DNA of 64,000 nt from a virus (Duplodnaviria; Caudoviricetes). A program made the position numbers and the translations under genes. Below the pieces are notes generated by a model, which did not search any database, was not told the DNA's origin, and was given only the letters and a program-made list of their open reading frames with translations. Location: the IMG/VR virus record IMGVR_UViG_3300012665_000674, positions 8,599-72,598 of that record. One strand, 5' to 3'. Below are positions 1 through 64,000 of the stretch, one piece after another; the first letter of the stretch is position 1, and each line of letters starts with the position of its first letter.

Positions 1-103
1 TTGTAACCTTTAGGTCTAAGTGTTGTGCTTCCTGTGATCCTATGGATAGGTTGCCGCCTTCAAGTAGGCATTTACGGCTTTCAAGTATTGCGGCTATTTT
101 CAT
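1..103 (-). CDS. hypothetical protein, 5' part only (runs off the window); possible capsid-internal protein
   Basis: ATG at 103, two nt after the stop of 105..467; reads MKIAAILESRKCLLEGGNLSIG; has I/L-x-E motifs. Confidence 0.6.
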   Translation of the reverse strand, partial: MKIAAILESRKCLLEGGNLSIGSQEAQHLDLKVT

Positions 104-104
104 T

Positions 105-467
105 TTAGTAGCTCAATTTTACGAAATTGACTAATCCTTGTTGGAAGTCTTCTACCTTAGCCCGCATATAAACAAAATTACCTTGTATATTGGTATAAAC
201 ACTTGCGTTTGCATTTTGCTCACTATTAGCTTCTAATGTATACACATTAAACCAATCTGTACTATTAGGATTTGATGCTAAACTTGCTTGGATGACAATA
301 TTTCCAGTACAATTAGTTAAATTAATATTAACTGTTTGCAGGTCTCTGTTTCCTAAATAATAGGCAGCGGCTGGTTGTGTATTGCCTGTTACAGTGTAGG
401 GTGCCCCATTACCAGGATTCTGATAAGCAGTTTGAGGTAACAGTACAAGTGTAGTAGTTTGGCTCAT
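105..467 (-). CDS. hypothetical beta-rich protein, probably virion-associated
   Basis: 120 aa ORF; resembles the C-terminal domain of 51763..52524. Confidence 0.6.
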   Translation of the reverse strand: MSQTTTLVLLPQTAYQNPGNGAPYTVTGNTQPAAAYYLGNRDLQTVNINLTNCTGNIVIQASLASNPNSTDWFNVYTLEANSEQNANASVYTNIQGNFVYMRAKVEDFQQGLVNFVKLSY

Positions 468-634
468 TATGCTCGTACCACTTCTACGACAACTGCGTCA
501 CCGACTAGTTCTTGTGCTACCTGCTCTAATGCTTGTTGAATGTCATGACCAGCGATACCGGAAACGTCTGTTTCACTGTCCTTGACGATTTTACTAAATT
601 TAATGACGATAACGTCCTCTACAATCTGTGCCAT
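467..634 (-). CDS. small hypothetical protein (55 aa), absent from the ORF track
   Basis: MAQIVEDVIVIKFSKIVKD...VVEVVRA*; GGAG RBS; TAATG overlap with the next gene. Confidence 0.75.
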   Translation of the reverse strand: MAQIVEDVIVIKFSKIVKDSETDVSGIAGHDIQQALEQVAQELVGDAVVVEVVRA

Positions 635-637
635 GAA

Positions 638-663
638 AAATACTCCATTATAGAGTATTTATC
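638..663 (-). promoter_or_regulatory. late promoter GATAAATA with RBS-occluding hairpin
   Basis: GATAAATA at 663-656; AAATACTC/GAGTATTT stem covers the GGAG RBS. Confidence 0.6.
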
Positions 664-666
664 ATT

Positions 667-1392
667 CTAAACAAGTTCTGGACGCTTTTCTAATTTATAT
701 CGTTTTCCAAGATGTTCCCCGTGCATTAATGCTAGATAACTCAATGTGCTTTCATTATCATAGTCAATAAAATGACTTGAACTAGAATATCTATACCGCC
801 AACTACTAGCAGCATTATTATAGCCTTTTAACCATATTTTTAATGAATTACTTGGATGCAGGGATTTTGTTCTACCGAACAACTCTGTTAAATCTTTGCA
901 AAAGTTTTGTGGTATAACTTTTGATTTTAAATAAATTCTGTAGGGATATTTAGGTTCATTTACAAAATGCTTTACTCCCGCAAACTGTGATTTTTGAACC
1001 TCAGTATAATCATATGCTAGATTAGCATCAATGGTTTCAATTGTTTTTAACAAAGATAAATCATTGCAAAAAATAGAAACTGTGTCACGTTCAATTCGAA
1101 TGGTTGCAGACTTTTCTTTACGTCTGAGATTTCTCCATTCAATATATGCTTTTATAGATTCTAGATTTTTAGTAACATCAGGTTTATCTTTTTTATTAAT
1201 TACTTGCCAACCAGTAGTTGCAGTATACCGAGTCATGAAGTCTGCTACAGATTTTGCATACCACGTATAACGCACACCGGGTAAACGAAACCGTACCCTG
1301 TATGCGTATTTGTTGTAATAATCATCATCACGGTAATCGTAAAAATCAATTCCCGGAACGTTGTCAACTGACTTCAATAATCCCATTTTCAT
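667..1392 (-). CDS. hypothetical protein
   Basis: 241 aa ORF overlapping the clpA end; no recognised family. Confidence 0.7.
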   Translation of the reverse strand: MKMGLLKSVDNVPGIDFYDYRDDDYYNKYAYRVRFRLPGVRYTWYAKSVADFMTRYTATTGWQVINKKDKPDVTKNLESIKAYIEWRNLRRKEKSATIRIERDTVSIFCNDLSLLKTIETIDANLAYDYTEVQKSQFAGVKHFVNEPKYPYRIYLKSKVIPQNFCKDLTELFGRTKSLHPSNSLKIWLKGYNNAASSWRYRYSSSSHFIDYDNESTLSYLALMHGEHLGKRYKLEKRPELV

Positions 1393-3628
1393 TTACCTTA
1401 GCTGTGAGTTTTTGTGCAACCGTAAAATCAACTTTATCTTCATTCATAATAACAGTAATTGTACTATTTTTGATTCGCTCAAACAATACTTTTTTACTTA
1501 ACGGTACCCTAATTAATTCATCAATCTTGCGTGATAGTGGACGTGCGCCCATCTTTTTATCATATCCTTGCTCAGCCAAATAATTGATAACGGGTTCAGT
1601 AAGTGTAAGACTAATATTATGTTTTTCAATGAGGCTCTTTTTCAAGTCATCAGTAAACTTAATTACAATCTTCTTAATAGCAAGTGTGTCAAGTTTATTG
1701 AATTTGCAAATCAAATCAACACGGTTTCTAAACTCAGGTTTAAAGAATTCTTTCAATGCTTTATCATCTTCACCTTGTTTTTCTTGTGCTCCAAAGCCAA
1801 TGTTATTACGTTCTCCGTCAGCACTACCCAAGTTACTAGTCATAATGATAATAGCATTTTTACAGTTAACTTTTTTACCGTTACTTCCTGTAATCTGACC
1901 TTCATCTAACATCTGCAAAAAGATATTAAAGATATCAGGGTGTGCTTTTTCAACTTCGTCAAACAACATGATAGCATGTGGGTTCTTACTTAAGTCGCTA
2001 ATCAAACGACCACCGCCAACTTGACTATCACCGAAGCCAACATAACCAGGGGGAGGGCCGATCAAACTTGATACTGAGTGCTTCTCACCGTATTCACTCA
2101 TATCATATTTGAGCAATGGCATGTCAAGGTTCTTACTTAACAACTTAGCCAATTCTGTTTTACCTGTACCTGTTGGTCCTAAGAACAAGAAACTACCTGT
2201 TGGTTTAGTGTCATTGCCGATACCAGCAAAGTTAACATAGATACGTTCCAATACTTGCTGAACAGTTTCATCCTGTCCATACAACTTACCTTTGATGTTA
2301 ATTTCAAGATTATTGATGAGGTCAAAGTTATCACCTTTCATCTTGTCTGCCGGCACACCTGTGAACTTCTCAACTTGGTCAAACACAAGTTCTTTAGTAA
2401 TCAATGCACCCTTATTGCCTGCAACACGTTGTTTAGCACAAGCCGCATCAAGCAAGTCAATACTCTTGTCGGGATTCTTGCGGTCATGAATATAGCGTCC
2501 TGATGATTCTACTGCGGCTTTAATTGCATCCTCAGTAATCTCAACACTATGGAAGTCATTCAACCGTGTACTAAGTCCTGAAAGAATTCTAATAGTTGAA
2601 TCAGGAGAGGGCTCATCAATTGCTACACGATAGAACCTACGCATCAAGGCACGATCCTTCTCAAAACTTTCGTAGTACTCTTCCCATGTAGTACTTGCAA
2701 TAACCTTTAGTGTACCTTTAGTGATAGCAGGCTTAATCATGTTAGCAAAGTCAACACTACCATTGTTTGCTGAACCTGCACCCTGCATGGTATGTGCTTC
2801 GTCAATGAAAAGAATTGCTTTCTTTTTAGTATTCAATGCATCCAATACCGCTTTTACTTTTTCCTCAAAGTCACCTCGATATTTACTTCCTGCAAGTAGT
2901 GAGCCTACTTCCAAACTATAGACAGCGTGATCCTTAAGGAACTCGGGTCCATCACCATTTTGAATTAAGCTAGCAAGACCTTCTGCAATAGCAGTTTTAC
3001 CAACACCCGGATCACCAACCATCAATACGTTTGCTTTAAATCGTTTAGCTAGTACGTTGACAATATCATCAAGTTCTTTGCTACGACCAATCAATGGTTC
3101 AAGTTTACCTTGTTCAGCAAGTTGTGACAAGTTGATAGTGTATTCTTCTAATATTTCGTCGGCTTGATTTTCACTAAGATGTGAAGTATGCTCACCACCT
3201 TTATAATGTTTCTGCCAGTATGCAACAAATTCATTTTTATTAATGCCGTATTTTAGTAGAAAGTAATGTGCATGGCTATTACCTTCTGCGGCAATACTTA
3301 GATATAAATCAATCGTAGTTACTTGTCTACGACCGGTGAACAATACTTGTGTGACACTACGATTAATGACACGTTCTAGGCTATTTGTTTTGCGTGGCAC
3401 TACTTCATCAGTTGCAGAAATAATAGCGTGTAAGCTATCTAAGTATGCAGTGATTTCTTGTTCCATTGTATCAATGTCTGCACCAAAACCACCCACACAT
3501 TTTTTAAATGGGGGATATGTAATTAATGCAAGTAATAGATGTTCAACAGTAACGTACTGTTGTTTTCTAGTTTTAGCAGATTCAATCGCTTGTTCAATGA
3601 TGCTTTCGATTTCTGGTGAGTTTATCAT
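1364..3628 (-). CDS. clpA: ATP-dependent Clp protease ATPase subunit (ClpA-like)
   Basis: Clp N-domain (VTVEHLLLAL), two AAA+ modules (GDPGVGKT, LFIDEAH; GPTGTGKT, LFDEVEKAH), IGF loop, GARPL. Confidence 0.95.
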   Translation of the reverse strand: MINSPEIESIIEQAIESAKTRKQQYVTVEHLLLALITYPPFKKCVGGFGADIDTMEQEITAYLDSLHAIISATDEVVPRKTNSLERVINRSVTQVLFTGRRQVTTIDLYLSIAAEGNSHAHYFLLKYGINKNEFVAYWQKHYKGGEHTSHLSENQADEILEEYTINLSQLAEQGKLEPLIGRSKELDDIVNVLAKRFKANVLMVGDPGVGKTAIAEGLASLIQNGDGPEFLKDHAVYSLEVGSLLAGSKYRGDFEEKVKAVLDALNTKKKAILFIDEAHTMQGAGSANNGSVDFANMIKPAITKGTLKVIASTTWEEYYESFEKDRALMRRFYRVAIDEPSPDSTIRILSGLSTRLNDFHSVEITEDAIKAAVESSGRYIHDRKNPDKSIDLLDAACAKQRVAGNKGALITKELVFDQVEKFTGVPADKMKGDNFDLINNLEINIKGKLYGQDETVQQVLERIYVNFAGIGNDTKPTGSFLFLGPTGTGKTELAKLLSKNLDMPLLKYDMSEYGEKHSVSSLIGPPPGYVGFGDSQVGGGRLISDLSKNPHAIMLFDEVEKAHPDIFNIFLQMLDEGQITGSNGKKVNCKNAIIIMTSNLGSADGERNNIGFGAQEKQGEDDKALKEFFKPEFRNRVDLICKFNKLDTLAIKKIVIKFTDDLKKSLIEKHNISLTLTEPVINYLAEQGYDKKMGARPLSRKIDELIRVPLSKKVLFERIKNSTITVIMNEDKVDFTVAQKLTAKVNENGIIEVS

Positions 3629-3643
3629 ATTAACTTCCTTTTA

Positions 3644-4435
3644 TTATTTAGATTGAAGAATGCTTGTAACAATTTGTTCATCGATTATATCAGGAACAAA
3701 TGGTTTAAGCAATATTATTTGGTCTCCGTACTGACTAGTACCGTAGACGGGCATACCCTGTCCTGCAATTTTTAATTGCACATATGGTTGTGTTTTTGGT
3801 TTTATAGATACTTCAAATGTTTTTCCCGAAATAGTAGTAAATTCAAATGTAGTTCCTGTTATCAAATCAAGCACTGACATTGCAATATTGCAAACCAAAT
3901 CGTGGTTCTTTCTTTCAAACTTAAGATCAGGTTGAATTCTAAATTCAACCATTAATGAAGCACCGTCGATTGCATTATCAATTCTAATTTGATTCCCATT
4001 TTGAACACCTTTCGGTATTTGAATTTTTACCAAGTGTGTATTAGTTGGGGTTTGTAATTTCAATGTTTGTTCTTCACCGAAATATACTTGTTGTAATGTT
4101 GTTTGAACACTAGTTCTAAAAACTTGTTGTTGTGGTCTTTGTTGTCTATTTTGATGTTGCTGAAACATATCAAAGAAATCAGCAAATCCACCTGAACTAA
4201 ATGGGAAACCACCGGGTGTACCTTGATTAAAATGAAACCCTTGTGGCATAGGGTTATCATATTGTTGTCGTTGATTTGGATCGCTTAATATACGATATGC
4301 TTCTTCGATCTTTTGAAACGTGGAAGTATCACCACCCTTATCCGGGTGATGTTTACTTGCCAATCTGCGATATGCTTTTTTGATATCATCAGGTGTAGCG
4401 TTTTTATCAACACCTAAAGTTACGTAATGGTCCAT
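3644..4435 (-). CDS. dnaJ: class B DnaJ/CbpA-like co-chaperone
   Basis: J domain with HPD (KHHPDKGG), G/F linker, C-terminal domain, no Zn finger. Confidence 0.92.
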   Translation of the reverse strand: MDHYVTLGVDKNATPDDIKKAYRRLASKHHPDKGGDTSTFQKIEEAYRILSDPNQRQQYDNPMPQGFHFNQGTPGGFPFSSGGFADFFDMFQQHQNRQQRPQQQVFRTSVQTTLQQVYFGEEQTLKLQTPTNTHLVKIQIPKGVQNGNQIRIDNAIDGASLMVEFRIQPDLKFERKNHDLVCNIAMSVLDLITGTTFEFTTISGKTFEVSIKPKTQPYVQLKIAGQGMPVYGTSQYGDQIILLKPFVPDIIDEQIVTSILQSK

Positions 4436-4441
4436 TCATTG

Positions 4442-4470
4442 AGTATAGCAAATATTATTGCTATTGTCAA
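4442..4470 (-). promoter_or_regulatory. sigma70-type promoter of dnaJ-clpA, predicted leaderless
   Basis: TTGACA-17-TATACT, 6 nt before the ATG; inverted repeat ATAGCAA-N6-TTGCTAT overlaps it. Confidence 0.75.
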
Positions 4471-4476
4471 TATTTA

Positions 4477-5088
4477 TTAAGATTTTCCTTCAATCTTTTC
4501 TTTTGTGCGTCCATAGGCTGCGATACCAAGAACTGCACCCATTGCAATATGGTACAAGCCTGCACCTTGCAATGTTAAGGGTTGCCACTGACTAGTCACG
4601 TTACCGTGTGTTAGTGCTTGTAGTAAACTCCATAATATAGGAAATACAACAAAGTCCATAGTACAAGTTAGCATATAGATCCAACCCATAACTGGACGCC
4701 ATTTTTTATTAATCCAATCTGTGTTGTCGTTAGCTACTAATACGTCTGCACCACTGGCTGCATTAGTAGGAGCCGCACCTGTCAATACTGGTTGACTACC
4801 GGTTGATTGATTAATATTTGTTGTACTTCCAAATCCTGTTGTGGGCGGTACTGCACCGAATCCCGGACTTGATGTACCAAAATTACTGGGCCCGAATACG
4901 CCTGTCGAAGGTAAGCCAGATGTTGAAGGCCCGGTGAATATGTTGGTTGTTGCATTTATATCTCCGAATGAGCTACCTTGAGGGAATTGAGCAATGCTAG
5001 GATCACTTGCTAATGCTTCGTGATGGTCATCGTTAGTTGCTAATGGATTTTCAAATCCTGATTTTTTGGGTAATATTGTTGTTGCCAT
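4477..5088 (-). CDS. holin-like membrane protein (GTA 3TM-holin-like) with low-complexity N-terminus
   Basis: WINKKWRPVMGW, hydrophobic helices, LGIAAYGRTKEK tail. Confidence 0.65.
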   Translation of the reverse strand: MATTILPKKSGFENPLATNDDHHEALASDPSIAQFPQGSSFGDINATTNIFTGPSTSGLPSTGVFGPSNFGTSSPGFGAVPPTTGFGSTTNINQSTGSQPVLTGAAPTNAASGADVLVANDNTDWINKKWRPVMGWIYMLTCTMDFVVFPILWSLLQALTHGNVTSQWQPLTLQGAGLYHIAMGAVLGIAAYGRTKEKIEGKS

Positions 5089-5089
5089 A

Positions 5090-5638
5090 TTATAATCCTG
5101 CCATAGATTTAAAGGCTCTTAACTCAGCATCTTGTTCTGGTAAAACTTTAACTGGTTCAAGCCCTGCTTTCTGACGCATTTCGTTTAATTCTTCTTCACT
5201 TTCTTCTTCTACACGATATTCATGTGGGCTTATAGTGATAACTTGTTTTAACTGTTCAACGTCAGGTTCATATTCTTCTTCATTAACTTCAACTGTCCAT
5301 TCGTCTAAATCCATGTCAGTTAATGTTTTTAAATCTTCTAAAAGTTCTACAATTCTTTCGGGTACTTTACTTCTGCGTTTCATTTCTACAAATACTAAAT
5401 GCTGCCCTGGCGCTAATTGACCATCACTTAAACTAGCATCAAGTATCCAGTCATACCCACGTTCAAACCAATCAACTAAATCATTTCCTGCGGCTTCACT
5501 CGTAACAATGAATGCTAGTGTTACAATCTCGCTATCTCTACCCATTTTTGCCGCATATTCATCTACAGAAACGTTAGGTTCTATTTGATCTACCATATCC
5601 AGATAATCTAAGCCTTCATTAATAATTCTTTTATTCAT
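5090..5638 (-). CDS. hypothetical acidic protein
   Basis: 182 aa; N-terminal IINE motif. Confidence 0.75.
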   Translation of the reverse strand: MNKRIINEGLDYLDMVDQIEPNVSVDEYAAKMGRDSEIVTLAFIVTSEAAGNDLVDWFERGYDWILDASLSDGQLAPGQHLVFVEMKRRSKVPERIVELLEDLKTLTDMDLDEWTVEVNEEEYEPDVEQLKQVITISPHEYRVEEESEEELNEMRQKAGLEPVKVLPEQDAELRAFKSMAGL

Positions 5639-5647
5639 ACTTTACCT

Positions 5648-6256
5648 TTAAACGGGCGGAGGGGGTGCTTGCGGTGGTGCCATCATACCGGCATCTGCTG
5701 GTAATGATTGGCCATTTTGCCCGTCATCTAAATTATCATCTTTTTGTAAATCTTTATCGTATGCGTCATCGATTTCTTGTAGGTCAATTGTGTCGCCGGC
5801 TAAGTCAATTGAACCTTCTTTAATGTCATCTAGTAAATCTTTAGGAACTTCAATATAAACAAACCAAACTTTTCTAGGAGCCATTTTAGGATATCTTGTT
5901 CCCGGCTTGTAATCGTCATAGTCTTTTACTTCTACGGGAACTTCAATCTTTGATTTTGCAAACTTTACTTTACAACCAATTGAAACTAATCTTTTAGCAC
6001 CTTTTGGATCAGGCATCAAATTATATGGCCACATGAAAATACAACTAACTGTGTATCTACGGACATTAGGTCCTTGGACCAACTCGCCTAAATCCCAATT
6101 TCTAAAGGCGTATAAATCTGATTCGTCTAATACTCTCTCATAATCTAAAAGAGTGTTCATAGAACCATCACTGGTAAAAATACCTTTTACTGTGCTGATT
6201 ATACTAACGTAATCAACATTGTCAAAAAAGTTGTCTGCTGTTTCATGGTGCTTCAT
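5648..6256 (-). CDS. hypothetical protein (start probably MKHHET at 6256)
   Basis: ORF track gives 6310; GATAAATA (6269-6262) lies 5 nt before the ATG at 6256. Confidence 0.7.
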   Translation of the reverse strand: MKHHETADNFFDNVDYVSIISTVKGIFTSDGSMNTLLDYERVLDESDLYAFRNWDLGELVQGPNVRRYTVSCIFMWPYNLMPDPKGAKRLVSIGCKVKFAKSKIEVPVEVKDYDDYKPGTRYPKMAPRKVWFVYIEVPKDLLDDIKEGSIDLAGDTIDLQEIDDAYDKDLQKDDNLDDGQNGQSLPADAGMMAPPQAPPPPV

Positions 6257-6428
6257 TATTATATTTATCTTTAATTGAATATTAGCACTAATAAGAGTCT
6301 TTGGTGCCATGCAGCCTAATATTTAGTCTAAACAAATGTGTTAAAAGTATGCTACTTTGCATAGTGAATAGCCTCTTAAATAGATTTGAATGTTATGAGC
6401 ATTCATGCTCTTAAAAAGGAGAAATAAC

Positions 6429-7217
6429 TTGAGCAAACGTAAAACAAGCGCATTACGCACACCGGAACAAGACACACGATTTTCACACAGTAGAAAAAAA
6501 GATGAGCAAACATTTTATACGAAAGAGTCAAAAACAATAGATTTCTCACAAGCACATAAGATTATGCGGGTAAACACAAAACCCGTTCAACTAGTCCCAA
6601 AATCTCTAAACCAAGAAAAATACATCCTAGCTTTACTAGACGAATCCACAGATATAGTGGTTGTTACAGGTCCAGCAGGCACGGGTAAAACATACTTGGC
6701 TATGCAGGCAGCAATCAAGGCCTTAAGAAGTGGTGACTGTGATAGAATTATATTGACACGACCTGCTATAGGTGTTGATGATGAAAAACATGGATTCTTG
6801 CCCGGGGATATCAATCAAAAGATGGAACCGTGGACTAGACCGTTATTAGACGTATTGCGTGAGTATTATACCACTAAGGAAATTACCCACATGCTAGAAG
6901 AACAAATAGTGGAGATTGCGCCCCTAGCATTCTGTCGAGGTAGAAATTTCAAGAATAGTTGGATAGTATTAGATGAAGCGCAAAATGCAACTCCTGGTCA
7001 ACTCAAAATGATTATGACTAGAATCGGCGTTAACAGTAAGATTGTAATTACTGGTGACATTGAACAAACCGATAGAAAAACAGCCGACAATGGGCTACTA
7101 GACTTACAAAATCGATTGAGGAAGGGGGTGATTCCAGGGTTGCAATTATGCCACTTTGAACTGAAAGATGTTCAACGTCATAAGATTATTGAACACGTAC
7201 TTAGAATGTATACGTAA
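6429..7217 (+). CDS. phoH: PhoH-family ATPase
   Basis: GPAGTGKT, GFLPGD, RGRNF, LDEAQN, TGDIEQ motifs; AGGAG RBS before TTG at 6429. Confidence 0.95.
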   Translation: MSKRKTSALRTPEQDTRFSHSRKKDEQTFYTKESKTIDFSQAHKIMRVNTKPVQLVPKSLNQEKYILALLDESTDIVVVTGPAGTGKTYLAMQAAIKALRSGDCDRIILTRPAIGVDDEKHGFLPGDINQKMEPWTRPLLDVLREYYTTKEITHMLEEQIVEIAPLAFCRGRNFKNSWIVLDEAQNATPGQLKMIMTRIGVNSKIVITGDIEQTDRKTADNGLLDLQNRLRKGVIPGLQLCHFELKDVQRHKIIEHVLRMYT

Positions 7218-7218
7218 A

Positions 7219-7245
7219 ATAAAAGGGGCTTTATGCCCCTTTTAT
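7219..7245. terminator. bidirectional intrinsic terminator
   Basis: ATAAAAGGGGC-TTTAT-GCCCCTTTTAT between convergent genes. Confidence 0.8.
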
Positions 7246-8175
7246 ATTCCAATTAATAACTTTGGTATTTGCTAGTTTATTTTTAAAATCAGACACTTCA
7301 GCTAAAGTAGTCGGCAAAGGTCTGTCACTAATACTTTCAAGTTGTCCTATTTTCATGTATCCAAATGCAATTTTTGGATCAGCTATGTCTATCCCAAAAT
7401 AATCAAACCCACCTTTTGCTTCATAGAAAGTCTTCCATCGTTGCATGTATGCAAGTTTTCTTTCTTCTGTATGTGAAATATAATCAAAGAAATGCATCCG
7501 TACGCTTGCAGTAAACTCACGTTGTGGAACAAATTGATCTTTGGGGCATTCAAAATCATTGGTTATAAAAAGTTCTTGTGCATGTTTACCCACATGACAA
7601 TAATGTATCATTAAATCACCAAATAAAAAATAACTGGTAAATAAGTTATATCCTTCTTCAGGAATGGGTATTCTAACAAAAGTTGACTTATTGAAATCTA
7701 AGCCAATTCTAAAAGCAGGAGTAATAACAGGTTCTTCACCCGATGATGTCCAAAAGCTAGCCAAGCATGATTCTAACCAATGAATTATATCGTTGTATTC
7801 AGTTAAAAATCCCCATAAATGTTCATAGTTTTTGTCATTTACTAAATGAGGGAAATGAACATGCATAATGTGTAATGCATGACTCCAATTAGATTCAGTT
7901 ATTTCAACTTTGTAAATTTGATCCGGTATATTGCTATTAATAATATCTGATAGCTGATATAATCTTTGTATTCTAGAATCGATTAAGTCTCTAGAAGCAT
8001 AACCTGTATAATGATTTAATGGACAGCAATCATCAATAGTACAAGATTGAATTAAAGTTGCCCATTGGTCAACTACTGTATGCTCTACTAAATTGTAGAC
8101 TAGCGTTATGTTATCAGTAAAATTTACTTCAAACTTTTTGTGTAGCGTCATTATTTGCTTTTTCAAGTTGGTCAA
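7231..8175 (-). CDS. hypothetical protein (start uncertain)
   Basis: 314 aa ORF with His/Cys clusters (HIMHVHF, HYCHVGKH). Confidence 0.7.
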   Translation of the reverse strand: MTNLKKQIMTLHKKFEVNFTDNITLVYNLVEHTVVDQWATLIQSCTIDDCCPLNHYTGYASRDLIDSRIQRLYQLSDIINSNIPDQIYKVEITESNWSHALHIMHVHFPHLVNDKNYEHLWGFLTEYNDIIHWLESCLASFWTSSGEEPVITPAFRIGLDFNKSTFVRIPIPEEGYNLFTSYFLFGDLMIHYCHVGKHAQELFITNDFECPKDQFVPQREFTASVRMHFFDYISHTEERKLAYMQRWKTFYEAKGGFDYFGIDIADPKIAFGYMKIGQLESISDRPLPTTLAEVSDFKNKLANTKVINWNIKGA

Positions 8176-8395
8176 TTAATGTAGGATAAATGCGTTTGTA
8201 GTATTCATTCATTTTAACCCAATCACTGTCAACTGTTTTACCTTCAATAATGCACTTATCAATTTTCTTTTTAGCATAATCTAAAATAACGTTGCAAGAC
8301 TGTACATCAGATGTGCGTACTTTTTTACTGATGGTAACTTGTTCATCAATTTGACCGTTTGGTTTTCTTATAAATGTTATTAATAAGTATCTCAT
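8129..8395 (-). CDS. hypothetical protein
   Basis: 88 aa; ATGA overlap with the clamp loader gene. Confidence 0.75.
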   Translation of the reverse strand: MRYLLITFIRKPNGQIDEQVTISKKVRTSDVQSCNVILDYAKKKIDKCIIEGKTVDSDWVKMNEYYKRIYPTLIDQLEKANNDATQKV

Positions 8396-9318
8396 GTTGT
8401 TAGTTCTACTAATGTTGCTGCCATTGATATCTCGGGGATACCAACTAATGGTAAGTTTGCAAGACCATTACGAATAACGATAATACTTGCATCACGTTTC
8501 TCTTGCGTCTTACCCCACAAATCTAGATTGTCATACATCCATTTGTATGTATCTTCAATACGTGTAGGATAGAGTGCGATATACTGCATTAATTGTTGGC
8601 GACCTTCAAGTATTTTACCAGACTTAAATAGGGCTGTTGCTTCCAACAACAACTCATGTTCGCTATTTCCTTCTGCTTGTGGTGCCAACAACTTGCCAGT
8701 ACTGCTATTTACTTGTAATTGATTCAGACATTTACGCAAGTCTGGATAACTTACACGTACATAGCTGTCTAAATCATCTAAATCAAATTCTACGTTTTCA
8801 CTTACTAATACAGTAGCCGCACGTGCAGTAAATTCTGTACGATCTGGCTTTGCAATGTGAAATTTATGACAACGACTTTCTCGCAATGCAGGAATAATTT
8901 TATGCTCGTAATTACATGTTAAGATAAAACGAACAGTTTGTGCATATGCTTCCATATCATTACGCAATGCCGCTTGAAATTCTGATGAAGTATAATCTGC
9001 TTCATCTAACAGAATGACTTTGAATTTACCAAAGGGCATTGTTTGTGCAAAGCCATTGATTTTTTCTCTAACAATCGCAACACCGTTTTCACGACTTGCA
9101 TTGATTTCCATTACATCATAATCTTCTACGCCCAACTCTTTGATTAAGACTTTTGCAAGTGTAGTTTTACCTGTACCCGGATCACCTGAGAACAACAAGT
9201 GAGGAATAGAACCATCTTTGATCCAACCTTCTACTTGTTGCTTTTGCCGTTCATCAACGAATACATAATCATTGATTGAACTAGGACGATACTTTTCTAC
9301 CCAAAGTTGATTTTTCAT
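8392..9318 (-). CDS. gp44: sliding clamp loader ATPase subunit (T4 gp44/RFC-like)
   Basis: LWVEKYRP, GDPGTGKTT, INAS, LLDEAD, SRC. Confidence 0.95.
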   Translation of the reverse strand: MKNQLWVEKYRPSSINDYVFVDERQKQQVEGWIKDGSIPHLLFSGDPGTGKTTLAKVLIKELGVEDYDVMEINASRENGVAIVREKINGFAQTMPFGKFKVILLDEADYTSSEFQAALRNDMEAYAQTVRFILTCNYEHKIIPALRESRCHKFHIAKPDRTEFTARAATVLVSENVEFDLDDLDSYVRVSYPDLRKCLNQLQVNSSTGKLLAPQAEGNSEHELLLEATALFKSGKILEGRQQLMQYIALYPTRIEDTYKWMYDNLDLWGKTQEKRDASIIVIRNGLANLPLVGIPEISMAATLVELTT

Positions 9319-10004
9319 TTACGGTCGCCAAATAGTTGTAGTAAGTTAATAAACAAGTTAATAAAATCCATATATAGAGTTAATGCACCACTGATTTCTG
9401 CGGCTGGTGCAGTATCTTCACTTAGTTCTTCACGTATCTTCTGTGTGTCATATGCAGTTAATCCTAAGAAAATGATAATAGCTAATGATGAAATCACCAT
9501 CTGCATTACAGTTGATCCTATGAAGATGTTGATTATACTAGCAATAACGATTGCAATCAAGCCAACAAACATAAATTTGCCCATACTATCTAAACTACGC
9601 TTAGTAAAGTACCCATAAAAACTCATAACTCCAAACAGTATTGCCGCACCCATAAAAGCTGACACAATACTGCCCATAGTGAATATAGCAAAGATTGTAG
9701 CAAAACTCAATCCCATTAATGCCGCAAAACTATGCAAGCATAACTGTGCTAGACCTTTACTAGGATTGTTAGCTAGTACCATAGAAATGCCAAGTATTGC
9801 TAATAATGGTGCAAAGATTACAATCCATTTTGTTATACCTGTAAAAAAGAACTGCAATAATTCTGGTGTAGTTCCTACCCAGTAACTAACTAGCATGGAC
9901 ACAATAACTGCTAAACTCATGTGTCCGTAAACGCGGCCCATTGCTGAATTAATTTCTTCAGCACTTCTATATGTTGGTGTTGTTTCAAAAATTGTAGAAT
10001 CCAT
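9315..10004 (-). CDS. Bax inhibitor-1/YccA family membrane protein
   Basis: about 7 TM helices; YDTQKI and ALTLYMDFINLF motifs. Confidence 0.92.
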   Translation of the reverse strand: MDSTIFETTPTYRSAEEINSAMGRVYGHMSLAVIVSMLVSYWVGTTPELLQFFFTGITKWIVIFAPLLAILGISMVLANNPSKGLAQLCLHSFAALMGLSFATIFAIFTMGSIVSAFMGAAILFGVMSFYGYFTKRSLDSMGKFMFVGLIAIVIASIINIFIGSTVMQMVISSLAIIIFLGLTAYDTQKIREELSEDTAPAAEISGALTLYMDFINLFINLLQLFGDRK

Positions 10005-10014
10005 AATTTTCTCC

Positions 10015-10338
10015 TTATCTTTTTAATGCTTCATATGTAATGATATGATTTAGTGCTTCGCCCATGTCTTTGTCATTAGGAACAAGATGTAATGAATGTG
10101 TATTCCTATCTGTTTGAGGATCATAGTCACGTAGTTCAACAACATGTCCGCCATTTGCTTTATACAATGTGAATGTTACTCCTCGGCTATGCAATTCATT
10201 AGAACCTGTTGGAAGTGCTAATCCTCTACGCATTTTAACAGAAGCAATTGAATTCCCCGCAATGTCTTCTTGTGGTTGATTTGCATCTTCCCACGCTTGT
10301 TTACACTTTTTAGCAAACCATTTATCAAACCATTTCAT
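10015..10338 (-). CDS. hypothetical protein
   Basis: 107 aa ORF in operon. Confidence 0.75.
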   Translation of the reverse strand: MKWFDKWFAKKCKQAWEDANQPQEDIAGNSIASVKMRRGLALPTGSNELHSRGVTFTLYKANGGHVVELRDYDPQTDRNTHSLHLVPNDKDMGEALNHIITYEALKR

Positions 10339-10340
10339 TT

Positions 10341-11132
10341 TTATTCCTTAATAAAATTATGTTTTAACAGATAATTATACCACATCTCTGCTCCTTCTTC
10401 TTGTGCTTTGTCAGTTGTATGCCATCTTCTCGTAGTATTATTTTGATCCCATCGCCATGGATTTAAACTGTCACTATTGCATACTATTTTGTGATTGTTC
10501 TCGGTAGAAAAAACATTAATAGAAGCCTCCATATCAAATAGAATCATAACAAATGGAATATTACTATCCTCAAGTGCTTTATAACCACTGTGAAGAATAA
10601 ACGAATCCATATGTTTTTTATAATCTGCATCATACAGATAATCAATATAATATTCAAGTGCTTTGGCTTGCTCGTTAGTTACATTGGGTCTTGCAGATAT
10701 AGTATCTGGGTTAATTATTTTTTTAAAAAATGGAACATCGCTTGTTAGAATATTGGTGAATGTTTCGCTAACTATTTTATTATTAAATTTTTTATTTTCA
10801 CAACTTCTATCAGGATATGTTTCAATATTGTAATCTAAATTATACACACCGTCACGTATATTATATTTTTTTCCTAATTTAGGAAATTCCATTCTGTTAG
10901 GAGAGGTCGCACCTATGATTACTAAATCAACTTTTTGTTTGATCATTTCATCAATTTGCAATCTTATGGCAGTATTACTACACGCTCCTCGGGCTAATGT
11001 AAAATAATCATATCCAATTTTTTTTGCAAGTAATTCTGTAAAGTGTTTGCCCGCACTATCTTTTATATCACGGCGATCACCGCTGATAGTAGCAGCCATG
11101 TAACTATCCCCACAGACTCCCAATACTGGCAT
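10341..11132 (-). CDS. SGNH/GDSL-like hypothetical hydrolase
   Basis: N-terminal CGDS, LARGACSN, C-terminal His (RWHTT). Confidence 0.55.
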   Translation of the reverse strand: MPVLGVCGDSYMAATISGDRRDIKDSAGKHFTELLAKKIGYDYFTLARGACSNTAIRLQIDEMIKQKVDLVIIGATSPNRMEFPKLGKKYNIRDGVYNLDYNIETYPDRSCENKKFNNKIVSETFTNILTSDVPFFKKIINPDTISARPNVTNEQAKALEYYIDYLYDADYKKHMDSFILHSGYKALEDSNIPFVMILFDMEASINVFSTENNHKIVCNSDSLNPWRWDQNNTTRRWHTTDKAQEEGAEMWYNYLLKHNFIKE

Positions 11133-11503
11133 TAATATACCTTATCGCTAAATGTCATGTCATTCACGTATTCATCTGACACAAGTAGTATATCATTAAT
11201 ATCAACACGGCGAATAGTTTTTTCGCCCTCTTCGTCTACAATATTAACACCGCGAGTCCATCGACCGTGACTAATCATAATCCACTTACCCTCTACTAAT
11301 TCAGGGTCTTTTTGTTCAGCTCCTACTGCATAAATTTTACCCCAGCGTGGGCGAATACCTGCTGATTTCATATCATCATTTGGTAATAAAATACCACCAT
11401 TTGTAATACGAGCATCAAATGACATATCGCATACAATCACATGCGATCCTATGGGTTTAAAATTAGCTTTAGTAATTTTATGTGGCTCAAATGCCTTTTT
11501 CAT
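11132..11503 (-). CDS. groES: GroES-like co-chaperonin
   Basis: FKPIGSHVIV, TNGGILLP, GKIYAVG, DILLV. Confidence 0.8.
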   Translation of the reverse strand: MKKAFEPHKITKANFKPIGSHVIVCDMSFDARITNGGILLPNDDMKSAGIRPRWGKIYAVGAEQKDPELVEGKWIMISHGRWTRGVNIVDEEGEKTIRRVDINDILLVSDEYVNDMTFSDKVY

Positions 11504-11859
11504 TTCTTACCTTTCTTTACTTCTTCTGCTTTAATTTTTTCAATTTCTAAATCATCTTCAAGTGATTCTTCTAATTCAATTTCTGCTGGAGTCAACTCAG
11601 CTAAATCAAGTTTAGGCTTATCAGGTTGAATTCTTGGTTGTGATTTTTTTGTTACTTGGGCTGAACGATTACCTACTGTTTTGGAATAAGAATCACTTAC
11701 TTTATTAGTTACGGCTTGAGTAACTCGCCCAAATGCATCGATAGTATCACCACGTGCGTTAAGATTCTTTACATTACCTACGGCTCTAGTTTTTTCATTT
11801 TTTGAACGTAATGCGTTCATATCAACACTTTTACCCATTGCTGTTCTGTATATAGACAT
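11500..11859 (-). CDS. hypothetical protein
   Basis: 119 aa; NARGD motif, acidic tail. Confidence 0.75.
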   Translation of the reverse strand: MSIYRTAMGKSVDMNALRSKNEKTRAVGNVKNLNARGDTIDAFGRVTQAVTNKVSDSYSKTVGNRSAQVTKKSQPRIQPDKPKLDLAELTPAEIELEESLEDDLEIEKIKAEEVKKGKK

Positions 11860-11871
11860 ATAATTTTTTCC

Positions 11872-12381
11872 TTATTTTAAAAACTCATCAATAGACAAGT
11901 CGTAATATAAACTATTTATTCTGTGAATCCCTATTAGAAACAATACAAAACTTGCTACACTACTACCTCTACCCACACCCCATAAAATATTATTACTACG
12001 CATAGTATCAACTAGATACTTTAAGTATTGTAATAATATAAACATATTTCTTTCGTGGAACATCAATAATTCTTCACCTGCTCTTTGTAGTTCTGCTTCA
12101 TTGGTGCATTGATCCAAAACAAATTTAGCAATATCCATTTCTAAATATTCTTTGGGCATTTGCCAATTAGATTGATTCTTCTTATCGAATTCTTCTATTG
12201 AGATATCGGGATTAACATATTCAATGAGTTTTGGTAAATCTTCAATTGAATATAGTACATTGTCAAGGGTAATTAACTTTTCAGTGTAAACTTGTTTTAT
12301 ATTGCGTGTAGGATCACGCAAAAATAAATCACACAAGTCATTTTCACTAAGAATAGGTTGTCCGTATATATCAGTACGCAT
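11872..12381 (-). CDS. dnaE: DnaE-like (Pol III alpha) fragment A: N-terminal part of the palm
   Basis: WGVGRGSSVASFVLFLIGIHRINSLYYDLSIDEFLK matches DnaE [34 protein letters not shown]. Confidence 0.85.
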   Translation of the reverse strand: MRTDIYGQPILSENDLCDLFLRDPTRNIKQVYTEKLITLDNVLYSIEDLPKLIEYVNPDISIEEFDKKNQSNWQMPKEYLEMDIAKFVLDQCTNEAELQRAGEELLMFHERNMFILLQYLKYLVDTMRSNNILWGVGRGSSVASFVLFLIGIHRINSLYYDLSIDEFLK

Positions 12382-12386
12382 ACAAC

Positions 12387-12415
12387 ATTATGACATAATT
12401 GATTTTAAAAATCAA
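12387..12415 (-). promoter_or_regulatory. sigma70-type promoter, predicted leaderless
   Basis: TTGATT-17-CATAAT, 5 nt before the ATG; no RBS. Confidence 0.6.
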
Positions 12416-12424
12416 CTAATATGG

Positions 12425-13018
12425 TTATTTTTCAGCTTCTGTGGTAAACAATATTTCGGATGATTTGTTATACTTTTCTTCCCAATCAAGTCCGCAGCCA
12501 AACCAATCACTATTTTTTACCAATTTAACAATTTTTTCTTTTTTGCTTATTTTAGGAATATCAGTAATTGATGTTGAAGATTCTAACCACCATCCCTTAT
12601 TACCAAAAGGGTTATGTGAAGCACTATCTATATCATATACAAATCTTACATCATCGCTTAACTCTGACCGAAACACTATGTCAGTTATTTCTAATCTACC
12701 TTCAACAATAGCATTTAATTTTAACAACAACAATATTGCTAAAATTTGATCATATGGTTCTTCGGGTAAAGTACATACTTTAATATCTGCTTGGGTATAT
12801 TTCTCAATAGCCTTTTTTTCAGCATCATGAACAAATACACTGTTTGATAAACAATCTGAAAGAAAATATATTATTCTATCCATTGCAATATTTTGTTCTC
12901 TAATTGACATGGTCTCAACTTCCATTGCCAATGATATTTCATAGATGTTCATTAAAAAGTTTCCTTCAAAATGAACAGCAGCCTGAAAACTAAAATCACG
13001 TTCTATTCTTGTTCCCAA
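12425..13018 (-). CDS. hypothetical protein
   Basis: 197 aa ORF. Confidence 0.75.
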   Translation of the reverse strand: MGTRIERDFSFQAAVHFEGNFLMNIYEISLAMEVETMSIREQNIAMDRIIYFLSDCLSNSVFVHDAEKKAIEKYTQADIKVCTLPEEPYDQILAILLLLKLNAIVEGRLEITDIVFRSELSDDVRFVYDIDSASHNPFGNKGWWLESSTSITDIPKISKKEKIVKLVKNSDWFGCGLDWEEKYNKSSEILFTTEAEK

Positions 13019-13253
13019 TTTGATCCTCTCGTTGTATGTTTACTTGAGTTTGGATGTTTTGTTTGCTAAACAATTCATCCATTTTTTTGCGTGATTCTTT
13101 ATGGTAACTTTCGATTACCATTTGAATCTGATGTATTAATGGACCGTTTCCCGTACGATGTGCAAAGGTTAGTTTAGTAGTTAAATCTGACAGTGCAGTT
13201 TGAAGTTCTTCCAAACTTTTATCAGATAAGTTATTGATGAACGGGTGTTCCAT
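12996..13253 (-). CDS. hypothetical protein
   Basis: 85 aa helical ORF. Confidence 0.7.
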   Translation of the reverse strand: MEHPFINNLSDKSLEELQTALSDLTTKLTFAHRTGNGPLIHQIQMVIESYHKESRKKMDELFSKQNIQTQVNIQREDQIGNKNRT

Positions 13254-13264
13254 TCAGATATTTA

Positions 13265-14302
13265 TTACCAGGTTGTCAGAGCAATTCTTTTCCAGATGTC
13301 CGAACCGTTGTATGTAACTGCACTGAATGAGTTAGCAGTGGTTGTTAGTGGAACGTTTGCCCCTGCTGTTCCAGATGTTCTAGATGCACTAACAGATATA
13401 GTTCCATTTGCACCCGAAGTAGCAATAGTTTTAACATAGTAAATTGTACCGGGTACTAAGTTAGCCTGTGTTACATTTGCTCCAGAGAAAATAATAGGAT
13501 CATTTGCTGTCAAACTACCTGTATTAGAAACAGTTATAATATTTCCAGTAGCATTTGAGTTTGCTACTGTAATAGTATTTGCAATAGAATCATATGAAGC
13601 AGTACACACATAGACATAATTTGCGTCAATAGAAATGTCTCCAGCAACATCACCTTGAAAGCCTGTCGGAGAAGGAGTTCGTTGTTGAACCTGTGTTGCT
13701 TGTCTTGGCCTATTAATTGGCGAAATGTATAATGTGTTTCCACAATCAACTGTACTTATTTGATAGTTCATTTGTGTCACACCATATGGTACTGACACTG
13801 TTACGAATCCACCTACATTTGAATAATTTTCTAATGTTGTTGCACCGCTATCATTACTGACAACTACGTTACCTGAAAAAGTTACAAACGCAGTTGAGTT
13901 TGAAACTGCTAGTTGCAATTGAACATTACTTTGTGTTCCGGTAGGTGCCCAACTACCAAAGTTAATAGTAGTATTACCGGCAACAGTACCGTAATGTACA
14001 TCACCTAAAGAAACATCTACTAAAACGGTTCCTGATAATGCATTGCCTAAATTATAAGTGGTTGCTCTAAAGCTACGTGTGCTTGCATTGCTAATAAGAG
14101 TATTAGCCATATCATTGTTAACAGTAGTGTTTGCTAATGCTTGCTTTACCACCACATTGTTTTGTAAGTCTGTGATTTCTGTGGCAGCAACATTTAGATT
14201 GTTTCTAATAGAGGCAAAATTATCTCTAAACCCTTGGCTGTTATTATTGACACCGGGTATTGGGTAATTTACGTTAATTGCATTTGTGTTGATTGTACTC
14301 AT
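13265..14302 (-). CDS. putative tail/baseplate structural protein
   Basis: N/T/S/G-rich; N-terminal GFRDNF..I..NL helix; ends WKRIALTTW. Confidence 0.65.
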   Translation of the reverse strand: MSTINTNAINVNYPIPGVNNNSQGFRDNFASIRNNLNVAATEITDLQNNVVVKQALANTTVNNDMANTLISNASTRSFRATTYNLGNALSGTVLVDVSLGDVHYGTVAGNTTINFGSWAPTGTQSNVQLQLAVSNSTAFVTFSGNVVVSNDSGATTLENYSNVGGFVTVSVPYGVTQMNYQISTVDCGNTLYISPINRPRQATQVQQRTPSPTGFQGDVAGDISIDANYVYVCTASYDSIANTITVANSNATGNIITVSNTGSLTANDPIIFSGANVTQANLVPGTIYYVKTIATSGANGTISVSASRTSGTAGANVPLTTTANSFSAVTYNGSDIWKRIALTTW

Positions 14303-14324
14303 TGTTTTATTCCGTTATATATAT

Positions 14325-16805
14325 TTAGTATTGTGTATTGTCCGGTAAAATAGTTTGTCTCGGGAATAACACATAAAAATCTTTACTATTCAACGGATCT
14401 GGTACAGGATTTGCGCTAGGTAAGCCAGTCCAAGCAGGAGGACTTAGGTTATTGTCCCAATTATAAGTATCACTCTTATTAACACTAAATCTATCAATTT
14501 TAAAGTTAATTTGATTTAGTGTGTACGGCCAATTAGTTTCAATATTGACTTTTATCTCACTTGCTCTTCCGGGCTTTGTATAACAAATCACCCATGCTTG
14601 TGTGTACCCCAATGTACTACCGTTTTCTTGTTGACTTGTCATCCATAATGGTAAAAGTGTACTGTCAAGTTCTTGACCTAATACGTCTGCTACTTGAGTA
14701 CGCATATTATACAAACTATTAGGATATAGCGTTCTTGCAAACCCAGGAGTTAAACTGGTATAATATTCTTGATCTAATACTACGTCCCAACTAGTAAAAA
14801 TATTAGTTACACTTGTGTACCAAGGTCCTAAAAATAAGTTAATAGGTCTAGGCCAATATATGCTTTTCTCTATGCTAACACCTTGAGAATTTACAAGGTT
14901 ATCGATAACTTCACTATACACTACTTCATAAATTATGTTACCGGCAGCATTTTTTGCCACTGCTGTTTTTAATTCACCTAAAGTAATATTTCTCCAATAA
15001 TGATTTTCTCTTTGTATAGCGGCGATATACTCTTGGATATCACTTGCAAATATACCATATGCATGTTCGTATATAACACTATTAGCTTTACCAAAATAAA
15101 CATCATCTGCTCTATAAAGTGCTTCATTAGGTATCAACTCAGTGTTTTCCAACAATGTGTTTAATATCTGTCTATCTTGTATACTAGGTGCAGCCTGAAT
15201 GTATACGATATCAGTAGGTTGTCCATACTGCTGTAGCACATTTAGAGTAAACGTTTTAGATGATGAGACTATATTATAATCAGGTGAGAATGCATCAACT
15301 GTAAAAGTAAATTCAGTATTTTGTCCAACTGTTAAAAATTCACTTGTTGGCTGATCTGCGATAAAGCCTGTTATCTGCCCATTAGAAAGTAACGTTAAGT
15401 TAGGAGGTAAAGTACCTGATATGACTCTGTAATTTAAAGTAACGTCAGATGTTGCTTCAACAAATAATGTACTTATGGTTCCGTTATATACTGTACCCAA
15501 ATCAGTAGGAGTTACCCATATAATTTCTCCAGTAACATCCTTACTTAAATTAAATGCAAAGTTAAAGTTTGTCGTAGAAATAGCAGGATTTCCTTGCTTT
15601 CGTACACTTACGTTAAAACTATAATTGTTTATACCAGGCAATGATAATTCTGGCGTTCCAGTTATCCATCCTGTTTCAGAGTTACCTGTTAGCCAAGAAG
15701 GAAGATTTGAAAATATATACTCTAATGGATTACCATCAAAATCATATCCTAGCATTTTAAAAGCAAAATAGTTATTACTTAGTACTGATCCTATCTGTGC
15801 GTTTTGTGTTGGAGGAACAGGTGGTAATATATAATACCCATAATAAATATCACTTGGGCTAACTTCTATTGTTAAAGGTCTAGTGTTTAAAATAGTAGGA
15901 GTTCTAGTATTAGGAGGGTTACCCGGGCCGCCTTGTGAAGAAGGTGTGTTTTGATTTATTACTGTAATTGAATACGATCCTATATTTCCTCCCAACGGAC
16001 TTATCAATCTAACTTTAAAATTGAATGTTCTGATAGTAGGCTGACCAACTGAAATTACAGGCAATGTAACCGTCATTGCTCCGGTGGAATCACTAATAGG
16101 AAACGTATCACCGTTTTGCGTAGTACTTATTGAAATAGTATTTGCTACTGTATCAACTGTTTTAATATAGTAAGTAACTCCTTCTGAAATGTCACCTATT
16201 GTGTCTGTAAATGTTACTGGTCTTCCCGGAGTCATACCAGAAACATTTAAACAGTAGATAAAATCAGTAGTTGATTCTGTAGAAATACCAATAGTTGTTA
16301 CTAAAGGTAAAGTAACGTTAATAGTAGGTGGTAATGGATATCCTTGAATTAATCCTGTAGGAGATAATTCAAGACCTGGTGGAAGACTACCTTCCTGTAA
16401 TTCAATTAAAACAGGATTAGTTATATCAGGATTAGAATATTCAATGTTTAATTGAGTCCAAATACTATCTTGTGTACTTAACAATACACCTGCAGGTGTA
16501 GTAAATTGCGGAACCGCAGTACCCGTAATTGTTATGCTAAATGTTCTATCACGTATATTGTTTAAATTATCAGTAGCACGAATAGTAAATGATGTAGTTG
16601 TGTCTTGTGTGACTAGAGTTGGAATACCAGTCAATAATCCATTTACATCAATTACTAAATTAGTAGGGAGAGTGCCGGCAAGTAAACTATACGTAATATT
16701 AGTAGCAGGAGAAACAGGTGAAGCTAAAAACTGAAAAGATACATTTATACCATAAGGAAATGTACCTATAGTTCCGGCTGTAGTGTCCCATATTGGTTGT
16801 GCCAT
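14325..16805 (-). CDS. virion protein with putative Ig (He_PIG-like) repeats
   Basis: repeated GxLPxxLxLxxxGxIxGxP and FTIRATD units; start MAQPIW. Confidence 0.75.
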   Translation of the reverse strand: MAQPIWDTTAGTIGTFPYGINVSFQFLASPVSPATNITYSLLAGTLPTNLVIDVNGLLTGIPTLVTQDTTTSFTIRATDNLNNIRDRTFSITITGTAVPQFTTPAGVLLSTQDSIWTQLNIEYSNPDITNPVLIELQEGSLPPGLELSPTGLIQGYPLPPTINVTLPLVTTIGISTESTTDFIYCLNVSGMTPGRPVTFTDTIGDISEGVTYYIKTVDTVANTISISTTQNGDTFPISDSTGAMTVTLPVISVGQPTIRTFNFKVRLISPLGGNIGSYSITVINQNTPSSQGGPGNPPNTRTPTILNTRPLTIEVSPSDIYYGYYILPPVPPTQNAQIGSVLSNNYFAFKMLGYDFDGNPLEYIFSNLPSWLTGNSETGWITGTPELSLPGINNYSFNVSVRKQGNPAISTTNFNFAFNLSKDVTGEIIWVTPTDLGTVYNGTISTLFVEATSDVTLNYRVISGTLPPNLTLLSNGQITGFIADQPTSEFLTVGQNTEFTFTVDAFSPDYNIVSSSKTFTLNVLQQYGQPTDIVYIQAAPSIQDRQILNTLLENTELIPNEALYRADDVYFGKANSVIYEHAYGIFASDIQEYIAAIQRENHYWRNITLGELKTAVAKNAAGNIIYEVVYSEVIDNLVNSQGVSIEKSIYWPRPINLFLGPWYTSVTNIFTSWDVVLDQEYYTSLTPGFARTLYPNSLYNMRTQVADVLGQELDSTLLPLWMTSQQENGSTLGYTQAWVICYTKPGRASEIKVNIETNWPYTLNQINFKIDRFSVNKSDTYNWDNNLSPPAWTGLPSANPVPDPLNSKDFYVLFPRQTILPDNTQY

Positions 16806-16806
16806 A

Positions 16807-17427
16807 TTATCCTTGTAAGTATTGCATTGCAATTTCGTAATGATGTTTTCTATCTTCTAATCCAATAGTCCCACCATTGATACGTTTTGTTAATGTCACA
16901 AAATCATCTTTGTCGCAATATTGATTTAGTTTGTTATTATCCCAAAACCATCCGGCACTAGCAACAGCACCGTTTGGTGTTTCTAAATATGCAATAGTGT
17001 CCTCTAAATTCATTCCTAAATCATTAGCAAACTTTGTATAGTTATCACGACCAGTCAATTGAATTAATCCACGACCTCTGAATTTATAACCATCACCTGA
17101 TTGTTCATCACCATTTTTCATGCGATTAGCATATACACGGTTGGCAATCTTTTCTGGCTTACGTTCATATTGTTTTGCTAGTTCTTCAGTAGGGAAATAC
17201 TTCTTAAAAGTACCCATCAATCCTTTTGCTGAGTAATTTAAATTTTCTACTGTGGCGTTGAATCCACCTGATTCGTGTGCAATTTGTGCTAGAAAACCTG
17301 AAACTCTGCGTGGATTTTCGAGCATGTCATAATATTCTGCTACAGTATTCAATGGTTCTATAAACCCTTGAAGAATATTTGCTTTTGTGCGAGGGCACAT
17401 GTGAGTTAATAAATCTAATGTTATCAT
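16807..17427 (-). CDS. glycoside hydrolase family 19 endolysin
   Basis: FLAQIAHESGGF, ENLNYS, FRGRGLIQLTGRDNY, TKRINGG. Confidence 0.92.
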   Translation of the reverse strand: MITLDLLTHMCPRTKANILQGFIEPLNTVAEYYDMLENPRRVSGFLAQIAHESGGFNATVENLNYSAKGLMGTFKKYFPTEELAKQYERKPEKIANRVYANRMKNGDEQSGDGYKFRGRGLIQLTGRDNYTKFANDLGMNLEDTIAYLETPNGAVASAGWFWDNNKLNQYCDKDDFVTLTKRINGGTIGLEDRKHHYEIAMQYLQG

Positions 17428-17440
17428 GTTAAATCCTATT

Positions 17441-20170
17441 TTAATTATATGTTGCACCTGTAGTGTACCATTGTGTTGTAGTAGGTGCATAATATTGTAA
17501 TGAGGCACCTGCTACATGACTATATGATGTGTTAGTTCCACCTGAGTTAATTGCGGCTCCTGATGCTGGGAAGACGTTTAATGTAGAAGCACTTGTGTTA
17601 TTGATAATAATAACCATGCCTGCAACTGCTGTAGGTAATACGACTCCGTTTGCTCCTGCTGAAACTGTGCTAACAATATTAATTTCTTTAGTTAATAATG
17701 TAGCCCCACCTTGAAGATTAGCGCCTGCCGCAGTTATACCAGTCTCAACTGAACGTATATGATATGAACTTGCAATTAAATTAGCACCAGTAATATTGCC
17801 ACTACTAGACAATGATGTTAATGTTCCAACACTTGTTATGTTAGGTTGTGCCGCAGTTGTTACGGTACCTGCTGTGGTAGCACTAGGTACAGTACCTGTT
17901 ACATTACCACCGGTAATACTTGTTAATGCTTGTCCATTACCTATAATATTTCCAACACTTACATTACCTGTAGTAGTAATTGTATTTGAACCGTAACTTG
18001 CTAAGAATGTAGCAACGTTGCTATTACCATAAGTACCGTCAAAACTAACAGGAGTGCCGTTAGCATAATAATAATTATCTGTTTTGATACCAAGAACAGA
18101 TGCATTGCCTGTAGCACTCAACGTACCTGATATGTTCGAACCAGTACCAGTGATAGTCATTGTAGTATTACCGACAGCAGTGATAGTGACATTGCCGTTT
18201 GCTGTGGCAATATTAACATTACTATTGCCATTTGCAAGTGGACCTATTACATTTCCTACAGTAACATTTCCGCTAGCACTTAATGTACCTGTTATATTTG
18301 CACCAGTTCCAGTAATAATAACAACGTTTGAATTACCTATTGCACTTATTCCAATATTGCTATCAGCCGCAATTTGTATATTACTATTTCCATTTGCCAA
18401 TGTACCTACAAAATTACCTGATGAGGTATTCCCAGTAACTGATAAACTTGTTAGTGTACCTACGCTTGTAATATTAGGTTGTGCATTATCTACTACAGTG
18501 TTTGCTACTGTGGCTGCATTAGCATTTCCGTAAAATCTACCAACAAAGAAATTAGCAGTTGCAGTGTTACCTAAATTAGCATTGCCAAATGAAGTAGTGT
18601 CTCCGATGAAAACATTACCACGTATATTTCCATAATTTGTGAAAGTTACTACTTCACTAGATATGCTTACGTTACTTCCAAATCCAAATTCAGCATTACT
18701 ATTATCCCAGCCCATAAAGGCTGTGACTGGGGCAGTAGTATAATACTGTAGTGCAACACCTCTGTCTTTGCCGTCATTGGTTGTTAATGGATCACCGTTT
18801 GGTCCACCGCCTAATGAAATAATAGGATCTTCAACTACCAATGATTCAATATTAATATAAGTTGCATTACCTAATACCGATAAGTTACCATTAATGATTG
18901 CGTTATTTGCTACATTTAAATTACCTACATTAGCATTACCACTGGCACTTAGTGTACCTGTTATGTTAGCTCCGGTGCCTGTTATTACAACAACATTTGC
19001 ATTTCCAGTTGAACTAATTTCAATATTAGCATTAGCACTGATAACAACATTGCTATTTCCGTTAACTAGACTAGAACCCGCAGTTAACCCAGTTAATTGA
19101 CTACCGTTACCTATAAAATTACCTGCTGTTATATTGCCGGTACCACTTATAACACCGGCACCAAATCCTAAGTTGCCTACATTACTATTACCAGTACCAC
19201 TGATATTACCAACAAACAATGTTGCACCAACATTACCTATGTTAGCATTACTACTGACACTCAACGTACCTGTGATGTTAGCACCTGTGCCAGTAACAAC
19301 AATAACGTTGGCATTACCTTCAGCACTTACATTGATATTACCATTTGCACTAGGTATACTAATAGTACTGTTACCGTTTGCAAAAATTCCTAACAAATTA
19401 CCTACAGTAGCATTGCCTGCAACACTTAAATTAGGGGAAGCAAGAACTCCGCTTACTTTATTAAAAGTAAATCCAGTATTGCCACCAAATGATCCTGAAT
19501 CATTAAATTGCACAAATGTATTAATGCCACCAGGAGATCCACCACCACCTCCGCCACCCGCGGCCCATGCTAGATTACCAGCACCATCTGTTTGTAAGAA
19601 ATACCCTAATGTTCCACCTTGAATTTTAAAATTTGATACGTTAGCAATATTAAAATTAGCACCAGTAAAATTAACATTACCAGTTAATGTTACATTGTTT
19701 CCTACAGATAAATTACCAGAAACTGTGAGATTTGACAATGTACCTAAACTTGTTATATTAGGTTGTGCATTTGAATTACTTGTTAAGGTTCCGTTTAAAC
19801 TTGCTAATCCATTACTAACAGATGCAAAACGGTTTGAAAGTACTTGTGCAGGGTTTATATCTATGTTTAATTGTTGACTAGAACTAGTGATAGAAACATT
19901 ACTTTGTGTATTATCAGAACCGCGCCCTACTTTCAACGATGACGTTGCCACTTGCAAACATGCAATATTTGCTGATATAACAACGTTACCTGTAGGAAAA
20001 TTAACAGTAATACCTGCTCCAGGGGTTCTGTTAACAGAAGTAACCACTTGATCTACGTTTGCGTTGAACAACTGTGTGAAATTATTCTGTACTTTTAAGA
20101 ACGCTGTTCTAATCGCATCGGCTGATGGATCGTCGGGAAATGTTCCAAAATCTATATTTTGTTGAGCCAT
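17441..20170 (-). CDS. tail fibre-like protein
   Basis: gp9/gp10-like N-terminus (IRTAFLKVQNNF); AQPNITSVGTLTSL and ANGNSN repeats. Confidence 0.75.
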   Translation of the reverse strand: MAQQNIDFGTFPDDPSADAIRTAFLKVQNNFTQLFNANVDQVVTSVNRTPGAGITVNFPTGNVVISANIACLQVATSSLKVGRGSDNTQSNVSITSSSQQLNIDINPAQVLSNRFASVSNGLASLNGTLTSNSNAQPNITSLGTLSNLTVSGNLSVGNNVTLTGNVNFTGANFNIANVSNFKIQGGTLGYFLQTDGAGNLAWAAGGGGGGGSPGGINTFVQFNDSGSFGGNTGFTFNKVSGVLASPNLSVAGNATVGNLLGIFANGNSTISIPSANGNINVSAEGNANVIVVTGTGANITGTLSVSSNANIGNVGATLFVGNISGTGNSNVGNLGFGAGVISGTGNITAGNFIGNGSQLTGLTAGSSLVNGNSNVVISANANIEISSTGNANVVVITGTGANITGTLSASGNANVGNLNVANNAIINGNLSVLGNATYINIESLVVEDPIISLGGGPNGDPLTTNDGKDRGVALQYYTTAPVTAFMGWDNSNAEFGFGSNVSISSEVVTFTNYGNIRGNVFIGDTTSFGNANLGNTATANFFVGRFYGNANAATVANTVVDNAQPNITSVGTLTSLSVTGNTSSGNFVGTLANGNSNIQIAADSNIGISAIGNSNVVIITGTGANITGTLSASGNVTVGNVIGPLANGNSNVNIATANGNVTITAVGNTTMTITGTGSNISGTLSATGNASVLGIKTDNYYYANGTPVSFDGTYGNSNVATFLASYGSNTITTTGNVSVGNIIGNGQALTSITGGNVTGTVPSATTAGTVTTAAQPNITSVGTLTSLSSSGNITGANLIASSYHIRSVETGITAAGANLQGGATLLTKEINIVSTVSAGANGVVLPTAVAGMVIIINNTSASTLNVFPASGAAINSGGTNTSYSHVAGASLQYYAPTTTQWYTTGATYN

Positions 20171-20181
20171 ATTTGTTTACC

Positions 20182-20200
20182 TATTTATAATGTATTTATC
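20182..20200 (-). promoter_or_regulatory. tandem late promoter motifs (GATAAATA and T4-consensus TATAAATA)
   Basis: 20200-20193 and 20189-20182, upstream of the fibre gene. Confidence 0.65.
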
Positions 20201-20222
20201 GTTTTTACATAAATGGATGTCC

Positions 20223-20254
20223 AAAAAAATACCCGACTAAAAGCCGGGTATTTT
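20223..20254 (-). terminator. intrinsic terminator
   Basis: AAAATACCCG...CGGGTATTTTTTT after 20268..22841. Confidence 0.8.
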
Positions 20255-20267
20255 AATTTATCTAGTA

Positions 20268-22841
20268 TTAGATACCTGCTAATTTCTTCCAATCACTAAC
20301 TGATTCATTTAACATTTTTGATTCGTTAATATCTGTTGTACCTTGAGATACTGTACGATTAACTTGGCTAGAAAGAACAGGGATAGTTGATTGACCAGTA
20401 GATTTACGTTTGTTCAATCCACCACTTATGACGTTCATCATAAAATCAATATCTGTTTCAAATGTTGTATCAGACACAGTTTTTCCCGGACCAGCTTCAT
20501 TTGCCCACTCGTCTAGTTTTTTCTCTTTTTTGTCTTTCTTGTCATCATATTCAATGTCTTTTTTTACTTTGCTACCGGCACGTTCTGCTTTGTCATCGTC
20601 TTTACCTTTATGACCTTCGTCATATTCGATATCCTTAGCAACTTTCTTTGCAGCCTTTTCAGCTTTGTCATCTTTTTCACTAGTTGATTCTTCTGATAAC
20701 ATTGCTAATTTCTTGTAAAGATTAAAGAAACTTGACTCTGACATTCCTTCTTTCTTTTCTTCTTTACCAGCTTCTTCGCCAGTTTCATCTTCAGCTTCAT
20801 TAGTAGGACTTGAATATATTTGTCCTTCTTCTTCGTCCTGACCTGCATCTGCTATTGCTAATGCATTATCACTACCTACTTGACCTGCAACATCAGCATT
20901 GGTATTATCAGCACCTGAATCAGGAGCATTAGCTTCAGCTACTTCGTATTCCATTTGATCTTCTGACTCTACTTCACCGATCATTTCTTCATCGCAACCA
21001 CATGGGCTTGCACCACATGAATCGCATTCTTCGCTATGACCTTCTTCGCTCTCGTAGTCACCACTGCTAACTTCATCACCACCTGATAATTTTTTCATCA
21101 AAGCCATCATGCCGTCATGGTCATCTACTACACTGATACCACCGTGATCACCTGCGCCACCTTCGGGTGCACCATAACCACCTTTGTCTTCACCACCAAA
21201 CAAGCCTAAACCTGCAGTCTTGATAATTGATAATAACTGATCTGCTTCGCCATCTTGTGCTGATACTGATACTGAATCAGGTGCGCCTTGCTGACCTTTA
21301 CTGATAGAAACAGTCATGCCTTCTGAAACTTTGTTGTCGCTTTCAAGCAATGCATTTAACTGATTATCTAATGATTCAAAAGCAAATTCATCTAAAACAT
21401 CACTGTCATTGAAAGTTTGTCCAAACGCCTTAAATGTATCACCGGAAGTCTTTGCAGCCTGTTGTTTCATATAAGAAGTTTTATCCATTTCGTACATGTC
21501 ATCTTCCATAGCAGGTGTACGTGCGCCATAGCTAGCCATGTTTTCTACTTCATTATTCATCTCACCAACATAACCTTGAATTGGCATTTGACCATAACAT
21601 TCGTCTAGACCACACTTATAACCTTCGTGATATTGACGGGCTTCTTCCATGTTATCATGTCTGCAATTATACGGCATCTTTGATAACCCATGACTCTTGC
21701 CTTCATGATAGGCTGCTTTTAAATGGTGTTCCATACCTTCTTTAACTTTCTTTTTCTTTAAATCGTTTTTACCCTTACCATCTTCTGCATAGTCAGGTAT
21801 ACCGTTTTTGTTTGCATCTGGTTTAGATTTTTTACTTTCTAGTGCAACATTACTTCTAGCAGTGCCACTCAATGGACTTGCTTGTGCAAAGTTTTCTGGT
21901 CTTTCAGCTTCTTTGATTTTCTTTAGTTTTGAACCGGCAATACGCTTTGCAGCCTCTACACCGTATTTTGGTGTTAGTTTTTTAACTAATGCATCAAAGC
22001 CTGTAGTAGCATTGTTGTGCTTACCGATATCTTTTTCATTTACTTGGTCACGATAATCATATGCTGCACTATCTTTTCCTGATATGCGAGAGGCTACTGA
22101 CTTACGGTCATATGTGTGATGCTTTACAGGAATGTCGGGCTTGCCAGCCGAAGCTGAGACATTTGGTGGATTAGCAGCATTTATAGCATCACGCCTTTCG
22201 TCATCATTATTTGCAAACATTTCATCTAACTCATCTTCTGCCATTGCACCAACTTGCGAACCTGCACCTGTTGTTGAGGTAGCACTAGATGCAGTAGGAC
22301 TTGCTCCTGGCTTATGCATTGACAATGTTCCCTTCTTGGCTGCATCAACAACTGCTGGATCACTAGTTGTAATAGCTGCCGCTTGAGGATTTGAAGGGTC
22401 TTTGATCATGAAGTTTTGACCAGTTTGTTGCTTTGGCGCCGGAATAGGTTGAACAGATAATCCACCTTCATTCATTACTTCTTTATCCAATTGATCAAAC
22501 CAATCTTTTAAAGTACTTTTCTTTTTTTCTTCTTTCTCAGCAGCTTTTTCAGCTTTGTCACCAGCCTTCATTTTAGAATGTACTGTTCCTTTTTTGCCTG
22601 CAGGTGCTTTGCCTGTTGTACGACCAAATAGATCACCTTTTGGCGTATCTTTACTTGCTTTGGGTCCTTCATCTTTTTCTTGTCCGCCACGCTTTTTCTT
22701 TGGCTCATCTGATGCATCAGCACCAACGTCAAATTTGCGACCATAACCACCTGGCTCACTAGTATGTTTTACTCCAGTTTTAGTTTTTTCTGTAGCTTCA
22801 TTTAACTGGTCTAGTGACTGTAATAAGTTTCTAAAATTCAT
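20268..22841 (-). CDS. large charged low-complexity protein, possibly prohead core/internal
   Basis: 857 aa E/K/D-rich; many L/V/M-x-E sites; ends WKKLAGI. Confidence 0.6.
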   Translation of the reverse strand: MNFRNLLQSLDQLNEATEKTKTGVKHTSEPGGYGRKFDVGADASDEPKKKRGGQEKDEGPKASKDTPKGDLFGRTTGKAPAGKKGTVHSKMKAGDKAEKAAEKEEKKKSTLKDWFDQLDKEVMNEGGLSVQPIPAPKQQTGQNFMIKDPSNPQAAAITTSDPAVVDAAKKGTLSMHKPGASPTASSATSTTGAGSQVGAMAEDELDEMFANNDDERRDAINAANPPNVSASAGKPDIPVKHHTYDRKSVASRISGKDSAAYDYRDQVNEKDIGKHNNATTGFDALVKKLTPKYGVEAAKRIAGSKLKKIKEAERPENFAQASPLSGTARSNVALESKKSKPDANKNGIPDYAEDGKGKNDLKKKKVKEGMEHHLKAAYHEGKSHGLSKMPYNCRHDNMEEARQYHEGYKCGLDECYGQMPIQGYVGEMNNEVENMASYGARTPAMEDDMYEMDKTSYMKQQAAKTSGDTFKAFGQTFNDSDVLDEFAFESLDNQLNALLESDNKVSEGMTVSISKGQQGAPDSVSVSAQDGEADQLLSIIKTAGLGLFGGEDKGGYGAPEGGAGDHGGISVVDDHDGMMALMKKLSGGDEVSSGDYESEEGHSEECDSCGASPCGCDEEMIGEVESEDQMEYEVAEANAPDSGADNTNADVAGQVGSDNALAIADAGQDEEEGQIYSSPTNEAEDETGEEAGKEEKKEGMSESSFFNLYKKLAMLSEESTSEKDDKAEKAAKKVAKDIEYDEGHKGKDDDKAERAGSKVKKDIEYDDKKDKKEKKLDEWANEAGPGKTVSDTTFETDIDFMMNVISGGLNKRKSTGQSTIPVLSSQVNRTVSQGTTDINESKMLNESVSDWKKLAGI

Positions 22842-22859
22842 TTTATTTTTCCTTGATAA

Positions 22860-23483
22860 TTAAACCATTGCGCCAGTTCGTGGCTTTGGTGGTCGTGTAA
22901 TTTTTGTCATTGGGCTATTATCACCCATTGATTTATCATCTAAATATGGCTTGAACGGATCAAATGCATCTGGTGTCTTTTTACCTGCATAAGTTTGATC
23001 AATCTTGTCGCCCTTCATTTGGTCTTTTATAGAAGTTAGATATGAATCACCGTATGCTTTGCTTGCTTCTTTTGCACCAGGTTGTTCTTCCATTTCTTCA
23101 TGTGTAAGAACTGGAGTATGGCTCATCTCATTTTCATAACCAACCATTTCACTGTTGATACTATCATCAAAGTTTGTACTTACAACACGCACAAAATCTA
23201 CATTGCAACCTAATAATTGTGCAATCTGCTGAATCATTGGTTCAGTCGCTGGATATCTAAATTCAGCTTTGATTATTGTTACTGGTTGATTAGATACGTT
23301 GGGGAAACCATACGGGTCTTTTTGTATAGGGGTTGAAACCGGATCGTGAATTTTGATAGGGTCAAACTTGTTTAGATTGTACTTAAACATATCTAAAAAG
23401 TTTTTATCAACTTCTCCGGCAATTTTGATAGTGTAATTGTAAGTATGTACACTTTCCATGATGTATCGTTTTAGGCTTTTCAT
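22860..23483 (-). CDS. hypothetical protein, probably virion head
   Basis: MKSLKRYIMES N-terminus; GATAAATA at 23511-23504. Confidence 0.65.
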   Translation of the reverse strand: MKSLKRYIMESVHTYNYTIKIAGEVDKNFLDMFKYNLNKFDPIKIHDPVSTPIQKDPYGFPNVSNQPVTIIKAEFRYPATEPMIQQIAQLLGCNVDFVRVVSTNFDDSINSEMVGYENEMSHTPVLTHEEMEEQPGAKEASKAYGDSYLTSIKDQMKGDKIDQTYAGKKTPDAFDPFKPYLDDKSMGDNSPMTKITRPPKPRTGAMV

Positions 23484-23509
23484 TTCTTAATTCCTGTATA
23501 TATTATTTA

Positions 23510-23992
23510 TCATTTTTCATTAGTTTTGCCTGCTAGTATTTTTAACAATTCGTTTCTGTCAAGTTCTCTACCTTCACCCAGAGGAGTGTTTTCAATTTCT
23601 TCAGTTTTACTAGCAACTTTTTGATCTAGTGTTGCTTTCTTTAATTGCAACTCAATCATTTTTAATTTCTTGTTTAATTTGGCTGTTTTAGCTGTGATAG
23701 CATGACCTAGCATACTACTAGCACTATTGAAAATCTCACTAGCAAAACGACTGTCAACCTGCATTCCTAGATCCATCAAGTCTTTATAACTTGATGTTGC
23801 TAAACTTGCTAATTCATCCATTTCTCCGTCTGCGGCTTCTAATCCACGTACTTGAGGTAATGCTTCTTCAATCTTTGTTAAGTTATCTAATGCAGTTGTA
23901 GTGACTAAATTTGCATTTTCAGGGATAGGTCTAGATAAACTATCAATATCGTTTTGCGGCAATTCAAATAATTCTTCTAATTTTTTGGTCAT
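23510..23992 (-). CDS. putative terminase small subunit (T4 gp16-like)
   Basis: helical core DLMDLGMQVDSRFASEIF, C-terminal DRNELLK; context next to gp4. Confidence 0.55.
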   Translation of the reverse strand: MTKKLEELFELPQNDIDSLSRPIPENANLVTTTALDNLTKIEEALPQVRGLEAADGEMDELASLATSSYKDLMDLGMQVDSRFASEIFNSASSMLGHAITAKTAKLNKKLKMIELQLKKATLDQKVASKTEEIENTPLGEGRELDRNELLKILAGKTNEK

Positions 23993-24003
23993 AAAGTATT
24001 TAT

Positions 24004-24441
24004 TTACTTTCGTGAACCATTTCTAAAAAGATCATCCTCTGTAATTACTCTAAACGTAAAGCCTTGTGCTTTACAATATGCCATGGCTGATTGCCACTTT
24101 GCGTGGTTTACTGCAACGACTGCTCTATCTTTAGCACTTGCAACACGGCTTTCAATTAAACTTTGTTTTTTAGGTTTTATTTCAACAACTTCCGCAAGTT
24201 GTTTACCGTATTTGTTTTGATAGACTACAAAAAAATCCGGTATGTACATATGAACTTTGCCATCTAGTGGGCTTCTATATGGTATAGACATTGATTCACT
24301 AGCCCAATGTGTTACATTTTTGTTAGAATCACAAAAGGTCATGAATGTTAATTCCCAGCCTGATCTGTATTTAGGTGCGTGTTTACCTACATACTTCTGT
24401 GGATTTTTGGGGGTGAATATACCTTGTGCCCATTTTCCCAT
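24004..24441 (-). CDS. gp4: head completion nuclease (T4 gp4, TnsA-like)
   Basis: PKNPQKYVG, YRSGWE, WASE, YIPDF, EIKP, NHAKW, FRVITE. Confidence 0.92.
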   Translation of the reverse strand: MGKWAQGIFTPKNPQKYVGKHAPKYRSGWELTFMTFCDSNKNVTHWASESMSIPYRSPLDGKVHMYIPDFFVVYQNKYGKQLAEVVEIKPKKQSLIESRVASAKDRAVVAVNHAKWQSAMAYCKAQGFTFRVITEDDLFRNGSRK

Positions 24442-24442
24442 A

Positions 24443-24802
24443 TCATTGGACTATATTACGTTGAACCGGTTGATTAGGTCTTGGTCTAACACTGATTCCA
24501 TACAAAGATGTTTTAGATTTGAAACTATTAAGATAGTAAGCAAGAATCTGATTCATCTCCATTTTCTTAGTACCTTTAATTTGGTCTAATAAATCTAATG
24601 CAGTAATACCGGTGTCTTGTGAAACTCTAAAAAATACCGCAGTAAAATTATCAGCAATATTTTTTGTTTCACAAATTGATATAAAATAACCATGCACAAT
24701 ATCATACTCGTTTCCATTAACGACTAAATCTAATGCATAAAACGAATCAAAAATTCTGATTGTGTTATCTAATGTTGAGCGGGTATCTAATATTCTTGGC
24801 AT
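24443..24802 (-). CDS. hypothetical protein
   Basis: 119 aa; AATAAATA upstream. Confidence 0.7.
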   Translation of the reverse strand: MPRILDTRSTLDNTIRIFDSFYALDLVVNGNEYDIVHGYFISICETKNIADNFTAVFFRVSQDTGITALDLLDQIKGTKKMEMNQILAYYLNSFKSKTSLYGISVRPRPNQPVQRNIVQ

Positions 24803-24827
24803 GATACGTTTATTTATTACCTAAATA

Positions 24828-26003
24828 TTATGGATTTCTTTTGCCTGCGTAGGGATTTACACCTACTGATTGAGGTGTGGCTTGTCCATTAACTGGTGCA
24901 CCTGCTGTTCCTAGTGTAGTTGGACTTGCACCAAAGATAGGTGTTACTACGTTTATGTTTCTATTAGGAGTTTGTTGAACAGCATTTGTTATACCACTAA
25001 CAACCTCTGCTCTTGCAATTTGTTTTAAGTTTTTATTTTTAAATGTGTTGTATGTAGTACCTGCAGCCTGAATACCACCTAATATATTACCACTACCAAA
25101 CGCTTCGATAGCACCACCGACGCCATCTACTAAACCACCTTGTCCTAATATCTTTGCATTAGAACCTGGTCTTGCTATTGGACTTATTGTTCTATCATAA
25201 TTAGCATCTAATCCAAAACCAGCAACAATGTTACTAGGAGTTTTACCATCAATAGCACCTTCATTATATACAACGGTTTCGTATTCTACTCCCATTTGCA
25301 TTTCCATAGTACCAGAGTTTTGAGCATAATCATAGGTATCATGGCTGAATCTACCAATGATAGGGTTGATTAATGTATACGCTACAAAGTTGTGTTGGTT
25401 AAAACCAAAAACTGTAATGTTTTTAAAGAAAGGAACCTTAACACCACTAACTGATGCTGGGACATTTGTGTCACCTATATAACCCCACGCTTCATTTCCT
25501 GTTATAGAAGGTACGTATGTTGTTCGTTCATTATAGTTAGCAAGAGTAGCTCCAGGCTGAGCAGGTGCCCCTCCCCTTGATCCAGCAAATACAACACTAG
25601 GTTTTGTGCCGTCAGCATAATAATAATTATAATATGCTTTCCACATACTTCTTATGATGTTACCGTTATCATCATGGAAAGATATGTCTACTGCATCATA
25701 TTTAATTTTTGACTGTACAATTCTTTTACGATTATATTGATTTAACGTATGTGTATCAAATGTAAAGCTAGGAAGTTTTACTGTTTTAACTGCTAAACCA
25801 AAATTAGCACCAGTACTTACATTTTGTGAATATACTTCAGGGTTTATATCAAAGTAGACATGGAATAGATATTTGAATTTAGGTGCATATTGATATGCGT
25901 TAGTCCTAAATGTTTTACTAGCGTGAGTGTAATCACGAAGGTAATCGCTGCCGAAAAAAGTTCCGGCAGCGTCTGTGATTAAATCTTGAAAAAATCCAGC
26001 CAT
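24828..26003 (-). CDS. tail-tube-fold baseplate protein (gp54/gp48-like)
   Basis: VKTVKLPSFTF..NQYN..ISFHDD parallels the adjacent tube protein; G/A-rich tail. Confidence 0.6.
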   Translation of the reverse strand: MAGFFQDLITDAAGTFFGSDYLRDYTHASKTFRTNAYQYAPKFKYLFHVYFDINPEVYSQNVSTGANFGLAVKTVKLPSFTFDTHTLNQYNRKRIVQSKIKYDAVDISFHDDNGNIIRSMWKAYYNYYYADGTKPSVVFAGSRGGAPAQPGATLANYNERTTYVPSITGNEAWGYIGDTNVPASVSGVKVPFFKNITVFGFNQHNFVAYTLINPIIGRFSHDTYDYAQNSGTMEMQMGVEYETVVYNEGAIDGKTPSNIVAGFGLDANYDRTISPIARPGSNAKILGQGGLVDGVGGAIEAFGSGNILGGIQAAGTTYNTFKNKNLKQIARAEVVSGITNAVQQTPNRNINVVTPIFGASPTTLGTAGAPVNGQATPQSVGVNPYAGKRNP

Positions 26004-26025
26004 GTACTAGACTTTTCTAAACTAA

Positions 26026-26664
26026 TTAACCTTGACCTGAGCCAATGCCTGTTACTGAAGCACCACCTAGGGCACGACCAACAACTGCACCAACGCCAGA
26101 GCCAATTGGGCTTTGAATTGCATTATCATAACGTAATGTCATTGATATTGTTACTGCTTCGTTTGTTGCATAGTTTAGTGTATTGTAGTTGACTGTTTGC
26201 AAGAAGCAGCCATACAATTCCCAAGTTTCCAACACGATTGGAGCATTTGCACCATTACCACCGTCTAAGATTTCAATGTTTGTTTGGAACTTATAATCTT
26301 GACCTGTAGCCGCAGATGCTTGTTCAACGAAGTCCATTTGTTTCTGTAATTGTTGTCCGACTAATCTTGCTACTGTTCCAGACGCATCATCTCTAACGTT
26401 GATAGGTAGTGTTTGCCATGTTGGTTTTCCTGCCAAATACATTGTTGAGTTGTAAATTTGTAATGGAATTTCTGCAAATTGTACCTGTGGTCTGGCGCAA
26501 TCGATAACCTGTTTTGTCAATTCAATTGAACTTGCGCTTGCTCCAAAATTCAAAAAGTTAACTCTGAATCTGAATTGTAGTTTGGGCATTAGTAAGCCCT
26601 GATTGCCGCCAGCATTATCAGATGCTACTGTCATGTTGAACAATGATTGTGAGGCTGTTGCCAT
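26026..26664 (-). CDS. gp19: tail tube protein (T4 gp19-like)
   Basis: FRFRVNF, YLAGKPTW, WELYGCF, MTLRYD; directly after the sheath gene. Confidence 0.85.
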   Translation of the reverse strand: MATASQSLFNMTVASDNAGGNQGLLMPKLQFRFRVNFLNFGASASSIELTKQVIDCARPQVQFAEIPLQIYNSTMYLAGKPTWQTLPINVRDDASGTVARLVGQQLQKQMDFVEQASAATGQDYKFQTNIEILDGGNGANAPIVLETWELYGCFLQTVNYNTLNYATNEAVTISMTLRYDNAIQSPIGSGVGAVVGRALGGASVTGIGSGQG

Positions 26665-26684
26665 TTTTTAATCTCCTGTATCTT

Positions 26685-26692
26685 TATTTATC
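26685..26692 (-). promoter_or_regulatory. late promoter GATAAATA
   Basis: upstream of tail tube AGGAG RBS. Confidence 0.65.
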
Positions 26693-26702
26693 TTTTATTA
26701 AG

Positions 26703-26720
26703 ATGCCCCCGAAGGGGCAT
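26703..26720 (-). terminator. cUUCGg hairpin (terminator or mRNA stabiliser) after the sheath gene
   Basis: ATGCCCC-TTCG-GGGGCAT; weak U-tract. Confidence 0.65.
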
Positions 26721-26727
26721 TCTTATT

Positions 26728-29700
26728 TTAGCCCAATGATGCTATCTCACCTGTGTTTAGAACTCTAACTGGGATATAGATGAATTCAGCTGCCTTAACA
26801 GGCTCAATTGCAACGTCAACCCATAGTTCATTTCTATCAATTCTTGCAGGTGTGTTATTGCTTTCATCACAAACTACAAGATAGTCATAGATACCGCGTT
26901 TTGCAACTAAGTCAACAAATAGTGATTGAATTACACCAGCAATTTGATTTCTAGTCAATGCGTCATTTGGTTCAAATACGAACGGTCTTGCTGCCAATGT
27001 TAATTGTCTACGAATATAAGCAATCAAACGTGCAACGTTTACTCTATCTAATGCGCTCTGTGAGTTGAAACTTGTTTTGTTACCATAGTTCAACAAACCA
27101 ATACCAGTGAAGAACACTAATGGATTGATAAAGTTGATGTATAGAACATCACGTATACCCAAGCGTGTTTTAATTGTAATAAACTCACCTGTAGTTGAAT
27201 CTAAGTAACCAATGTTTGTAGCATTGTCAATGTTACCACGGCGTGTACCAGCTGGTGCTAACCAAGGATAAGCAACAGTATCATTACGCAAGAATGTACG
27301 TAACATCATGTGACTTGGGGGAACAGCAACTAAGTTGCCACTCAAGTCAGGTGCAATTCCACTTGGGTAGAATAGACCTAGATATGTATTACGTGTAACA
27401 CAACCTGCTTCTCCTGTACTCTCTGCGCCGGCTGCGTTAGTAGCCCATGCTTGAATTGCAGTAGCATCATCAGGTAATCTCATTGGTGTGTCACCGATAA
27501 TATAACCTGTTTCACCACGATCTGCATTCAATACAACCATGTTAGGTTGTAGTTCTGGATAATAAGGTGCTGCTAACAAGTTAAAGAAATTATCTTCATC
27601 ACGAATATCAGTGTTAGTATCAACTACTGAACGTAATGATTCAACAACCATGTTACGTTGTGCTTGGCGACCCATGTATGGTGCACCGTTTGACTGTAAC
27701 CCACTAACACTTACCCAAGCAGATGTTACTGTAGGTAATGTTTCGTCAGGGAAACTTAAACTATTAAAGTAATTAACTTTATATTGTTTTACATTGTATC
27801 CTGAACGGCGTGTGTTAAACAACAACATACCAGCTGGATATAGTGCAGGATCCGGAGCATCTAAATCAACATAATCGCTTGTTAACAAAGTAACGATTGA
27901 GGGAATAGGATCATCGACTGGATTTGTAGTTCCATTCGGTGCCCAACGTGCATCTAAGAATGTAGCACCTCTAGAACTTGTTTGGTCTGCATTGTCAATT
28001 AATACCCAACCATCTGTAGTAGCATCTATTTCTTCCCAGCGACGGATGATAGGATAAGCCTCTAAGTCACTTGTGTCAATCCAAAGATCACCGTATACTA
28101 GTGCAGTACCGTCAGTTTGTGTTGTTGGCTCACTAGCACTTACAATCGGACCAGTTGGATTTGTTGTATTTGAACCTGATGTTGGGAAACCTGTAGTATC
28201 ATAGTTCAAGTTACCGTAACCATTCCATTGACCATTATATTGTACCATAATGTCTACTTGGTCAACAACACTCCAGAACCAGTTTGTATTATTAGCAGGG
28301 GCTGCTACTGGAGCGCCTTCGTTAGCTGTGTAAGTAAACTCCACCCAATTACTCAATTGAGTAGTGTAATAAATTGCAGGTGTGCCTGAAACATAAGTTA
28401 CCGCTGTAACAGGACCAGTACCACCGCCACCTGAAATTGTAGCGACTTTTAATACTAAATCGTTTCCTGGTGTTGCGCCACCAAGTGTTGCACCACTGAT
28501 TGTTAATGTGTCACCAACTGCATAACCTGTACCGTTTGTAATAACACCATCACCGATTAATCTGTAAACACCGTAAAATGCTGAAACTTGAATTGTTGCA
28601 TTTATACCACTACCTGAAGTTGATGTTACTGCTCTAGTAAATGGTGTTGTAAATGATACACCAAACTTACAACCAGGTGTTGTACCATTGATAAAGCCTA
28701 ATTCATCGATTATACCTTGTGAAATACCTTGATCGACACCAGATGGTTCAGTGTCAGCTAAAATTATTTCTCCACCTTCAGTGTGAATTAATTGAATTGC
28801 TCCATCTGTAGTCACAAGTGCTTGTGTATAAGGAATGTTAGTAGCGGACCATGCTGTTACGAAATCAGTAGCTGTATCACCAGAGGTTATTGGTATTTGA
28901 TACGTAGTACTTGATAAACTTGTTGAACCAGGTACACTTATTTCGGCAAATAAAGTTCCGGTAATTGTTGATTCATAATCTGTTACACTACTAGTAACTA
29001 CAGTAGCACCCAATGCACTTCTCTTCCACAAGTAGACCGGACCTTGTCCAAATGCGTTGTCATAATTATACTGTGCATAGATGCTTCCTGCAGGAATAGA
29101 TTGTCCTCCGCTTGAATCAAGACTTGCACTAGCAGCCCAGTCAGATGTATAGAGACTAACATTTCGTGCATTCCACACCGCAGTTGTTGAATTGTATTCA
29201 GATAATACTGGATTTAATCCATTTCCTGCAGAGCCAACTTTGATCCAAACAGAACCAGTAGGGCGAGGAACTGTTTGGCTTGATGTCCATAATGGCATCT
29301 GAGCAGATGTACCATATGACAATTCAGGTTGATAATAACTAAATGGATCTTCTGTTAAGCCCAAATCTTCAACTGCTGTACCAGTACTTACATTAATAAA
29401 CGAAACATGTTGATTTGCAGTTGCAGGTTGTGCTGAATATACATTCAATTTTCCTGAAGTAACACTTGCACTTACATATCCGTTGTTTAAAGTGTTAATA
29501 GCGTTTGCTACACCAGCAACAGTATTGTTAGGTGAATTCGGAACTGTAACAGTCAAGTTATATAATCCACTAACATTAATATTGAATACATCACCTGCAT
29601 TTAATGTAGGATTTGATTCTGTGCCCTGAGCAGTTGGCCAATCATTTTGCCAATCTACTGAACCTACTACTACCCATACGTTGCTAGTGGTCTTGTAAAA

Positions 29701-30306
29701 ATATTGACCTTGCTGAGTAGGCTCACTTGTAATTTGTATTGCATTAACAGCATAATCACCTATGCTACCAATGCTAGATAGTGGAACACCACCTGATATA
29801 TTAGTCGATTCAGTAATTACTATAGGAATTTGCAATGTAAACAATCCTGTTGTAGCATTGAATTCATAAATGCCCCACGTGGTTGTTGAACTATCTAACC
29901 AGTATGCGCCGTTATCGGGTGCGCCTGATGGACGACCTGTTTGTCCTACTAAGCTAGCTAGATCGATATCTGCACGTAGTACGTAGCAACGATTAGTTGC
30001 ACCTAATAAACTATATGCTGCCAATAGACCATACTCGTTAAGTTCATAGCCCTGAATTGGAGTACCGTTTGTTGTTGTGTAAAAGAACGGAGTACCGTAC
30101 AAGTCTACCAAGTCTCGTTGACTTGTTACTTGATATAGTTTTCCGGCATTTGCGGCTGTAGTTGCTGGTGCAACTGCTGTGCCAGACGCATTAGCTTTGT
30201 TCTGCGCCGTAGCTAAGATAACAAGCGGAACAGAATTGGTTGGGGCTGGAAGATACTGACTTTGGTCAATGATTGTTACTTCTACGCCTGGAGATGTTAG
30301 TGCCAT
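26728..30306 (-). CDS. gp18: contractile tail sheath protein (T4 gp18-like), enlarged
   Basis: MALTSPGVEVTIID start; WLAPAGTRRG, DRVNVARL, CDESNNTPARIDRNEL, PVKAAEFI. Confidence 0.95.
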   Translation of the reverse strand: MALTSPGVEVTIIDQSQYLPAPTNSVPLVILATAQNKANASGTAVAPATTAANAGKLYQVTSQRDLVDLYGTPFFYTTTNGTPIQGYELNEYGLLAAYSLLGATNRCYVLRADIDLASLVGQTGRPSGAPDNGAYWLDSSTTTWGIYEFNATTGLFTLQIPIVITESTNISGGVPLSSIGSIGDYAVNAIQITSEPTQQGQYFYKTTSNVWVVVGSVDWQNDWPTAQGTESNPTLNAGDVFNINVSGLYNLTVTVPNSPNNTVAGVANAINTLNNGYVSASVTSGKLNVYSAQPATANQHVSFINVSTGTAVEDLGLTEDPFSYYQPELSYGTSAQMPLWTSSQTVPRPTGSVWIKVGSAGNGLNPVLSEYNSTTAVWNARNVSLYTSDWAASASLDSSGGQSIPAGSIYAQYNYDNAFGQGPVYLWKRSALGATVVTSSVTDYESTITGTLFAEISVPGSTSLSSTTYQIPITSGDTATDFVTAWSATNIPYTQALVTTDGAIQLIHTEGGEIILADTEPSGVDQGISQGIIDELGFINGTTPGCKFGVSFTTPFTRAVTSTSGSGINATIQVSAFYGVYRLIGDGVITNGTGYAVGDTLTISGATLGGATPGNDLVLKVATISGGGGTGPVTAVTYVSGTPAIYYTTQLSNWVEFTYTANEGAPVAAPANNTNWFWSVVDQVDIMVQYNGQWNGYGNLNYDTTGFPTSGSNTTNPTGPIVSASEPTTQTDGTALVYGDLWIDTSDLEAYPIIRRWEEIDATTDGWVLIDNADQTSSRGATFLDARWAPNGTTNPVDDPIPSIVTLLTSDYVDLDAPDPALYPAGMLLFNTRRSGYNVKQYKVNYFNSLSFPDETLPTVTSAWVSVSGLQSNGAPYMGRQAQRNMVVESLRSVVDTNTDIRDEDNFFNLLAAPYYPELQPNMVVLNADRGETGYIIGDTPMRLPDDATAIQAWATNAAGAESTGEAGCVTRNTYLGLFYPSGIAPDLSGNLVAVPPSHMMLRTFLRNDTVAYPWLAPAGTRRGNIDNATNIGYLDSTTGEFITIKTRLGIRDVLYINFINPLVFFTGIGLLNYGNKTSFNSQSALDRVNVARLIAYIRRQLTLAARPFVFEPNDALTRNQIAGVIQSLFVDLVAKRGIYDYLVVCDESNNTPARIDRNELWVDVAIEPVKAAEFIYIPVRVLNTGEIASLG

Positions 30307-30426
30307 TTTATTTTTCCTTTATGTAAAATTATGAGGTTTACCACCTAAAATGCATACTATTATTTATTAAAAAAAATAAAAAAAGCGGTTTAGCCGTGCC
30401 TTCGAAGGTTCCTAACTAAATACTAT

Positions 30427-30780
30427 ATGGCACTATTAAGACCTATCTGCACTAAATGTAATAAGAATTACAAGGCTATTAATTATATCCGTGAAGGTAT
30501 TACACATTATCGTAGTTCATGCGATGAGTGCGGCAGAAAAAAGAATAAGTTAAAGCCTAGAAAATCAAGCTGGACTAAAAGTGGATACAAGAAAAAAGCC
30601 ACATGTGATTTATGTGGCTTTAAAAGTCTTTTTACCTCTCAGATTACAGTATTTTTGATTGACGGAAATTTAGAGAATACTGCACAAACCAATCTACGTA
30701 GTATTTGTTTAAACTGTGTAGAAGTTGTAAAGAAAAAAGAGATTACATGGAAACGTGGTGATCTTGAGATTGATTACTAA
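30427..30780 (+). CDS. zinc-binding HNH-like protein (degenerate)
   Basis: four CxxC pairs; IDGNLENTAQTNLRSICLNC resembles HNH with the His residues lost. Confidence 0.55.
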   Translation: MALLRPICTKCNKNYKAINYIREGITHYRSSCDECGRKKNKLKPRKSSWTKSGYKKKATCDLCGFKSLFTSQITVFLIDGNLENTAQTNLRSICLNCVEVVKKKEITWKRGDLEIDY

Positions 30781-31405
30781 TTATATTGCATATTGCTTTA
30801 TGCAAATCATCAATGGTTCCGTTATTATCAATGTTATAATCATACGTAATACCTACACTAGAATATTCACTTGCATGAACTTTATGTTTGTCTAAAAACG
30901 TTTTACTCAATGACCATTTGCTATTTCCGTCAGGACCTAAATTATATGCAACTGCCGAGTCGTACCAATCAGGTTGCTTTCCCCTGACTACTCGCATAGT
31001 AATACCCCCGGCATTTTTTATTGCCGATACCTCATTTGTAAACCTGCAATCAGTGATCACAATGTCCTCAACTGATTTTAATATCTTGTATTCAACTGAG
31101 GCAACCCAAATATCAGTATGGAAGTTATTACGGCATACATCTGTTCCCCAGTATTGTAGTACCCAACGTGGTGTTAAGTGTGGCATTTTTAATCGTTCTG
31201 CCCACCAAGGATCTACTTGCTCACGCCATATTCTACTGGCTTTAGTTGTACCCTCTAACATTTCTCTGTCCCAACCAAATACTGCTGAGACTGCATCTTT
31301 CAAACTTGCCGCAAAACTAACTCGTTTGAAACCTTTATGTGTACAAAGATAGTCAGCTATTGTGTCCTTGCCACTACCTATTAAACCAGTTACGCCTATA
31401 ATCAT
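30743..31405 (-). CDS. deoxynucleoside monophosphate kinase (T4 gp1-like)
   Basis: GLIGSGKDT, FAASLKD, PRWVLQYWGTD, DCRFTNE, HASE. Confidence 0.92.
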   Translation of the reverse strand: MIIGVTGLIGSGKDTIADYLCTHKGFKRVSFAASLKDAVSAVFGWDREMLEGTTKASRIWREQVDPWWAERLKMPHLTPRWVLQYWGTDVCRNNFHTDIWVASVEYKILKSVEDIVITDCRFTNEVSAIKNAGGITMRVVRGKQPDWYDSAVAYNLGPDGNSKWSLSKTFLDKHKVHASEYSSVGITYDYNIDNNGTIDDLHKAICNIISNQSQDHHVSM

Positions 31406-31414
31406 AAAAGAAAA

Positions 31415-31445
31415 ACTCCTGTAGTATTTATTATATTACAGGAGT
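31415..31445 (-). promoter_or_regulatory. RBS-occluding hairpin with promoter motif in the loop
   Basis: ACTCCTGTA/TACAGGAGT stem holds AGGAG; loop has TATAATAAATA. Confidence 0.65.
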
Positions 31446-31468
31446 GTGAATAAAGAAAGTAGTTTAGG

Positions 31469-32266
31469 TTAACCTTGTACCCAAGTCAACGGTTGACTGT
31501 AATCTACATATCGTTTCAATTCGTCAATCAATTGCTCCACTGCGGCTTTACCTTCTGCCTTCATAGCAGTTCCGTTTAATGTTGATCCGCCACCTGGCCC
31601 TGCAATGGTGCCGAATTTTTCACGTGCTTCACCTATAATTATTTTAAGATTAGCTAAAATAAAATCACTAATCCAAACCCCAGCACCAGGATCTTGTAAC
31701 AGTACTTCTTCTGGACGTTGAACATCAGCCCAAATAAGAATACGCTCACCGGACCCTTTTGGATCACGCACAATTCTTAATACTTTGGTAACTGGATCAA
31801 AGGTATAAGTTACATATCCGCCGAACATACGTGCAGCCAATTCAACATATCCTGCATAGAAATCATATGTTGCCATTCCACCTGCATGATTGTAATTTAG
31901 CAAGTAAGTGTTCAAAATAGCACTTGAGAACGGATCAAAACTACTTGAACCGGGGCCAGTTTCAAGTCCAACAGTTCTACGATACAAACATCTTACATTA
32001 ATAAACTCTTGTGGTAATGTATATGTATCTACATTTTTTACTATTGTCATCAAGGTGTATGATTCGGCTGTGGCATTTTGCGCTCGTTGACGATAGACTT
32101 TTATAGCATAGTTGTATGCAGCCTCATAATGTTGAGGGTCTAACTCAATATCAATAATACCATTACCTAAACGATAACCTAGATTACTAAAAAGTGCCTC
32201 TTTTAATTCATCTAGTGTTAAACCGGCAGGGGTAGAAAGTGGACTTGCTGTTGGAGATGTTGACAT
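31469..32266 (-). CDS. gp13: neck protein (T4 gp13-like)
   Basis: LGNGIIDIELDPQHYE; GEAREKF..IAGPGGGSTLNG. Confidence 0.85.
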   Translation of the reverse strand: MSTSPTASPLSTPAGLTLDELKEALFSNLGYRLGNGIIDIELDPQHYEAAYNYAIKVYRQRAQNATAESYTLMTIVKNVDTYTLPQEFINVRCLYRRTVGLETGPGSSSFDPFSSAILNTYLLNYNHAGGMATYDFYAGYVELAARMFGGYVTYTFDPVTKVLRIVRDPKGSGERILIWADVQRPEEVLLQDPGAGVWISDFILANLKIIIGEAREKFGTIAGPGGGSTLNGTAMKAEGKAAVEQLIDELKRYVDYSQPLTWVQG

Positions 32267-32269
32267 GTT

Positions 32270-32299
32270 GTTACCTAATAATTGTATTTATCAGGTAAC
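32270..32299 (-). promoter_or_regulatory. late promoter inside an RBS-occluding hairpin
   Basis: GTTACCTGATAA-ATACAA-TTATTAGGTAAC, 12-bp stem with one G.U pair. Confidence 0.7.
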
Positions 32300-32307
32300 G
32301 CTATGTA

Positions 32308-32727
32308 TTACAAATCACCCTCTTTGCGATTTTCTGAGTAGTGGGCATCAAAAGAACCACCTGGATAGCGTGATTCTAATTTACGAACGTTCTCATCAAT
32401 GACTTCGTTAGGGTCTAGGTGAAGTGCCCTACAGGCGTTAATCCAGTACCACATTACGTCACCGAGTTCACGCTTCATGTGAAAGATATTTTCTTCATTC
32501 AATGGCTTGCCCTGAAAGAAAATCTTCTTAGGAATCTCAATGAACTCACCTGACTCAGCCGCAAGTCCTAAACATGCAGTCAATAGCAACGGAACGTTGA
32601 TATCAGGTCCACCGTCATTACCATCTAGCTCGTCACAACGATCCATGAATGCTGTTAAGCTATTACTTGGCTGACTGGTTACAGCCTCTACAAAATCTTT
32701 GTATTTGTTTAAATCGATATTACTCAA
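32308..32727 (-). CDS. MazG-like NTP pyrophosphohydrolase
   Basis: LGLAAESGEF, ELGDVMWY, NVRKLESRYP. Confidence 0.88.
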   Translation of the reverse strand: MSNIDLNKYKDFVEAVTSQPSNSLTAFMDRCDELDGNDGGPDINVPLLLTACLGLAAESGEFIEIPKKIFFQGKPLNEENIFHMKRELGDVMWYWINACRALHLDPNEVIDENVRKLESRYPGGSFDAHYSENRKEGDL

Positions 32728-32966
32728 ATGGGTTCCCCTTTATAAACTTTAAATAACACATCGCCTGCAGCCTTGTCGAAAGTACTGCCCCAATCAGCGA
32801 TGGTTTGCATATCTTCTTTTTCGTCATATCCGTTACCTACACCAATGTAGTATTTGTAATCGGCGTTACCTGTTTGACGATACAGTGACACTTCTTCATC
32901 TTCAATGAATTGAACGATACCAATAGTCTTTCGTCCACTAAACCAACGTACACCTAAAATTTTCAT
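32724..32966 (-). CDS. hypothetical protein
   Basis: 80 aa; GGAG RBS and ATGA overlap. Confidence 0.75.
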   Translation of the reverse strand: MKILGVRWFSGRKTIGIVQFIEDEEVSLYRQTGNADYKYYIGVGNGYDEKEDMQTIADWGSTFDKAAGDVLFKVYKGEPI

Positions 32967-33193
32967 TCTTCAACTCCGTTATGTTTAATTCCAAATAGTT
33001 GTTCAATCTGTTCTACAGCATCGTAGTGTGTGTCAAATGTGCGGGGCTTGGTATAACCATCAACAACATCCATACAATCCCGAACAATCAACTCGGCGAA
33101 CTTTTCAGTAAACTCTTTAGGCAAATCAAAGTCTACATGGTCGGGAATTGCCTTAATAGCCTCAGAGATAAGTTTTTCAATTCGTTCGTTCAT
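32963..33193 (-). CDS. small hypothetical protein, paralogue of 33190..33417
   Basis: MNERI...EKFAELIVRDC...GVEE. Confidence 0.8.
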   Translation of the reverse strand: MNERIEKLISEAIKAIPDHVDFDLPKEFTEKFAELIVRDCMDVVDGYTKPRTFDTHYDAVEQIEQLFGIKHNGVEE

Positions 33194-33417
33194 TCTTCAA
33201 CTCCGAAATGTTTTAGTAAATCATTACCATTTCTAACATCCCCGTTGATAGCATACTCATTCATAAATGAGGCACATTCCCTAACAATCAGCTCGGCGAA
33301 CTTTTCTGTCATAATGTCGCTACGCAAAACACCATTAGCATCCCGAGACTGTCCGTTGCATTTCTCTTGGGCAAACATCAACGCCTGGCGTTTCAGTTCA
33401 TCAATTTGTTCGTTCAT
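33190..33417 (-). CDS. small hypothetical protein, paralogue of 32963..33193
   Basis: MNEQI...EKFAELIVREC...GVEE. Confidence 0.8.
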   Translation of the reverse strand: MNEQIDELKRQALMFAQEKCNGQSRDANGVLRSDIMTEKFAELIVRECASFMNEYAINGDVRNGNDLLKHFGVEE

Positions 33418-34568
33418 TAGAATGCCTTCAGAATAATCATGTTCTCGTTGAATCGACCATTAGGTACTGCACCAACTGCTTTAATATCTTTAAAGTACTT
33501 ACGTGCCGCAGGCTTGCTACCCATAATTTCTTTAATCTGTTCACCGGGCTTACGTAGTGTTTTCATTTCACTTGCATTGTTGTCAAAACCCAATACTGTA
33601 TTACCTTTTACAGTAAATACCTTGCTATATTCATCGGCAATATAGTGATGCATTTTACGTTTTGCAGTATCATACACCCATGCCTCACTTGCACCATGCA
33701 ACTTAGTTGGATGTACACTAATCAAATCAAGTTTATTAGCTGGGTCTTTGAATACTTTCAAGTACTTAAGTTTACTAACAATCTTCTCAACAGGAACTGC
33801 TTTACGTTTGCGTGGCGCCTTGCTTGCTTTCTTAATTGAGATATAACTGTTCAGGTCACTCAACACTTGTTCAATAAATTTAATTGTATTACGCAATTTA
33901 ACTTTGCCCAAATAACTATAGGCTTCGTTCAATTGTTCATCATTACCTTCAGAGACTTCATTAAATTCATCAAACTTGCGTTTCCAAATGTCAACAATCA
34001 ATGGAATGTGTTGGGGCAAAACGCTAAATTTAGCAACAATGTCAACTGTTTTTTGTGTGACTTTACCTTCGGTAATCCAGTCATCAAAAATACTTTCAAG
34101 TTCACCTGCCGCATCAAACGCCTTTTCACGCATAATTTCCTGAACGTTAGGACGATTGGTTGGTTCTTTTTCTACTACTTCGGGTTTATGTACAAGTTTA
34201 TACAGACGGCTAATTTCATTTTCAAGGGTAAGTGACTCATGTTCATTGAGTTCTAATCCACGCATTGTCATACGTGCTAGCCAGCACAATGTCATTAAAA
34301 ATTCACTTTCATGAACCTTACGAATATGTTTGGCTTCGGTAGTGCGGTCGTTATGTTCCAAATACAAACACAACAATTCTTTTGCATCTTTTTTACCGTA
34401 GAAACGATTATACCAAGTAAAACCATAAGTTAATGCTAGTGTTCTACCTTTCTCATCCGGTTGTAGCGGGAAAAAGGGTTCTTCACCCATGTATTTTGTA
34501 TCGGCATCCCGAGGGTTCAATGCTTTAACAAAATGATCACTTGTTTGTTTGGGTTTACGTGTTGCCAT
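33417..34568 (-). CDS. hypothetical early protein
   Basis: start MATRKP with AGGAG RBS behind a consensus sigma70 promoter. Confidence 0.8.
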   Translation of the reverse strand: MATRKPKQTSDHFVKALNPRDADTKYMGEEPFFPLQPDEKGRTLALTYGFTWYNRFYGKKDAKELLCLYLEHNDRTTEAKHIRKVHESEFLMTLCWLARMTMRGLELNEHESLTLENEISRLYKLVHKPEVVEKEPTNRPNVQEIMREKAFDAAGELESIFDDWITEGKVTQKTVDIVAKFSVLPQHIPLIVDIWKRKFDEFNEVSEGNDEQLNEAYSYLGKVKLRNTIKFIEQVLSDLNSYISIKKASKAPRKRKAVPVEKIVSKLKYLKVFKDPANKLDLISVHPTKLHGASEAWVYDTAKRKMHHYIADEYSKVFTVKGNTVLGFDNNASEMKTLRKPGEQIKEIMGSKPAARKYFKDIKAVGAVPNGRFNENMIILKAF

Positions 34569-34593
34569 AGTTGCTCCTGTTAACAATAGATTA

Positions 34594-34622
34594 ATTATAT
34601 ATCAATTTCTATTATTTGTCAA
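34594..34622 (-). promoter_or_regulatory. consensus sigma70 (early) promoter
   Basis: TTGACA-17-TATAAT. Confidence 0.85.
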
Positions 34623-35310
34623 CCTTGCCAAAAATAATACTTGAGTATTCAATATATTGAGTATGCATTTTGCGACAAATTTCAGGAAGTTCAAATCCTA
34701 AATTTGTCTTGATCGTGTCATAGATATAGTCATACCCGTCTATAGTATAAAATATATCAGTATCTATGGTGAAAATTTTATCCGAATCAATCTTAGCATT
34801 CCTTACAAATATTTCTTTTTCGTACAATAATTGAACAGTAGTACCCTGATAATGCATATCATCTGATTCCCCTTTATGCCACGGACCATTACGCATTCTA
34901 TCATTTACTAATTTATTTGACCCTGTGGGTTTGCTAAAAAGACAGAAGATTTTTTGTTTATATGGATTGAGATATCCTTGATGATTGTTAATCAAATATT
35001 CCATTGCATGTGAACAAAATATATAGGGCTCTTTGTGATTAAGAATTTTTGATTCAAACTCTTTTAACTGACTTAATTGCAAATTCTCTAAATCACTAAA
35101 ATGTGCAGTACAACCATGAATGGCGTTTCCTATATTGTCAGCAAAAAAATATTGGTATTTACGTGCTACACTCTCGTAATAATTGTCATGCGTATATCTA
35201 GGAGCAAAAACAGGGTGCATACTAAGTAAGTTAGCAAAATGATTTCCACCTGTACCGGGAGGGAAGATTAAAAACAGATTTTTTGATTGTCTAAAGATAT
35301 CAGGTTTCAT
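34612..35310 (-). CDS. hypothetical protein with sulfotransferase-like P-loop
   Basis: LIFPPGTGGNHFANLLS at the N-terminus. Confidence 0.5.
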   Translation of the reverse strand: MKPDIFRQSKNLFLIFPPGTGGNHFANLLSMHPVFAPRYTHDNYYESVARKYQYFFADNIGNAIHGCTAHFSDLENLQLSQLKEFESKILNHKEPYIFCSHAMEYLINNHQGYLNPYKQKIFCLFSKPTGSNKLVNDRMRNGPWHKGESDDMHYQGTTVQLLYEKEIFVRNAKIDSDKIFTIDTDIFYTIDGYDYIYDTIKTNLGFELPEICRKMHTQYIEYSSIIFGKVDK

Positions 35311-35315
35311 AGATA

Positions 35316-35331
35316 TATTTACTGATAAATA
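35316..35331. promoter_or_regulatory. back-to-back divergent late promoter motifs
   Basis: GTAAATA on minus (35322-35316) and GATAAATA on plus (35324-35331). Confidence 0.6.
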
Positions 35332-35351
35332 AGTGATAAAGTAAAAATAAT

Positions 35352-37067
35352 ATGCCTAGACTATCGCTTTGGCGCCCCAATAAAACAAATGACTATAATT
35401 TCTTTGATAGAACCATATCAGAGATGTTTACCGCTGGGTCTACCGACTTATATGTACATAAATATTTAGGCCCGACTGATCAGGGTGCTTCTATTGATTA
35501 TACACAACCACAATATGATGTACTAAATCCTACAAACATTCAAGATTTGTTATTTTTAGAAAACAGAGATAGAAGTTATGATCCCAATGTTTATAGACTA
35601 CGTGGTCACTATAATGTACAAAATTTAGACTTTGATTTGTCACAGTTTGGATTATTCTTAAATAATGACATTATTTTTATCACTGTTCATTACAATGACA
35701 TGATAGACTTAGTTGGTAGAAAATTAATGGTTGGGGATGTAATTGAACTTCCGCACTTATTAGATTACAATCCACTCAAAGAAACTATCCCCGTAGCATT
35801 AAAACGTTTTATGCAAATCACTGATGCGAATTATGCATCGGAAGGTTTTAGTCCAACATGGTTCCCTCATCTATGGCGCATTAAATGTGAACCACTAGTT
35901 GATAGTGAAGAATTCAGTCAGATACTATCCGAGCCAATTAACCAAGACAATTATTTAGGTATATGGGATAAAACTAAAACTTATCCTGCAGGATATGTAA
36001 TTACGTTTGGTGATAAAAACTATATTTCAAAAACTGAAGTTCCTGCTGGTACAATGCCACCTAACGACACATATTGGGAACTTGATACTGCAAGCAACTT
36101 AAAAGATATACTTGCTACATACAATAAAAATATTGATATCAATAATGCTGTATTAGAAGAGGCTGCTAGGTTAGTACCTAAAGCAGGTTACGATAGAAGT
36201 AATTTATACATTGTCCCTACATACGGTGAATTTGAAAGTAATAGCCAACTTAGTCAAAAGAACAATCAACCCGCACCCCCTGTTAATGTAGTAGTAGATA
36301 GTGCAGGCGCACCCGGAACTGTATCTACTACAGGTACTGTCACATATATTAGTAGCGCAAACTATAGAAATGCTAGTCCGGTAATTAAAATTTCAAAAGC
36401 TGCAATTCAAAGTATCTGGGATATGACTGCTGATATGGGATATGAAAAACTAGATATATTCAATACAGTTAATTTAGAAAAAATTAAAGTAGCACCACAA
36501 AGAACAGATAGCAATTCAGGACCGGTAAGCGGAGACAATATATTGTCTGTGTATTCAATGGGTCAAATAACAGGTCCATATGGTACTGCTGATAATACAT
36601 ATGCAACTGCTGATCAAAATCCTGAGTTACCTGGATTTACTGGTACTATTAGTACTGAGATGGATTTTAGAGCAGACTGTGATCCAGCATTTCAATATAT
36701 TGCTCGTAGTAGTCCAAGAAGTTTCGGTTATTCTACTGGATACTTAGATGGAACCGCTGAGGCACCAAATGGATTCCCCACAGGTGCAGGTATTAGTTTC
36801 CCGCAAAATCCACAAGTAGGTGATTATTACTTACGCATTGATTATTTCCCACAGATATTATATCGTTGGAATGGAAGATTATGGGTTAGAATTTCTACAA
36901 ATGTACGCACCGAGACTGGATTTACTCAACTTGATCAATCACAGTTGTCAGGATTTATTAATAATACAAATGAAACTAAGTTAACTGACGGAACATTTGT
37001 TCCACAACGTCAAGCATTGTCTACAATATTGACGTTAGCTCCAGATACATTACCACCGCAAACATAA
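35352..37067 (+). CDS. neck/head-closure protein (T4 gp14-like), extended
   Basis: DLLFLENRDR, DLSQFGLF, GDVIELPH, WRIKCEP; precedes the gp15-like gene. Confidence 0.65.
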   Translation: MPRLSLWRPNKTNDYNFFDRTISEMFTAGSTDLYVHKYLGPTDQGASIDYTQPQYDVLNPTNIQDLLFLENRDRSYDPNVYRLRGHYNVQNLDFDLSQFGLFLNNDIIFITVHYNDMIDLVGRKLMVGDVIELPHLLDYNPLKETIPVALKRFMQITDANYASEGFSPTWFPHLWRIKCEPLVDSEEFSQILSEPINQDNYLGIWDKTKTYPAGYVITFGDKNYISKTEVPAGTMPPNDTYWELDTASNLKDILATYNKNIDINNAVLEEAARLVPKAGYDRSNLYIVPTYGEFESNSQLSQKNNQPAPPVNVVVDSAGAPGTVSTTGTVTYISSANYRNASPVIKISKAAIQSIWDMTADMGYEKLDIFNTVNLEKIKVAPQRTDSNSGPVSGDNILSVYSMGQITGPYGTADNTYATADQNPELPGFTGTISTEMDFRADCDPAFQYIARSSPRSFGYSTGYLDGTAEAPNGFPTGAGISFPQNPQVGDYYLRIDYFPQILYRWNGRLWVRISTNVRTETGFTQLDQSQLSGFINNTNETKLTDGTFVPQRQALSTILTLAPDTLPPQT

Positions 37068-37076
37068 AGAATATAA

Positions 37077-38453
37077 ATGGCACAATTTTTCTATGACAAT
37101 CAGATACGCAGATTTTTAATTCAATTTGCAAAGATTTTTAGTAACTGGCAAGTTACTAAAGGTAAAGATCCGGCAGGCAATGAAATACTTGTTCGTGTGC
37201 CAGTTATGTATGGTGATAGCAGTAGACAAGCTAGTACTATCATTGCCAATAATAGTTCAAGTAATCTTCCTAGTGCACCACTAATTACATATTATATTAG
37301 TGGATTAGAGTACGATCAAAGGCGTACACAAGACCCTACATTTATTGACACAGTAAATGTTCGTCAACGTGCGTATGATAGTGAAACACAAACGTATGAA
37401 CAAACACAAGGACAAGCATTTACTGTTGAACGATTAATGCCAGTGCCCTATACATTAAGAATTACTGTAGATTTTTGGACTACTAATTACAATCAAAAAC
37501 TTGAACTAGTTGAACAAATTGGCACGTTGTTTAATCCAGCATTAGAAATTCAAAGTACTGATAATTTTATTGATTGGACTTCTCTTAGTGTAGTTTATCA
37601 GGACGGATTAACTTTTAGCAGTCGTAGTATTCCTCAGGGTACAGGTAATCCCATTGATGTATTGACTTGGAAATTCTATATGCCAATATGGATTAGTACA
37701 GCAAGTAAACTTAAGAAGATGGGTGTTATTGAAAAGATTATTGCAAGTATTTTTATGGGAAAATCTTTAACAGATATGCAAGATGAAGATTTGTTGTTGG
37801 GTACTAGACAAAAGATTACTCCATACGGATACAAGGTATTGTTATTGGGTAATACATTGCAAATATTACCACAAGCTATAGCATTTGACCCTAATAATAT
37901 AAGTTTAGATGATCCAACCCCACCCAACACAGACGTTTATTGGTCAAGTGTGTTAAACGTGTACGGAACCATCAAGCCTGGTATAAGTCAAATATGGTTA
38001 CAAAATCCATATATGGAAACAGATATTGTTGGTACAATTGTACCTGATCCAGTTGATGATAGATTATTAATCTATAATATAGATCCAGATACCCTGCCAC
38101 AAAACACATTGGACCCTGTCGACGGTGTAATTAATCCTCTTGTCACTGGGCCAAACGCAGGGTTACCTGGACCTATTAATGGCCGTAGATATCTTATTGT
38201 TGAAGATATAGGACATCCAGGTGATCCTACTTTGGCATGGGGTAATTTGGTTGCCCGTGCTAATGATATTATTCAATTTGATTCAACTACAATGGAATGG
38301 TCTGTAGCATTTGATGCAAATGCATCTACTATTACTACGCTTGAATATGTTACTAACTTAACAACAGGTGTTCAATATAGATTTGTTGATAACATTTGGA
38401 TGAAGTCGTATGAAGGCTGGTATGGTGAGGGAGATTATTCTATTGTGATATGA
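37077..38453 (+). CDS. gp15: tail sheath stabiliser/terminator (T4 gp15-like), extended
   Basis: FFYDNQIRRF, VPVMYG, PVPY, EQIGTLFNP. Confidence 0.85.
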   Translation: MAQFFYDNQIRRFLIQFAKIFSNWQVTKGKDPAGNEILVRVPVMYGDSSRQASTIIANNSSSNLPSAPLITYYISGLEYDQRRTQDPTFIDTVNVRQRAYDSETQTYEQTQGQAFTVERLMPVPYTLRITVDFWTTNYNQKLELVEQIGTLFNPALEIQSTDNFIDWTSLSVVYQDGLTFSSRSIPQGTGNPIDVLTWKFYMPIWISTASKLKKMGVIEKIIASIFMGKSLTDMQDEDLLLGTRQKITPYGYKVLLLGNTLQILPQAIAFDPNNISLDDPTPPNTDVYWSSVLNVYGTIKPGISQIWLQNPYMETDIVGTIVPDPVDDRLLIYNIDPDTLPQNTLDPVDGVINPLVTGPNAGLPGPINGRRYLIVEDIGHPGDPTLAWGNLVARANDIIQFDSTTMEWSVAFDANASTITTLEYVTNLTTGVQYRFVDNIWMKSYEGWYGEGDYSIVI

Positions 38454-38456
38454 TTT

Positions 38457-38888
38457 GTGATAAATCATATTATGAAGAATCAATCCGCTGGCGTTTTCTT
38501 TTATAACCATAATACAAAACGTTTTCTATATCTATTAAGAACTGATAGCAAGAACCCAGGCAACTGGGGAATTCCTGGTGGAAAAATAGAATTAGATGAA
38601 ACATTACTAGAAGGTATTGCTAGAGAATGTGAAGAAGAAATTGGCTTCTTTCCAAAAAATGCTAAATTAATACCTATACAAAAGTTTATCAATAATAATT
38701 TTATCTACCATACGTTCTTTTGTGAAGTTGACAATGAATTCATTCCAAAGTTAAATGAAGAACATTGTGGGTATGCTTGGGTGGGTGAAGGACAATATCC
38801 TAAGCCATTGCATCCAGGATTATTCAGCACTTTCAACTTTGACATTGTACAAGAAAAATTGAACGCACTAACAAAAAAAGAGACCTAA
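38457..38888 (+). CDS. NUDIX hydrolase
   Basis: WGIPGGKIELDETLLEGIARECEEEIG Nudix box; likely start MKNQ. Confidence 0.92.
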   Translation: MINHIMKNQSAGVFFYNHNTKRFLYLLRTDSKNPGNWGIPGGKIELDETLLEGIARECEEEIGFFPKNAKLIPIQKFINNNFIYHTFFCEVDNEFIPKLNEEHCGYAWVGEGQYPKPLHPGLFSTFNFDIVQEKLNALTKKET

Positions 38889-38900
38889 GTCTCTTTTTTT
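38873..38900. terminator. bidirectional intrinsic terminator
   Basis: AAAAAAAGAGAC-CTAA-GTCTCTTTTTTT between convergent genes. Confidence 0.85.
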
Positions 38901-39204
38901 ATTTTAGCAATTTTGCTATTACATCGAATCCTAACGATCCTACGACAACACCTGCTCCCATTAACATCCAGCGCCATTTCTCAAGTGCTGAAACTTTGTT
39001 AGCAAGTTTTTCATGTGCTTGTGTATCTTCTTCACGCATTGATTTAAGAAGGTTTCTTGTTTCTTCTGCGTTCCGATCTAAGCATTCATGTATTTGCTTC
39101 AAGTCCTCTTTAATCTCACCGACTTTATCTTCGATGTTTTTAACTTGAACTTGAAGCACTGCTATTTCAGTCTCAGATTGAATCTTAAGTCTAGCTGCTG
39201 GCAT
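38899..39204 (-). CDS. coiled-coil protein with C-terminal TM (XhlA-like, possible lysis role)
   Basis: heptad coil then KWRWMLMGAGVVVGSLG. Confidence 0.5.
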   Translation of the reverse strand: MPAARLKIQSETEIAVLQVQVKNIEDKVGEIKEDLKQIHECLDRNAEETRNLLKSMREEDTQAHEKLANKVSALEKWRWMLMGAGVVVGSLGFDVIAKLLK

Positions 39205-39206
39205 AA

Positions 39207-40481
39207 TTAGGCACTAGCGATTTGTACGATTTCGTACGGCTGACCACCGTATGTGTTTGCCGCTTCTGCTGTATTGAATGTAGCAAATACTGGGGTAGCA
39301 TTCTGGAATACAATGTTACCAGTAGCGATTGGACCCGATGTAGCAGTAAACAACTCACCAGTGTGGTCAGAAAGACTTTGAACTGTTTGAGTAGCACTGT
39401 TAGCATATGTAGCAAGAATACGCATTGTGTTTGGTGTCAATGCTGTGTTTGCAAGGTTAGCTGTAAAGCACTGCGCTGTTAAACCACTTGTTGAACCTGT
39501 TACTAGATATTTTTGTTTGCCTTTTTGACGAACAATAAAACCAGCTTCATCGTTTGCATATACATATGCCGCATTACTTGCAATAACGTTAGCATTAGCA
39601 GATAAAACAACACGATTCATAATTGCATTACCGGTTACAGATGCATTAGCTGTAAGAGTTACTAGTGGACCGCCTTGTGAAGCTGATACTGTAAATGCGG
39701 CAGCATTAGCAATAGTTTTAACAAAGTATGTTGTACCTGAAGTTAAACCACCAAAACTTGCATCAAATACGATTGGCATATCTGCACTAAGAGTTTCAGC
39801 ATTACCTGAAGTTCCGATAATACTACCTGATACTGTTGTATTAGCAACTGCTACAGTAACATTACCTTTTGTTGAACTTGCAAAACCTAAATTAACAAAA
39901 TCAGTGCTACCGTTAATATTAGCTTGAGCAATTTGAACTGCTGCACCAGTAGTTAAGTTAGCAAGATCAGTACCTACACCTGCTACTACATTACTTGTAT
40001 TAACTGTTAATGGTGTATATAATGTACCAGTGCCATTGATACCAATAGCAACTTGTGCTAATACTTGTTTACCAACGATAGCTGTGTTACCACCAACTAC
40101 AGAATATGTGTTAGCGTTTGTTGCAGGGAAGCCAGCACCACCATTTGGATTGTTGAAATATGCATCAACAACAGCAAAAGATGCTAAAACTGTCTGACCT
40201 GTTGTGTCAGTTAATGTAGCTAAAACTTGTGGTTGAACACTAGGATCAGTAGTTGCCGCAACAAACGTTGTGTTTGATGCAATTGAACTAACATAGTATG
40301 TCACACCGGCTGTTAAACCACCAACTGTGGTTGCTACTACGAACGGCATACCTTTTATGATACCAACTGTAGGGGAAGTAGTTAAGTTTCCACCGGATAT
40401 TGTAACGATACTGCCTGTTTGTGCTGTATCAGTAATTGTTAAGACTGCTTGAGCCTTTGCGATTTTTAGAGGACGTCCCAT
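39207..40481 (-). CDS. virion structural protein (A/T/G/N-rich)
   Basis: two copies of a G-x-TY-[YF]-V beta module; late promoter upstream. Confidence 0.7.
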   Translation of the reverse strand: MGRPLKIAKAQAVLTITDTAQTGSIVTISGGNLTTSPTVGIIKGMPFVVATTVGGLTAGVTYYVSSIASNTTFVAATTDPSVQPQVLATLTDTTGQTVLASFAVVDAYFNNPNGGAGFPATNANTYSVVGGNTAIVGKQVLAQVAIGINGTGTLYTPLTVNTSNVVAGVGTDLANLTTGAAVQIAQANINGSTDFVNLGFASSTKGNVTVAVANTTVSGSIIGTSGNAETLSADMPIVFDASFGGLTSGTTYFVKTIANAAAFTVSASQGGPLVTLTANASVTGNAIMNRVVLSANANVIASNAAYVYANDEAGFIVRQKGKQKYLVTGSTSGLTAQCFTANLANTALTPNTMRILATYANSATQTVQSLSDHTGELFTATSGPIATGNIVFQNATPVFATFNTAEAANTYGGQPYEIVQIASA

Positions 40482-40492
40482 TTGATTTTCCT

Positions 40493-40565
40493 TATAAAAT
40501 TAGCGGGTTCTAGCCGCTACGCAGTGGGTACTGCATAAACTTGCCGAATGCAAGTGTATTTTATA
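40493..40565 (-). ncRNA. candidate structured leader RNA (four-way junction)
   Basis: three adjacent GC-rich hairpins closed by TATAAAAT/ATTTTATA. Confidence 0.5.
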
Positions 40566-40586
40566 TTTATCTAAAAGGTAAGATTT

Positions 40587-41144
40587 TTAGTTAAGTGGGC
40601 CGCCATTAACTGGAGTAGGTAAAACACCAGTTGTGCCTGTGTTAGCATGGGGCATCCCTAATTCTGTAATAGTAAATGGTGCAGATGTAACACCTGTTAC
40701 TTCTAAAAATGATACTACATTACCTTGCCCAACAATAATACTATTGTTAACTGTGTTAGCAGGAATGATTGTGCTATTAGCAGTAGCTACAGTGTATGCA
40801 ACACCATATGGGTTATATCGTGCTGTTGCGCCGCTAATTGCTACCGCTGAATTAGCAGTCAATGTCAGACTTGTATTGTTAGCAATTGCTTTTACAATCC
40901 CTGCGGTGTTACCTGATGTATTACCAATCCAAGCACCAATGTTTAACTGTGATAAGAAGGCAGTACCAGAACCTGTTACGGTTGCACTATTAGTAGCAGC
41001 AGTAACTGTTCCTGTTAATGCAACGTTTGGGAAACTAGTTGTATATTGAATAGCACTAGTTGTAGTTGCTATTTGTATTTTGTCTGTAGCAATATTTCCT
41101 GATGTTGCCACTGCTGAACTTGCTGTATATGCGTATGATGCCAT
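40587..41144 (-). CDS. virion structural protein
   Basis: A/T/N-rich; TVTGSGTAF fibre-type motif. Confidence 0.65.
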   Translation of the reverse strand: MASYAYTASSAVATSGNIATDKIQIATTTSAIQYTTSFPNVALTGTVTAATNSATVTGSGTAFLSQLNIGAWIGNTSGNTAGIVKAIANNTSLTLTANSAVAISGATARYNPYGVAYTVATANSTIIPANTVNNSIIVGQGNVVSFLEVTGVTSAPFTITELGMPHANTGTTGVLPTPVNGGPLN

Positions 41145-41162
41145 TTTATTTTTCCTATTATT

Positions 41163-43409
41163 TTAAAGTCTACCGACTGCGATTTCAATAACGCCTTCGA
41201 TTCCGTCAAAGTTTTCTAATGCTTTGCCGATAACTGTTCCCATGTGAGGTGCTGAACTTGGTCTAGCAAATCCATTGCCGCCAGATACCATCATATCACC
41301 TTTGTTAATTGTACCACGCACTTTCGTTGGTACTCGACCTTGCAATGCAATTGCTGTTGCAATACCGGAACATTTTGTATTCATTACATATGCTGGATCA
41401 GTAGAGACAACACCTGCAACTCTTGATGTTCCATCTGTTGCTAGTGTAACTTCTTTCTCGCCGCCAAATTCTAATACAGTTCCAGGATCATACACTGCAT
41501 CAGCTTCATAATATTCTGCCAAGTCAGCATATGTTGCTTGTAGTCTAGAACCAGCTGTTAATGTCCAATTGCCGGTTAAGTTGCCTGCGGTAGAGTTTGC
41601 ACCAGTACTAATATTAGTGGTAGTTATGCCTGTTGCAACAAAATATCCATTAGCAATGTTTGCACTAAATGCAGTATTTGAACCTAATGCATAATTTGCT
41701 CCTGCTGTGCCGCTGACAAATGTTGGGTAATATGTACCTGTTGTCAATGCTGTTAGAGCACTAAAGTCACTTACGTTTGCATACGCTACATTTAAATTGG
41801 TTACACGTGTTGTGCTTGCAATTGTTAATGGTGCTGTTCCTGTTGCTACGTTACTTTCTAATATACTACTGATTACTCTACCACTAGTACCTAAGTTACC
41901 TACATTAGCATTACCCGAAACACTAAATGTTCCTGAAATGTTTGCGCCAGTTCCAGTAACAGTAACAATGTTTGCATTACCTACTGCTGATATGGTTACA
42001 TTACCATTTGATGAAGCAATACGTACATTACTATTACCATTTGCTAATGGACCAAATACATTACCGACTAATCCGGTAGTAGTGACTACTAATACGTTTG
42101 ACGTACCACCAACACTAATTGCAATATTACCAGAAGCAGTAGGAATATTTACATTAGATGTTCCGTTTGCATATGGACCAATTAAATTACCACCTGTAAT
42201 ATTACCTGATACACTCAAAGAAGTTAGTGTGCCAAGGCTTGTGATGTTTGGTTGAGCCGCAGTAGTTAATGTACCAGTAACTAATGTAGCTGATAATGCG
42301 CCAGTAGCCGCATTGAAAGATAAATTTGCATTTGCACCGTGTGCTAAATTTCCTGATGTAGCATTTGCAAACAGTGGATAGAATGTTCCGGTAGTTTGTA
42401 GTGTAGTAACAGAAAAATCACTAACGTTTGAATAAGAAACATTTAAGTTGCTTACACGTGTTGTACTTGTAACAGTTAATGGTGCTGTTCCTGTACTAAC
42501 ATTAGAAATTAATACTGGTGCTGTGACAGTTGATGTAACATTTAAATTAGCAACATTCGTATTTCCATTAATTGTCAGTGCAGTTGTATTTTTATCAAAA
42601 GTAAATCCGGTGTTTCCAGCTAAAACACCACCATCATTAAATTGAACAGTAGTAGTTGAACCTCCGGCTGCACCAGATCCACCGCCACCTGTTCCACTTA
42701 AACTAGCCGTAGCAACTGCTACGTTTGGTGTTGATGCACCTAAGTTAGTACCTACAGCCGCTGTACTTAATCCTGAATCAGTATATAACTCAACGTTACC
42801 AGTAGTTGCAAAATTGTTAGCTAGCTTAACATAAAACGTTTGTCCATTAACAATAGTATTTGCATTTGCACCATTTGCACCAGAAATAGTGACACCTAAA
42901 CTATTTGTATATGGTGTGGTGTTTGCCACTGTCATTATGATTGGAGTAGCATTTGATAGTGCTATGATCGGAGTGTACAACGTACCTTTTGGAGTCCAAG
43001 AAAGATTTCCTGTTCCGTCTGTTTCTAACACATATCCAATAGCACCGCCATTGATATTTAAATATTCTACATTACCTAAATCTAATTTAAAATTTGCATT
43101 AGCAGATATTATATCCGTGCTTGGGTAATTTTCCCAAGTATTCGTACTTTCAATATAGGTTAATAGTTGTCCGTTATTTGCAAGATTAATATTAATATTG
43201 CCGCCATCACTACCATCTACTTGACTAAAACTAATAGTTGAATATGAAGTTAAAACTTCAATATTTTCGTTCTCTACGGCATTTCCTGTTCTTCCAATGA
43301 ACAGTCGTTTGTCATCGGTTGCCCAGCCGAACTCTGCATTATCAAGCTGAGGTAGGTCAACTAAGTTACCTGCTCTTTGTTGGATTTTACTGATTTGTAC
43401 TATAGCCAT
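41163..43409 (-). CDS. tail fibre with Mtd-like N-terminus and C-terminal chaperone-like domain
   Basis: LPQLDNAEFGWATDDKRLFIG; YADLAEYY, GVVSTDPAY, LQGRVP, IGKALE. Confidence 0.8.
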   Translation of the reverse strand: MAIVQISKIQQRAGNLVDLPQLDNAEFGWATDDKRLFIGRTGNAVENENIEVLTSYSTISFSQVDGSDGGNININLANNGQLLTYIESTNTWENYPSTDIISANANFKLDLGNVEYLNINGGAIGYVLETDGTGNLSWTPKGTLYTPIIALSNATPIIMTVANTTPYTNSLGVTISGANGANANTIVNGQTFYVKLANNFATTGNVELYTDSGLSTAAVGTNLGASTPNVAVATASLSGTGGGGSGAAGGSTTTVQFNDGGVLAGNTGFTFDKNTTALTINGNTNVANLNVTSTVTAPVLISNVSTGTAPLTVTSTTRVSNLNVSYSNVSDFSVTTLQTTGTFYPLFANATSGNLAHGANANLSFNAATGALSATLVTGTLTTAAQPNITSLGTLTSLSVSGNITGGNLIGPYANGTSNVNIPTASGNIAISVGGTSNVLVVTTTGLVGNVFGPLANGNSNVRIASSNGNVTISAVGNANIVTVTGTGANISGTFSVSGNANVGNLGTSGRVISSILESNVATGTAPLTIASTTRVTNLNVAYANVSDFSALTALTTGTYYPTFVSGTAGANYALGSNTAFSANIANGYFVATGITTTNISTGANSTAGNLTGNWTLTAGSRLQATYADLAEYYEADAVYDPGTVLEFGGEKEVTLATDGTSRVAGVVSTDPAYVMNTKCSGIATAIALQGRVPTKVRGTINKGDMMVSGGNGFARPSSAPHMGTVIGKALENFDGIEGVIEIAVGRL

Positions 43410-43443
43410 AAGTGTATTTCTTCACGATATACACTTATTTATC
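43408..43443 (-). promoter_or_regulatory. late promoter with start-codon-occluding hairpin
   Basis: GATAAATA at 43443-43436; ATAAGTGTAT/ATACACTTAT 10-bp stem reaches into the ATG. Confidence 0.65.
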
Positions 43444-43461
43444 ACAAACCCGATCTAATCG

Positions 43462-44148
43462 TTATAGGAATTTCATATAATATTCTTCTACACGCTTAAA
43501 CCATTTATCTGACCATTTATCAAATTCTGCACCCTCTACAATGAATTCCTGATATACATTATCTGCTGTACACATAAAAATAACACCCTTACGAATGTTT
43601 GTTCCGTGTACTTCATTGTGTGCATTTGCGTATGCGGTTAACTGCAAAAAGTAATCTTCAATCCACTCACGTTTTTTTAACTTGTTAGATTGTTTATGGT
43701 CCATAATAGCTTCACTACCATCATGTATACCGCATAAGTCTGTAGTACCGGCATATACTTTTGGGAAATATAATGGAACCTCTGTTCCCCAATATTCACT
43801 ACAGTTAATCAATCCTTGATTAATGATAGATTGGGCCATTGTGTGACTTTGAATACTATATGGATTTGATCCTGGTTCTCCTATTTTTCCAGTCTTAATA
43901 TAGTCTTCAATCCACTTATGCATTCGTGTACCACGTCCTGCGGCTTCAGTGGTTATCTCTTGTGCTTTTTTATGTCCTACACGATTTCGCCATTCTTGTA
44001 GTGCTTTTTTAGCCTCTTCGGGTTTAGTTGATTCTAGTATCGTGGTAACACTGGGTAATTTTTCACCGTCTGGAGTAGCGTATTTTCTTGACCCGTCTAC
44101 TGTTGTTCTAAGTAAAGGTTCGTATTTATATTTGGTTGGATTGTACAT
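43462..44148 (-). CDS. PD-(D/E)XK exonuclease (Cas4/MGME1-like)
   Basis: LPSVTTIL, RGTRMH, YAGTTD, DHKQS, YFLQLTAYA; TATAAT 6 nt before the ATG at 44148. Confidence 0.88.
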   Translation of the reverse strand: MYNPTKYKYEPLLRTTVDGSRKYATPDGEKLPSVTTILESTKPEEAKKALQEWRNRVGHKKAQEITTEAAGRGTRMHKWIEDYIKTGKIGEPGSNPYSIQSHTMAQSIINQGLINCSEYWGTEVPLYFPKVYAGTTDLCGIHDGSEAIMDHKQSNKLKKREWIEDYFLQLTAYANAHNEVHGTNIRKGVIFMCTADNVYQEFIVEGAEFDKWSDKWFKRVEEYYMKFL

Positions 44149-44165
44149 GTACAAATTATACTACA

Positions 44166-45002
44166 TTACAATTTAAATTTACACCATTCTGGGAATTTCT
44201 GATGATATTTACTTGTTGCTTGAAAATCATTTAATGATAAAAAATCACCATCAATTTTTTGTAAACCATGAAATAATCTATCAATTTGCGTAATCGTGTA
44301 GTTTGCGATTACTTTCTGAGTTTTTTCCCCATCGTGTCCGCAAGGTAATTTAGGCTCACCGTCACTTCCTATTTTATAGAAGTGTTCTATCCTATAAGGA
44401 TTATTGTCAATGATATCACTCATGTATGCTAACTTAGGTAAAAAATCGTATTTTTCTGCTGTGTCATCAGAATAATCTGTCATCATATAAGGTATGTCCA
44501 TTACCTTAAAAAGATTCATAAGTGATAGTTTATACACAAAGGTTTTTCTAAAAAAATCTTCATAATTGAAGTTAGTTAAAAAATTCTCAAATACTATTTG
44601 TAGTTTTTCATGTTCTTCAGGCATATGGAACGGTGCATAATCATTAAAATGTCGATCATTATAATTTCTTTTCTGCCATGTTTCTCTTCGCCAATATTGG
44701 CTCCATGCAATTATAAATAATGGTTTACTATTTGTGGGTAAATTTTTATAGATATATTCATGTGATACTCTATGTATAAAATCATTTCCTGCCCCGGGCA
44801 CAGCAAGATTAACTAACGGAACATTTAACTTTTTGGCAACTAATGCAGGCCAACCTTGAGTTGATGGGCTATCTAACCCTTGACAATAAGTCCAGCTACA
44901 ACCTATTGTTACTACATGTGTAATTTTCAATTTAAACCCTGAAACTTTCTCCGCATCCGCAGCGATCACGTTCATTGGGATTACGAAATTCGAATCCCTC
45001 AT
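44166..45002 (-). CDS. SGNH-like hypothetical protein (true start probably TTG at 44930)
   Basis: TIGCSWT, WPALVA, NLAVPGAGND, C-terminal GH. Confidence 0.55.
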   Translation of the reverse strand: MRDSNFVIPMNVIAADAEKVSGFKLKITHVVTIGCSWTYCQGLDSPSTQGWPALVAKKLNVPLVNLAVPGAGNDFIHRVSHEYIYKNLPTNSKPLFIIAWSQYWRRETWQKRNYNDRHFNDYAPFHMPEEHEKLQIVFENFLTNFNYEDFFRKTFVYKLSLMNLFKVMDIPYMMTDYSDDTAEKYDFLPKLAYMSDIIDNNPYRIEHFYKIGSDGEPKLPCGHDGEKTQKVIANYTITQIDRLFHGLQKIDGDFLSLNDFQATSKYHQKFPEWCKFKL

Positions 45003-45252
45003 TTAATCCATTACGTACATAATCAATAGTCATTCCCTGCAAGTATGCACAACTTTTAGGATCAATATATAAAGCACAACCCTCACAATCAATTTTTATA
45101 TCATGTTCATCGGGATTGTCAACATATTCAAGCACATAGGCTAAACCAGAACAACCTGTCGTTTTGACTGCTATTCTGATTCCTAATCCTTTACCTCTTT
45201 TAGAGAGTGTTTGTTTTACTTTGTGAGATGCTATATCTGTAATGTTTATCAT
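44932..45252 (-). CDS. iscA: A-type Fe-S cluster carrier
   Basis: TTGCSGLAY and CGCGESF. Confidence 0.95.
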   Translation of the reverse strand: MINITDIASHKVKQTLSKRGKGLGIRIAVKTTGCSGLAYVLEYVDNPDEHDIKIDCEGCALYIDPKSCAYLQGMTIDYVRNGLNEGFEFRNPNERDRCGCGESFRV

Positions 45253-45254
45253 TT

Positions 45255-45584
45255 TTACTTCATAGCATCATGTGCCATGTTGTTTACGACTTGCTGGCTT
45301 TGTTGTTGGTCTTGATTGGGTTTTACTCCTGATTCTTGACCTACAAAAATAACATTGCCTGCTTGTATATTACTTATGACTTTATTGAGTGGTGGTTTTT
45401 TTATCATATCATATAATGAATCAATGGATAAATTCAATCCAAAATCACTAAGATATGATAAAAATTCTTCTTCAGTCCAATCAGCTTTTTCTTGACCCTT
45501 GTTTATGCTATCTTTAAGTTGATTGGCAACAGCAACAAGTCTGACAGTATCTGGATCAGGACTATCAAGTTCAAATAAAAACAT
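45255..45584 (-). CDS. hypothetical protein (start MFLFEL)
   Basis: ATG two nt after the upstream stop. Confidence 0.7.
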   Translation of the reverse strand: MFLFELDSPDPDTVRLVAVANQLKDSINKGQEKADWTEEEFLSYLSDFGLNLSIDSLYDMIKKPPLNKVISNIQAGNVIFVGQESGVKPNQDQQQSQQVVNNMAHDAMK

Positions 45585-45585
45585 A

Positions 45586-46308
45586 TTAGCGTTTGGCTCT
45601 ACCAACGCCAGACACTGGTGCTTCTTCTGGTTCTGGAATTTCTTCTTCACCAGCTTCTAAACCTGCATCCATGCCTGCATCCATGCCTACTTCTTCACCA
45701 GCTTCTAAACCTGCATCCATGCCTGCATCCATACCTAACTCTGCGCCAGCGTCAAATGCTTGTGCACCGGCATCACCTGTTACAGTACCTAATGCAGACT
45801 TCATTCCGTTGAATGCTTCTTTTAGTGCAGCACTTAATTGGTCTAATTGTTGTGATACTTGATCATTATATGTTTGACTTTCATTCACACCAATTTCAGA
45901 TTCAATACCTGATACTAATGCAGGTAATTCTTTAACTTGCATCTGACCTACTTCTTCAAGCATTTTTTGTATGCTATCAACTAAGTCTTGTGCAGCCAAT
46001 ACAACTTGTGATTTTTCAACTTCTTCGTTTTCTATGACGATACGTGGTTGAGGACGTGAACGCAATTCATTAAAATGATCTGCTAGGGCTTGCTCCATAA
46101 ACACCAACTTCATGTGTGCAGGAGTTGTTTGGTATTTGTAGAAATTTGAAGACTGTTTAGATTCAGTCATTAATCCACGTACTTTTTCAAGCATTGTTCG
46201 TGTTGATGAGATGGACATCTTGTTCACATCGAACGGAAGTTCGTAATGCTCTTTTAATGCTCTAGATGCATTGTGACGGGTTTTGTTATCAAGTTCAGTT
46301 AGTTTCAT
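45586..46308 (-). CDS. hypothetical coiled-coil protein, possibly prohead scaffold/core
   Basis: MKLTEL start, acidic tail, GATAAATA at 46342-46335. Confidence 0.6.
   Translation of the reverse strand: MKLTELDNKTRHNASRALKEHYELPFDVNKMSISSTRTMLEKVRGLMTESKQSSNFYKYQTTPAHMKLVFMEQALADHFNELRSRPQPRIVIENEEVEKSQVVLAAQDLVDSIQKMLEEVGQMQVKELPALVSGIESEIGVNESQTYNDQVSQQLDQLSAALKEAFNGMKSALGTVTGDAGAQAFDAGAELGMDAGMDAGLEAGEEVGMDAGMDAGLEAGEEEIPEPEEAPVSGVGRAKR
45642..45737. repeat. 48-bp tandem duplication (2 copies, 1 mismatch)
   Basis: encodes GMDAGMDAGLEAGEE twice. Confidence 0.9.
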
Positions 46309-46356
46309 AGTTTTATCCAAAGAAATATATAATGTATTTATCTTTAATGTAATTTA

Positions 46357-46833
46357 TTAATGGGATTTAGTATTAAATCTTTTTGCATGCCATGACTTTG
46401 AATCAATTATAAAGTCATTTAACTCTTCGGTTAATCTTTTAAGCATCAATCGTTCTTCGCCTAATTTAGCAAGGTATATCAATTTTTCTTCATTATTTTT
46501 GCTATTTTTTACCATCTTTTGATGCACAATAATATTGGCATCAAGTCTAGCTAGTTTTTTGTCAAGTTCAATAATTCTTTTCGAATCCATTATTTTATTT
46601 CTTCGATCAAATGTACACCAGGTAACCGCATTTTTTAATTCCCAAAAAATCAGTGTACTAGATGAAGTGAAAAAACCTACTTCATAGGATCCGTTTATTT
46701 TTGTAATAGTATACTTATTGAATAACTGATATGTACCAGTTGAATCTTGAAAGATAGACAAATCCTGTAGATGTTTCAAATCATCTTTGTGAATAGTCTT
46801 TTCTATCTTTTGGAATATTTTTTCATTAATCAT
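46357..46833 (-). CDS. hypothetical protein
   Basis: 158 aa ORF. Confidence 0.75.
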   Translation of the reverse strand: MINEKIFQKIEKTIHKDDLKHLQDLSIFQDSTGTYQLFNKYTITKINGSYEVGFFTSSSTLIFWELKNAVTWCTFDRRNKIMDSKRIIELDKKLARLDANIIVHQKMVKNSKNNEEKLIYLAKLGEERLMLKRLTEELNDFIIDSKSWHAKRFNTKSH

Positions 46834-47281
46834 GGTTCAGTGTTTTAAAAAATATATTTCTTAGTTCATCACTACTATCTAAAGTATTGTCAAGTTTGTC
46901 CCACATGGTGTGACATTTAATCATAGGTACTCTTTCACAATCACGATATAATGATCCTAAATCATGTATTCCGTCATAGAACACACTAGGGTGTTGCACA
47001 GTAAAATCAAATGACCAACAAGGATATGTTTCATCTTCTTGTTGTTCAAAAAGAAATCCAAAATCTGTAAATGTATCAAAACGAATTTCCATTTTGCTAG
47101 GTTTACGAATTATCTCAGGCTGACTACGTAAGGATATTACTTGTTGAATAGTGTCAAAATTACTTTGTGTATTACGTTTATAATACCACTCTTGTGGATC
47201 CTTGTCAATATCAGGGCGCTGACGATTAGGTACATTAGTTACTGTAATGTCAAAAAGAGTGTAACAAGTAATAATATGCAT
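46826..47281 (-). CDS. hypothetical protein
   Basis: 151 aa; TTAAATA 5 nt before the ATG. Confidence 0.75.
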   Translation of the reverse strand: MHIITCYTLFDITVTNVPNRQRPDIDKDPQEWYYKRNTQSNFDTIQQVISLRSQPEIIRKPSKMEIRFDTFTDFGFLFEQQEDETYPCWSFDFTVQHPSVFYDGIHDLGSLYRDCERVPMIKCHTMWDKLDNTLDSSDELRNIFFKTLNHD

Positions 47282-47300
47282 AGTACTATTTAATAGAGGT

Positions 47301-47325
47301 AAAAAAACCCGAGAATTTCTCGGGT
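47301..47325 (-). terminator. intrinsic terminator
   Basis: ACCCGAGA-AAT-TCTCGGGT followed by a T-run. Confidence 0.85.
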
Positions 47326-47345
47326 CCTTTTATTCAAGTTAAAGA

Positions 47346-47729
47346 TTAACCTGTGAATGTAGCTGAAGCAGTAACAGTCAAGCTGTTTGACAAACCAGCA
47401 TTAGCTAAAGCAGCAGTAGCGGCTGTGTCTAAAGTTCCAGTTGTCCATGCACCTGTTGGGTAAACAGCCATTGCTACTGTATCGTTTGTATCATTTGTGT
47501 ACTCATAGATGTAAACTGTAGCTAATTGTTGTGTAGCTTGGATAATTAGGTTAACTTGTGTACCTGTCAACTCACCAGTTCCTGTAACTGTGAAGAAGTC
47601 TAACTTAGGACCTTGTGGTTGTACTGTGTTAGCAGTAGAAACAGCATTTGCACCGCTGTTTGTATATGCTGGGTAGTCTAAGTTTAATACTGGTAGTAAG
47701 TCACCGTTTGATTTTGTAAATTGTGCCAT
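47346..47729 (-). CDS. small, probably abundant virion protein (decoration-like)
   Basis: own late promoter, AAAGGA RBS and terminator; A/T-rich protein. Confidence 0.6.
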   Translation of the reverse strand: MAQFTKSNGDLLPVLNLDYPAYTNSGANAVSTANTVQPQGPKLDFFTVTGTGELTGTQVNLIIQATQQLATVYIYEYTNDTNDTVAMAVYPTGAWTTGTLDTAATAALANAGLSNSLTVTASATFTG

Positions 47730-47792
47730 TTGGAAATTCCTTTAAATGTTTTGAATCCTACTGATTCATACTATTATTTATTCCTGATACAA

Positions 47793-47830
47793 AAAAATCC
47801 AGGATTTGGTTATTAAAATCCTGGATTTTT
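47793..47830. terminator. intrinsic terminator
   Basis: AAAAATCCAGGATTT-N8-AAATCCTGGATTTTT. Confidence 0.8.
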
Positions 47831-47848
47831 GTAATATAGTCGCACTTT

Positions 47849-49030
47849 TTACACTTTATCTGTCTGCCTACGTGTTGCTAATTTTTGTTGACGATTAGTT
47901 ATCGTCTGGTCTATGTTAGTTAAATCAGAATTTCCTAATTGTTTTTCAATATAAGATAATATTCTTTGTTTGCCTTTTTTATCTAATTTACCCAACAATC
48001 CTATTGCTTGTTTGTAGGGAGTAGCAATAGTTGGTTGTACAGTTGTTGTAGGTTCGGTACTAGCAGATGTTGATGATGTACTAGTAGCCGGTGCAGTTGT
48101 ATCCGATGCAGATGCACCTTTACCTAAACCTTGTCGTATACCTGCCGCAAACGAACTAGTTGCGGGTTGTGTTGCACCTGCACCTGCTGTGTCTGTTGCA
48201 TTATCTTGATTACTGTAGGAAAAAGCATATCCTAAATTAGCTAACTTAGTGAGTGCATCTTTATTTCTTGGATAAGTACTTTCAATTTCATTTGCAAGAG
48301 TTGTCACTTGTGCTTGCACTTGGGAAGGTATAGTTTGAATTTGTAAATATTTTTTAAAAAATCGTTGAATGAAATCACTTATTGACTGCTTGGATGCTAC
48401 TGCTTCATCAATATTAATAACACTTTCTAAAATATAGTCTAGTTTAGTATAAGTTGATTCTTTAAATAAATTTGCTTGAGCAGCCTGTTGTTTTTGTTTT
48501 CTAATATTAGCAGCCTGAATCGCAGTTTGATTGGCAGGTAATTTACTGACCGGAGACATTTGTGATTGAGCATTTGCGGCAGCATCTTTTTGTTTAGCTT
48601 GTCTGATATTCCCTGCTTGCACAGTTGGTTGATTAACTGGTAGTTTACTGACTGGGGCCGCAGTTTTATCTATATTTTGTTGTGCAGCCTTTTGCAATCT
48701 TATACGTTTTTGCTCAGGGGTTTCTCCTGCAGGAGCTTGTTGAGTAGTAGGTGTTTGTTGAGTAGACGTTGTAGTGGGCTGAACACCCTTTATGCTAGGA
48801 TCTACTAATCCGCCCTTAATAGCACTATCCAAATCAGCACTTGCTCTACCAATCATTTTACTAAGGAATATATTTTTAGCCATTTTATCCTGAACAGATA
48901 ATTGGTCAGAACCAGTTTTATTAAATGGATTTAGTCTACTGCCTGTTTGCTGTAAAGCCGCGGCTCCATAGTCTCCGAATGCCTGGGCCAGGTCTAATTC
49001 ATTCAATTGTTTAAATTCATTCAGTTTCAC
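47849..49030 (-). CDS. hypothetical Q/A/T-rich protein, possibly capsid-internal
   Basis: MKLNEFKQLNEL start; internal repeat PVSKLPxNQxxxQAxNIR twice. Confidence 0.65.
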   Translation of the reverse strand: MKLNEFKQLNELDLAQAFGDYGAAALQQTGSRLNPFNKTGSDQLSVQDKMAKNIFLSKMIGRASADLDSAIKGGLVDPSIKGVQPTTTSTQQTPTTQQAPAGETPEQKRIRLQKAAQQNIDKTAAPVSKLPVNQPTVQAGNIRQAKQKDAAANAQSQMSPVSKLPANQTAIQAANIRKQKQQAAQANLFKESTYTKLDYILESVINIDEAVASKQSISDFIQRFFKKYLQIQTIPSQVQAQVTTLANEIESTYPRNKDALTKLANLGYAFSYSNQDNATDTAGAGATQPATSSFAAGIRQGLGKGASASDTTAPATSTSSTSASTEPTTTVQPTIATPYKQAIGLLGKLDKKGKQRILSYIEKQLGNSDLTNIDQTITNRQQKLATRRQTDKV

Positions 49031-49265
49031 GATTTTTCCTTAAAGATTTTGCAAATCTTGTTTGATCTTTGCTTTTGATAGCACTTAAAAGTTTCTTTTC
49101 CAGAAGTTGGGCTTTTTCCTCAGGATAATGACGATTAATCATTTCAATTAAATGAATTGCACTAACAATAATATTGTGGGCACGGTTTTCAATAACGTGA
49201 GGAGTATCACGATTATTTCCAAGTGCTTCTAGTTCCTGCAAAAGGGAGCGGGTTTGTTTCTGCAT
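49017..49265 (-). CDS. hypothetical protein
   Basis: 82 aa; GATAAATA at 49289-49282. Confidence 0.75.
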   Translation of the reverse strand: MQKQTRSLLQELEALGNNRDTPHVIENRAHNIIVSAIHLIEMINRHYPEEKAQLLEKKLLSAIKSKDQTRFAKSLRKNRETE

Positions 49266-49321
49266 ATGAGTATCCTAATAGTATTTATCAAAATTGGGTT
49301 TAATTATATTTTAAGATATCT

Positions 49322-50758
49322 CTACTTTTTTAATGAATTTAATAATGTTTTAAGTTTTGATCCCTGAACATCTGCTAAAACTCTTTTATTATCAGGTTCT
49401 AATATTTCCCCTGTAGCCTGATTAATAATGGTATCAGAAGATGCCAATGTAGACTGTGGTTTTAATCTAGTCATAATGTCATTTGGACTAGGACTAGGTT
49501 TGAATTTTGATTGTTGTTCAGCATATCCGTCTGGATCAGTATCTGTTATTCGCATAGTTTCAATGTTATATTCCAAATCAATCTTTTGTCCTACGCCAGT
49601 AGAACTACGACTTTTCATACATTGAATTTGATATTGACCACGTTCACGCATACTACGACTTGTAAAAATACCGAACACATTATCTGCTGTATTAATTTTA
49701 CTGATACCACCTGCAATGTGACTATGATCGAATTCAATTTCTTCAACTGCGCTACGATTCAACTGACTTGCGGTAACCATAAGAATACCTAATTCTTTTG
49801 CTAAGTTACGCAATTCTTCACTTACGTATTTGTCTTTGATAAACTGATCGTTAGGATTTACCTTGACACTAACTGGCATAACCAAATCAAGATAATCAAT
49901 CATTACAAAGTCAACTTTGATTCCAGTTTGAATTTGTACTTCTTTTAAATATGACCTAATATCATTGACATTGCTTTGTGCAGGCAAACCCTTAACACGA
50001 TACTGTCCTGATTTTTTACCTGCCAGTTTTACTTTAAGTTCAGTATTATCAATATCTTTACGAATATCTCTGGTACTCATCATAGTCAACATAGCATCAG
50101 TTCTCAATGAAGTCAATTCTTCACTCAATTCTAAACTGATATAAACACCACTGAGCCCTTGTTGCAGCCAGTTAAGTGCAATATTCATCATAACCAATGA
50201 TTTACCTGAACCACTACCACCTGCAAAGATATTCAATTCACCACGACTGAATCCACCATACAATAGTTTATCAAGTTGCGGCCACCCTGTACTTACTTGT
50301 CCACCTGAATTGAAATACTTGTTAATACGTGCTTTAGGATCAGCAAAGTAATCAGTGCCCATGTCTCGTTGTAAACTAATCTGTACTGCATCTTTGATTA
50401 ATTTTTCAACAGGGCCAAAGTCACCCTTCTCTAGCATGTCGGCTGATTTAAGAATTGCTCGTTCTAATTCTTGTCGTTTTGTAAATGATTCAAACTCAGC
50501 AAGAAACCATTCAGTATGTTTGTCACCAAAATCTTCAATGGCATCAAGCTGAATGCCTGTAGTTGCATTGATTTGTGTACAGTCAGGTAACAAACTATAT
50601 TTTTCACTATACTCCTTCATAAACTCTGCTACAGGTCTTAGTGACTTGTCAAAGTTTTCCGGATTCATTATGTTCATTACCCGTGTATATAATTCTGCGT
50701 TTGTAATCATCATACGCAAAAAGAGTTTTTGAACCTCAATATTATAATCCTTTAGCAA
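49322..50758 (-). CDS. gp41: replicative DnaB-type helicase (T4 gp41-like)
   Basis: AGGSGSGKS, ISLELSE, IDYLDL, TASQLNR, KSR. Confidence 0.93.
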   Translation of the reverse strand: MLKDYNIEVQKLFLRMMITNAELYTRVMNIMNPENFDKSLRPVAEFMKEYSEKYSLLPDCTQINATTGIQLDAIEDFGDKHTEWFLAEFESFTKRQELERAILKSADMLEKGDFGPVEKLIKDAVQISLQRDMGTDYFADPKARINKYFNSGGQVSTGWPQLDKLLYGGFSRGELNIFAGGSGSGKSLVMMNIALNWLQQGLSGVYISLELSEELTSLRTDAMLTMMSTRDIRKDIDNTELKVKLAGKKSGQYRVKGLPAQSNVNDIRSYLKEVQIQTGIKVDFVMIDYLDLVMPVSVKVNPNDQFIKDKYVSEELRNLAKELGILMVTASQLNRSAVEEIEFDHSHIAGGISKINTADNVFGIFTSRSMRERGQYQIQCMKSRSSTGVGQKIDLEYNIETMRITDTDPDGYAEQQSKFKPSPSPNDIMTRLKPQSTLASSDTIINQATGEILEPDNKRVLADVQGSKLKTLLNSLKK

Positions 50759-51713
50759 TTTTTTTCCTCTGCATTTCTATTTTAATTTTACTATTTGTTG
50801 CACTATGAAGTATACTTAGTAGGGTAGGCAATTTGCCATATTTAACTACTGCATCATTCACATCTTTTACGTCAGTATCCCAATCGGGTAAACTAACTTG
50901 ATATCCCAATTCTAATGCCCTATCACACATTTTTAATCCAGTCTTATCACGATCTGGCACAACAATAATTTGCTTGTTTAACGTGCTTAGTAGTTGTGCT
51001 TGGTCATTACTAATTTCATCATGCATGACTGCTACACCATCGATACTTAATGCATCAAATATACCTTCAGTTAAGATACAAACAATCCATTCAGGTTTCT
51101 GTGCATCTAAATTAAAAACATACCCTGGTTGTTGTTCATTGATATATTTTGGTATTTTGTTATCTAAGAATCTACTTGTATGACCAACTATTTTATTTTT
51201 GTATGTGTAGGGTATAATGACTCTGTTTGACATTCTACCAAATTCATTAGGAGTAATTAAAAACGGATAGTCGTTTGTATCTATCTTTCGTTTTTCTAAA
51301 TAGTCCACATATGATTTGTGTGCTGGGTTGTTACTATCAACAATCTCACCTTCAGGTAATACATGGTCGTTGAACTTTATTTTTACACGTTCTTTTTTTA
51401 CCTGCGTGAAATCTAATAAGTCTTTGTGTTGTAAACTTTCTAAACTCCAGCGTTGAACTTGTTCATTATCAACTCCGCACCAGCTTAATAGATTACGTGT
51501 TTTTGATGTGATGCTTCTACCCAATACAAAATTGCATTTGAACCCACAATTAAAGCAATGCATAGACCAATTATGGCCGTCAAGTTTTACTCCACCACGC
51601 ATTCTACGATCAGGTTTATGACCGAAGTGGTTGCAACAAACTGCGTTAAAGCTAGTCCAACCTGAACTTGTTAGTTTCTTTTTCCCCGGAAGTACTGATA
51701 GTATATCAAACAT
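50742..51713 (-). CDS. gp61: DNA primase (T4 gp61/DnaG-like)
   Basis: Zn finger (HCFNCG), TOPRIM TEGIFDA, PDRD, KDVND. Confidence 0.9.
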   Translation of the reverse strand: MFDILSVLPGKKKLTSSGWTSFNAVCCNHFGHKPDRRMRGGVKLDGHNWSMHCFNCGFKCNFVLGRSITSKTRNLLSWCGVDNEQVQRWSLESLQHKDLLDFTQVKKERVKIKFNDHVLPEGEIVDSNNPAHKSYVDYLEKRKIDTNDYPFLITPNEFGRMSNRVIIPYTYKNKIVGHTSRFLDNKIPKYINEQQPGYVFNLDAQKPEWIVCILTEGIFDALSIDGVAVMHDEISNDQAQLLSTLNKQIIVVPDRDKTGLKMCDRALELGYQVSLPDWDTDVKDVNDAVVKYGKLPTLLSILHSATNSKIKIEMQRKKIAKGL

Positions 51714-51719
51714 CTAGAC

Positions 51720-51749
51720 AGTGTAACATATTTGTATACAGTAAATCAA
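51720..51749 (-). promoter_or_regulatory. sigma70-type promoter, predicted leaderless
   Basis: TTGATT-18-TACACT, 6 nt before the ATG. Confidence 0.6.
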
Positions 51750-51762
51750 CAGTTGTGGTGAT

Positions 51763-52524
51763 TTACCTAGTTAATATGTTGGTGACTGCACCCGAGTTAC
51801 TGTTGAATTCCATTCTTATGTATGGATGATATCCTTGAATAACATACCCAAGTGTATCTGTTGTATTAGAAACGGTATCAGTTGTTATAATAGGATACCA
51901 ATCACCATCGACAATTGCTGAACCTTGAATTACAGTATTACCATAAAATTCTTCATACTTAGTTTGGATGGTCAAAACGGGATTGTCATTAGTAGAAAGC
52001 ACACTAGAATAGTAAGTCAGGTCACCACTTGAGTTACTAATGTTAGGGAATTGCTGACCACTTGGAATACTTAACTCATATGAAGCTACAAAGTTAGGTA
52101 ATACACTATTAACAATATTCATTACTCCACGTGCGCCTGCATTTTGATCTACGAATACAGGGTAGTCAAATTCACTCACAGGAATTTCTAAAGTATAGTA
52201 ACATTTCTGTGCTTCAATGTTTTCTAAGTCTGCCGCATTTAAAAACAATGCACAAATACCAGTAGCAGGCAACTGTAGTGTCAGTGCTTTTTGAATAAGG
52301 ATCTCATTTCCTTCGTAGTTAAGGATTCTACAGGTGATGCTCTTTCCAGTAATATCGACGGGTTTTTGTTCCTGATTAAGGAATTGGAATTGAAGTTGAT
52401 TGTCAACTCCTTTATGCAATGTTAATGGTTTTGCGTAGACTGGCATATATTTCCTTGGTGAATAGCCTGACAATAGCACGACAATATTGCGCTGAAAGTA
52501 ATAAAATACTGATGTTGAATACAC
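51763..52524 (-). CDS. putative structural protein (BppU-like N-terminal domain)
   Basis: LHKGVDNQLQF..NQEQKPVDITG; GTG start with AGGAG; CTAAATA upstream. Confidence 0.55.
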   Translation of the reverse strand: MYSTSVFYYFQRNIVVLLSGYSPRKYMPVYAKPLTLHKGVDNQLQFQFLNQEQKPVDITGKSITCRILNYEGNEILIQKALTLQLPATGICALFLNAADLENIEAQKCYYTLEIPVSEFDYPVFVDQNAGARGVMNIVNSVLPNFVASYELSIPSGQQFPNISNSSGDLTYYSSVLSTNDNPVLTIQTKYEEFYGNTVIQGSAIVDGDWYPIITTDTVSNTTDTLGYVIQGYHPYIRMEFNSNSGAVTNILTR

Positions 52525-52616
52525 AAATGTAGGCTCCTAATATTATATTTAGTCTAAAGAATTTTCTTTTATTAACTTTGGTTCACCCAATACTAAATAA
52601 AACTATTGATATTACA

Positions 52617-53000
52617 ATGATTCACAACGAATTTTTTAAACGTTTAAGCGAAAATCACCCGTTCATAACAGTGTGTTCATATGCCAACCAAGATTATGTT
52701 GGGATAGTACAAAATCGTGACGAAATGGTCACTACAATATATGACTATGGATCAATAATTGACCCTAATATTAAAGAGAAATTTTTAGAATTGGGGGAAG
52801 TTTGGTGGTGGGAAAGCAATCGACTTATTCCTATAAATCTATTTTTAAAGGAAGACTGGGCTATTTTTAAGCCCTACATTCGCACCTTTAACAACAAGAG
52901 CCTAGTAGTTGTGCATGGCCCTGTATGTAGCATGGCCGAGTTAAGTAAACGCAGGTCCAAACGCCGTAGTATTACTCTGGTCAAGAGACTCCCTCAATAA
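52617..53000 (+). CDS. hypothetical protein
   Basis: WWWESNRLIPINLFLK; overlaps the dnaE fragment B 3' end convergently by 60 nt. Confidence 0.7.
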   Translation: MIHNEFFKRLSENHPFITVCSYANQDYVGIVQNRDEMVTTIYDYGSIIDPNIKEKFLELGEVWWWESNRLIPINLFLKEDWAIFKPYIRTFNNKSLVVVHGPVCSMAELSKRRSKRRSITLVKRLPQ

Positions 53001-53552
53001 GTTCATATGAACTACAACTAGATTAGCATAAGCAATTGCATGTGCTTTTTTAAAAACATACCCATCTGTTCCCTTATCCCATACAGTCTTTGCAACTTCA
53101 CTCCAAGTTTTTCCGATTAAATGTTTTTTACCCGGACGAATTACCGCTAAGAACATAGCAAGTCTTGGAATACTATCTACTGGTTCTGGCATCTTTTGTA
53201 GATTATAAAACTGATTATTTAAGTGAATCAATTGTTCAACAAATTTACTGTCTGTTAACTTAGACCAATCAGGATCACGCATTAATTCTATTAAATGAAT
53301 TTCATCACGTACTTTTTCGTATACATGCACATTCAACAAATCTAATTTAAAATATCCACGTTTTTCTGCTTCTGTATAATCAATACTTGCAATATCATTG
53401 ATTGGATCATAGGGTATATCTGTAACATATATACCAGTTGCATGATTACGTATAGGCTTAACGTTACGCATAGCCGCACGTGTGTGCTTGATAAGTTTCA
53501 ATAAATGGTCTCGACTACCAAAGTCAATGTCAATGTCTGAATCGATTCTCAT
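52941..53552 (-). CDS. dnaE: DnaE-like (Pol III alpha) fragment B: catalytic aspartates and reduced fingers
   Basis: DIDIDF, HATGIY, YFKLDLL, AVIRPG, GYVFKKAHAIAYA match DnaE DFDVDF, HAGGVV, LVKFDFL, ALFRPG, GYGFNKSHSAAYA. Confidence 0.85.
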   Translation of the reverse strand: MRIDSDIDIDFGSRDHLLKLIKHTRAAMRNVKPIRNHATGIYVTDIPYDPINDIASIDYTEAEKRGYFKLDLLNVHVYEKVRDEIHLIELMRDPDWSKLTDSKFVEQLIHLNNQFYNLQKMPEPVDSIPRLAMFLAVIRPGKKHLIGKTWSEVAKTVWDKGTDGYVFKKAHAIAYANLVVVHMNLLRESLDQSNTTAFGPAFT

Positions 53553-54109
53553 CGAGGTGCTACCAATCCTGCTTTCATTAATTTCATATATGCTTGTTGT
53601 ACAACAATAGCCTGTCGTTCTGCATCTTCTACTGCTTTGTGACTAGTGACATGACCACCATCTTTAAGTTTTACACCAGCGACTTCATATAAAGTTCTAG
53701 TATCTCTAACAGTCCAGAATTCCCAGGGTATAGGATTAGGCTTTTCACTTGTTTGTCGCCATGCATGTTCCATTACTACACAGTCAAAACTTGCACCGTT
53801 ACTCCAAACAGCACGACGGTTCCAACAAAACTTGTATAGTTTTTCCATACATACATCAAATGGCTCTCGCCCCCAGTCACCCATAGCCTCTTCAATTGCT
53901 TCTGGACTTTGTTCTCCCCACCAGCGCATAGTATCATCATTGATGCTTCTATTGTACTTTTCAGTTTGATCCTCAATTGTAGGTCTGAGTTCTAGTTTAT
54001 CAACGATGCCTGAGCCTTTAGGATCAAATCTTACTGCACCAATAGTAAGTATAACACAATCAGGTGTTGTGTTCAAACTTTCAATGTCTATCATTATATC
54101 ATTTGCCAT
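53549..54109 (-). CDS. DEDDh 3'-5' exonuclease
   Basis: IMIDIES, WSNGASFD, RDTRT, HKAVEDA. Confidence 0.9.
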   Translation of the reverse strand: MANDIMIDIESLNTTPDCVILTIGAVRFDPKGSGIVDKLELRPTIEDQTEKYNRSINDDTMRWWGEQSPEAIEEAMGDWGREPFDVCMEKLYKFCWNRRAVWSNGASFDCVVMEHAWRQTSEKPNPIPWEFWTVRDTRTLYEVAGVKLKDGGHVTSHKAVEDAERQAIVVQQAYMKLMKAGLVAPR

Positions 54110-54500
54110 TTTGTGTATCTCTTAAATATTTTGCTGCCTTCTCTAACAATTTAGGATTGTCTTTAAAATTGCCACATCCTAAATTGCACTTTCTACATAA
54201 CCATCCGCGAAATGTTTTTAGTTCGTGATTGTGATCCATCACCCATGGTCTACCTTTTTTACGTAGTGTTGGATTAATATTTTCATTCAATTGTTTTTCT
54301 GTCTGTTCGCAAATAGGACAAATATGATTGTCGGGTATTGATGGTGCAGTTTTTCTTATTTCATTACGTTCTTTAGCAAGCATTCGATCACATGCTTTAC
54401 AATCAGACCTTAGTTTTTTACCACCGCTATCATTACCAAATTGATTCAATGGTTTGATACATTTGCATCTATTACAAATCTTTGATATTAATTTTTCCAT
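54099..54500 (-). CDS. endonuclease VII-like (His-Me finger) nuclease, possibly homing-type
   Basis: CPIC, MDHNH, FRGWLCRKCN plus an N-terminal CxxC pair. Confidence 0.85.
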   Translation of the reverse strand: MEKLISKICNRCKCIKPLNQFGNDSGGKKLRSDCKACDRMLAKERNEIRKTAPSIPDNHICPICEQTEKQLNENINPTLRKKGRPWVMDHNHELKTFRGWLCRKCNLGCGNFKDNPKLLEKAAKYLRDTQNGK

Positions 54501-54525
54501 AACTCGTATATAATTTTAAATTTGT

Positions 54526-54771
54526 CTATGACCACTTTAGAAGAAAAAATGTTAGGTCTTCGTCTTTACATAGTATTAATTCTCCGTTCACCGTGTCATC
54601 TAACCATCTACTAGATTCAATTTCTTCTTGATAGCCACTATTGCCGAAGTTATTAGTACACCATTCTCGTATTTCATCAGAGTCAATTTCTCCGTGACCC
54701 TTCCAAGAAATAGTATGTATCTTTTTCTTGCTACCATAGTAACTTTCTGTTTTATGCGTGAATGCGGTCAT
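54526..54771 (-). CDS. small FxLxW-family protein
   Basis: EWCTNNFG...DEDLTFFLLKWS. Confidence 0.75.
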   Translation of the reverse strand: MTAFTHKTESYYGSKKKIHTISWKGHGEIDSDEIREWCTNNFGNSGYQEEIESSRWLDDTVNGELILCKDEDLTFFLLKWS

Positions 54772-54980
54772 TTTGCTTTCTTACTTGTATAAGGTTGTTC
54801 TACTCTAGGTAATCCGCAATCAGCACAATTACATCTTGCCCATATACTACCCCATTCATTACGCTCAACCACATCGTAGCTTGTCCAGCGATGAAACCCT
54901 AAACGACACTTCCATGATTGTACAGGTTTAAGTCCTGCGACTGTTCTCCAAGTGTTCTCTGCTGTATTCATATCTTCCAC
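54768..54980 (-). CDS. small Cys/His (Zn-binding) protein
   Basis: CRLGFHRW...CADCG. Confidence 0.7.
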   Translation of the reverse strand: MEDMNTAENTWRTVAGLKPVQSWKCRLGFHRWTSYDVVERNEWGSIWARCNCADCGLPRVEQPYTSKKAK

Positions 54981-55252
54981 AATTCATACATAACTTTAAA
55001 TTTGTCTTCCCATATGATGATTGTAACATTTCCTGACGTTAAAAGAAAGTCCCAACCACTACCTCTTTCACCGAAATTGCGTCTGCACCATTTTACAATG
55101 ACACTCGGATCTTCTTTCTTACTCTTACAATCGTATATATATTGCACCCTATTATGCCTACCCATATAAGTACGGTCTATAACCTCGTATTGTATTTCGT
55201 CTTCTCTGATTGGTATTGGTACAAATGTACCTGTAGATTTAGTTATTGCCAT
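54968..55252 (-). CDS. small FxLxW-family protein
   Basis: KWCRRNFG...EDKFKVMYELWKI. Confidence 0.7.
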   Translation of the reverse strand: MAITKSTGTFVPIPIREDEIQYEVIDRTYMGRHNRVQYIYDCKSKKEDPSVIVKWCRRNFGERGSGWDFLLTSGNVTIIIWEDKFKVMYELWKI

Positions 55253-55461
55253 TTTAATCCATAATAAGTTGCTAATGATTCTTTATAAAAGTGAAACAGT
55301 ACATAACTAGGTTTGGATTCAATCAGTCCCGTAAAGTTGTCTTGTATACTAGGATGATATCTAAAATCAAAATCTATGCCCTGAACATAGCCGGCTTCAC
55401 GCAATTCATTTGCTCGTTCTATTGCTTTTGCCGCAGATGTTTCTAGTTTAAGATTAATCAT
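55243..55461 (-). CDS. small FxLxW-family protein
   Basis: FHFYKESLATYYGLKWQ. Confidence 0.75.
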   Translation of the reverse strand: MINLKLETSAAKAIERANELREAGYVQGIDFDFRYHPSIQDNFTGLIESKPSYVLFHFYKESLATYYGLKWQ

Positions 55462-55739
55462 TGATACTTTAATAAAAATATTATATATTTTTTCTCATCC
55501 ATAATCTTGTACCCATCAGTGATGTTTCCATTTACGATATTCATTTTGATGCCGTAATTTGCTTCTAGGTAATCTTCAAATTCATATGCATCAAACTGTG
55601 CTTCTAACTGATTCAGTGATTCCATGTATTCTTTGCGTACAATTTTTAATGCTTCCCAATACTTCCAACGGTTCTTTCTATGCTCTATCATAGGATCATT
55701 ATCGTCATAATCTTGAAAAGATTTAGGTATATTAGTCAT
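55458..55739 (-). CDS. small FxLxW-family protein
   Basis: DEKKYIIFLLKYQ. Confidence 0.75.
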   Translation of the reverse strand: MTNIPKSFQDYDDNDPMIEHRKNRWKYWEALKIVRKEYMESLNQLEAQFDAYEFEDYLEANYGIKMNIVNGNITDGYKIMDEKKYIIFLLKYQ

Positions 55740-55960
55740 TGCGGAAACATTAATAAAAAAAAGGTAGCATATCTGTCATCTTCTAATGTTAGAGTCCACT
55801 GACTAGGTACTTCATACCTCGAATACTTTTCATATTTGGCAATCCAACCCTGACCCCCTACGCTATTATGAAGGTAATGCATTCTAGGCCCAATATTCTT
55901 TGCTAGCCATTGTTCTTCTTCGGATTGTAGTCTACCTTTAAGGTTAATAGTTATTGCCAT
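55736..55960 (-). CDS. small FxLxW-family protein
   Basis: QWLAKNIG...EDDRYATFFLLMF. Confidence 0.75.
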   Translation of the reverse strand: MAITINLKGRLQSEEEQWLAKNIGPRMHYLHNSVGGQGWIAKYEKYSRYEVPSQWTLTLEDDRYATFFLLMFPQ

Positions 55961-56196
55961 GTTAATGTAAACATTATATAATCACGCTCGTATCTAAATT
56001 TAAATTTACCATGATCTTGACACCAAATCCACCGAGCATGTTTTTCAACGTTGTCAACTTTATTATACAACCATTCTAGCATATTTTCATGTTTATCGGG
56101 TGAGTTATTGTATATGATAGCTTCATGCCAACCTGGATTAGAGTTTTCCCATCCTCTAGCACCATCAAAATAGTTAAAGGTGTATATCATTGCCAT
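55951..56196 (-). CDS. small FxLxW-family protein
   Basis: start MAMIY; FKFRYERDYIMFTLTWQ. Confidence 0.75.
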   Translation of the reverse strand: MAMIYTFNYFDGARGWENSNPGWHEAIIYNNSPDKHENMLEWLYNKVDNVEKHARWIWCQDHGKFKFRYERDYIMFTLTWQ

Positions 56197-56498
56197 CTTA
56201 ACAAAAACCATTCACAATCTTTTTTGTCTTTAAACCAAAACTTAGAATTATTAGCATACCATCTTTCATTTGGTGTCCATACTCCCGGTTTATTTTCTGT
56301 ACCGCTTGGTCCGTATGTAAACACACACCATTCAACCATTTCATTCCATTCTCCGCTAGACACAATTGGAGTTACTTGATGGTAAGGCATACCATACACA
56401 CTACCTGTACCATCATGGTTCACATTACGCATTGCGGCCCAGCCACCGTTAGTCCCGTATAATTTATTAGTCATTTGACGCTTTTTAATCATATCCAT
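56187..56498 (-). CDS. small FxLxW-family protein
   Basis: EWCVFTYG...FWFKDKKDCEWFLLRWQ. Confidence 0.78.
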   Translation of the reverse strand: MDMIKKRQMTNKLYGTNGGWAAMRNVNHDGTGSVYGMPYHQVTPIVSSGEWNEMVEWCVFTYGPSGTENKPGVWTPNERWYANNSKFWFKDKKDCEWFLLRWQ

Positions 56499-56734
56499 TT
56501 TAATGCAAAAAATGTATGACTTTCTTCATTGTCCCAACGCAAGTACCAACCCTGTGTTTTAGATTGAATCAGTTTTCCACCTAGTGGTTTGAGTTCATGG
56601 TTTGCTACTGTGATAGGTTTCCAATCATTTTTTCTCGCAATAGTGACACAATGATTCCAAAAGTTTTCAAAATATTTGGGCCAAGGTGCTATCCACATGC
56701 CAGGTAAATCTACTATAAACTTATCAGTCACCAT
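56489..56734 (-). CDS. small FxLxW-family protein
   Basis: LRWDNEESHTFFALKWI. Confidence 0.75.
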   Translation of the reverse strand: MVTDKFIVDLPGMWIAPWPKYFENFWNHCVTIARKNDWKPITVANHELKPLGGKLIQSKTQGWYLRWDNEESHTFFALKWI

Positions 56735-57027
56735 CTTAATGTCATCCAGGTTAATAATTCTTCATTTACTAAAAATCTTGTCATAGAATAATGACAATCA
56801 TCTGTTTCTTCTGCATACTTCCATAAGTGCAGAGGTTGAGTAAGTATCCATTCTTCAACTTCTGGACGCACATCAATAGCTATACAATTATGAGAGTATA
56901 ACAAGGTTTCGTTTTGATTCTCAATGATTAGGTAAGGCTTGAACCCAACCATCCCGTTTTCTACTTTAAATGGGCTAAATGGGTCATCGGGCTTAGTAAA
57001 CTTTTGTGCTTTAAGTCGTAATTTCAT
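56728..57027 (-). CDS. small FxLxW-family protein
   Basis: EWILTQ...FLVNEELLTWMTLRW. Confidence 0.75.
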   Translation of the reverse strand: MKLRLKAQKFTKPDDPFSPFKVENGMVGFKPYLIIENQNETLLYSHNCIAIDVRPEVEEWILTQPLHLWKYAEETDDCHYSMTRFLVNEELLTWMTLRW

Positions 57028-57326
57028 CTATATTCTTTCATGGTGAGTTCTTCATACTCACCTGCAAACGCTATTCTGAATACTTTAGCGGCTTCGCTGT
57101 GTTCAAATTGTATCACATCATACTTTATCGGTCTATCCATCTTGCTGTAAACACTCTGCCACTCAACATGCCACCGACTGAATGGACCTTTCTCAGGATA
57201 TTGTTGTGCCCACTCATACATTTCAGTTGTACAAGGATCGACTTTGAATCTGTATGTAAAGACTGGGCGATTGTTGCCGCCACCACTATAGAAGTATTCC
57301 ATCAACTCCACCTCAATATGAACCAT
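57024..57326 (-). CDS. small FxLxW-related protein (start probably MEYF at 57302)
   Basis: EWAQQY...IQFEHSEAAKVFRIAF. Confidence 0.7.
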   Translation of the reverse strand: MVHIEVELMEYFYSGGGNNRPVFTYRFKVDPCTTEMYEWAQQYPEKGPFSRWHVEWQSVYSKMDRPIKYDVIQFEHSEAAKVFRIAFAGEYEELTMKEYR

Positions 57327-57556
57327 TCAGCTTCTTTTACATCTTCAAACAAATATTTTTTTTCAAATCTACGCCAATGACTTTTGCAATGTTCTAACAA
57401 CCAAAAATTAACATCGTTAGCGTGATAGTTATCTTGAAAATAAAATTCAACAGGAGTCCAACCAATCTCAATTAACATGTGTGACATAATGCCTTCGTCA
57501 ATTTCTTTTGCCATTTTTTTAGACATTATTTCTATTAGTTCTTGTTCAGGTGACAT
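57302..57556 (-). CDS. small FxLxW-family protein
   Basis: YLFEDVKEAEWFILRWS. Confidence 0.78.
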   Translation of the reverse strand: MSPEQELIEIMSKKMAKEIDEGIMSHMLIEIGWTPVEFYFQDNYHANDVNFWLLEHCKSHWRRFEKKYLFEDVKEAEWFILRWS

Positions 57557-58786
57557 TTAATCTTTATCCTTAAACAAGTCATTATATAATTCAGGAATAA
57601 AATCTTTTATATTCCTATTTCTATATTTGTCAGACTCTATAATAAAATATTTTGCATCATTAATTAGTGCTTCATTAGTTGTTTTTGGTTCATCCAAAAG
57701 GCCTAATACTAAATTAATATTTTGTTCATACGAAGGATTAATATTAGGTTCTTTTTTAATTTTATCTAACAACTCAAATAATTTTTGTTTACCTTGCTGA
57801 CGATGTTCTACTGAACTAATATTTAAATTAGTATAATCAGGATACACTACTCTAGTAATTAGAATACCTGAATTTAAATTATCGTATTCCTTACTAATAT
57901 TAAACCAATACTCAATCAGATTTCCTATATCTATGCAGTTATAAAGGTTTAGTGTGGCACTGAGACTAGCACTAAATTTTGATTTATTGTCTTTAGCATG
58001 TTGTAGTATAGTGCGTAAGTTGGTATCAGTTTTATTCCATTTAAAAGGATATCTAATGTATTCATTAACTTTATCAAATCCATCGATTGAAACATTAAAC
58101 CCAACAGATTTAAAATTACCCCAAAGGTTAATTAATTCATCATTAATTCCTGTCAAGTTAGTAACGTATGACAACTCAATATTTTTACTTTTATTTTGAC
58201 TAATTAATTTTTCCAACATGAAAACATGTTCTTCGATAATTGTTGGTTCTCCGCCCAATAAAGTTATGTGTTCTAAGTTTGGATATGTATCAAGTATTTC
58301 ACTGATACTATTTTTATGTATTTGACTTGAAAATGTTACTAATGGTAAGTGAATACGTCGGGTCTTAGACCATATTTTACTAAATTCATCTGTCCATAAA
58401 TCGCTACTTGACGGCCCACACATCATGCATTTACTATTACACTTATTACCAAAAGCATAACTTAGGTATCGCATGTCATTAGGATCAACAAACTCGGTTA
58501 TAGGTATGTTATATTTTTCTAATGCATTATTCCATATTGTACGCAGTGAGATAGAAGAAAGTTTTTCACCTTCTTGACAATTACTACATGCTGAATGAAA
58601 CTCTCCGTTTATAAGTGACCTGCGAATTTGACGTAATGGTTCAATATTAATTCGGTCGGCATGCGGAAGCCTATCATTTTGTTTTTTATTAAGAACAGAG
58701 TCCCTAGCAACGCAACAAATTGAATAATTGTTGTTTGCTCCTATATTGACTGAGCCGAATGCCAAATCACATCTAATTGGTTCCAT
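57557..58786 (-). CDS. radical SAM protein with N-terminal SPASM/twitch-like Cys cluster
   Basis: CNSKCMMC (CX3CX2C), LGGEP, N-terminal C..CC..CSNC. Confidence 0.9.
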   Translation of the reverse strand: MEPIRCDLAFGSVNIGANNNYSICCVARDSVLNKKQNDRLPHADRINIEPLRQIRRSLINGEFHSACSNCQEGEKLSSISLRTIWNNALEKYNIPITEFVDPNDMRYLSYAFGNKCNSKCMMCGPSSSDLWTDEFSKIWSKTRRIHLPLVTFSSQIHKNSISEILDTYPNLEHITLLGGEPTIIEEHVFMLEKLISQNKSKNIELSYVTNLTGINDELINLWGNFKSVGFNVSIDGFDKVNEYIRYPFKWNKTDTNLRTILQHAKDNKSKFSASLSATLNLYNCIDIGNLIEYWFNISKEYDNLNSGILITRVVYPDYTNLNISSVEHRQQGKQKLFELLDKIKKEPNINPSYEQNINLVLGLLDEPKTTNEALINDAKYFIIESDKYRNRNIKDFIPELYNDLFKDKD

Positions 58787-58789
58787 AGT

Positions 58790-59068
58790 TTATAGCCACC
58801 TCAAGTGTATTAATGCTAATAATTCTTCACGGACAAGATAGATAGCACGATGCCTACCACCGTATGCTTCCCACAAATTTTTGTCTTGTGTTTCAATCCA
58901 ATCACCAAACCAATAACGACAGTTTAAACGATACCATCTATATCCATCTTCTCTGAGCCAACCATACTTGTCGCCTACATCAAAATAGTACATGTTATCA
59001 CGACCGAAAGGGCCGCAATTAGTGTAGACCCAATTTTCTGACCGCTGTAGTTCTACACTCATAGCCAC
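58790..59068 (-). CDS. small FxLxW-family protein
   Basis: DWIETQ...YLVREELLALIHLRWL; closest to 56728..57027. Confidence 0.75.
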   Translation of the reverse strand: MAMSVELQRSENWVYTNCGPFGRDNMYYFDVGDKYGWLREDGYRWYRLNCRYWFGDWIETQDKNLWEAYGGRHRAIYLVREELLALIHLRWL

Positions 59069-59298
59069 CTCAAATTGAAGTGGATAGCATCACGCTCGTC
59101 ATAGAAGAAGAACTCCGTATATTCTTCTGTTGGATGCCACTCAAACTTAGTTCCAGGCAATCCATACTGCTCAATAGCCCATGCATATATTTCATTCCAT
59201 GCTTCTACACTGGCTCTCCCCGTACGCAATTCAAGTGTGACTTTAGTAGCCTGCTTGCTTGAGGGTGTCACTGATTTGTTTTTTAAGTTCTGGTTCAC
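59059..59298 (-). CDS. small FxLxW-family protein
   Basis: AWAIEQYG...FFFYDERDAIHFNLRWL. Confidence 0.78.
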   Translation of the reverse strand: MNQNLKNKSVTPSSKQATKVTLELRTGRASVEAWNEIYAWAIEQYGLPGTKFEWHPTEEYTEFFFYDERDAIHFNLRWL

Positions 59299-59956
59299 GA
59301 TGAAACTTCAATGCCCATTGTTCTGGATTGATATAGTCTGATATTATTTTAACTTGATCTGGATTTAATGATTCTAAAAATTTTACACCACTATCACTAC
59401 AATACAACATCCAAGGACTAATTTTACCAGATGTGATTGCATAACAAATTTTATTAGCATTCCCATATCTTAAAATATCGTTAGGTTGAATGCCTGCATC
59501 AGTTGCTATAGTTATGCATTGTTCTACACTACGATGTATAGCATCAAATGCATCTTCTATTTTTAAATGGTCTATTAAATATTTTGTGTAAACTGAATCA
59601 CTAGTCCAGTTATCTATTTTAATTTGATTCTTTAATAACCAATCTACCAATCTACTAGGATTTACTGCATTAATATTCACGCAGTAATTACCAAATTTTA
59701 CAAATGCAATATAGTATGCGCTACTGATAAATTCTTCGTAGGTTTTATGTTTTTTACTTGCAGTGTTCTTTTTATAAAACTGAATCCAAGACTGAAACCC
59801 TAAACGATTTCCGTGCTTGTCTTTTTCCATCCATCTACGTTTGTGTTCACATACGTGTTTTAACACCGTGCTTTCTTTTAAGAAGTCACGTTTGCAAAAC
59901 TCACATCCGTATTTTGCGGGTAAATCAGTTGCCAAGTTCTCTTTCATATTCTGCAA
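59243..59956 (-). CDS. hypothetical protein with N-terminal C2HC zinc finger
   Basis: CEFCKRDFLKESTVLKHVC. Confidence 0.7.
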   Translation of the reverse strand: MQNMKENLATDLPAKYGCEFCKRDFLKESTVLKHVCEHKRRWMEKDKHGNRLGFQSWIQFYKKNTASKKHKTYEEFISSAYYIAFVKFGNYCVNINAVNPSRLVDWLLKNQIKIDNWTSDSVYTKYLIDHLKIEDAFDAIHRSVEQCITIATDAGIQPNDILRYGNANKICYAITSGKISPWMLYCSDSGVKFLESLNPDQVKIISDYINPEQWALKFHREPELKKQISDTLKQAGY

Positions 59957-60518
59957 TTTGTTTATCAGTTATAACTTCATTTAATGTTTCGATATCAGTT
60001 TGTTTTAGATTAGGAAATAGTTTTGCTAATTGACATTTTCTTTTATGTGACGTTACAAATATTTCAGATACTTCGGTGATATCAGATTCGTTTGCTTTTG
60101 GATATATCTTCTTGTAGTATTCTTTAATGTCTTTGAGTTTAGCAGGTGCTTCTAATTTACCTACTTTCTGATTGATGCCAGGAATCCATTGATGAAATTG
60201 TTTGCCTACACCCGGGCTACTTGCACACAACATCAGCCATTGTAGTTTAGGGTGTTTCTGTACATTCTCATTGAAATAATGTTTGTTAGCATGATACTCA
60301 ATGCTTTGCAAATAATATTGTTGTAAGTCCGAAGAACCTTTGATAGCACTAGCCCAATGAATCATCATGTAGGCTACAAATTTTCGTTGTTGTTCTTCTG
60401 TTAGTCTATCATAATAATCATAATCTTTTTTATCTATAGCCGCTAATGCGTCAAACAAATCAAAGTCTTGTTTTTCAAATTTCTCGTCAACAGGTACTGC
60501 GGGTTTTCTAGTTGCCAT
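59925..60518 (-). CDS. putative clamp loader small subunit (T4 gp62-like)
   Basis: FVAYMMIHW, HPKLQW..KQFHQWI, IKEYY; gp44 is present in the window. Confidence 0.55.
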   Translation of the reverse strand: MATRKPAVPVDEKFEKQDFDLFDALAAIDKKDYDYYDRLTEEQQRKFVAYMMIHWASAIKGSSDLQQYYLQSIEYHANKHYFNENVQKHPKLQWLMLCASSPGVGKQFHQWIPGINQKVGKLEAPAKLKDIKEYYKKIYPKANESDITEVSEIFVTSHKRKCQLAKLFPNLKQTDIETLNEVITDKQIAEYERELGN

Positions 60519-60519
60519 T

Positions 60520-61020
60520 TTAAAATGCCTGTGAATAATCTACTATTTCGCAATTACGACTAATTTCTTTTACAAAATAAACACATCTAGGTTTATCACC
60601 ATCATCAATAGGAACACACAAGAATTGCCCGTTCTTTAATCTAGGTGCATACCAAGTTACATCATGGTAAATATCTACAATCTCAATTGGTAAAAAGCTA
60701 GGACTGAAACTTGTTATTGGATTGAATTCAAAAGCATTGAATCCTCTATCATTAATACTTGTTAGTGGTAATGTTTCTAAGTCTCCGTGTTCTTTTTCTC
60801 CAATTAATATTTGCCAATCAACTGGCATCTTTATTGTACTATTACCTATCTTTAGTACTAGTGCCGGAGCACTGAAACTCTCTAAGAATATTAATGGAAT
60901 ATAATGATAGTCTACATTACTAGTATTGCTATTATCTAGTATTGCAAACCTCAAGTCATCAATCTCTTCCGGAAGTGTCTCTAGGTTATAAAATGTATTG
61001 TCTAATGTTAATATTCGCAT
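60520..61020 (-). CDS. hypothetical protein, possibly degenerate Hint fold
   Basis: MRILTLDN..NLETL, IKMPVDWQIL, IEIVDIY..VTWY resemble Hint blocks; catalytic Cys/His absent. Confidence 0.5.
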   Translation of the reverse strand: MRILTLDNTFYNLETLPEEIDDLRFAILDNSNTSNVDYHYIPLIFLESFSAPALVLKIGNSTIKMPVDWQILIGEKEHGDLETLPLTSINDRGFNAFEFNPITSFSPSFLPIEIVDIYHDVTWYAPRLKNGQFLCVPIDDGDKPRCVYFVKEISRNCEIVDYSQAF

Positions 61021-61026
61021 AGTGTT

Positions 61027-61055
61027 ATTCTATCATTTATATGAAAGTTTTTCAA
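61027..61055 (-). promoter_or_regulatory. sigma70-type promoter, predicted leaderless
   Basis: TTGAAA-17-TAGAAT, 6 nt before the ATG. Confidence 0.65.
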
Positions 61056-62490
61056 TATCAAATGGATAGTTAGCCTCTTTATAATAAGTTTTTCTTTGTG
61101 TTAAATGTCTTTTGGCGAATTTACAGGAGCTTGTGATATCCCATATTTGTACGAAATCTTTGTCCTCAGCTTTGCGGATGCCACGACCAATCGATTGGAT
61201 AACCCGTACGAAACTCTTCCCAGGTTCAATAAGAACCAGATTAAAAATCCTAGGAATGTTAATGCCCACCGCAGCCACACCATATGTAGCCACGATAATC
61301 TTGTTTGTACTAGTGGCAATTTCATCGTATTCCTCTTTTCTTTCATTCATGTGGGTGTTGCCTGAAACAAACACAGCATCAGGTAATCTACTAATCAATT
61401 CTTTGCCTGCATTCACTCTATCTACTAAAACTAGGGTGTTGCCTGATTCTTTGACTTTTAAAATCAATTCTGCCATAGTGTCTAGCCTCTTTTTATCTTC
61501 TAATAAATGCTTTAACTCACTTTGGTAATTACTGAATTCTACATCGTCTTTTAGTTGTACGATATTTACATGACATTGTGCTAGTACACCTTGTTCCTGT
61601 AGTTCGCTTGCACTCAGTTTACTAATAACAGGGCCTAGACTAACAAACAAAGATTGTGCTTCAAATTTAGCTTTGGGAATAGTTCCAGTTAAGCCCCAGC
61701 GAATTGGAACCTTAGAAAATACACCTGTTAATAATGTTTTAAGTGCATCAGCTTTTGCCATATGTACTTCATCAACCATAACACAAACTACGCCCTCAAT
61801 GAAGTCACCAATTTCTACTTCTGCTTCACCTGCTTTTGTTTTCTTAAGCATGTTGTTCAGGCTTTGCCAAGTACATATTGTGTGTGTCTTGTTGTATTCT
61901 TTTCTATCACCAAAATAAACACCAACATCTAATCCTAGATTAATATAATCTGCTTCTGTTTGTGTTACTAAACTTTTGTTTGGTACAATAACAATACTTC
62001 GACCATATTGTTCTACACTATGACTGAGCGTAGCTGTCATCAATGTTTTACCTGCACCCGTAGCAATCTCTTGTAGTGATTGTGGGTTCTTTAAGAAGTT
62101 GTTAACAATACTTATTTGATAGTCACGCAATACAACTGGTTGACCTTCAATAGGATGTCCTTTAGGCCAATTCTTATGCTTGAACGTATCCTCGGACACT
62201 TCATCAAATTTAAAGTTTGTTGTATAATCTCTAGTATCTTCTAGTTCAATATCATATCCTGCCCTGTCAAGTACAGGTAATATCTCTGCTAGTAAGTTGA
62301 TGTATGTGCTACCAGCCAAACTAAAATAACTTACCTTTCCATTCCATCTACCAAGTTTAACGCTTGGTAAATATCTAGCGCCCGGAATATCATACTCAAA
62401 CATCTTCATTAATGCTCGGCGTTCCCCTAATTCAAGCCCCTCAAGTTTTACGTTGACTTCATCTTTAACTATAATTTTACATTGTTTCAT
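61033..62490 (-). CDS. uvsW: SF2 DNA helicase (UvsW-like)
   Basis: LRDYQ, ATGAGKT, DEVH, GLTGT, QSIGRGIR. Confidence 0.9.
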   Translation of the reverse strand: MKQCKIIVKDEVNVKLEGLELGERRALMKMFEYDIPGARYLPSVKLGRWNGKVSYFSLAGSTYINLLAEILPVLDRAGYDIELEDTRDYTTNFKFDEVSEDTFKHKNWPKGHPIEGQPVVLRDYQISIVNNFLKNPQSLQEIATGAGKTLMTATLSHSVEQYGRSIVIVPNKSLVTQTEADYINLGLDVGVYFGDRKEYNKTHTICTWQSLNNMLKKTKAGEAEVEIGDFIEGVVCVMVDEVHMAKADALKTLLTGVFSKVPIRWGLTGTIPKAKFEAQSLFVSLGPVISKLSASELQEQGVLAQCHVNIVQLKDDVEFSNYQSELKHLLEDKKRLDTMAELILKVKESGNTLVLVDRVNAGKELISRLPDAVFVSGNTHMNERKEEYDEIATSTNKIIVATYGVAAVGINIPRIFNLVLIEPGKSFVRVIQSIGRGIRKAEDKDFVQIWDITSSCKFAKRHLTQRKTYYKEANYPFDIEKLSYK

Positions 62491-63494
62491 TTAATATCTA
62501 TTGGTTGTGAATTTACAAGTTGAATTATTTTTCCAACTCTGAATAAATCATTTGGTGATCCGAATTTACTTTTAAGTTTAATCAGTACTGGGAACTTAAA
62601 AGAATTCTCATTAGGAGGGACAGTAGTATTAATATCAGTATATGTTATATTTGCTTCTGTTAATTGTTTTCTTAACAAAGAAATATTTGCGGCTATTAAT
62701 GAAGATCCAGAAAAATAAACATGGTCACAATTGATTTCTTTTAGCCAGGATACTATATTTAGCATGTTTGATACTTCAACTTTACTAAACCTATTAGCAA
62801 AAAATGATTCTCTTTCATTTGTTGTATCATACAATTCAGTATCAACATCCACACCATAAAATACTAATGTAGATAGTGTGATAGGGTCTGTATCTAATTT
62901 TATATCTTTTATAGCCTCATCTAAGTATGCGTTTGATGCGGCTATCAATAAGTTATTGTTTACTCTTACCAATGTTGGTTGCCAATACTTTGCTGTTTCA
63001 TAAGGTAATAGTTCATCAATTATTTCTAATGTTTTTTCACAGTAATGTATTGTTTCAAAAAACTTATTAGCAATATCAATAAGAAATTTTAAAGAATAGA
63101 TTCCGTATTTGAGTTCATACCATCTATTTTCTTTATTCCATGCAAATTTGTTTAGTGGTTGATTTCTAAACTCGTTGATGAAAATTCTGTTATACGGACA
63201 CTTGAAAATAATTGTGTTGTTCTCTATAGAAATATGTCCGTCAGTATATTGAGGTGTACTCTGAACCACCTTCATTGTCCAAGGTAACTTTACAAGTTGT
63301 TCAGGAAATAATTCATGCTTTGCAAATTGCCTATTATATTTGTATATTAGCTTATTGAACAACCCTATTTGATTGGTGGTGACCTGTGAAATTGAGGCTA
63401 GACTGGCAATGAACCTTTCATCATAATGACTAAGGCTAATATCTTTACCTTGCATAAAGTAAATTAAGTGTTCTGCTGTTTTCAATTCTACCAT
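62487..63494 (-). CDS. hypothetical protein (start MVELKT)
   Basis: ATGA-type overlap with uvsW; promoter directly before the ATG at 63494. Confidence 0.75.
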   Translation of the reverse strand: MVELKTAEHLIYFMQGKDISLSHYDERFIASLASISQVTTNQIGLFNKLIYKYNRQFAKHELFPEQLVKLPWTMKVVQSTPQYTDGHISIENNTIIFKCPYNRIFINEFRNQPLNKFAWNKENRWYELKYGIYSLKFLIDIANKFFETIHYCEKTLEIIDELLPYETAKYWQPTLVRVNNNLLIAASNAYLDEAIKDIKLDTDPITLSTLVFYGVDVDTELYDTTNERESFFANRFSKVEVSNMLNIVSWLKEINCDHVYFSGSSLIAANISLLRKQLTEANITYTDINTTVPPNENSFKFPVLIKLKSKFGSPNDLFRVGKIIQLVNSQPIDIK

Positions 63495-63500
63495 TTTTAT

Positions 63501-63529
63501 ATTATATACAGTCTTAACAAAAAATGCAA
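63501..63529 (-). promoter_or_regulatory. sigma70-type promoter, predicted leaderless
   Basis: TTGCAT-17-TATAAT, 6 nt before the ATG. Confidence 0.7.
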
Positions 63530-63539
63530 ACAAACAGGT

Positions 63540-63565
63540 AAAAAAAGGGAGACCTTAGTCTCCCC
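63540..63565 (-). terminator. intrinsic terminator
   Basis: GGGAGAC-TAAG-GTCTCCC followed by a T-run. Confidence 0.85.
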
Positions 63566-63584
63566 TGAAAAAACGCTATCAACG

Positions 63585-63698
63585 TCAAATAACTTTGCGA
63601 ACCTTTAATACTTTGAAACCTGATTCTTTTGCTTCTTCAGCCTCGTATTTGGTTTCTACACTATACAGATAAAGATCACCATCCCATACTTGATACAT
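63585..63698 (-). CDS. small protein (37 aa), absent from the ORF track
   Basis: AAGGAG RBS; MYQVWDGDLYLYSVETKYEAEEAKESGFKVLKVRKVI*; followed by a terminator. Confidence 0.7.
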   Translation of the reverse strand: MYQVWDGDLYLYSVETKYEAEEAKESGFKVLKVRKVI

Positions 63699-63761
63699 AA
63701 AACACTCCTTTAAAAATAGGGTGGGGACTTATTGACATTGCCCCTCGCCTTCACACGGCAA

Positions 63762-64000
63762 TCATTGTTCTTTCATGCAAGTTGCTTTAGCAAGATTTTG
63801 CCAATTGTTAGGACTAATCTTAACCAAATCTGCAATCTTCAAAGCCATACGCAAGGACACTTCACGCAATTTAGTATGATTGTCCCACATGAAACTCATA
63901 ACTTCGGTAGATTGTTCCTCAGTAAAATCATAGTCACTGAACAAACCACCATCAGCATCACGATGGACCTGCTTGATACGCAACATTTTGTCACGCTCAC
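63762..64000 (-). CDS. 3' end of a gene entering from the right, possibly AAA+ ATPase lid
   Basis: frame open to the window edge; LREVSLRMALKIADL looks sensor-2-like. Confidence 0.5.
   Translation of the reverse strand, partial: ERDKMLRIKQVHRDADGGLFSDYDFTEEQSTEVMSFMWDNHTKLREVSLRMALKIADLVKISPNNWQNLAKATCMKEQ

Follow-up and report, generated by a model that had tools for sequence, protein, structure and literature searches.

Do two short genes that lie about 40 kb apart in a phage genome encode the two parts of one DNA polymerase? This question is raised by the window, the whole stretch of 64,000 nucleotides of viral DNA that was analysed here, which is held by a virus contig that is a fragment rated 21% complete. 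The first gene (11872..12381, minus strand, 169 aa, ATG start), the N-half, carries a GRGS motif, and the second (52941..53552, minus strand, 203 aa, ATG start), the C-half, carries a DxD motif. Plus-strand frames at both sites are crowded with stops. The two genes are on the same strand with a gap of 40,560 nt, and in coding-strand order the C-half gene is upstream and the N-half gene is downstream. An earlier reading, made from the sequence only, had paired the two ORFs. The ORFs and their coordinates hold, and all the motifs that it quoted (the end of the GRGS region, DIDIDF, HATG, KLDLL, IRPG and KKAH) are found in the minus-strand translations, but the N-to-C order that it implied does not hold because the minus strand puts the DxD half upstream. 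A block of plus-strand genes (35352-38888) lies between the N-half and C-half genes, and therefore no shared transcript is possible. The results described below support the view that these two distant genes are the halves of a stripped-down, bacterial-type DNA polymerase III (Pol III) core in a fragment of a giant phage.

Profile searches relate both products to Pol III alpha. The N-half protein, which ends with ...GVGRGSSVASFVLFLIGIHRINSLYYDLSIDEFLK followed by the stop, matches PF07733 in Pfam (E 2.5e-9, 37.6 bits, cut-off 23.9) and phrog_11127 in PHROGs (4.3e-39). The C-half matches phrog_11778 (2e-56) and no Pfam family. PHROGs annotates both families (11127 and 11778) as "DNA polymerase". 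Profiles were needed to reach solved structures, as single-sequence phmmer against the PDB gave no significant DnaE match for either half; the family profiles matched Pol III alpha alone, in nine of nine PDB matches for each half (best E 1e-5 for the N-half and 6e-6 for the C-half). Furthermore, hhalign aligned the C-half with bacterial DnaE (89.5%, E 2e-6), pairing HATG with HAAG. For structure models, the N-half and the C-half were folded separately (AF2, pLDDT 84.3 and 94.8, respectively); a joint alignment of single-chain relatives, N-halves and C-halves, in which MAFFT laid the N-halves over the C-terminal region, was dropped. Foldseek found no PDB entry at E <=0.001 for either model (best 3.6e-3 and 5.5e-2 for the two halves), and in its sub-threshold ranking the first 13 rows of the C-half search and the first 5 of the N-half search were all Pol III alpha. 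The fold identity rests instead on VIA comparison. The 12 best entries for the N-half were all C-family polymerases (Z 11.0-6.8; next row Z 2.1), and so were the 14 best for the C-half (Z 9.5-6.2; next unrelated row Z 3.1). The N-half aligned with chain positions 279..393 of E. coli alpha (2hnh; Z 9.1, rmsd 2.5 A, 91 aligned), and the C-half with 459..885 of 3e0d (Z 9.5, rmsd 3.8 A, 194 aligned) and with 397..809 of 2hnh.

The first part of a Pol-beta-like palm, with the GRGS triphosphate-binding motif, comes from the 169-aa product. By PF07733, phrog_11127 and VIA, this protein is an independent N-terminal unit, and its homology is to that portion of the DnaE palm which binds NTP. This part corresponds to residues ~73-169 and includes the nucleotide-binding motif GVGRGSS. 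Residues 1-70 form a small alpha/beta region to which no counterpart could be assigned; in the ESM Atlas the first 72 residues found only scores of 0.84, under the level reached by shuffled proteins. The metal-binding aspartates of DxDxD and KxD are contributed by the 203-aa product, as are the remaining palm and shortened fingers. This product starts with MRIDSDIDIDF, in which D6, D8 and D10 make up the Mg-binding DxDxD, and continues with HATG (37), KLDLL (69; K69-x-D71 of the second palm part), IRPG (138; R139-P140 of the reduced fingers) and FKKAH (167; K168/H171 of the fingers). By phrog_11778, the profile, VIA and the invariant D6, D8 and D71, it is an independent C-terminal unit in which the Mg-binding aspartates are combined with the part that binds the template. 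The palm columns aligned here are presumably the catalytic residues of E. coli alpha.

The ranges covered in E. coli Pol III alpha adjoin each other, in agreement with the proposal that the ORFs abut before DxD and do not overlap. The GS motif and the three aspartates are present in the palm, as in a full-length C-family replicase. The thumb that such a replicase has between DxD and HAGG is missing, since DIDIDF and HATG are 31 residues apart, start to start, in the C-half and 111 in bona fide bacterial DnaE. IRPG and KKAH are 29 residues apart in the C-half and 111 in DnaE, showing that part of the fingers is gone. These spacings bear out the deletion of the thumb that the sequence-only reading had proposed and, where it had proposed the loss of most of the fingers, indicate the loss of a part. 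It had also seen no PHP, clamp-binding or OB domain. The PHP domain (PF02811) was found neither in the contig nor in four relatives (0 of 5 records), in a search whose control matched in 14 of 14 genomes, and the C-half chain stops 32 residues past the KSH motif, whereas DnaE continues for ~390 more. Each of the five records has one PF07733 match only and no further pieces.

The two halves are predicted to form a complex. The prediction scored 0.90 in each of three runs, and the best of three controls scored 0.00. In a benchmark, 58 of 80 solved complexes came up to this mark, as did 2 of 110 mismatched pairs, although these counts apply only roughly because custom alignments were used for this pair. 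The runs share at least 98% of contacts, with a partner pLDDT of at least 88. In the predicted interface, residues 134-136 of the N-half lie against residues 9-11 of the C-half, and the active site of the palm is built from both chains. The score of such a pair may reflect likeness to solved single-chain DnaE structures.

The C-half gene is located among replication genes. Directly upstream is a gene for a Rv2179c-like DEDD 3'-5' exonuclease (53549..54109, minus strand, 186 aa; PF16473, E 2.8e-33; phrog_255), whose stop overlaps the start codon of the C-half (ATGA). From this arrangement, the exonuclease is a possible partner of the C-half. Where 600 nt or more of upstream sequence was available (73 related loci), the exonuclease was adjacent in 24, elsewhere in the flank in 19 and absent in 30; on these counts it was rejected as an obligate partner in general. 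In the isolate PA5oct, the gene upstream of the C-half has no exonuclease likeness, judged by eye only. Downstream of the C-half there is a conserved ORF (51763..52524, minus strand, 253 aa; phrog_1084, of unknown function) that matches nothing in Pfam and lies between the C-half and a primase gene; of 80 loci, 63 have a relative of it on the downstream side of the C-half, and among the remaining 17 some are incomplete. The DnaG-type DNA primase (50742..51713, minus strand, 323 aa; phrog_47, 2.9e-33), two genes downstream of the C-half, and the DnaB-like replicative helicase (49322..50758, minus strand, 478 aa; phrog_19, 1.2e-73) are in the same order in PA5oct. The sequence-only reading had placed the pair beside an otherwise T4-type replisome. 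The presence of another replicase is borne out in the relatives, as a family B polymerase encoded by one ORF (904-917 aa) is present in all three rated at least 95% complete; in the window's own 21% contig PF00136 gave no match. Two relatives have their family B polymerase gene 25-30 kb past the N-half, and at that distance it would fall beyond the end of this contig.

A polymerase of this kind is already known. Iyer et al. 2021 (Viruses 13:63, PMC7824862) describe a "minimal" split Pol III alpha in group 2.2 jumbo phages that also have a family B polymerase. Its genes lie far apart and encode an N-terminal unit that binds NTP and a C-terminal unit that binds Mg and template. The authors argue that the minimal form bears on how the replicase was built up. 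The present pair is therefore a rediscovery, and the novelty implied by the sequence-only reading has to be given up. In the literature searched, Iyer et al. 2021 alone describes the split, and biochemical or genetic data on any member were not found there. The main-text passages of that paper, as distinct from its supplements, make no mention of single-chain forms; these forms, the fixed order and spacing of the genes, and the adjacent DEDD exonuclease of the subclade were not found in the portions of the literature searched.

We consider it probable that the pair is an uncultured jumbo phage's copy of this split minimal Pol III alpha (group 2.2, Rak2/121Q/PA5oct/Atu_ph07-like) and acts as an accessory nucleotidyl-transferring heterodimer. 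Two chains from separate transcription units would assemble non-covalently into one active site of ~370 residues, devoid of the PHP, thumb, clamp-binding, HhH and OB modules. The heterodimer would catalyse template-directed nucleotidyl transfer, distributively, and would be accessory to the family B replicase, for instance in primer extension beside the neighbouring primase-helicase, gap filling or repair. With the thumb, clamp-binding and HhH regions missing, the pair may bind DNA too weakly to serve as a polymerase on its own.

The pair could also be an active Pol-beta-fold nucleotidyltransferase that does not use a template: a terminal transferase, an enzyme that adds a nucleotide to the end of a protein or nucleic acid, or one that makes a nucleotide signal. 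The Pol-beta superfamily holds many non-templated transferases. The loss of the thumb and of all processivity modules fits such an activity, and the translationally coupled 3'-5' exonuclease of the subclade could equally act on RNA or oligonucleotides. However, more than the palm is retained: RP(G) and (K/N)K(S/A)H, both motifs of the fingers, align to DnaE and show conservation of 90% or more. In addition, C-family polymerases alone make up the closest folds, and the C-half lies in a block with primase and helicase. We regard a non-templated transferase as unlikely.

The heterodimer is also consistent with the joint distribution of the two genes. In IMG/VR records chosen by the C-half (16 searched), the N-half was present in 7 of 7 having at least 47 kb downstream; in records chosen by the N-half, the C-half was present in 11 of 12. 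The twelfth, record G021 (rated 100% complete), with an N-half and no C-half, was rejected as an exception to co-occurrence, because a contig break has removed the entire segment from the record; it also lacks the primase, and its ends match positions 50752 and 60573 of the window. Separate, distantly located genes are found in the window, in 18 related long virus records, where both genes are on one strand with the C-half first and gaps of 34.7-48.2 kb, and in the finished genome of PA5oct, where they are 43 kb apart. Isolate records include 95 with the N-half and 96 with the C-half, with near-identical organism tallies among the matches listed. Identity to isolates is at most 49.5% for the N-half and 47% for the C-half among the matches listed, placing the window in an uncultured clade. 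This family is abundant: IMG/VR has no fewer than 596 loci with the C-half, and of 8000 protein clusters scored, 7969 match the N-half.

The catalytic positions are conserved. D6, D8, K69, D71 and P140 of the C-half are invariant in 80 of 80 aligned rows; D10, H37, G40, R139, K142, K168 and H171 are conserved in at least 90% of them, so that D10 is not universal. GVGRGSS of the N-half is invariant in 36 of 36 rows. The sequences that keep the aspartates and GRGS invariant share only 29-57% identity. The C-half gave dN/dS values of 0.04-0.05 and the N-half values of 0.07-0.26, well below 1, with dS near or past saturation for most pairs. Judged from these alignments, both halves are under purifying selection. 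It might be argued from genes 40 kb apart in different transcription units that both products are remnants without catalysis, retained in the replisome for a structural or regulatory role, or that they act separately. This is improbable, as the aspartates and GRGS stay invariant at such low identity and are both kept in single-chain forms, the genes co-occur, and in the predicted interface each chain contributes to the active site.

Single-chain relatives show where the break is. In three distinct metagenomic proteins (375-376 aa) the halves form a single chain, in which a 9-residue linker joins them precisely at the break, and the stop of the N-half coincides with the point where these relatives run on. 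The metal-binding aspartates and GRGS are kept in them as well. A scan of viral contigs found no single-chain gene, and the one metagenome scanned gave two ordinary DnaE genes only. No Pfam intein family matched at E up to 1, and the ends of the phage chains match the junction of the single-chain forms without the extra 100-aa and 35-aa pieces of an intein, which confirms the proposed absence of split-intein ends. Although cyanobacterial DnaE is described as naturally split and rejoined by an intein, such a rejoining, or an artefact of misassembly or frameshift, is hardly credible here, because the same two-gene layout recurs in 18 independent long records and in finished PA5oct, and each gene has its own start and stop with no intein domain or intein-sized pieces. 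Together with co-occurrence, invariant residues, dN/dS and the complex score, the size of the single-chain forms lends computational support to the non-covalent heterodimer of ~370 aa predicted by the sequence-only reading.

Beyond the accessory heterodimer, we tentatively suggest a more specific picture, which as a whole is possible but rather doubtful. The split pair and its 375-aa cousins might be templated polymerases, the smallest known in the C family, that receive primers from the adjacent primase-helicase and hand them off to the family B polymerase, with the translationally coupled DEDD exonuclease of this subclade as proofreader. Such a hand-off in ~350-kb phages would be a division of labour like that of Pol-alpha or of firmicute DnaE. 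As part of the same picture, the single-chain form may be a secondary fusion of genes already split and 40 kb apart, as suggested by a quick tree in which every row was included and the midpoint root served for drawing only. If active, the pair would represent a minimal C-family core of ~370 residues, consisting of a palm and reduced fingers, whether as one chain or as two. Such a core would reveal what the bacterial replicase is capable of without PHP, thumb and clamp-binding modules and provide a model for its build-up. This jumbo-phage clade is abundant in the environment, and hence a role beside the family B replicase bears on large-phage replication. For first biochemical work, the single-chain forms would be convenient constructs.

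Compared with bacterial DnaE/PolC, the phage pair has the same palm with GRGS, DxD and KxD and the same RPG and KSH motifs of the fingers, all collinear, with fold Z of 9-11. It differs in lacking PHP, in consisting of two chains, in being short by ~80 residues at the thumb and ~80 inside the fingers, and in lacking the clamp-binding, HhH, OB and tau-binding region, as judged from the chain end. Like the intein-split cyanobacterial DnaE, it is a C-family polymerase from two distant genes, but it has no intein halves, its break is inside the palm just before DxD, and its product is expected to remain two chains. Firmicute DnaE reportedly extends primers made by primase before handing off to PolC. 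The phage pair is likewise a second, C-family polymerase beside the main replicase, with its C-half two genes from primase/helicase; the main replicase of the phage is of family B, and the likeness is a functional analogy only. The closest system is the split Pol III alpha of group 2.2 (PA5oct gp196 and gp264), which has the same families, division, distant genes, order and neighbours. As a difference, the present subclade often has the DEDD exonuclease directly upstream of the C-half.

Both ORFs lie on the minus strand: the N-half (P0001, 169 aa) at 11872-12381 and the C-half (P0002, 203 aa) at 52941-53552. No open plus-strand frame was found at either position, the frames there being full of stops. 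The translation of P0001 ends in GVGRGSS...DEFLK-stop, and that of P0002 begins with MRIDSDIDIDF and carries HATG at residue 37, KLDLL at 69, IRPG at 138 and FKKAH at 167. All motifs quoted in the sequence-only reading were found in the two translations; its observation is confirmed. On the coding strand, the DxD half is upstream of the GRGS half. A plus-strand virion gene block (35352-38888) separates the C-half and N-half genes, indicating that they belong to separate transcription units. The source IMG/VR record of the window is 72.6 kb and 21% complete by CheckV. Two matches to tail-sheath families were observed on opposite strands, one of 1192 aa at 26728-30306 (minus; phrog_10581, 1.9e-204) and one of 458 aa at 37077-38453 (plus; phrog_11196, 3.8e-73). 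Elsewhere, a 754-aa ORF at 1364-3628 (minus) is matched from end to end by a family labelled 'ATP-dependent protease' (phrog_4871, 3.7e-230) and carries AAA+ signatures. Downstream of the N-half region, three large ORFs of 835, 909 and 857 aa at 14325-22841 (minus) remained without a PHROG match at a threshold of E 1e-5, and ARAGORN found no tRNA or tmRNA genes in window 1-64000.

Profile comparisons revealed that each half is related to DnaE. The N-half passes the Pfam DNA_pol3_alpha model (E 2.5e-9), and the C-half had no match in Pfam. Over nearly their full length, the N-half matches phrog_11127 (4.3e-39) and the C-half phrog_11778 (2e-56), both labelled "DNA polymerase". As single sequences, both halves remained below significance against the PDB. 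The family profile of the C-half (80 rows) gave nine PDB matches, to Pol III alpha only; in the best, E. coli 2hnh (E 6e-6), KxD pairs with KFD near 553, RP with RP near 640, and FKKSHA with FNKSHS near 758. The same profile matched bacterial DnaE by hhalign (89.5% probability, E 2e-6), with HATG paired with HAAG. The N-half profile, single-chain forms included, found the same nine Pol III alpha entries (best E 1e-5, E. coli 319-419), and its alignment crosses the break point uninterrupted. The name "DNA polymerase III alpha" is already given in database annotations to one of the halves or to both.

AlphaFold2 gave confident models of the C-half (pLDDT 94.8, pTM 0.87) and the N-half (pLDDT 84.3, pTM 0.70). 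Foldseek hits of both halves had E > 0.001, yet the top rows were Pol III alpha. By VIA, the best 14 entries for the C-half were all C-family polymerases, the next row falling to Z 3.1; they included 3e0d (Z 9.5, with 194 residues aligned at rmsd 3.8 A over chain 459..885), PolC 3f2c (Z 9.4) and, over chain 397..809, E. coli 2hnh (Z 7.9). The best 12 entries for the N-half were likewise all C-family polymerases (Z 11.0 to 6.8; next row Z 2.1), and 2hnh was aligned over chain 279..393 (Z 9.1, rmsd 2.5 A, 91 aligned). From these fold ranges and the profile matches, the two halves correspond to regions of the DnaE palm and fingers that abut each other. The small alpha/beta unit formed by N-half residues 1-70 had no counterpart in the fold search. 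Compared with a bacterial DnaE (L175), the phage pair lacks about 80 residues between DxD and HAxG, the thumb site, about 80 residues between RPG and KSH, and anything N-terminal to the palm; the C-half stops 32 residues past KSH and the rest is absent. Judged from sequence and models, the two chains jointly make up the whole active site of a C-family polymerase with shortened fingers, and contain no other DnaE part. No PHP domain was found in any of the five records searched, and PF07733 had a single match in each of the five. We also observed an otherwise ordinary DnaE encoded as two adjacent ORFs on a metagenome contig (L174:8366-12382, plus), one for the PHP part (382 aa) and one for the polymerase part (933 aa, starting at TTG); the gene may be genuinely split, or a frameshift or a wrongly called start may account for the two ORFs.

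The two halves also occur as one chain. A scan of 1.84 billion representative proteins (E up to 0.001) gave 375 relatives of the C-half, one of which is a 375-aa protein with its C-half match from residue 190. Its first 180 residues match the N-half (37% identity, E 8e-19) and residues 190-370 match the C-half (40%, E 2e-38). Other sources yielded two more such proteins, each 376 aa long and 78-81% identical to the first. In all three, the terminal EF[IL]K of the N-half is followed by a conserved 9-residue linker and then by DxDxD. These metagenomic proteins (P0053, P0153 and P0154; 375-376 aa) lie on contigs of 5.9 kb or less. When C-half regions were placed in a quick tree, the three grouped together as a clade (support 100), itself nested in a group (support 96) that otherwise comprises nine stand-alone C-halves. 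The root shown is a midpoint root only, and a secondary fusion would fit provided that the root falls outside the support-96 group. The single-chain forms may be new; no mention of them was found in the literature searched, Iyer et al. 2021 included.

We picked 16 related IMG/VR records by the C-half and 12 by the N-half. The N-half is present in all seven C-half-picked records with at least 47 kb downstream; of the other nine, the downstream sequence is shorter than 36 kb in seven and of borderline length in two (40.4 and 42.4 kb). Conversely, the C-half is present in 11 of the 12 N-half-picked records. The exception is G021 (L172, L173), a virus record of 348.7 kb with a completeness rating of 100%, which has neither C-half nor primase. 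Its ends correspond to window positions 50752 and 60573, and about 9.8 kb including the primase and the C-half is not in the record; because this segment is missing, its completeness rating is overstated. In all 18 records holding both halves (two appear to be near-copies), the genes are on the same strand with the C-half first and a gap of 34.7-48.2 kb. This constancy of order and spacing may be new. In the phage collection, 95 records have the N-half and 96 the C-half, and organism tallies, by which alone the lists were compared, are almost equal.

Complex prediction for the two halves scored 0.90 every time in triplicate runs, against 0.00 for the highest-scoring of three controls. In the calibration, 58 of the 80 solved complexes reached this mark, as did 2 of the 110 mismatched pairs; it applies only roughly here, since custom alignments were used for the two halves. 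At least 98% of contacts are shared between the runs, with partner pLDDT of at least 88, and the predicted interface places N-half residues 134-136, beside GRGS, against C-half residues 9-11 in the DxD strand. The score may simply reflect the known DnaE fold, both parts being one chain in solved structures. D6, D8, K69, D71 and P140 are invariant in 80/80 C-halves (29-57% identical to that of the window), conservation is at least 90% at D10, H37, G40, R139, K142, K168 and H171, and GVGRGSS is invariant in 36/36 aligned rows. Pairwise dN/dS of the C-half is 0.04-0.05 against its three closest relatives (dS about 1.6). For the N-half, comparison with a relative of 96% identity gives 0.26 (dS 0.066), and comparison with relatives of 77-79% identity gives about 0.07, where dS is above 2 and saturated.

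The coding-strand order around the C-half is endonuclease VII, DEDD exonuclease, C-half, an ORF of unknown function, DnaG-type primase and DnaB-type helicase. The Rv2179c-like DEDD 3'-5' exonuclease (53549-54109, minus; PF16473, E 2.8e-33) overlaps the C-half, its stop and the C-half start sharing ATGA. Among 73 related loci with enough upstream sequence, it adjoins the C-half in 24, is nearby in 19 and is absent in 30; adjacency is thus a subclade trait, and the coupling may be new. The exonuclease could be a proofreader of the mini polymerase or an unrelated nuclease. The ORF between C-half and primase (253 aa, 51763-52524, minus; phrog_1084) has no Pfam match and is kept in 63 of 80 related loci; the gene at this position in PA5oct, an isolate jumbo phage, carries the annotation of a structural protein detected by mass spectrometry. 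Around the N-half are unknown ORFs, with a GroES-like gene nearby. No family B polymerase was found in the window's fragment. Such ORFs (901-917 aa) are present in two of five long fragments searched, the related records G004 and G008, and also in all three records with a completeness rating of 95% or more. The G004 and G008 genes are 25-30 kb past the N-half, and hence the equivalent position would fall off the end of the window contig.

Homology, abutting folds, single-chain forms, co-occurrence, complex prediction and selection together support the proposal of a heterodimeric C-family polymerase or nucleotidyltransferase. The two chains very probably assemble non-covalently, and the pair would probably perform nucleotidyl transfer dependent on D8, D10 and D71. 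Template-directed DNA synthesis is somewhat more likely than not. The pair might be an accessory polymerase near the primase-helicase or act in repair, any particular role being less likely than not. No experimental follow-up was found in the literature searched, and the single-chain form would give simple access to the enzyme.

The inference of the sequence-only reading is already stated by Iyer, Anantharaman, Krishnan, Burroughs and Aravind (Viruses 2021, 13:63), who describe a minimal Pol III alpha of group 2.2 jumbo phages that is split between distant genes and accompanied by a family B polymerase; this kind of enzyme is already known. The window's pair is a relative from an abundant, uncultured clade, and its identity to isolates reaches about 50% at most. 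PA5oct shares with the window the run from C-half to primase to helicase and the order of C-half and N-half, with a gap of 43 kb, whereas in Atu_ph07, another isolate jumbo phage of group 2.2, the spacing of the two halves is very unlike the others.
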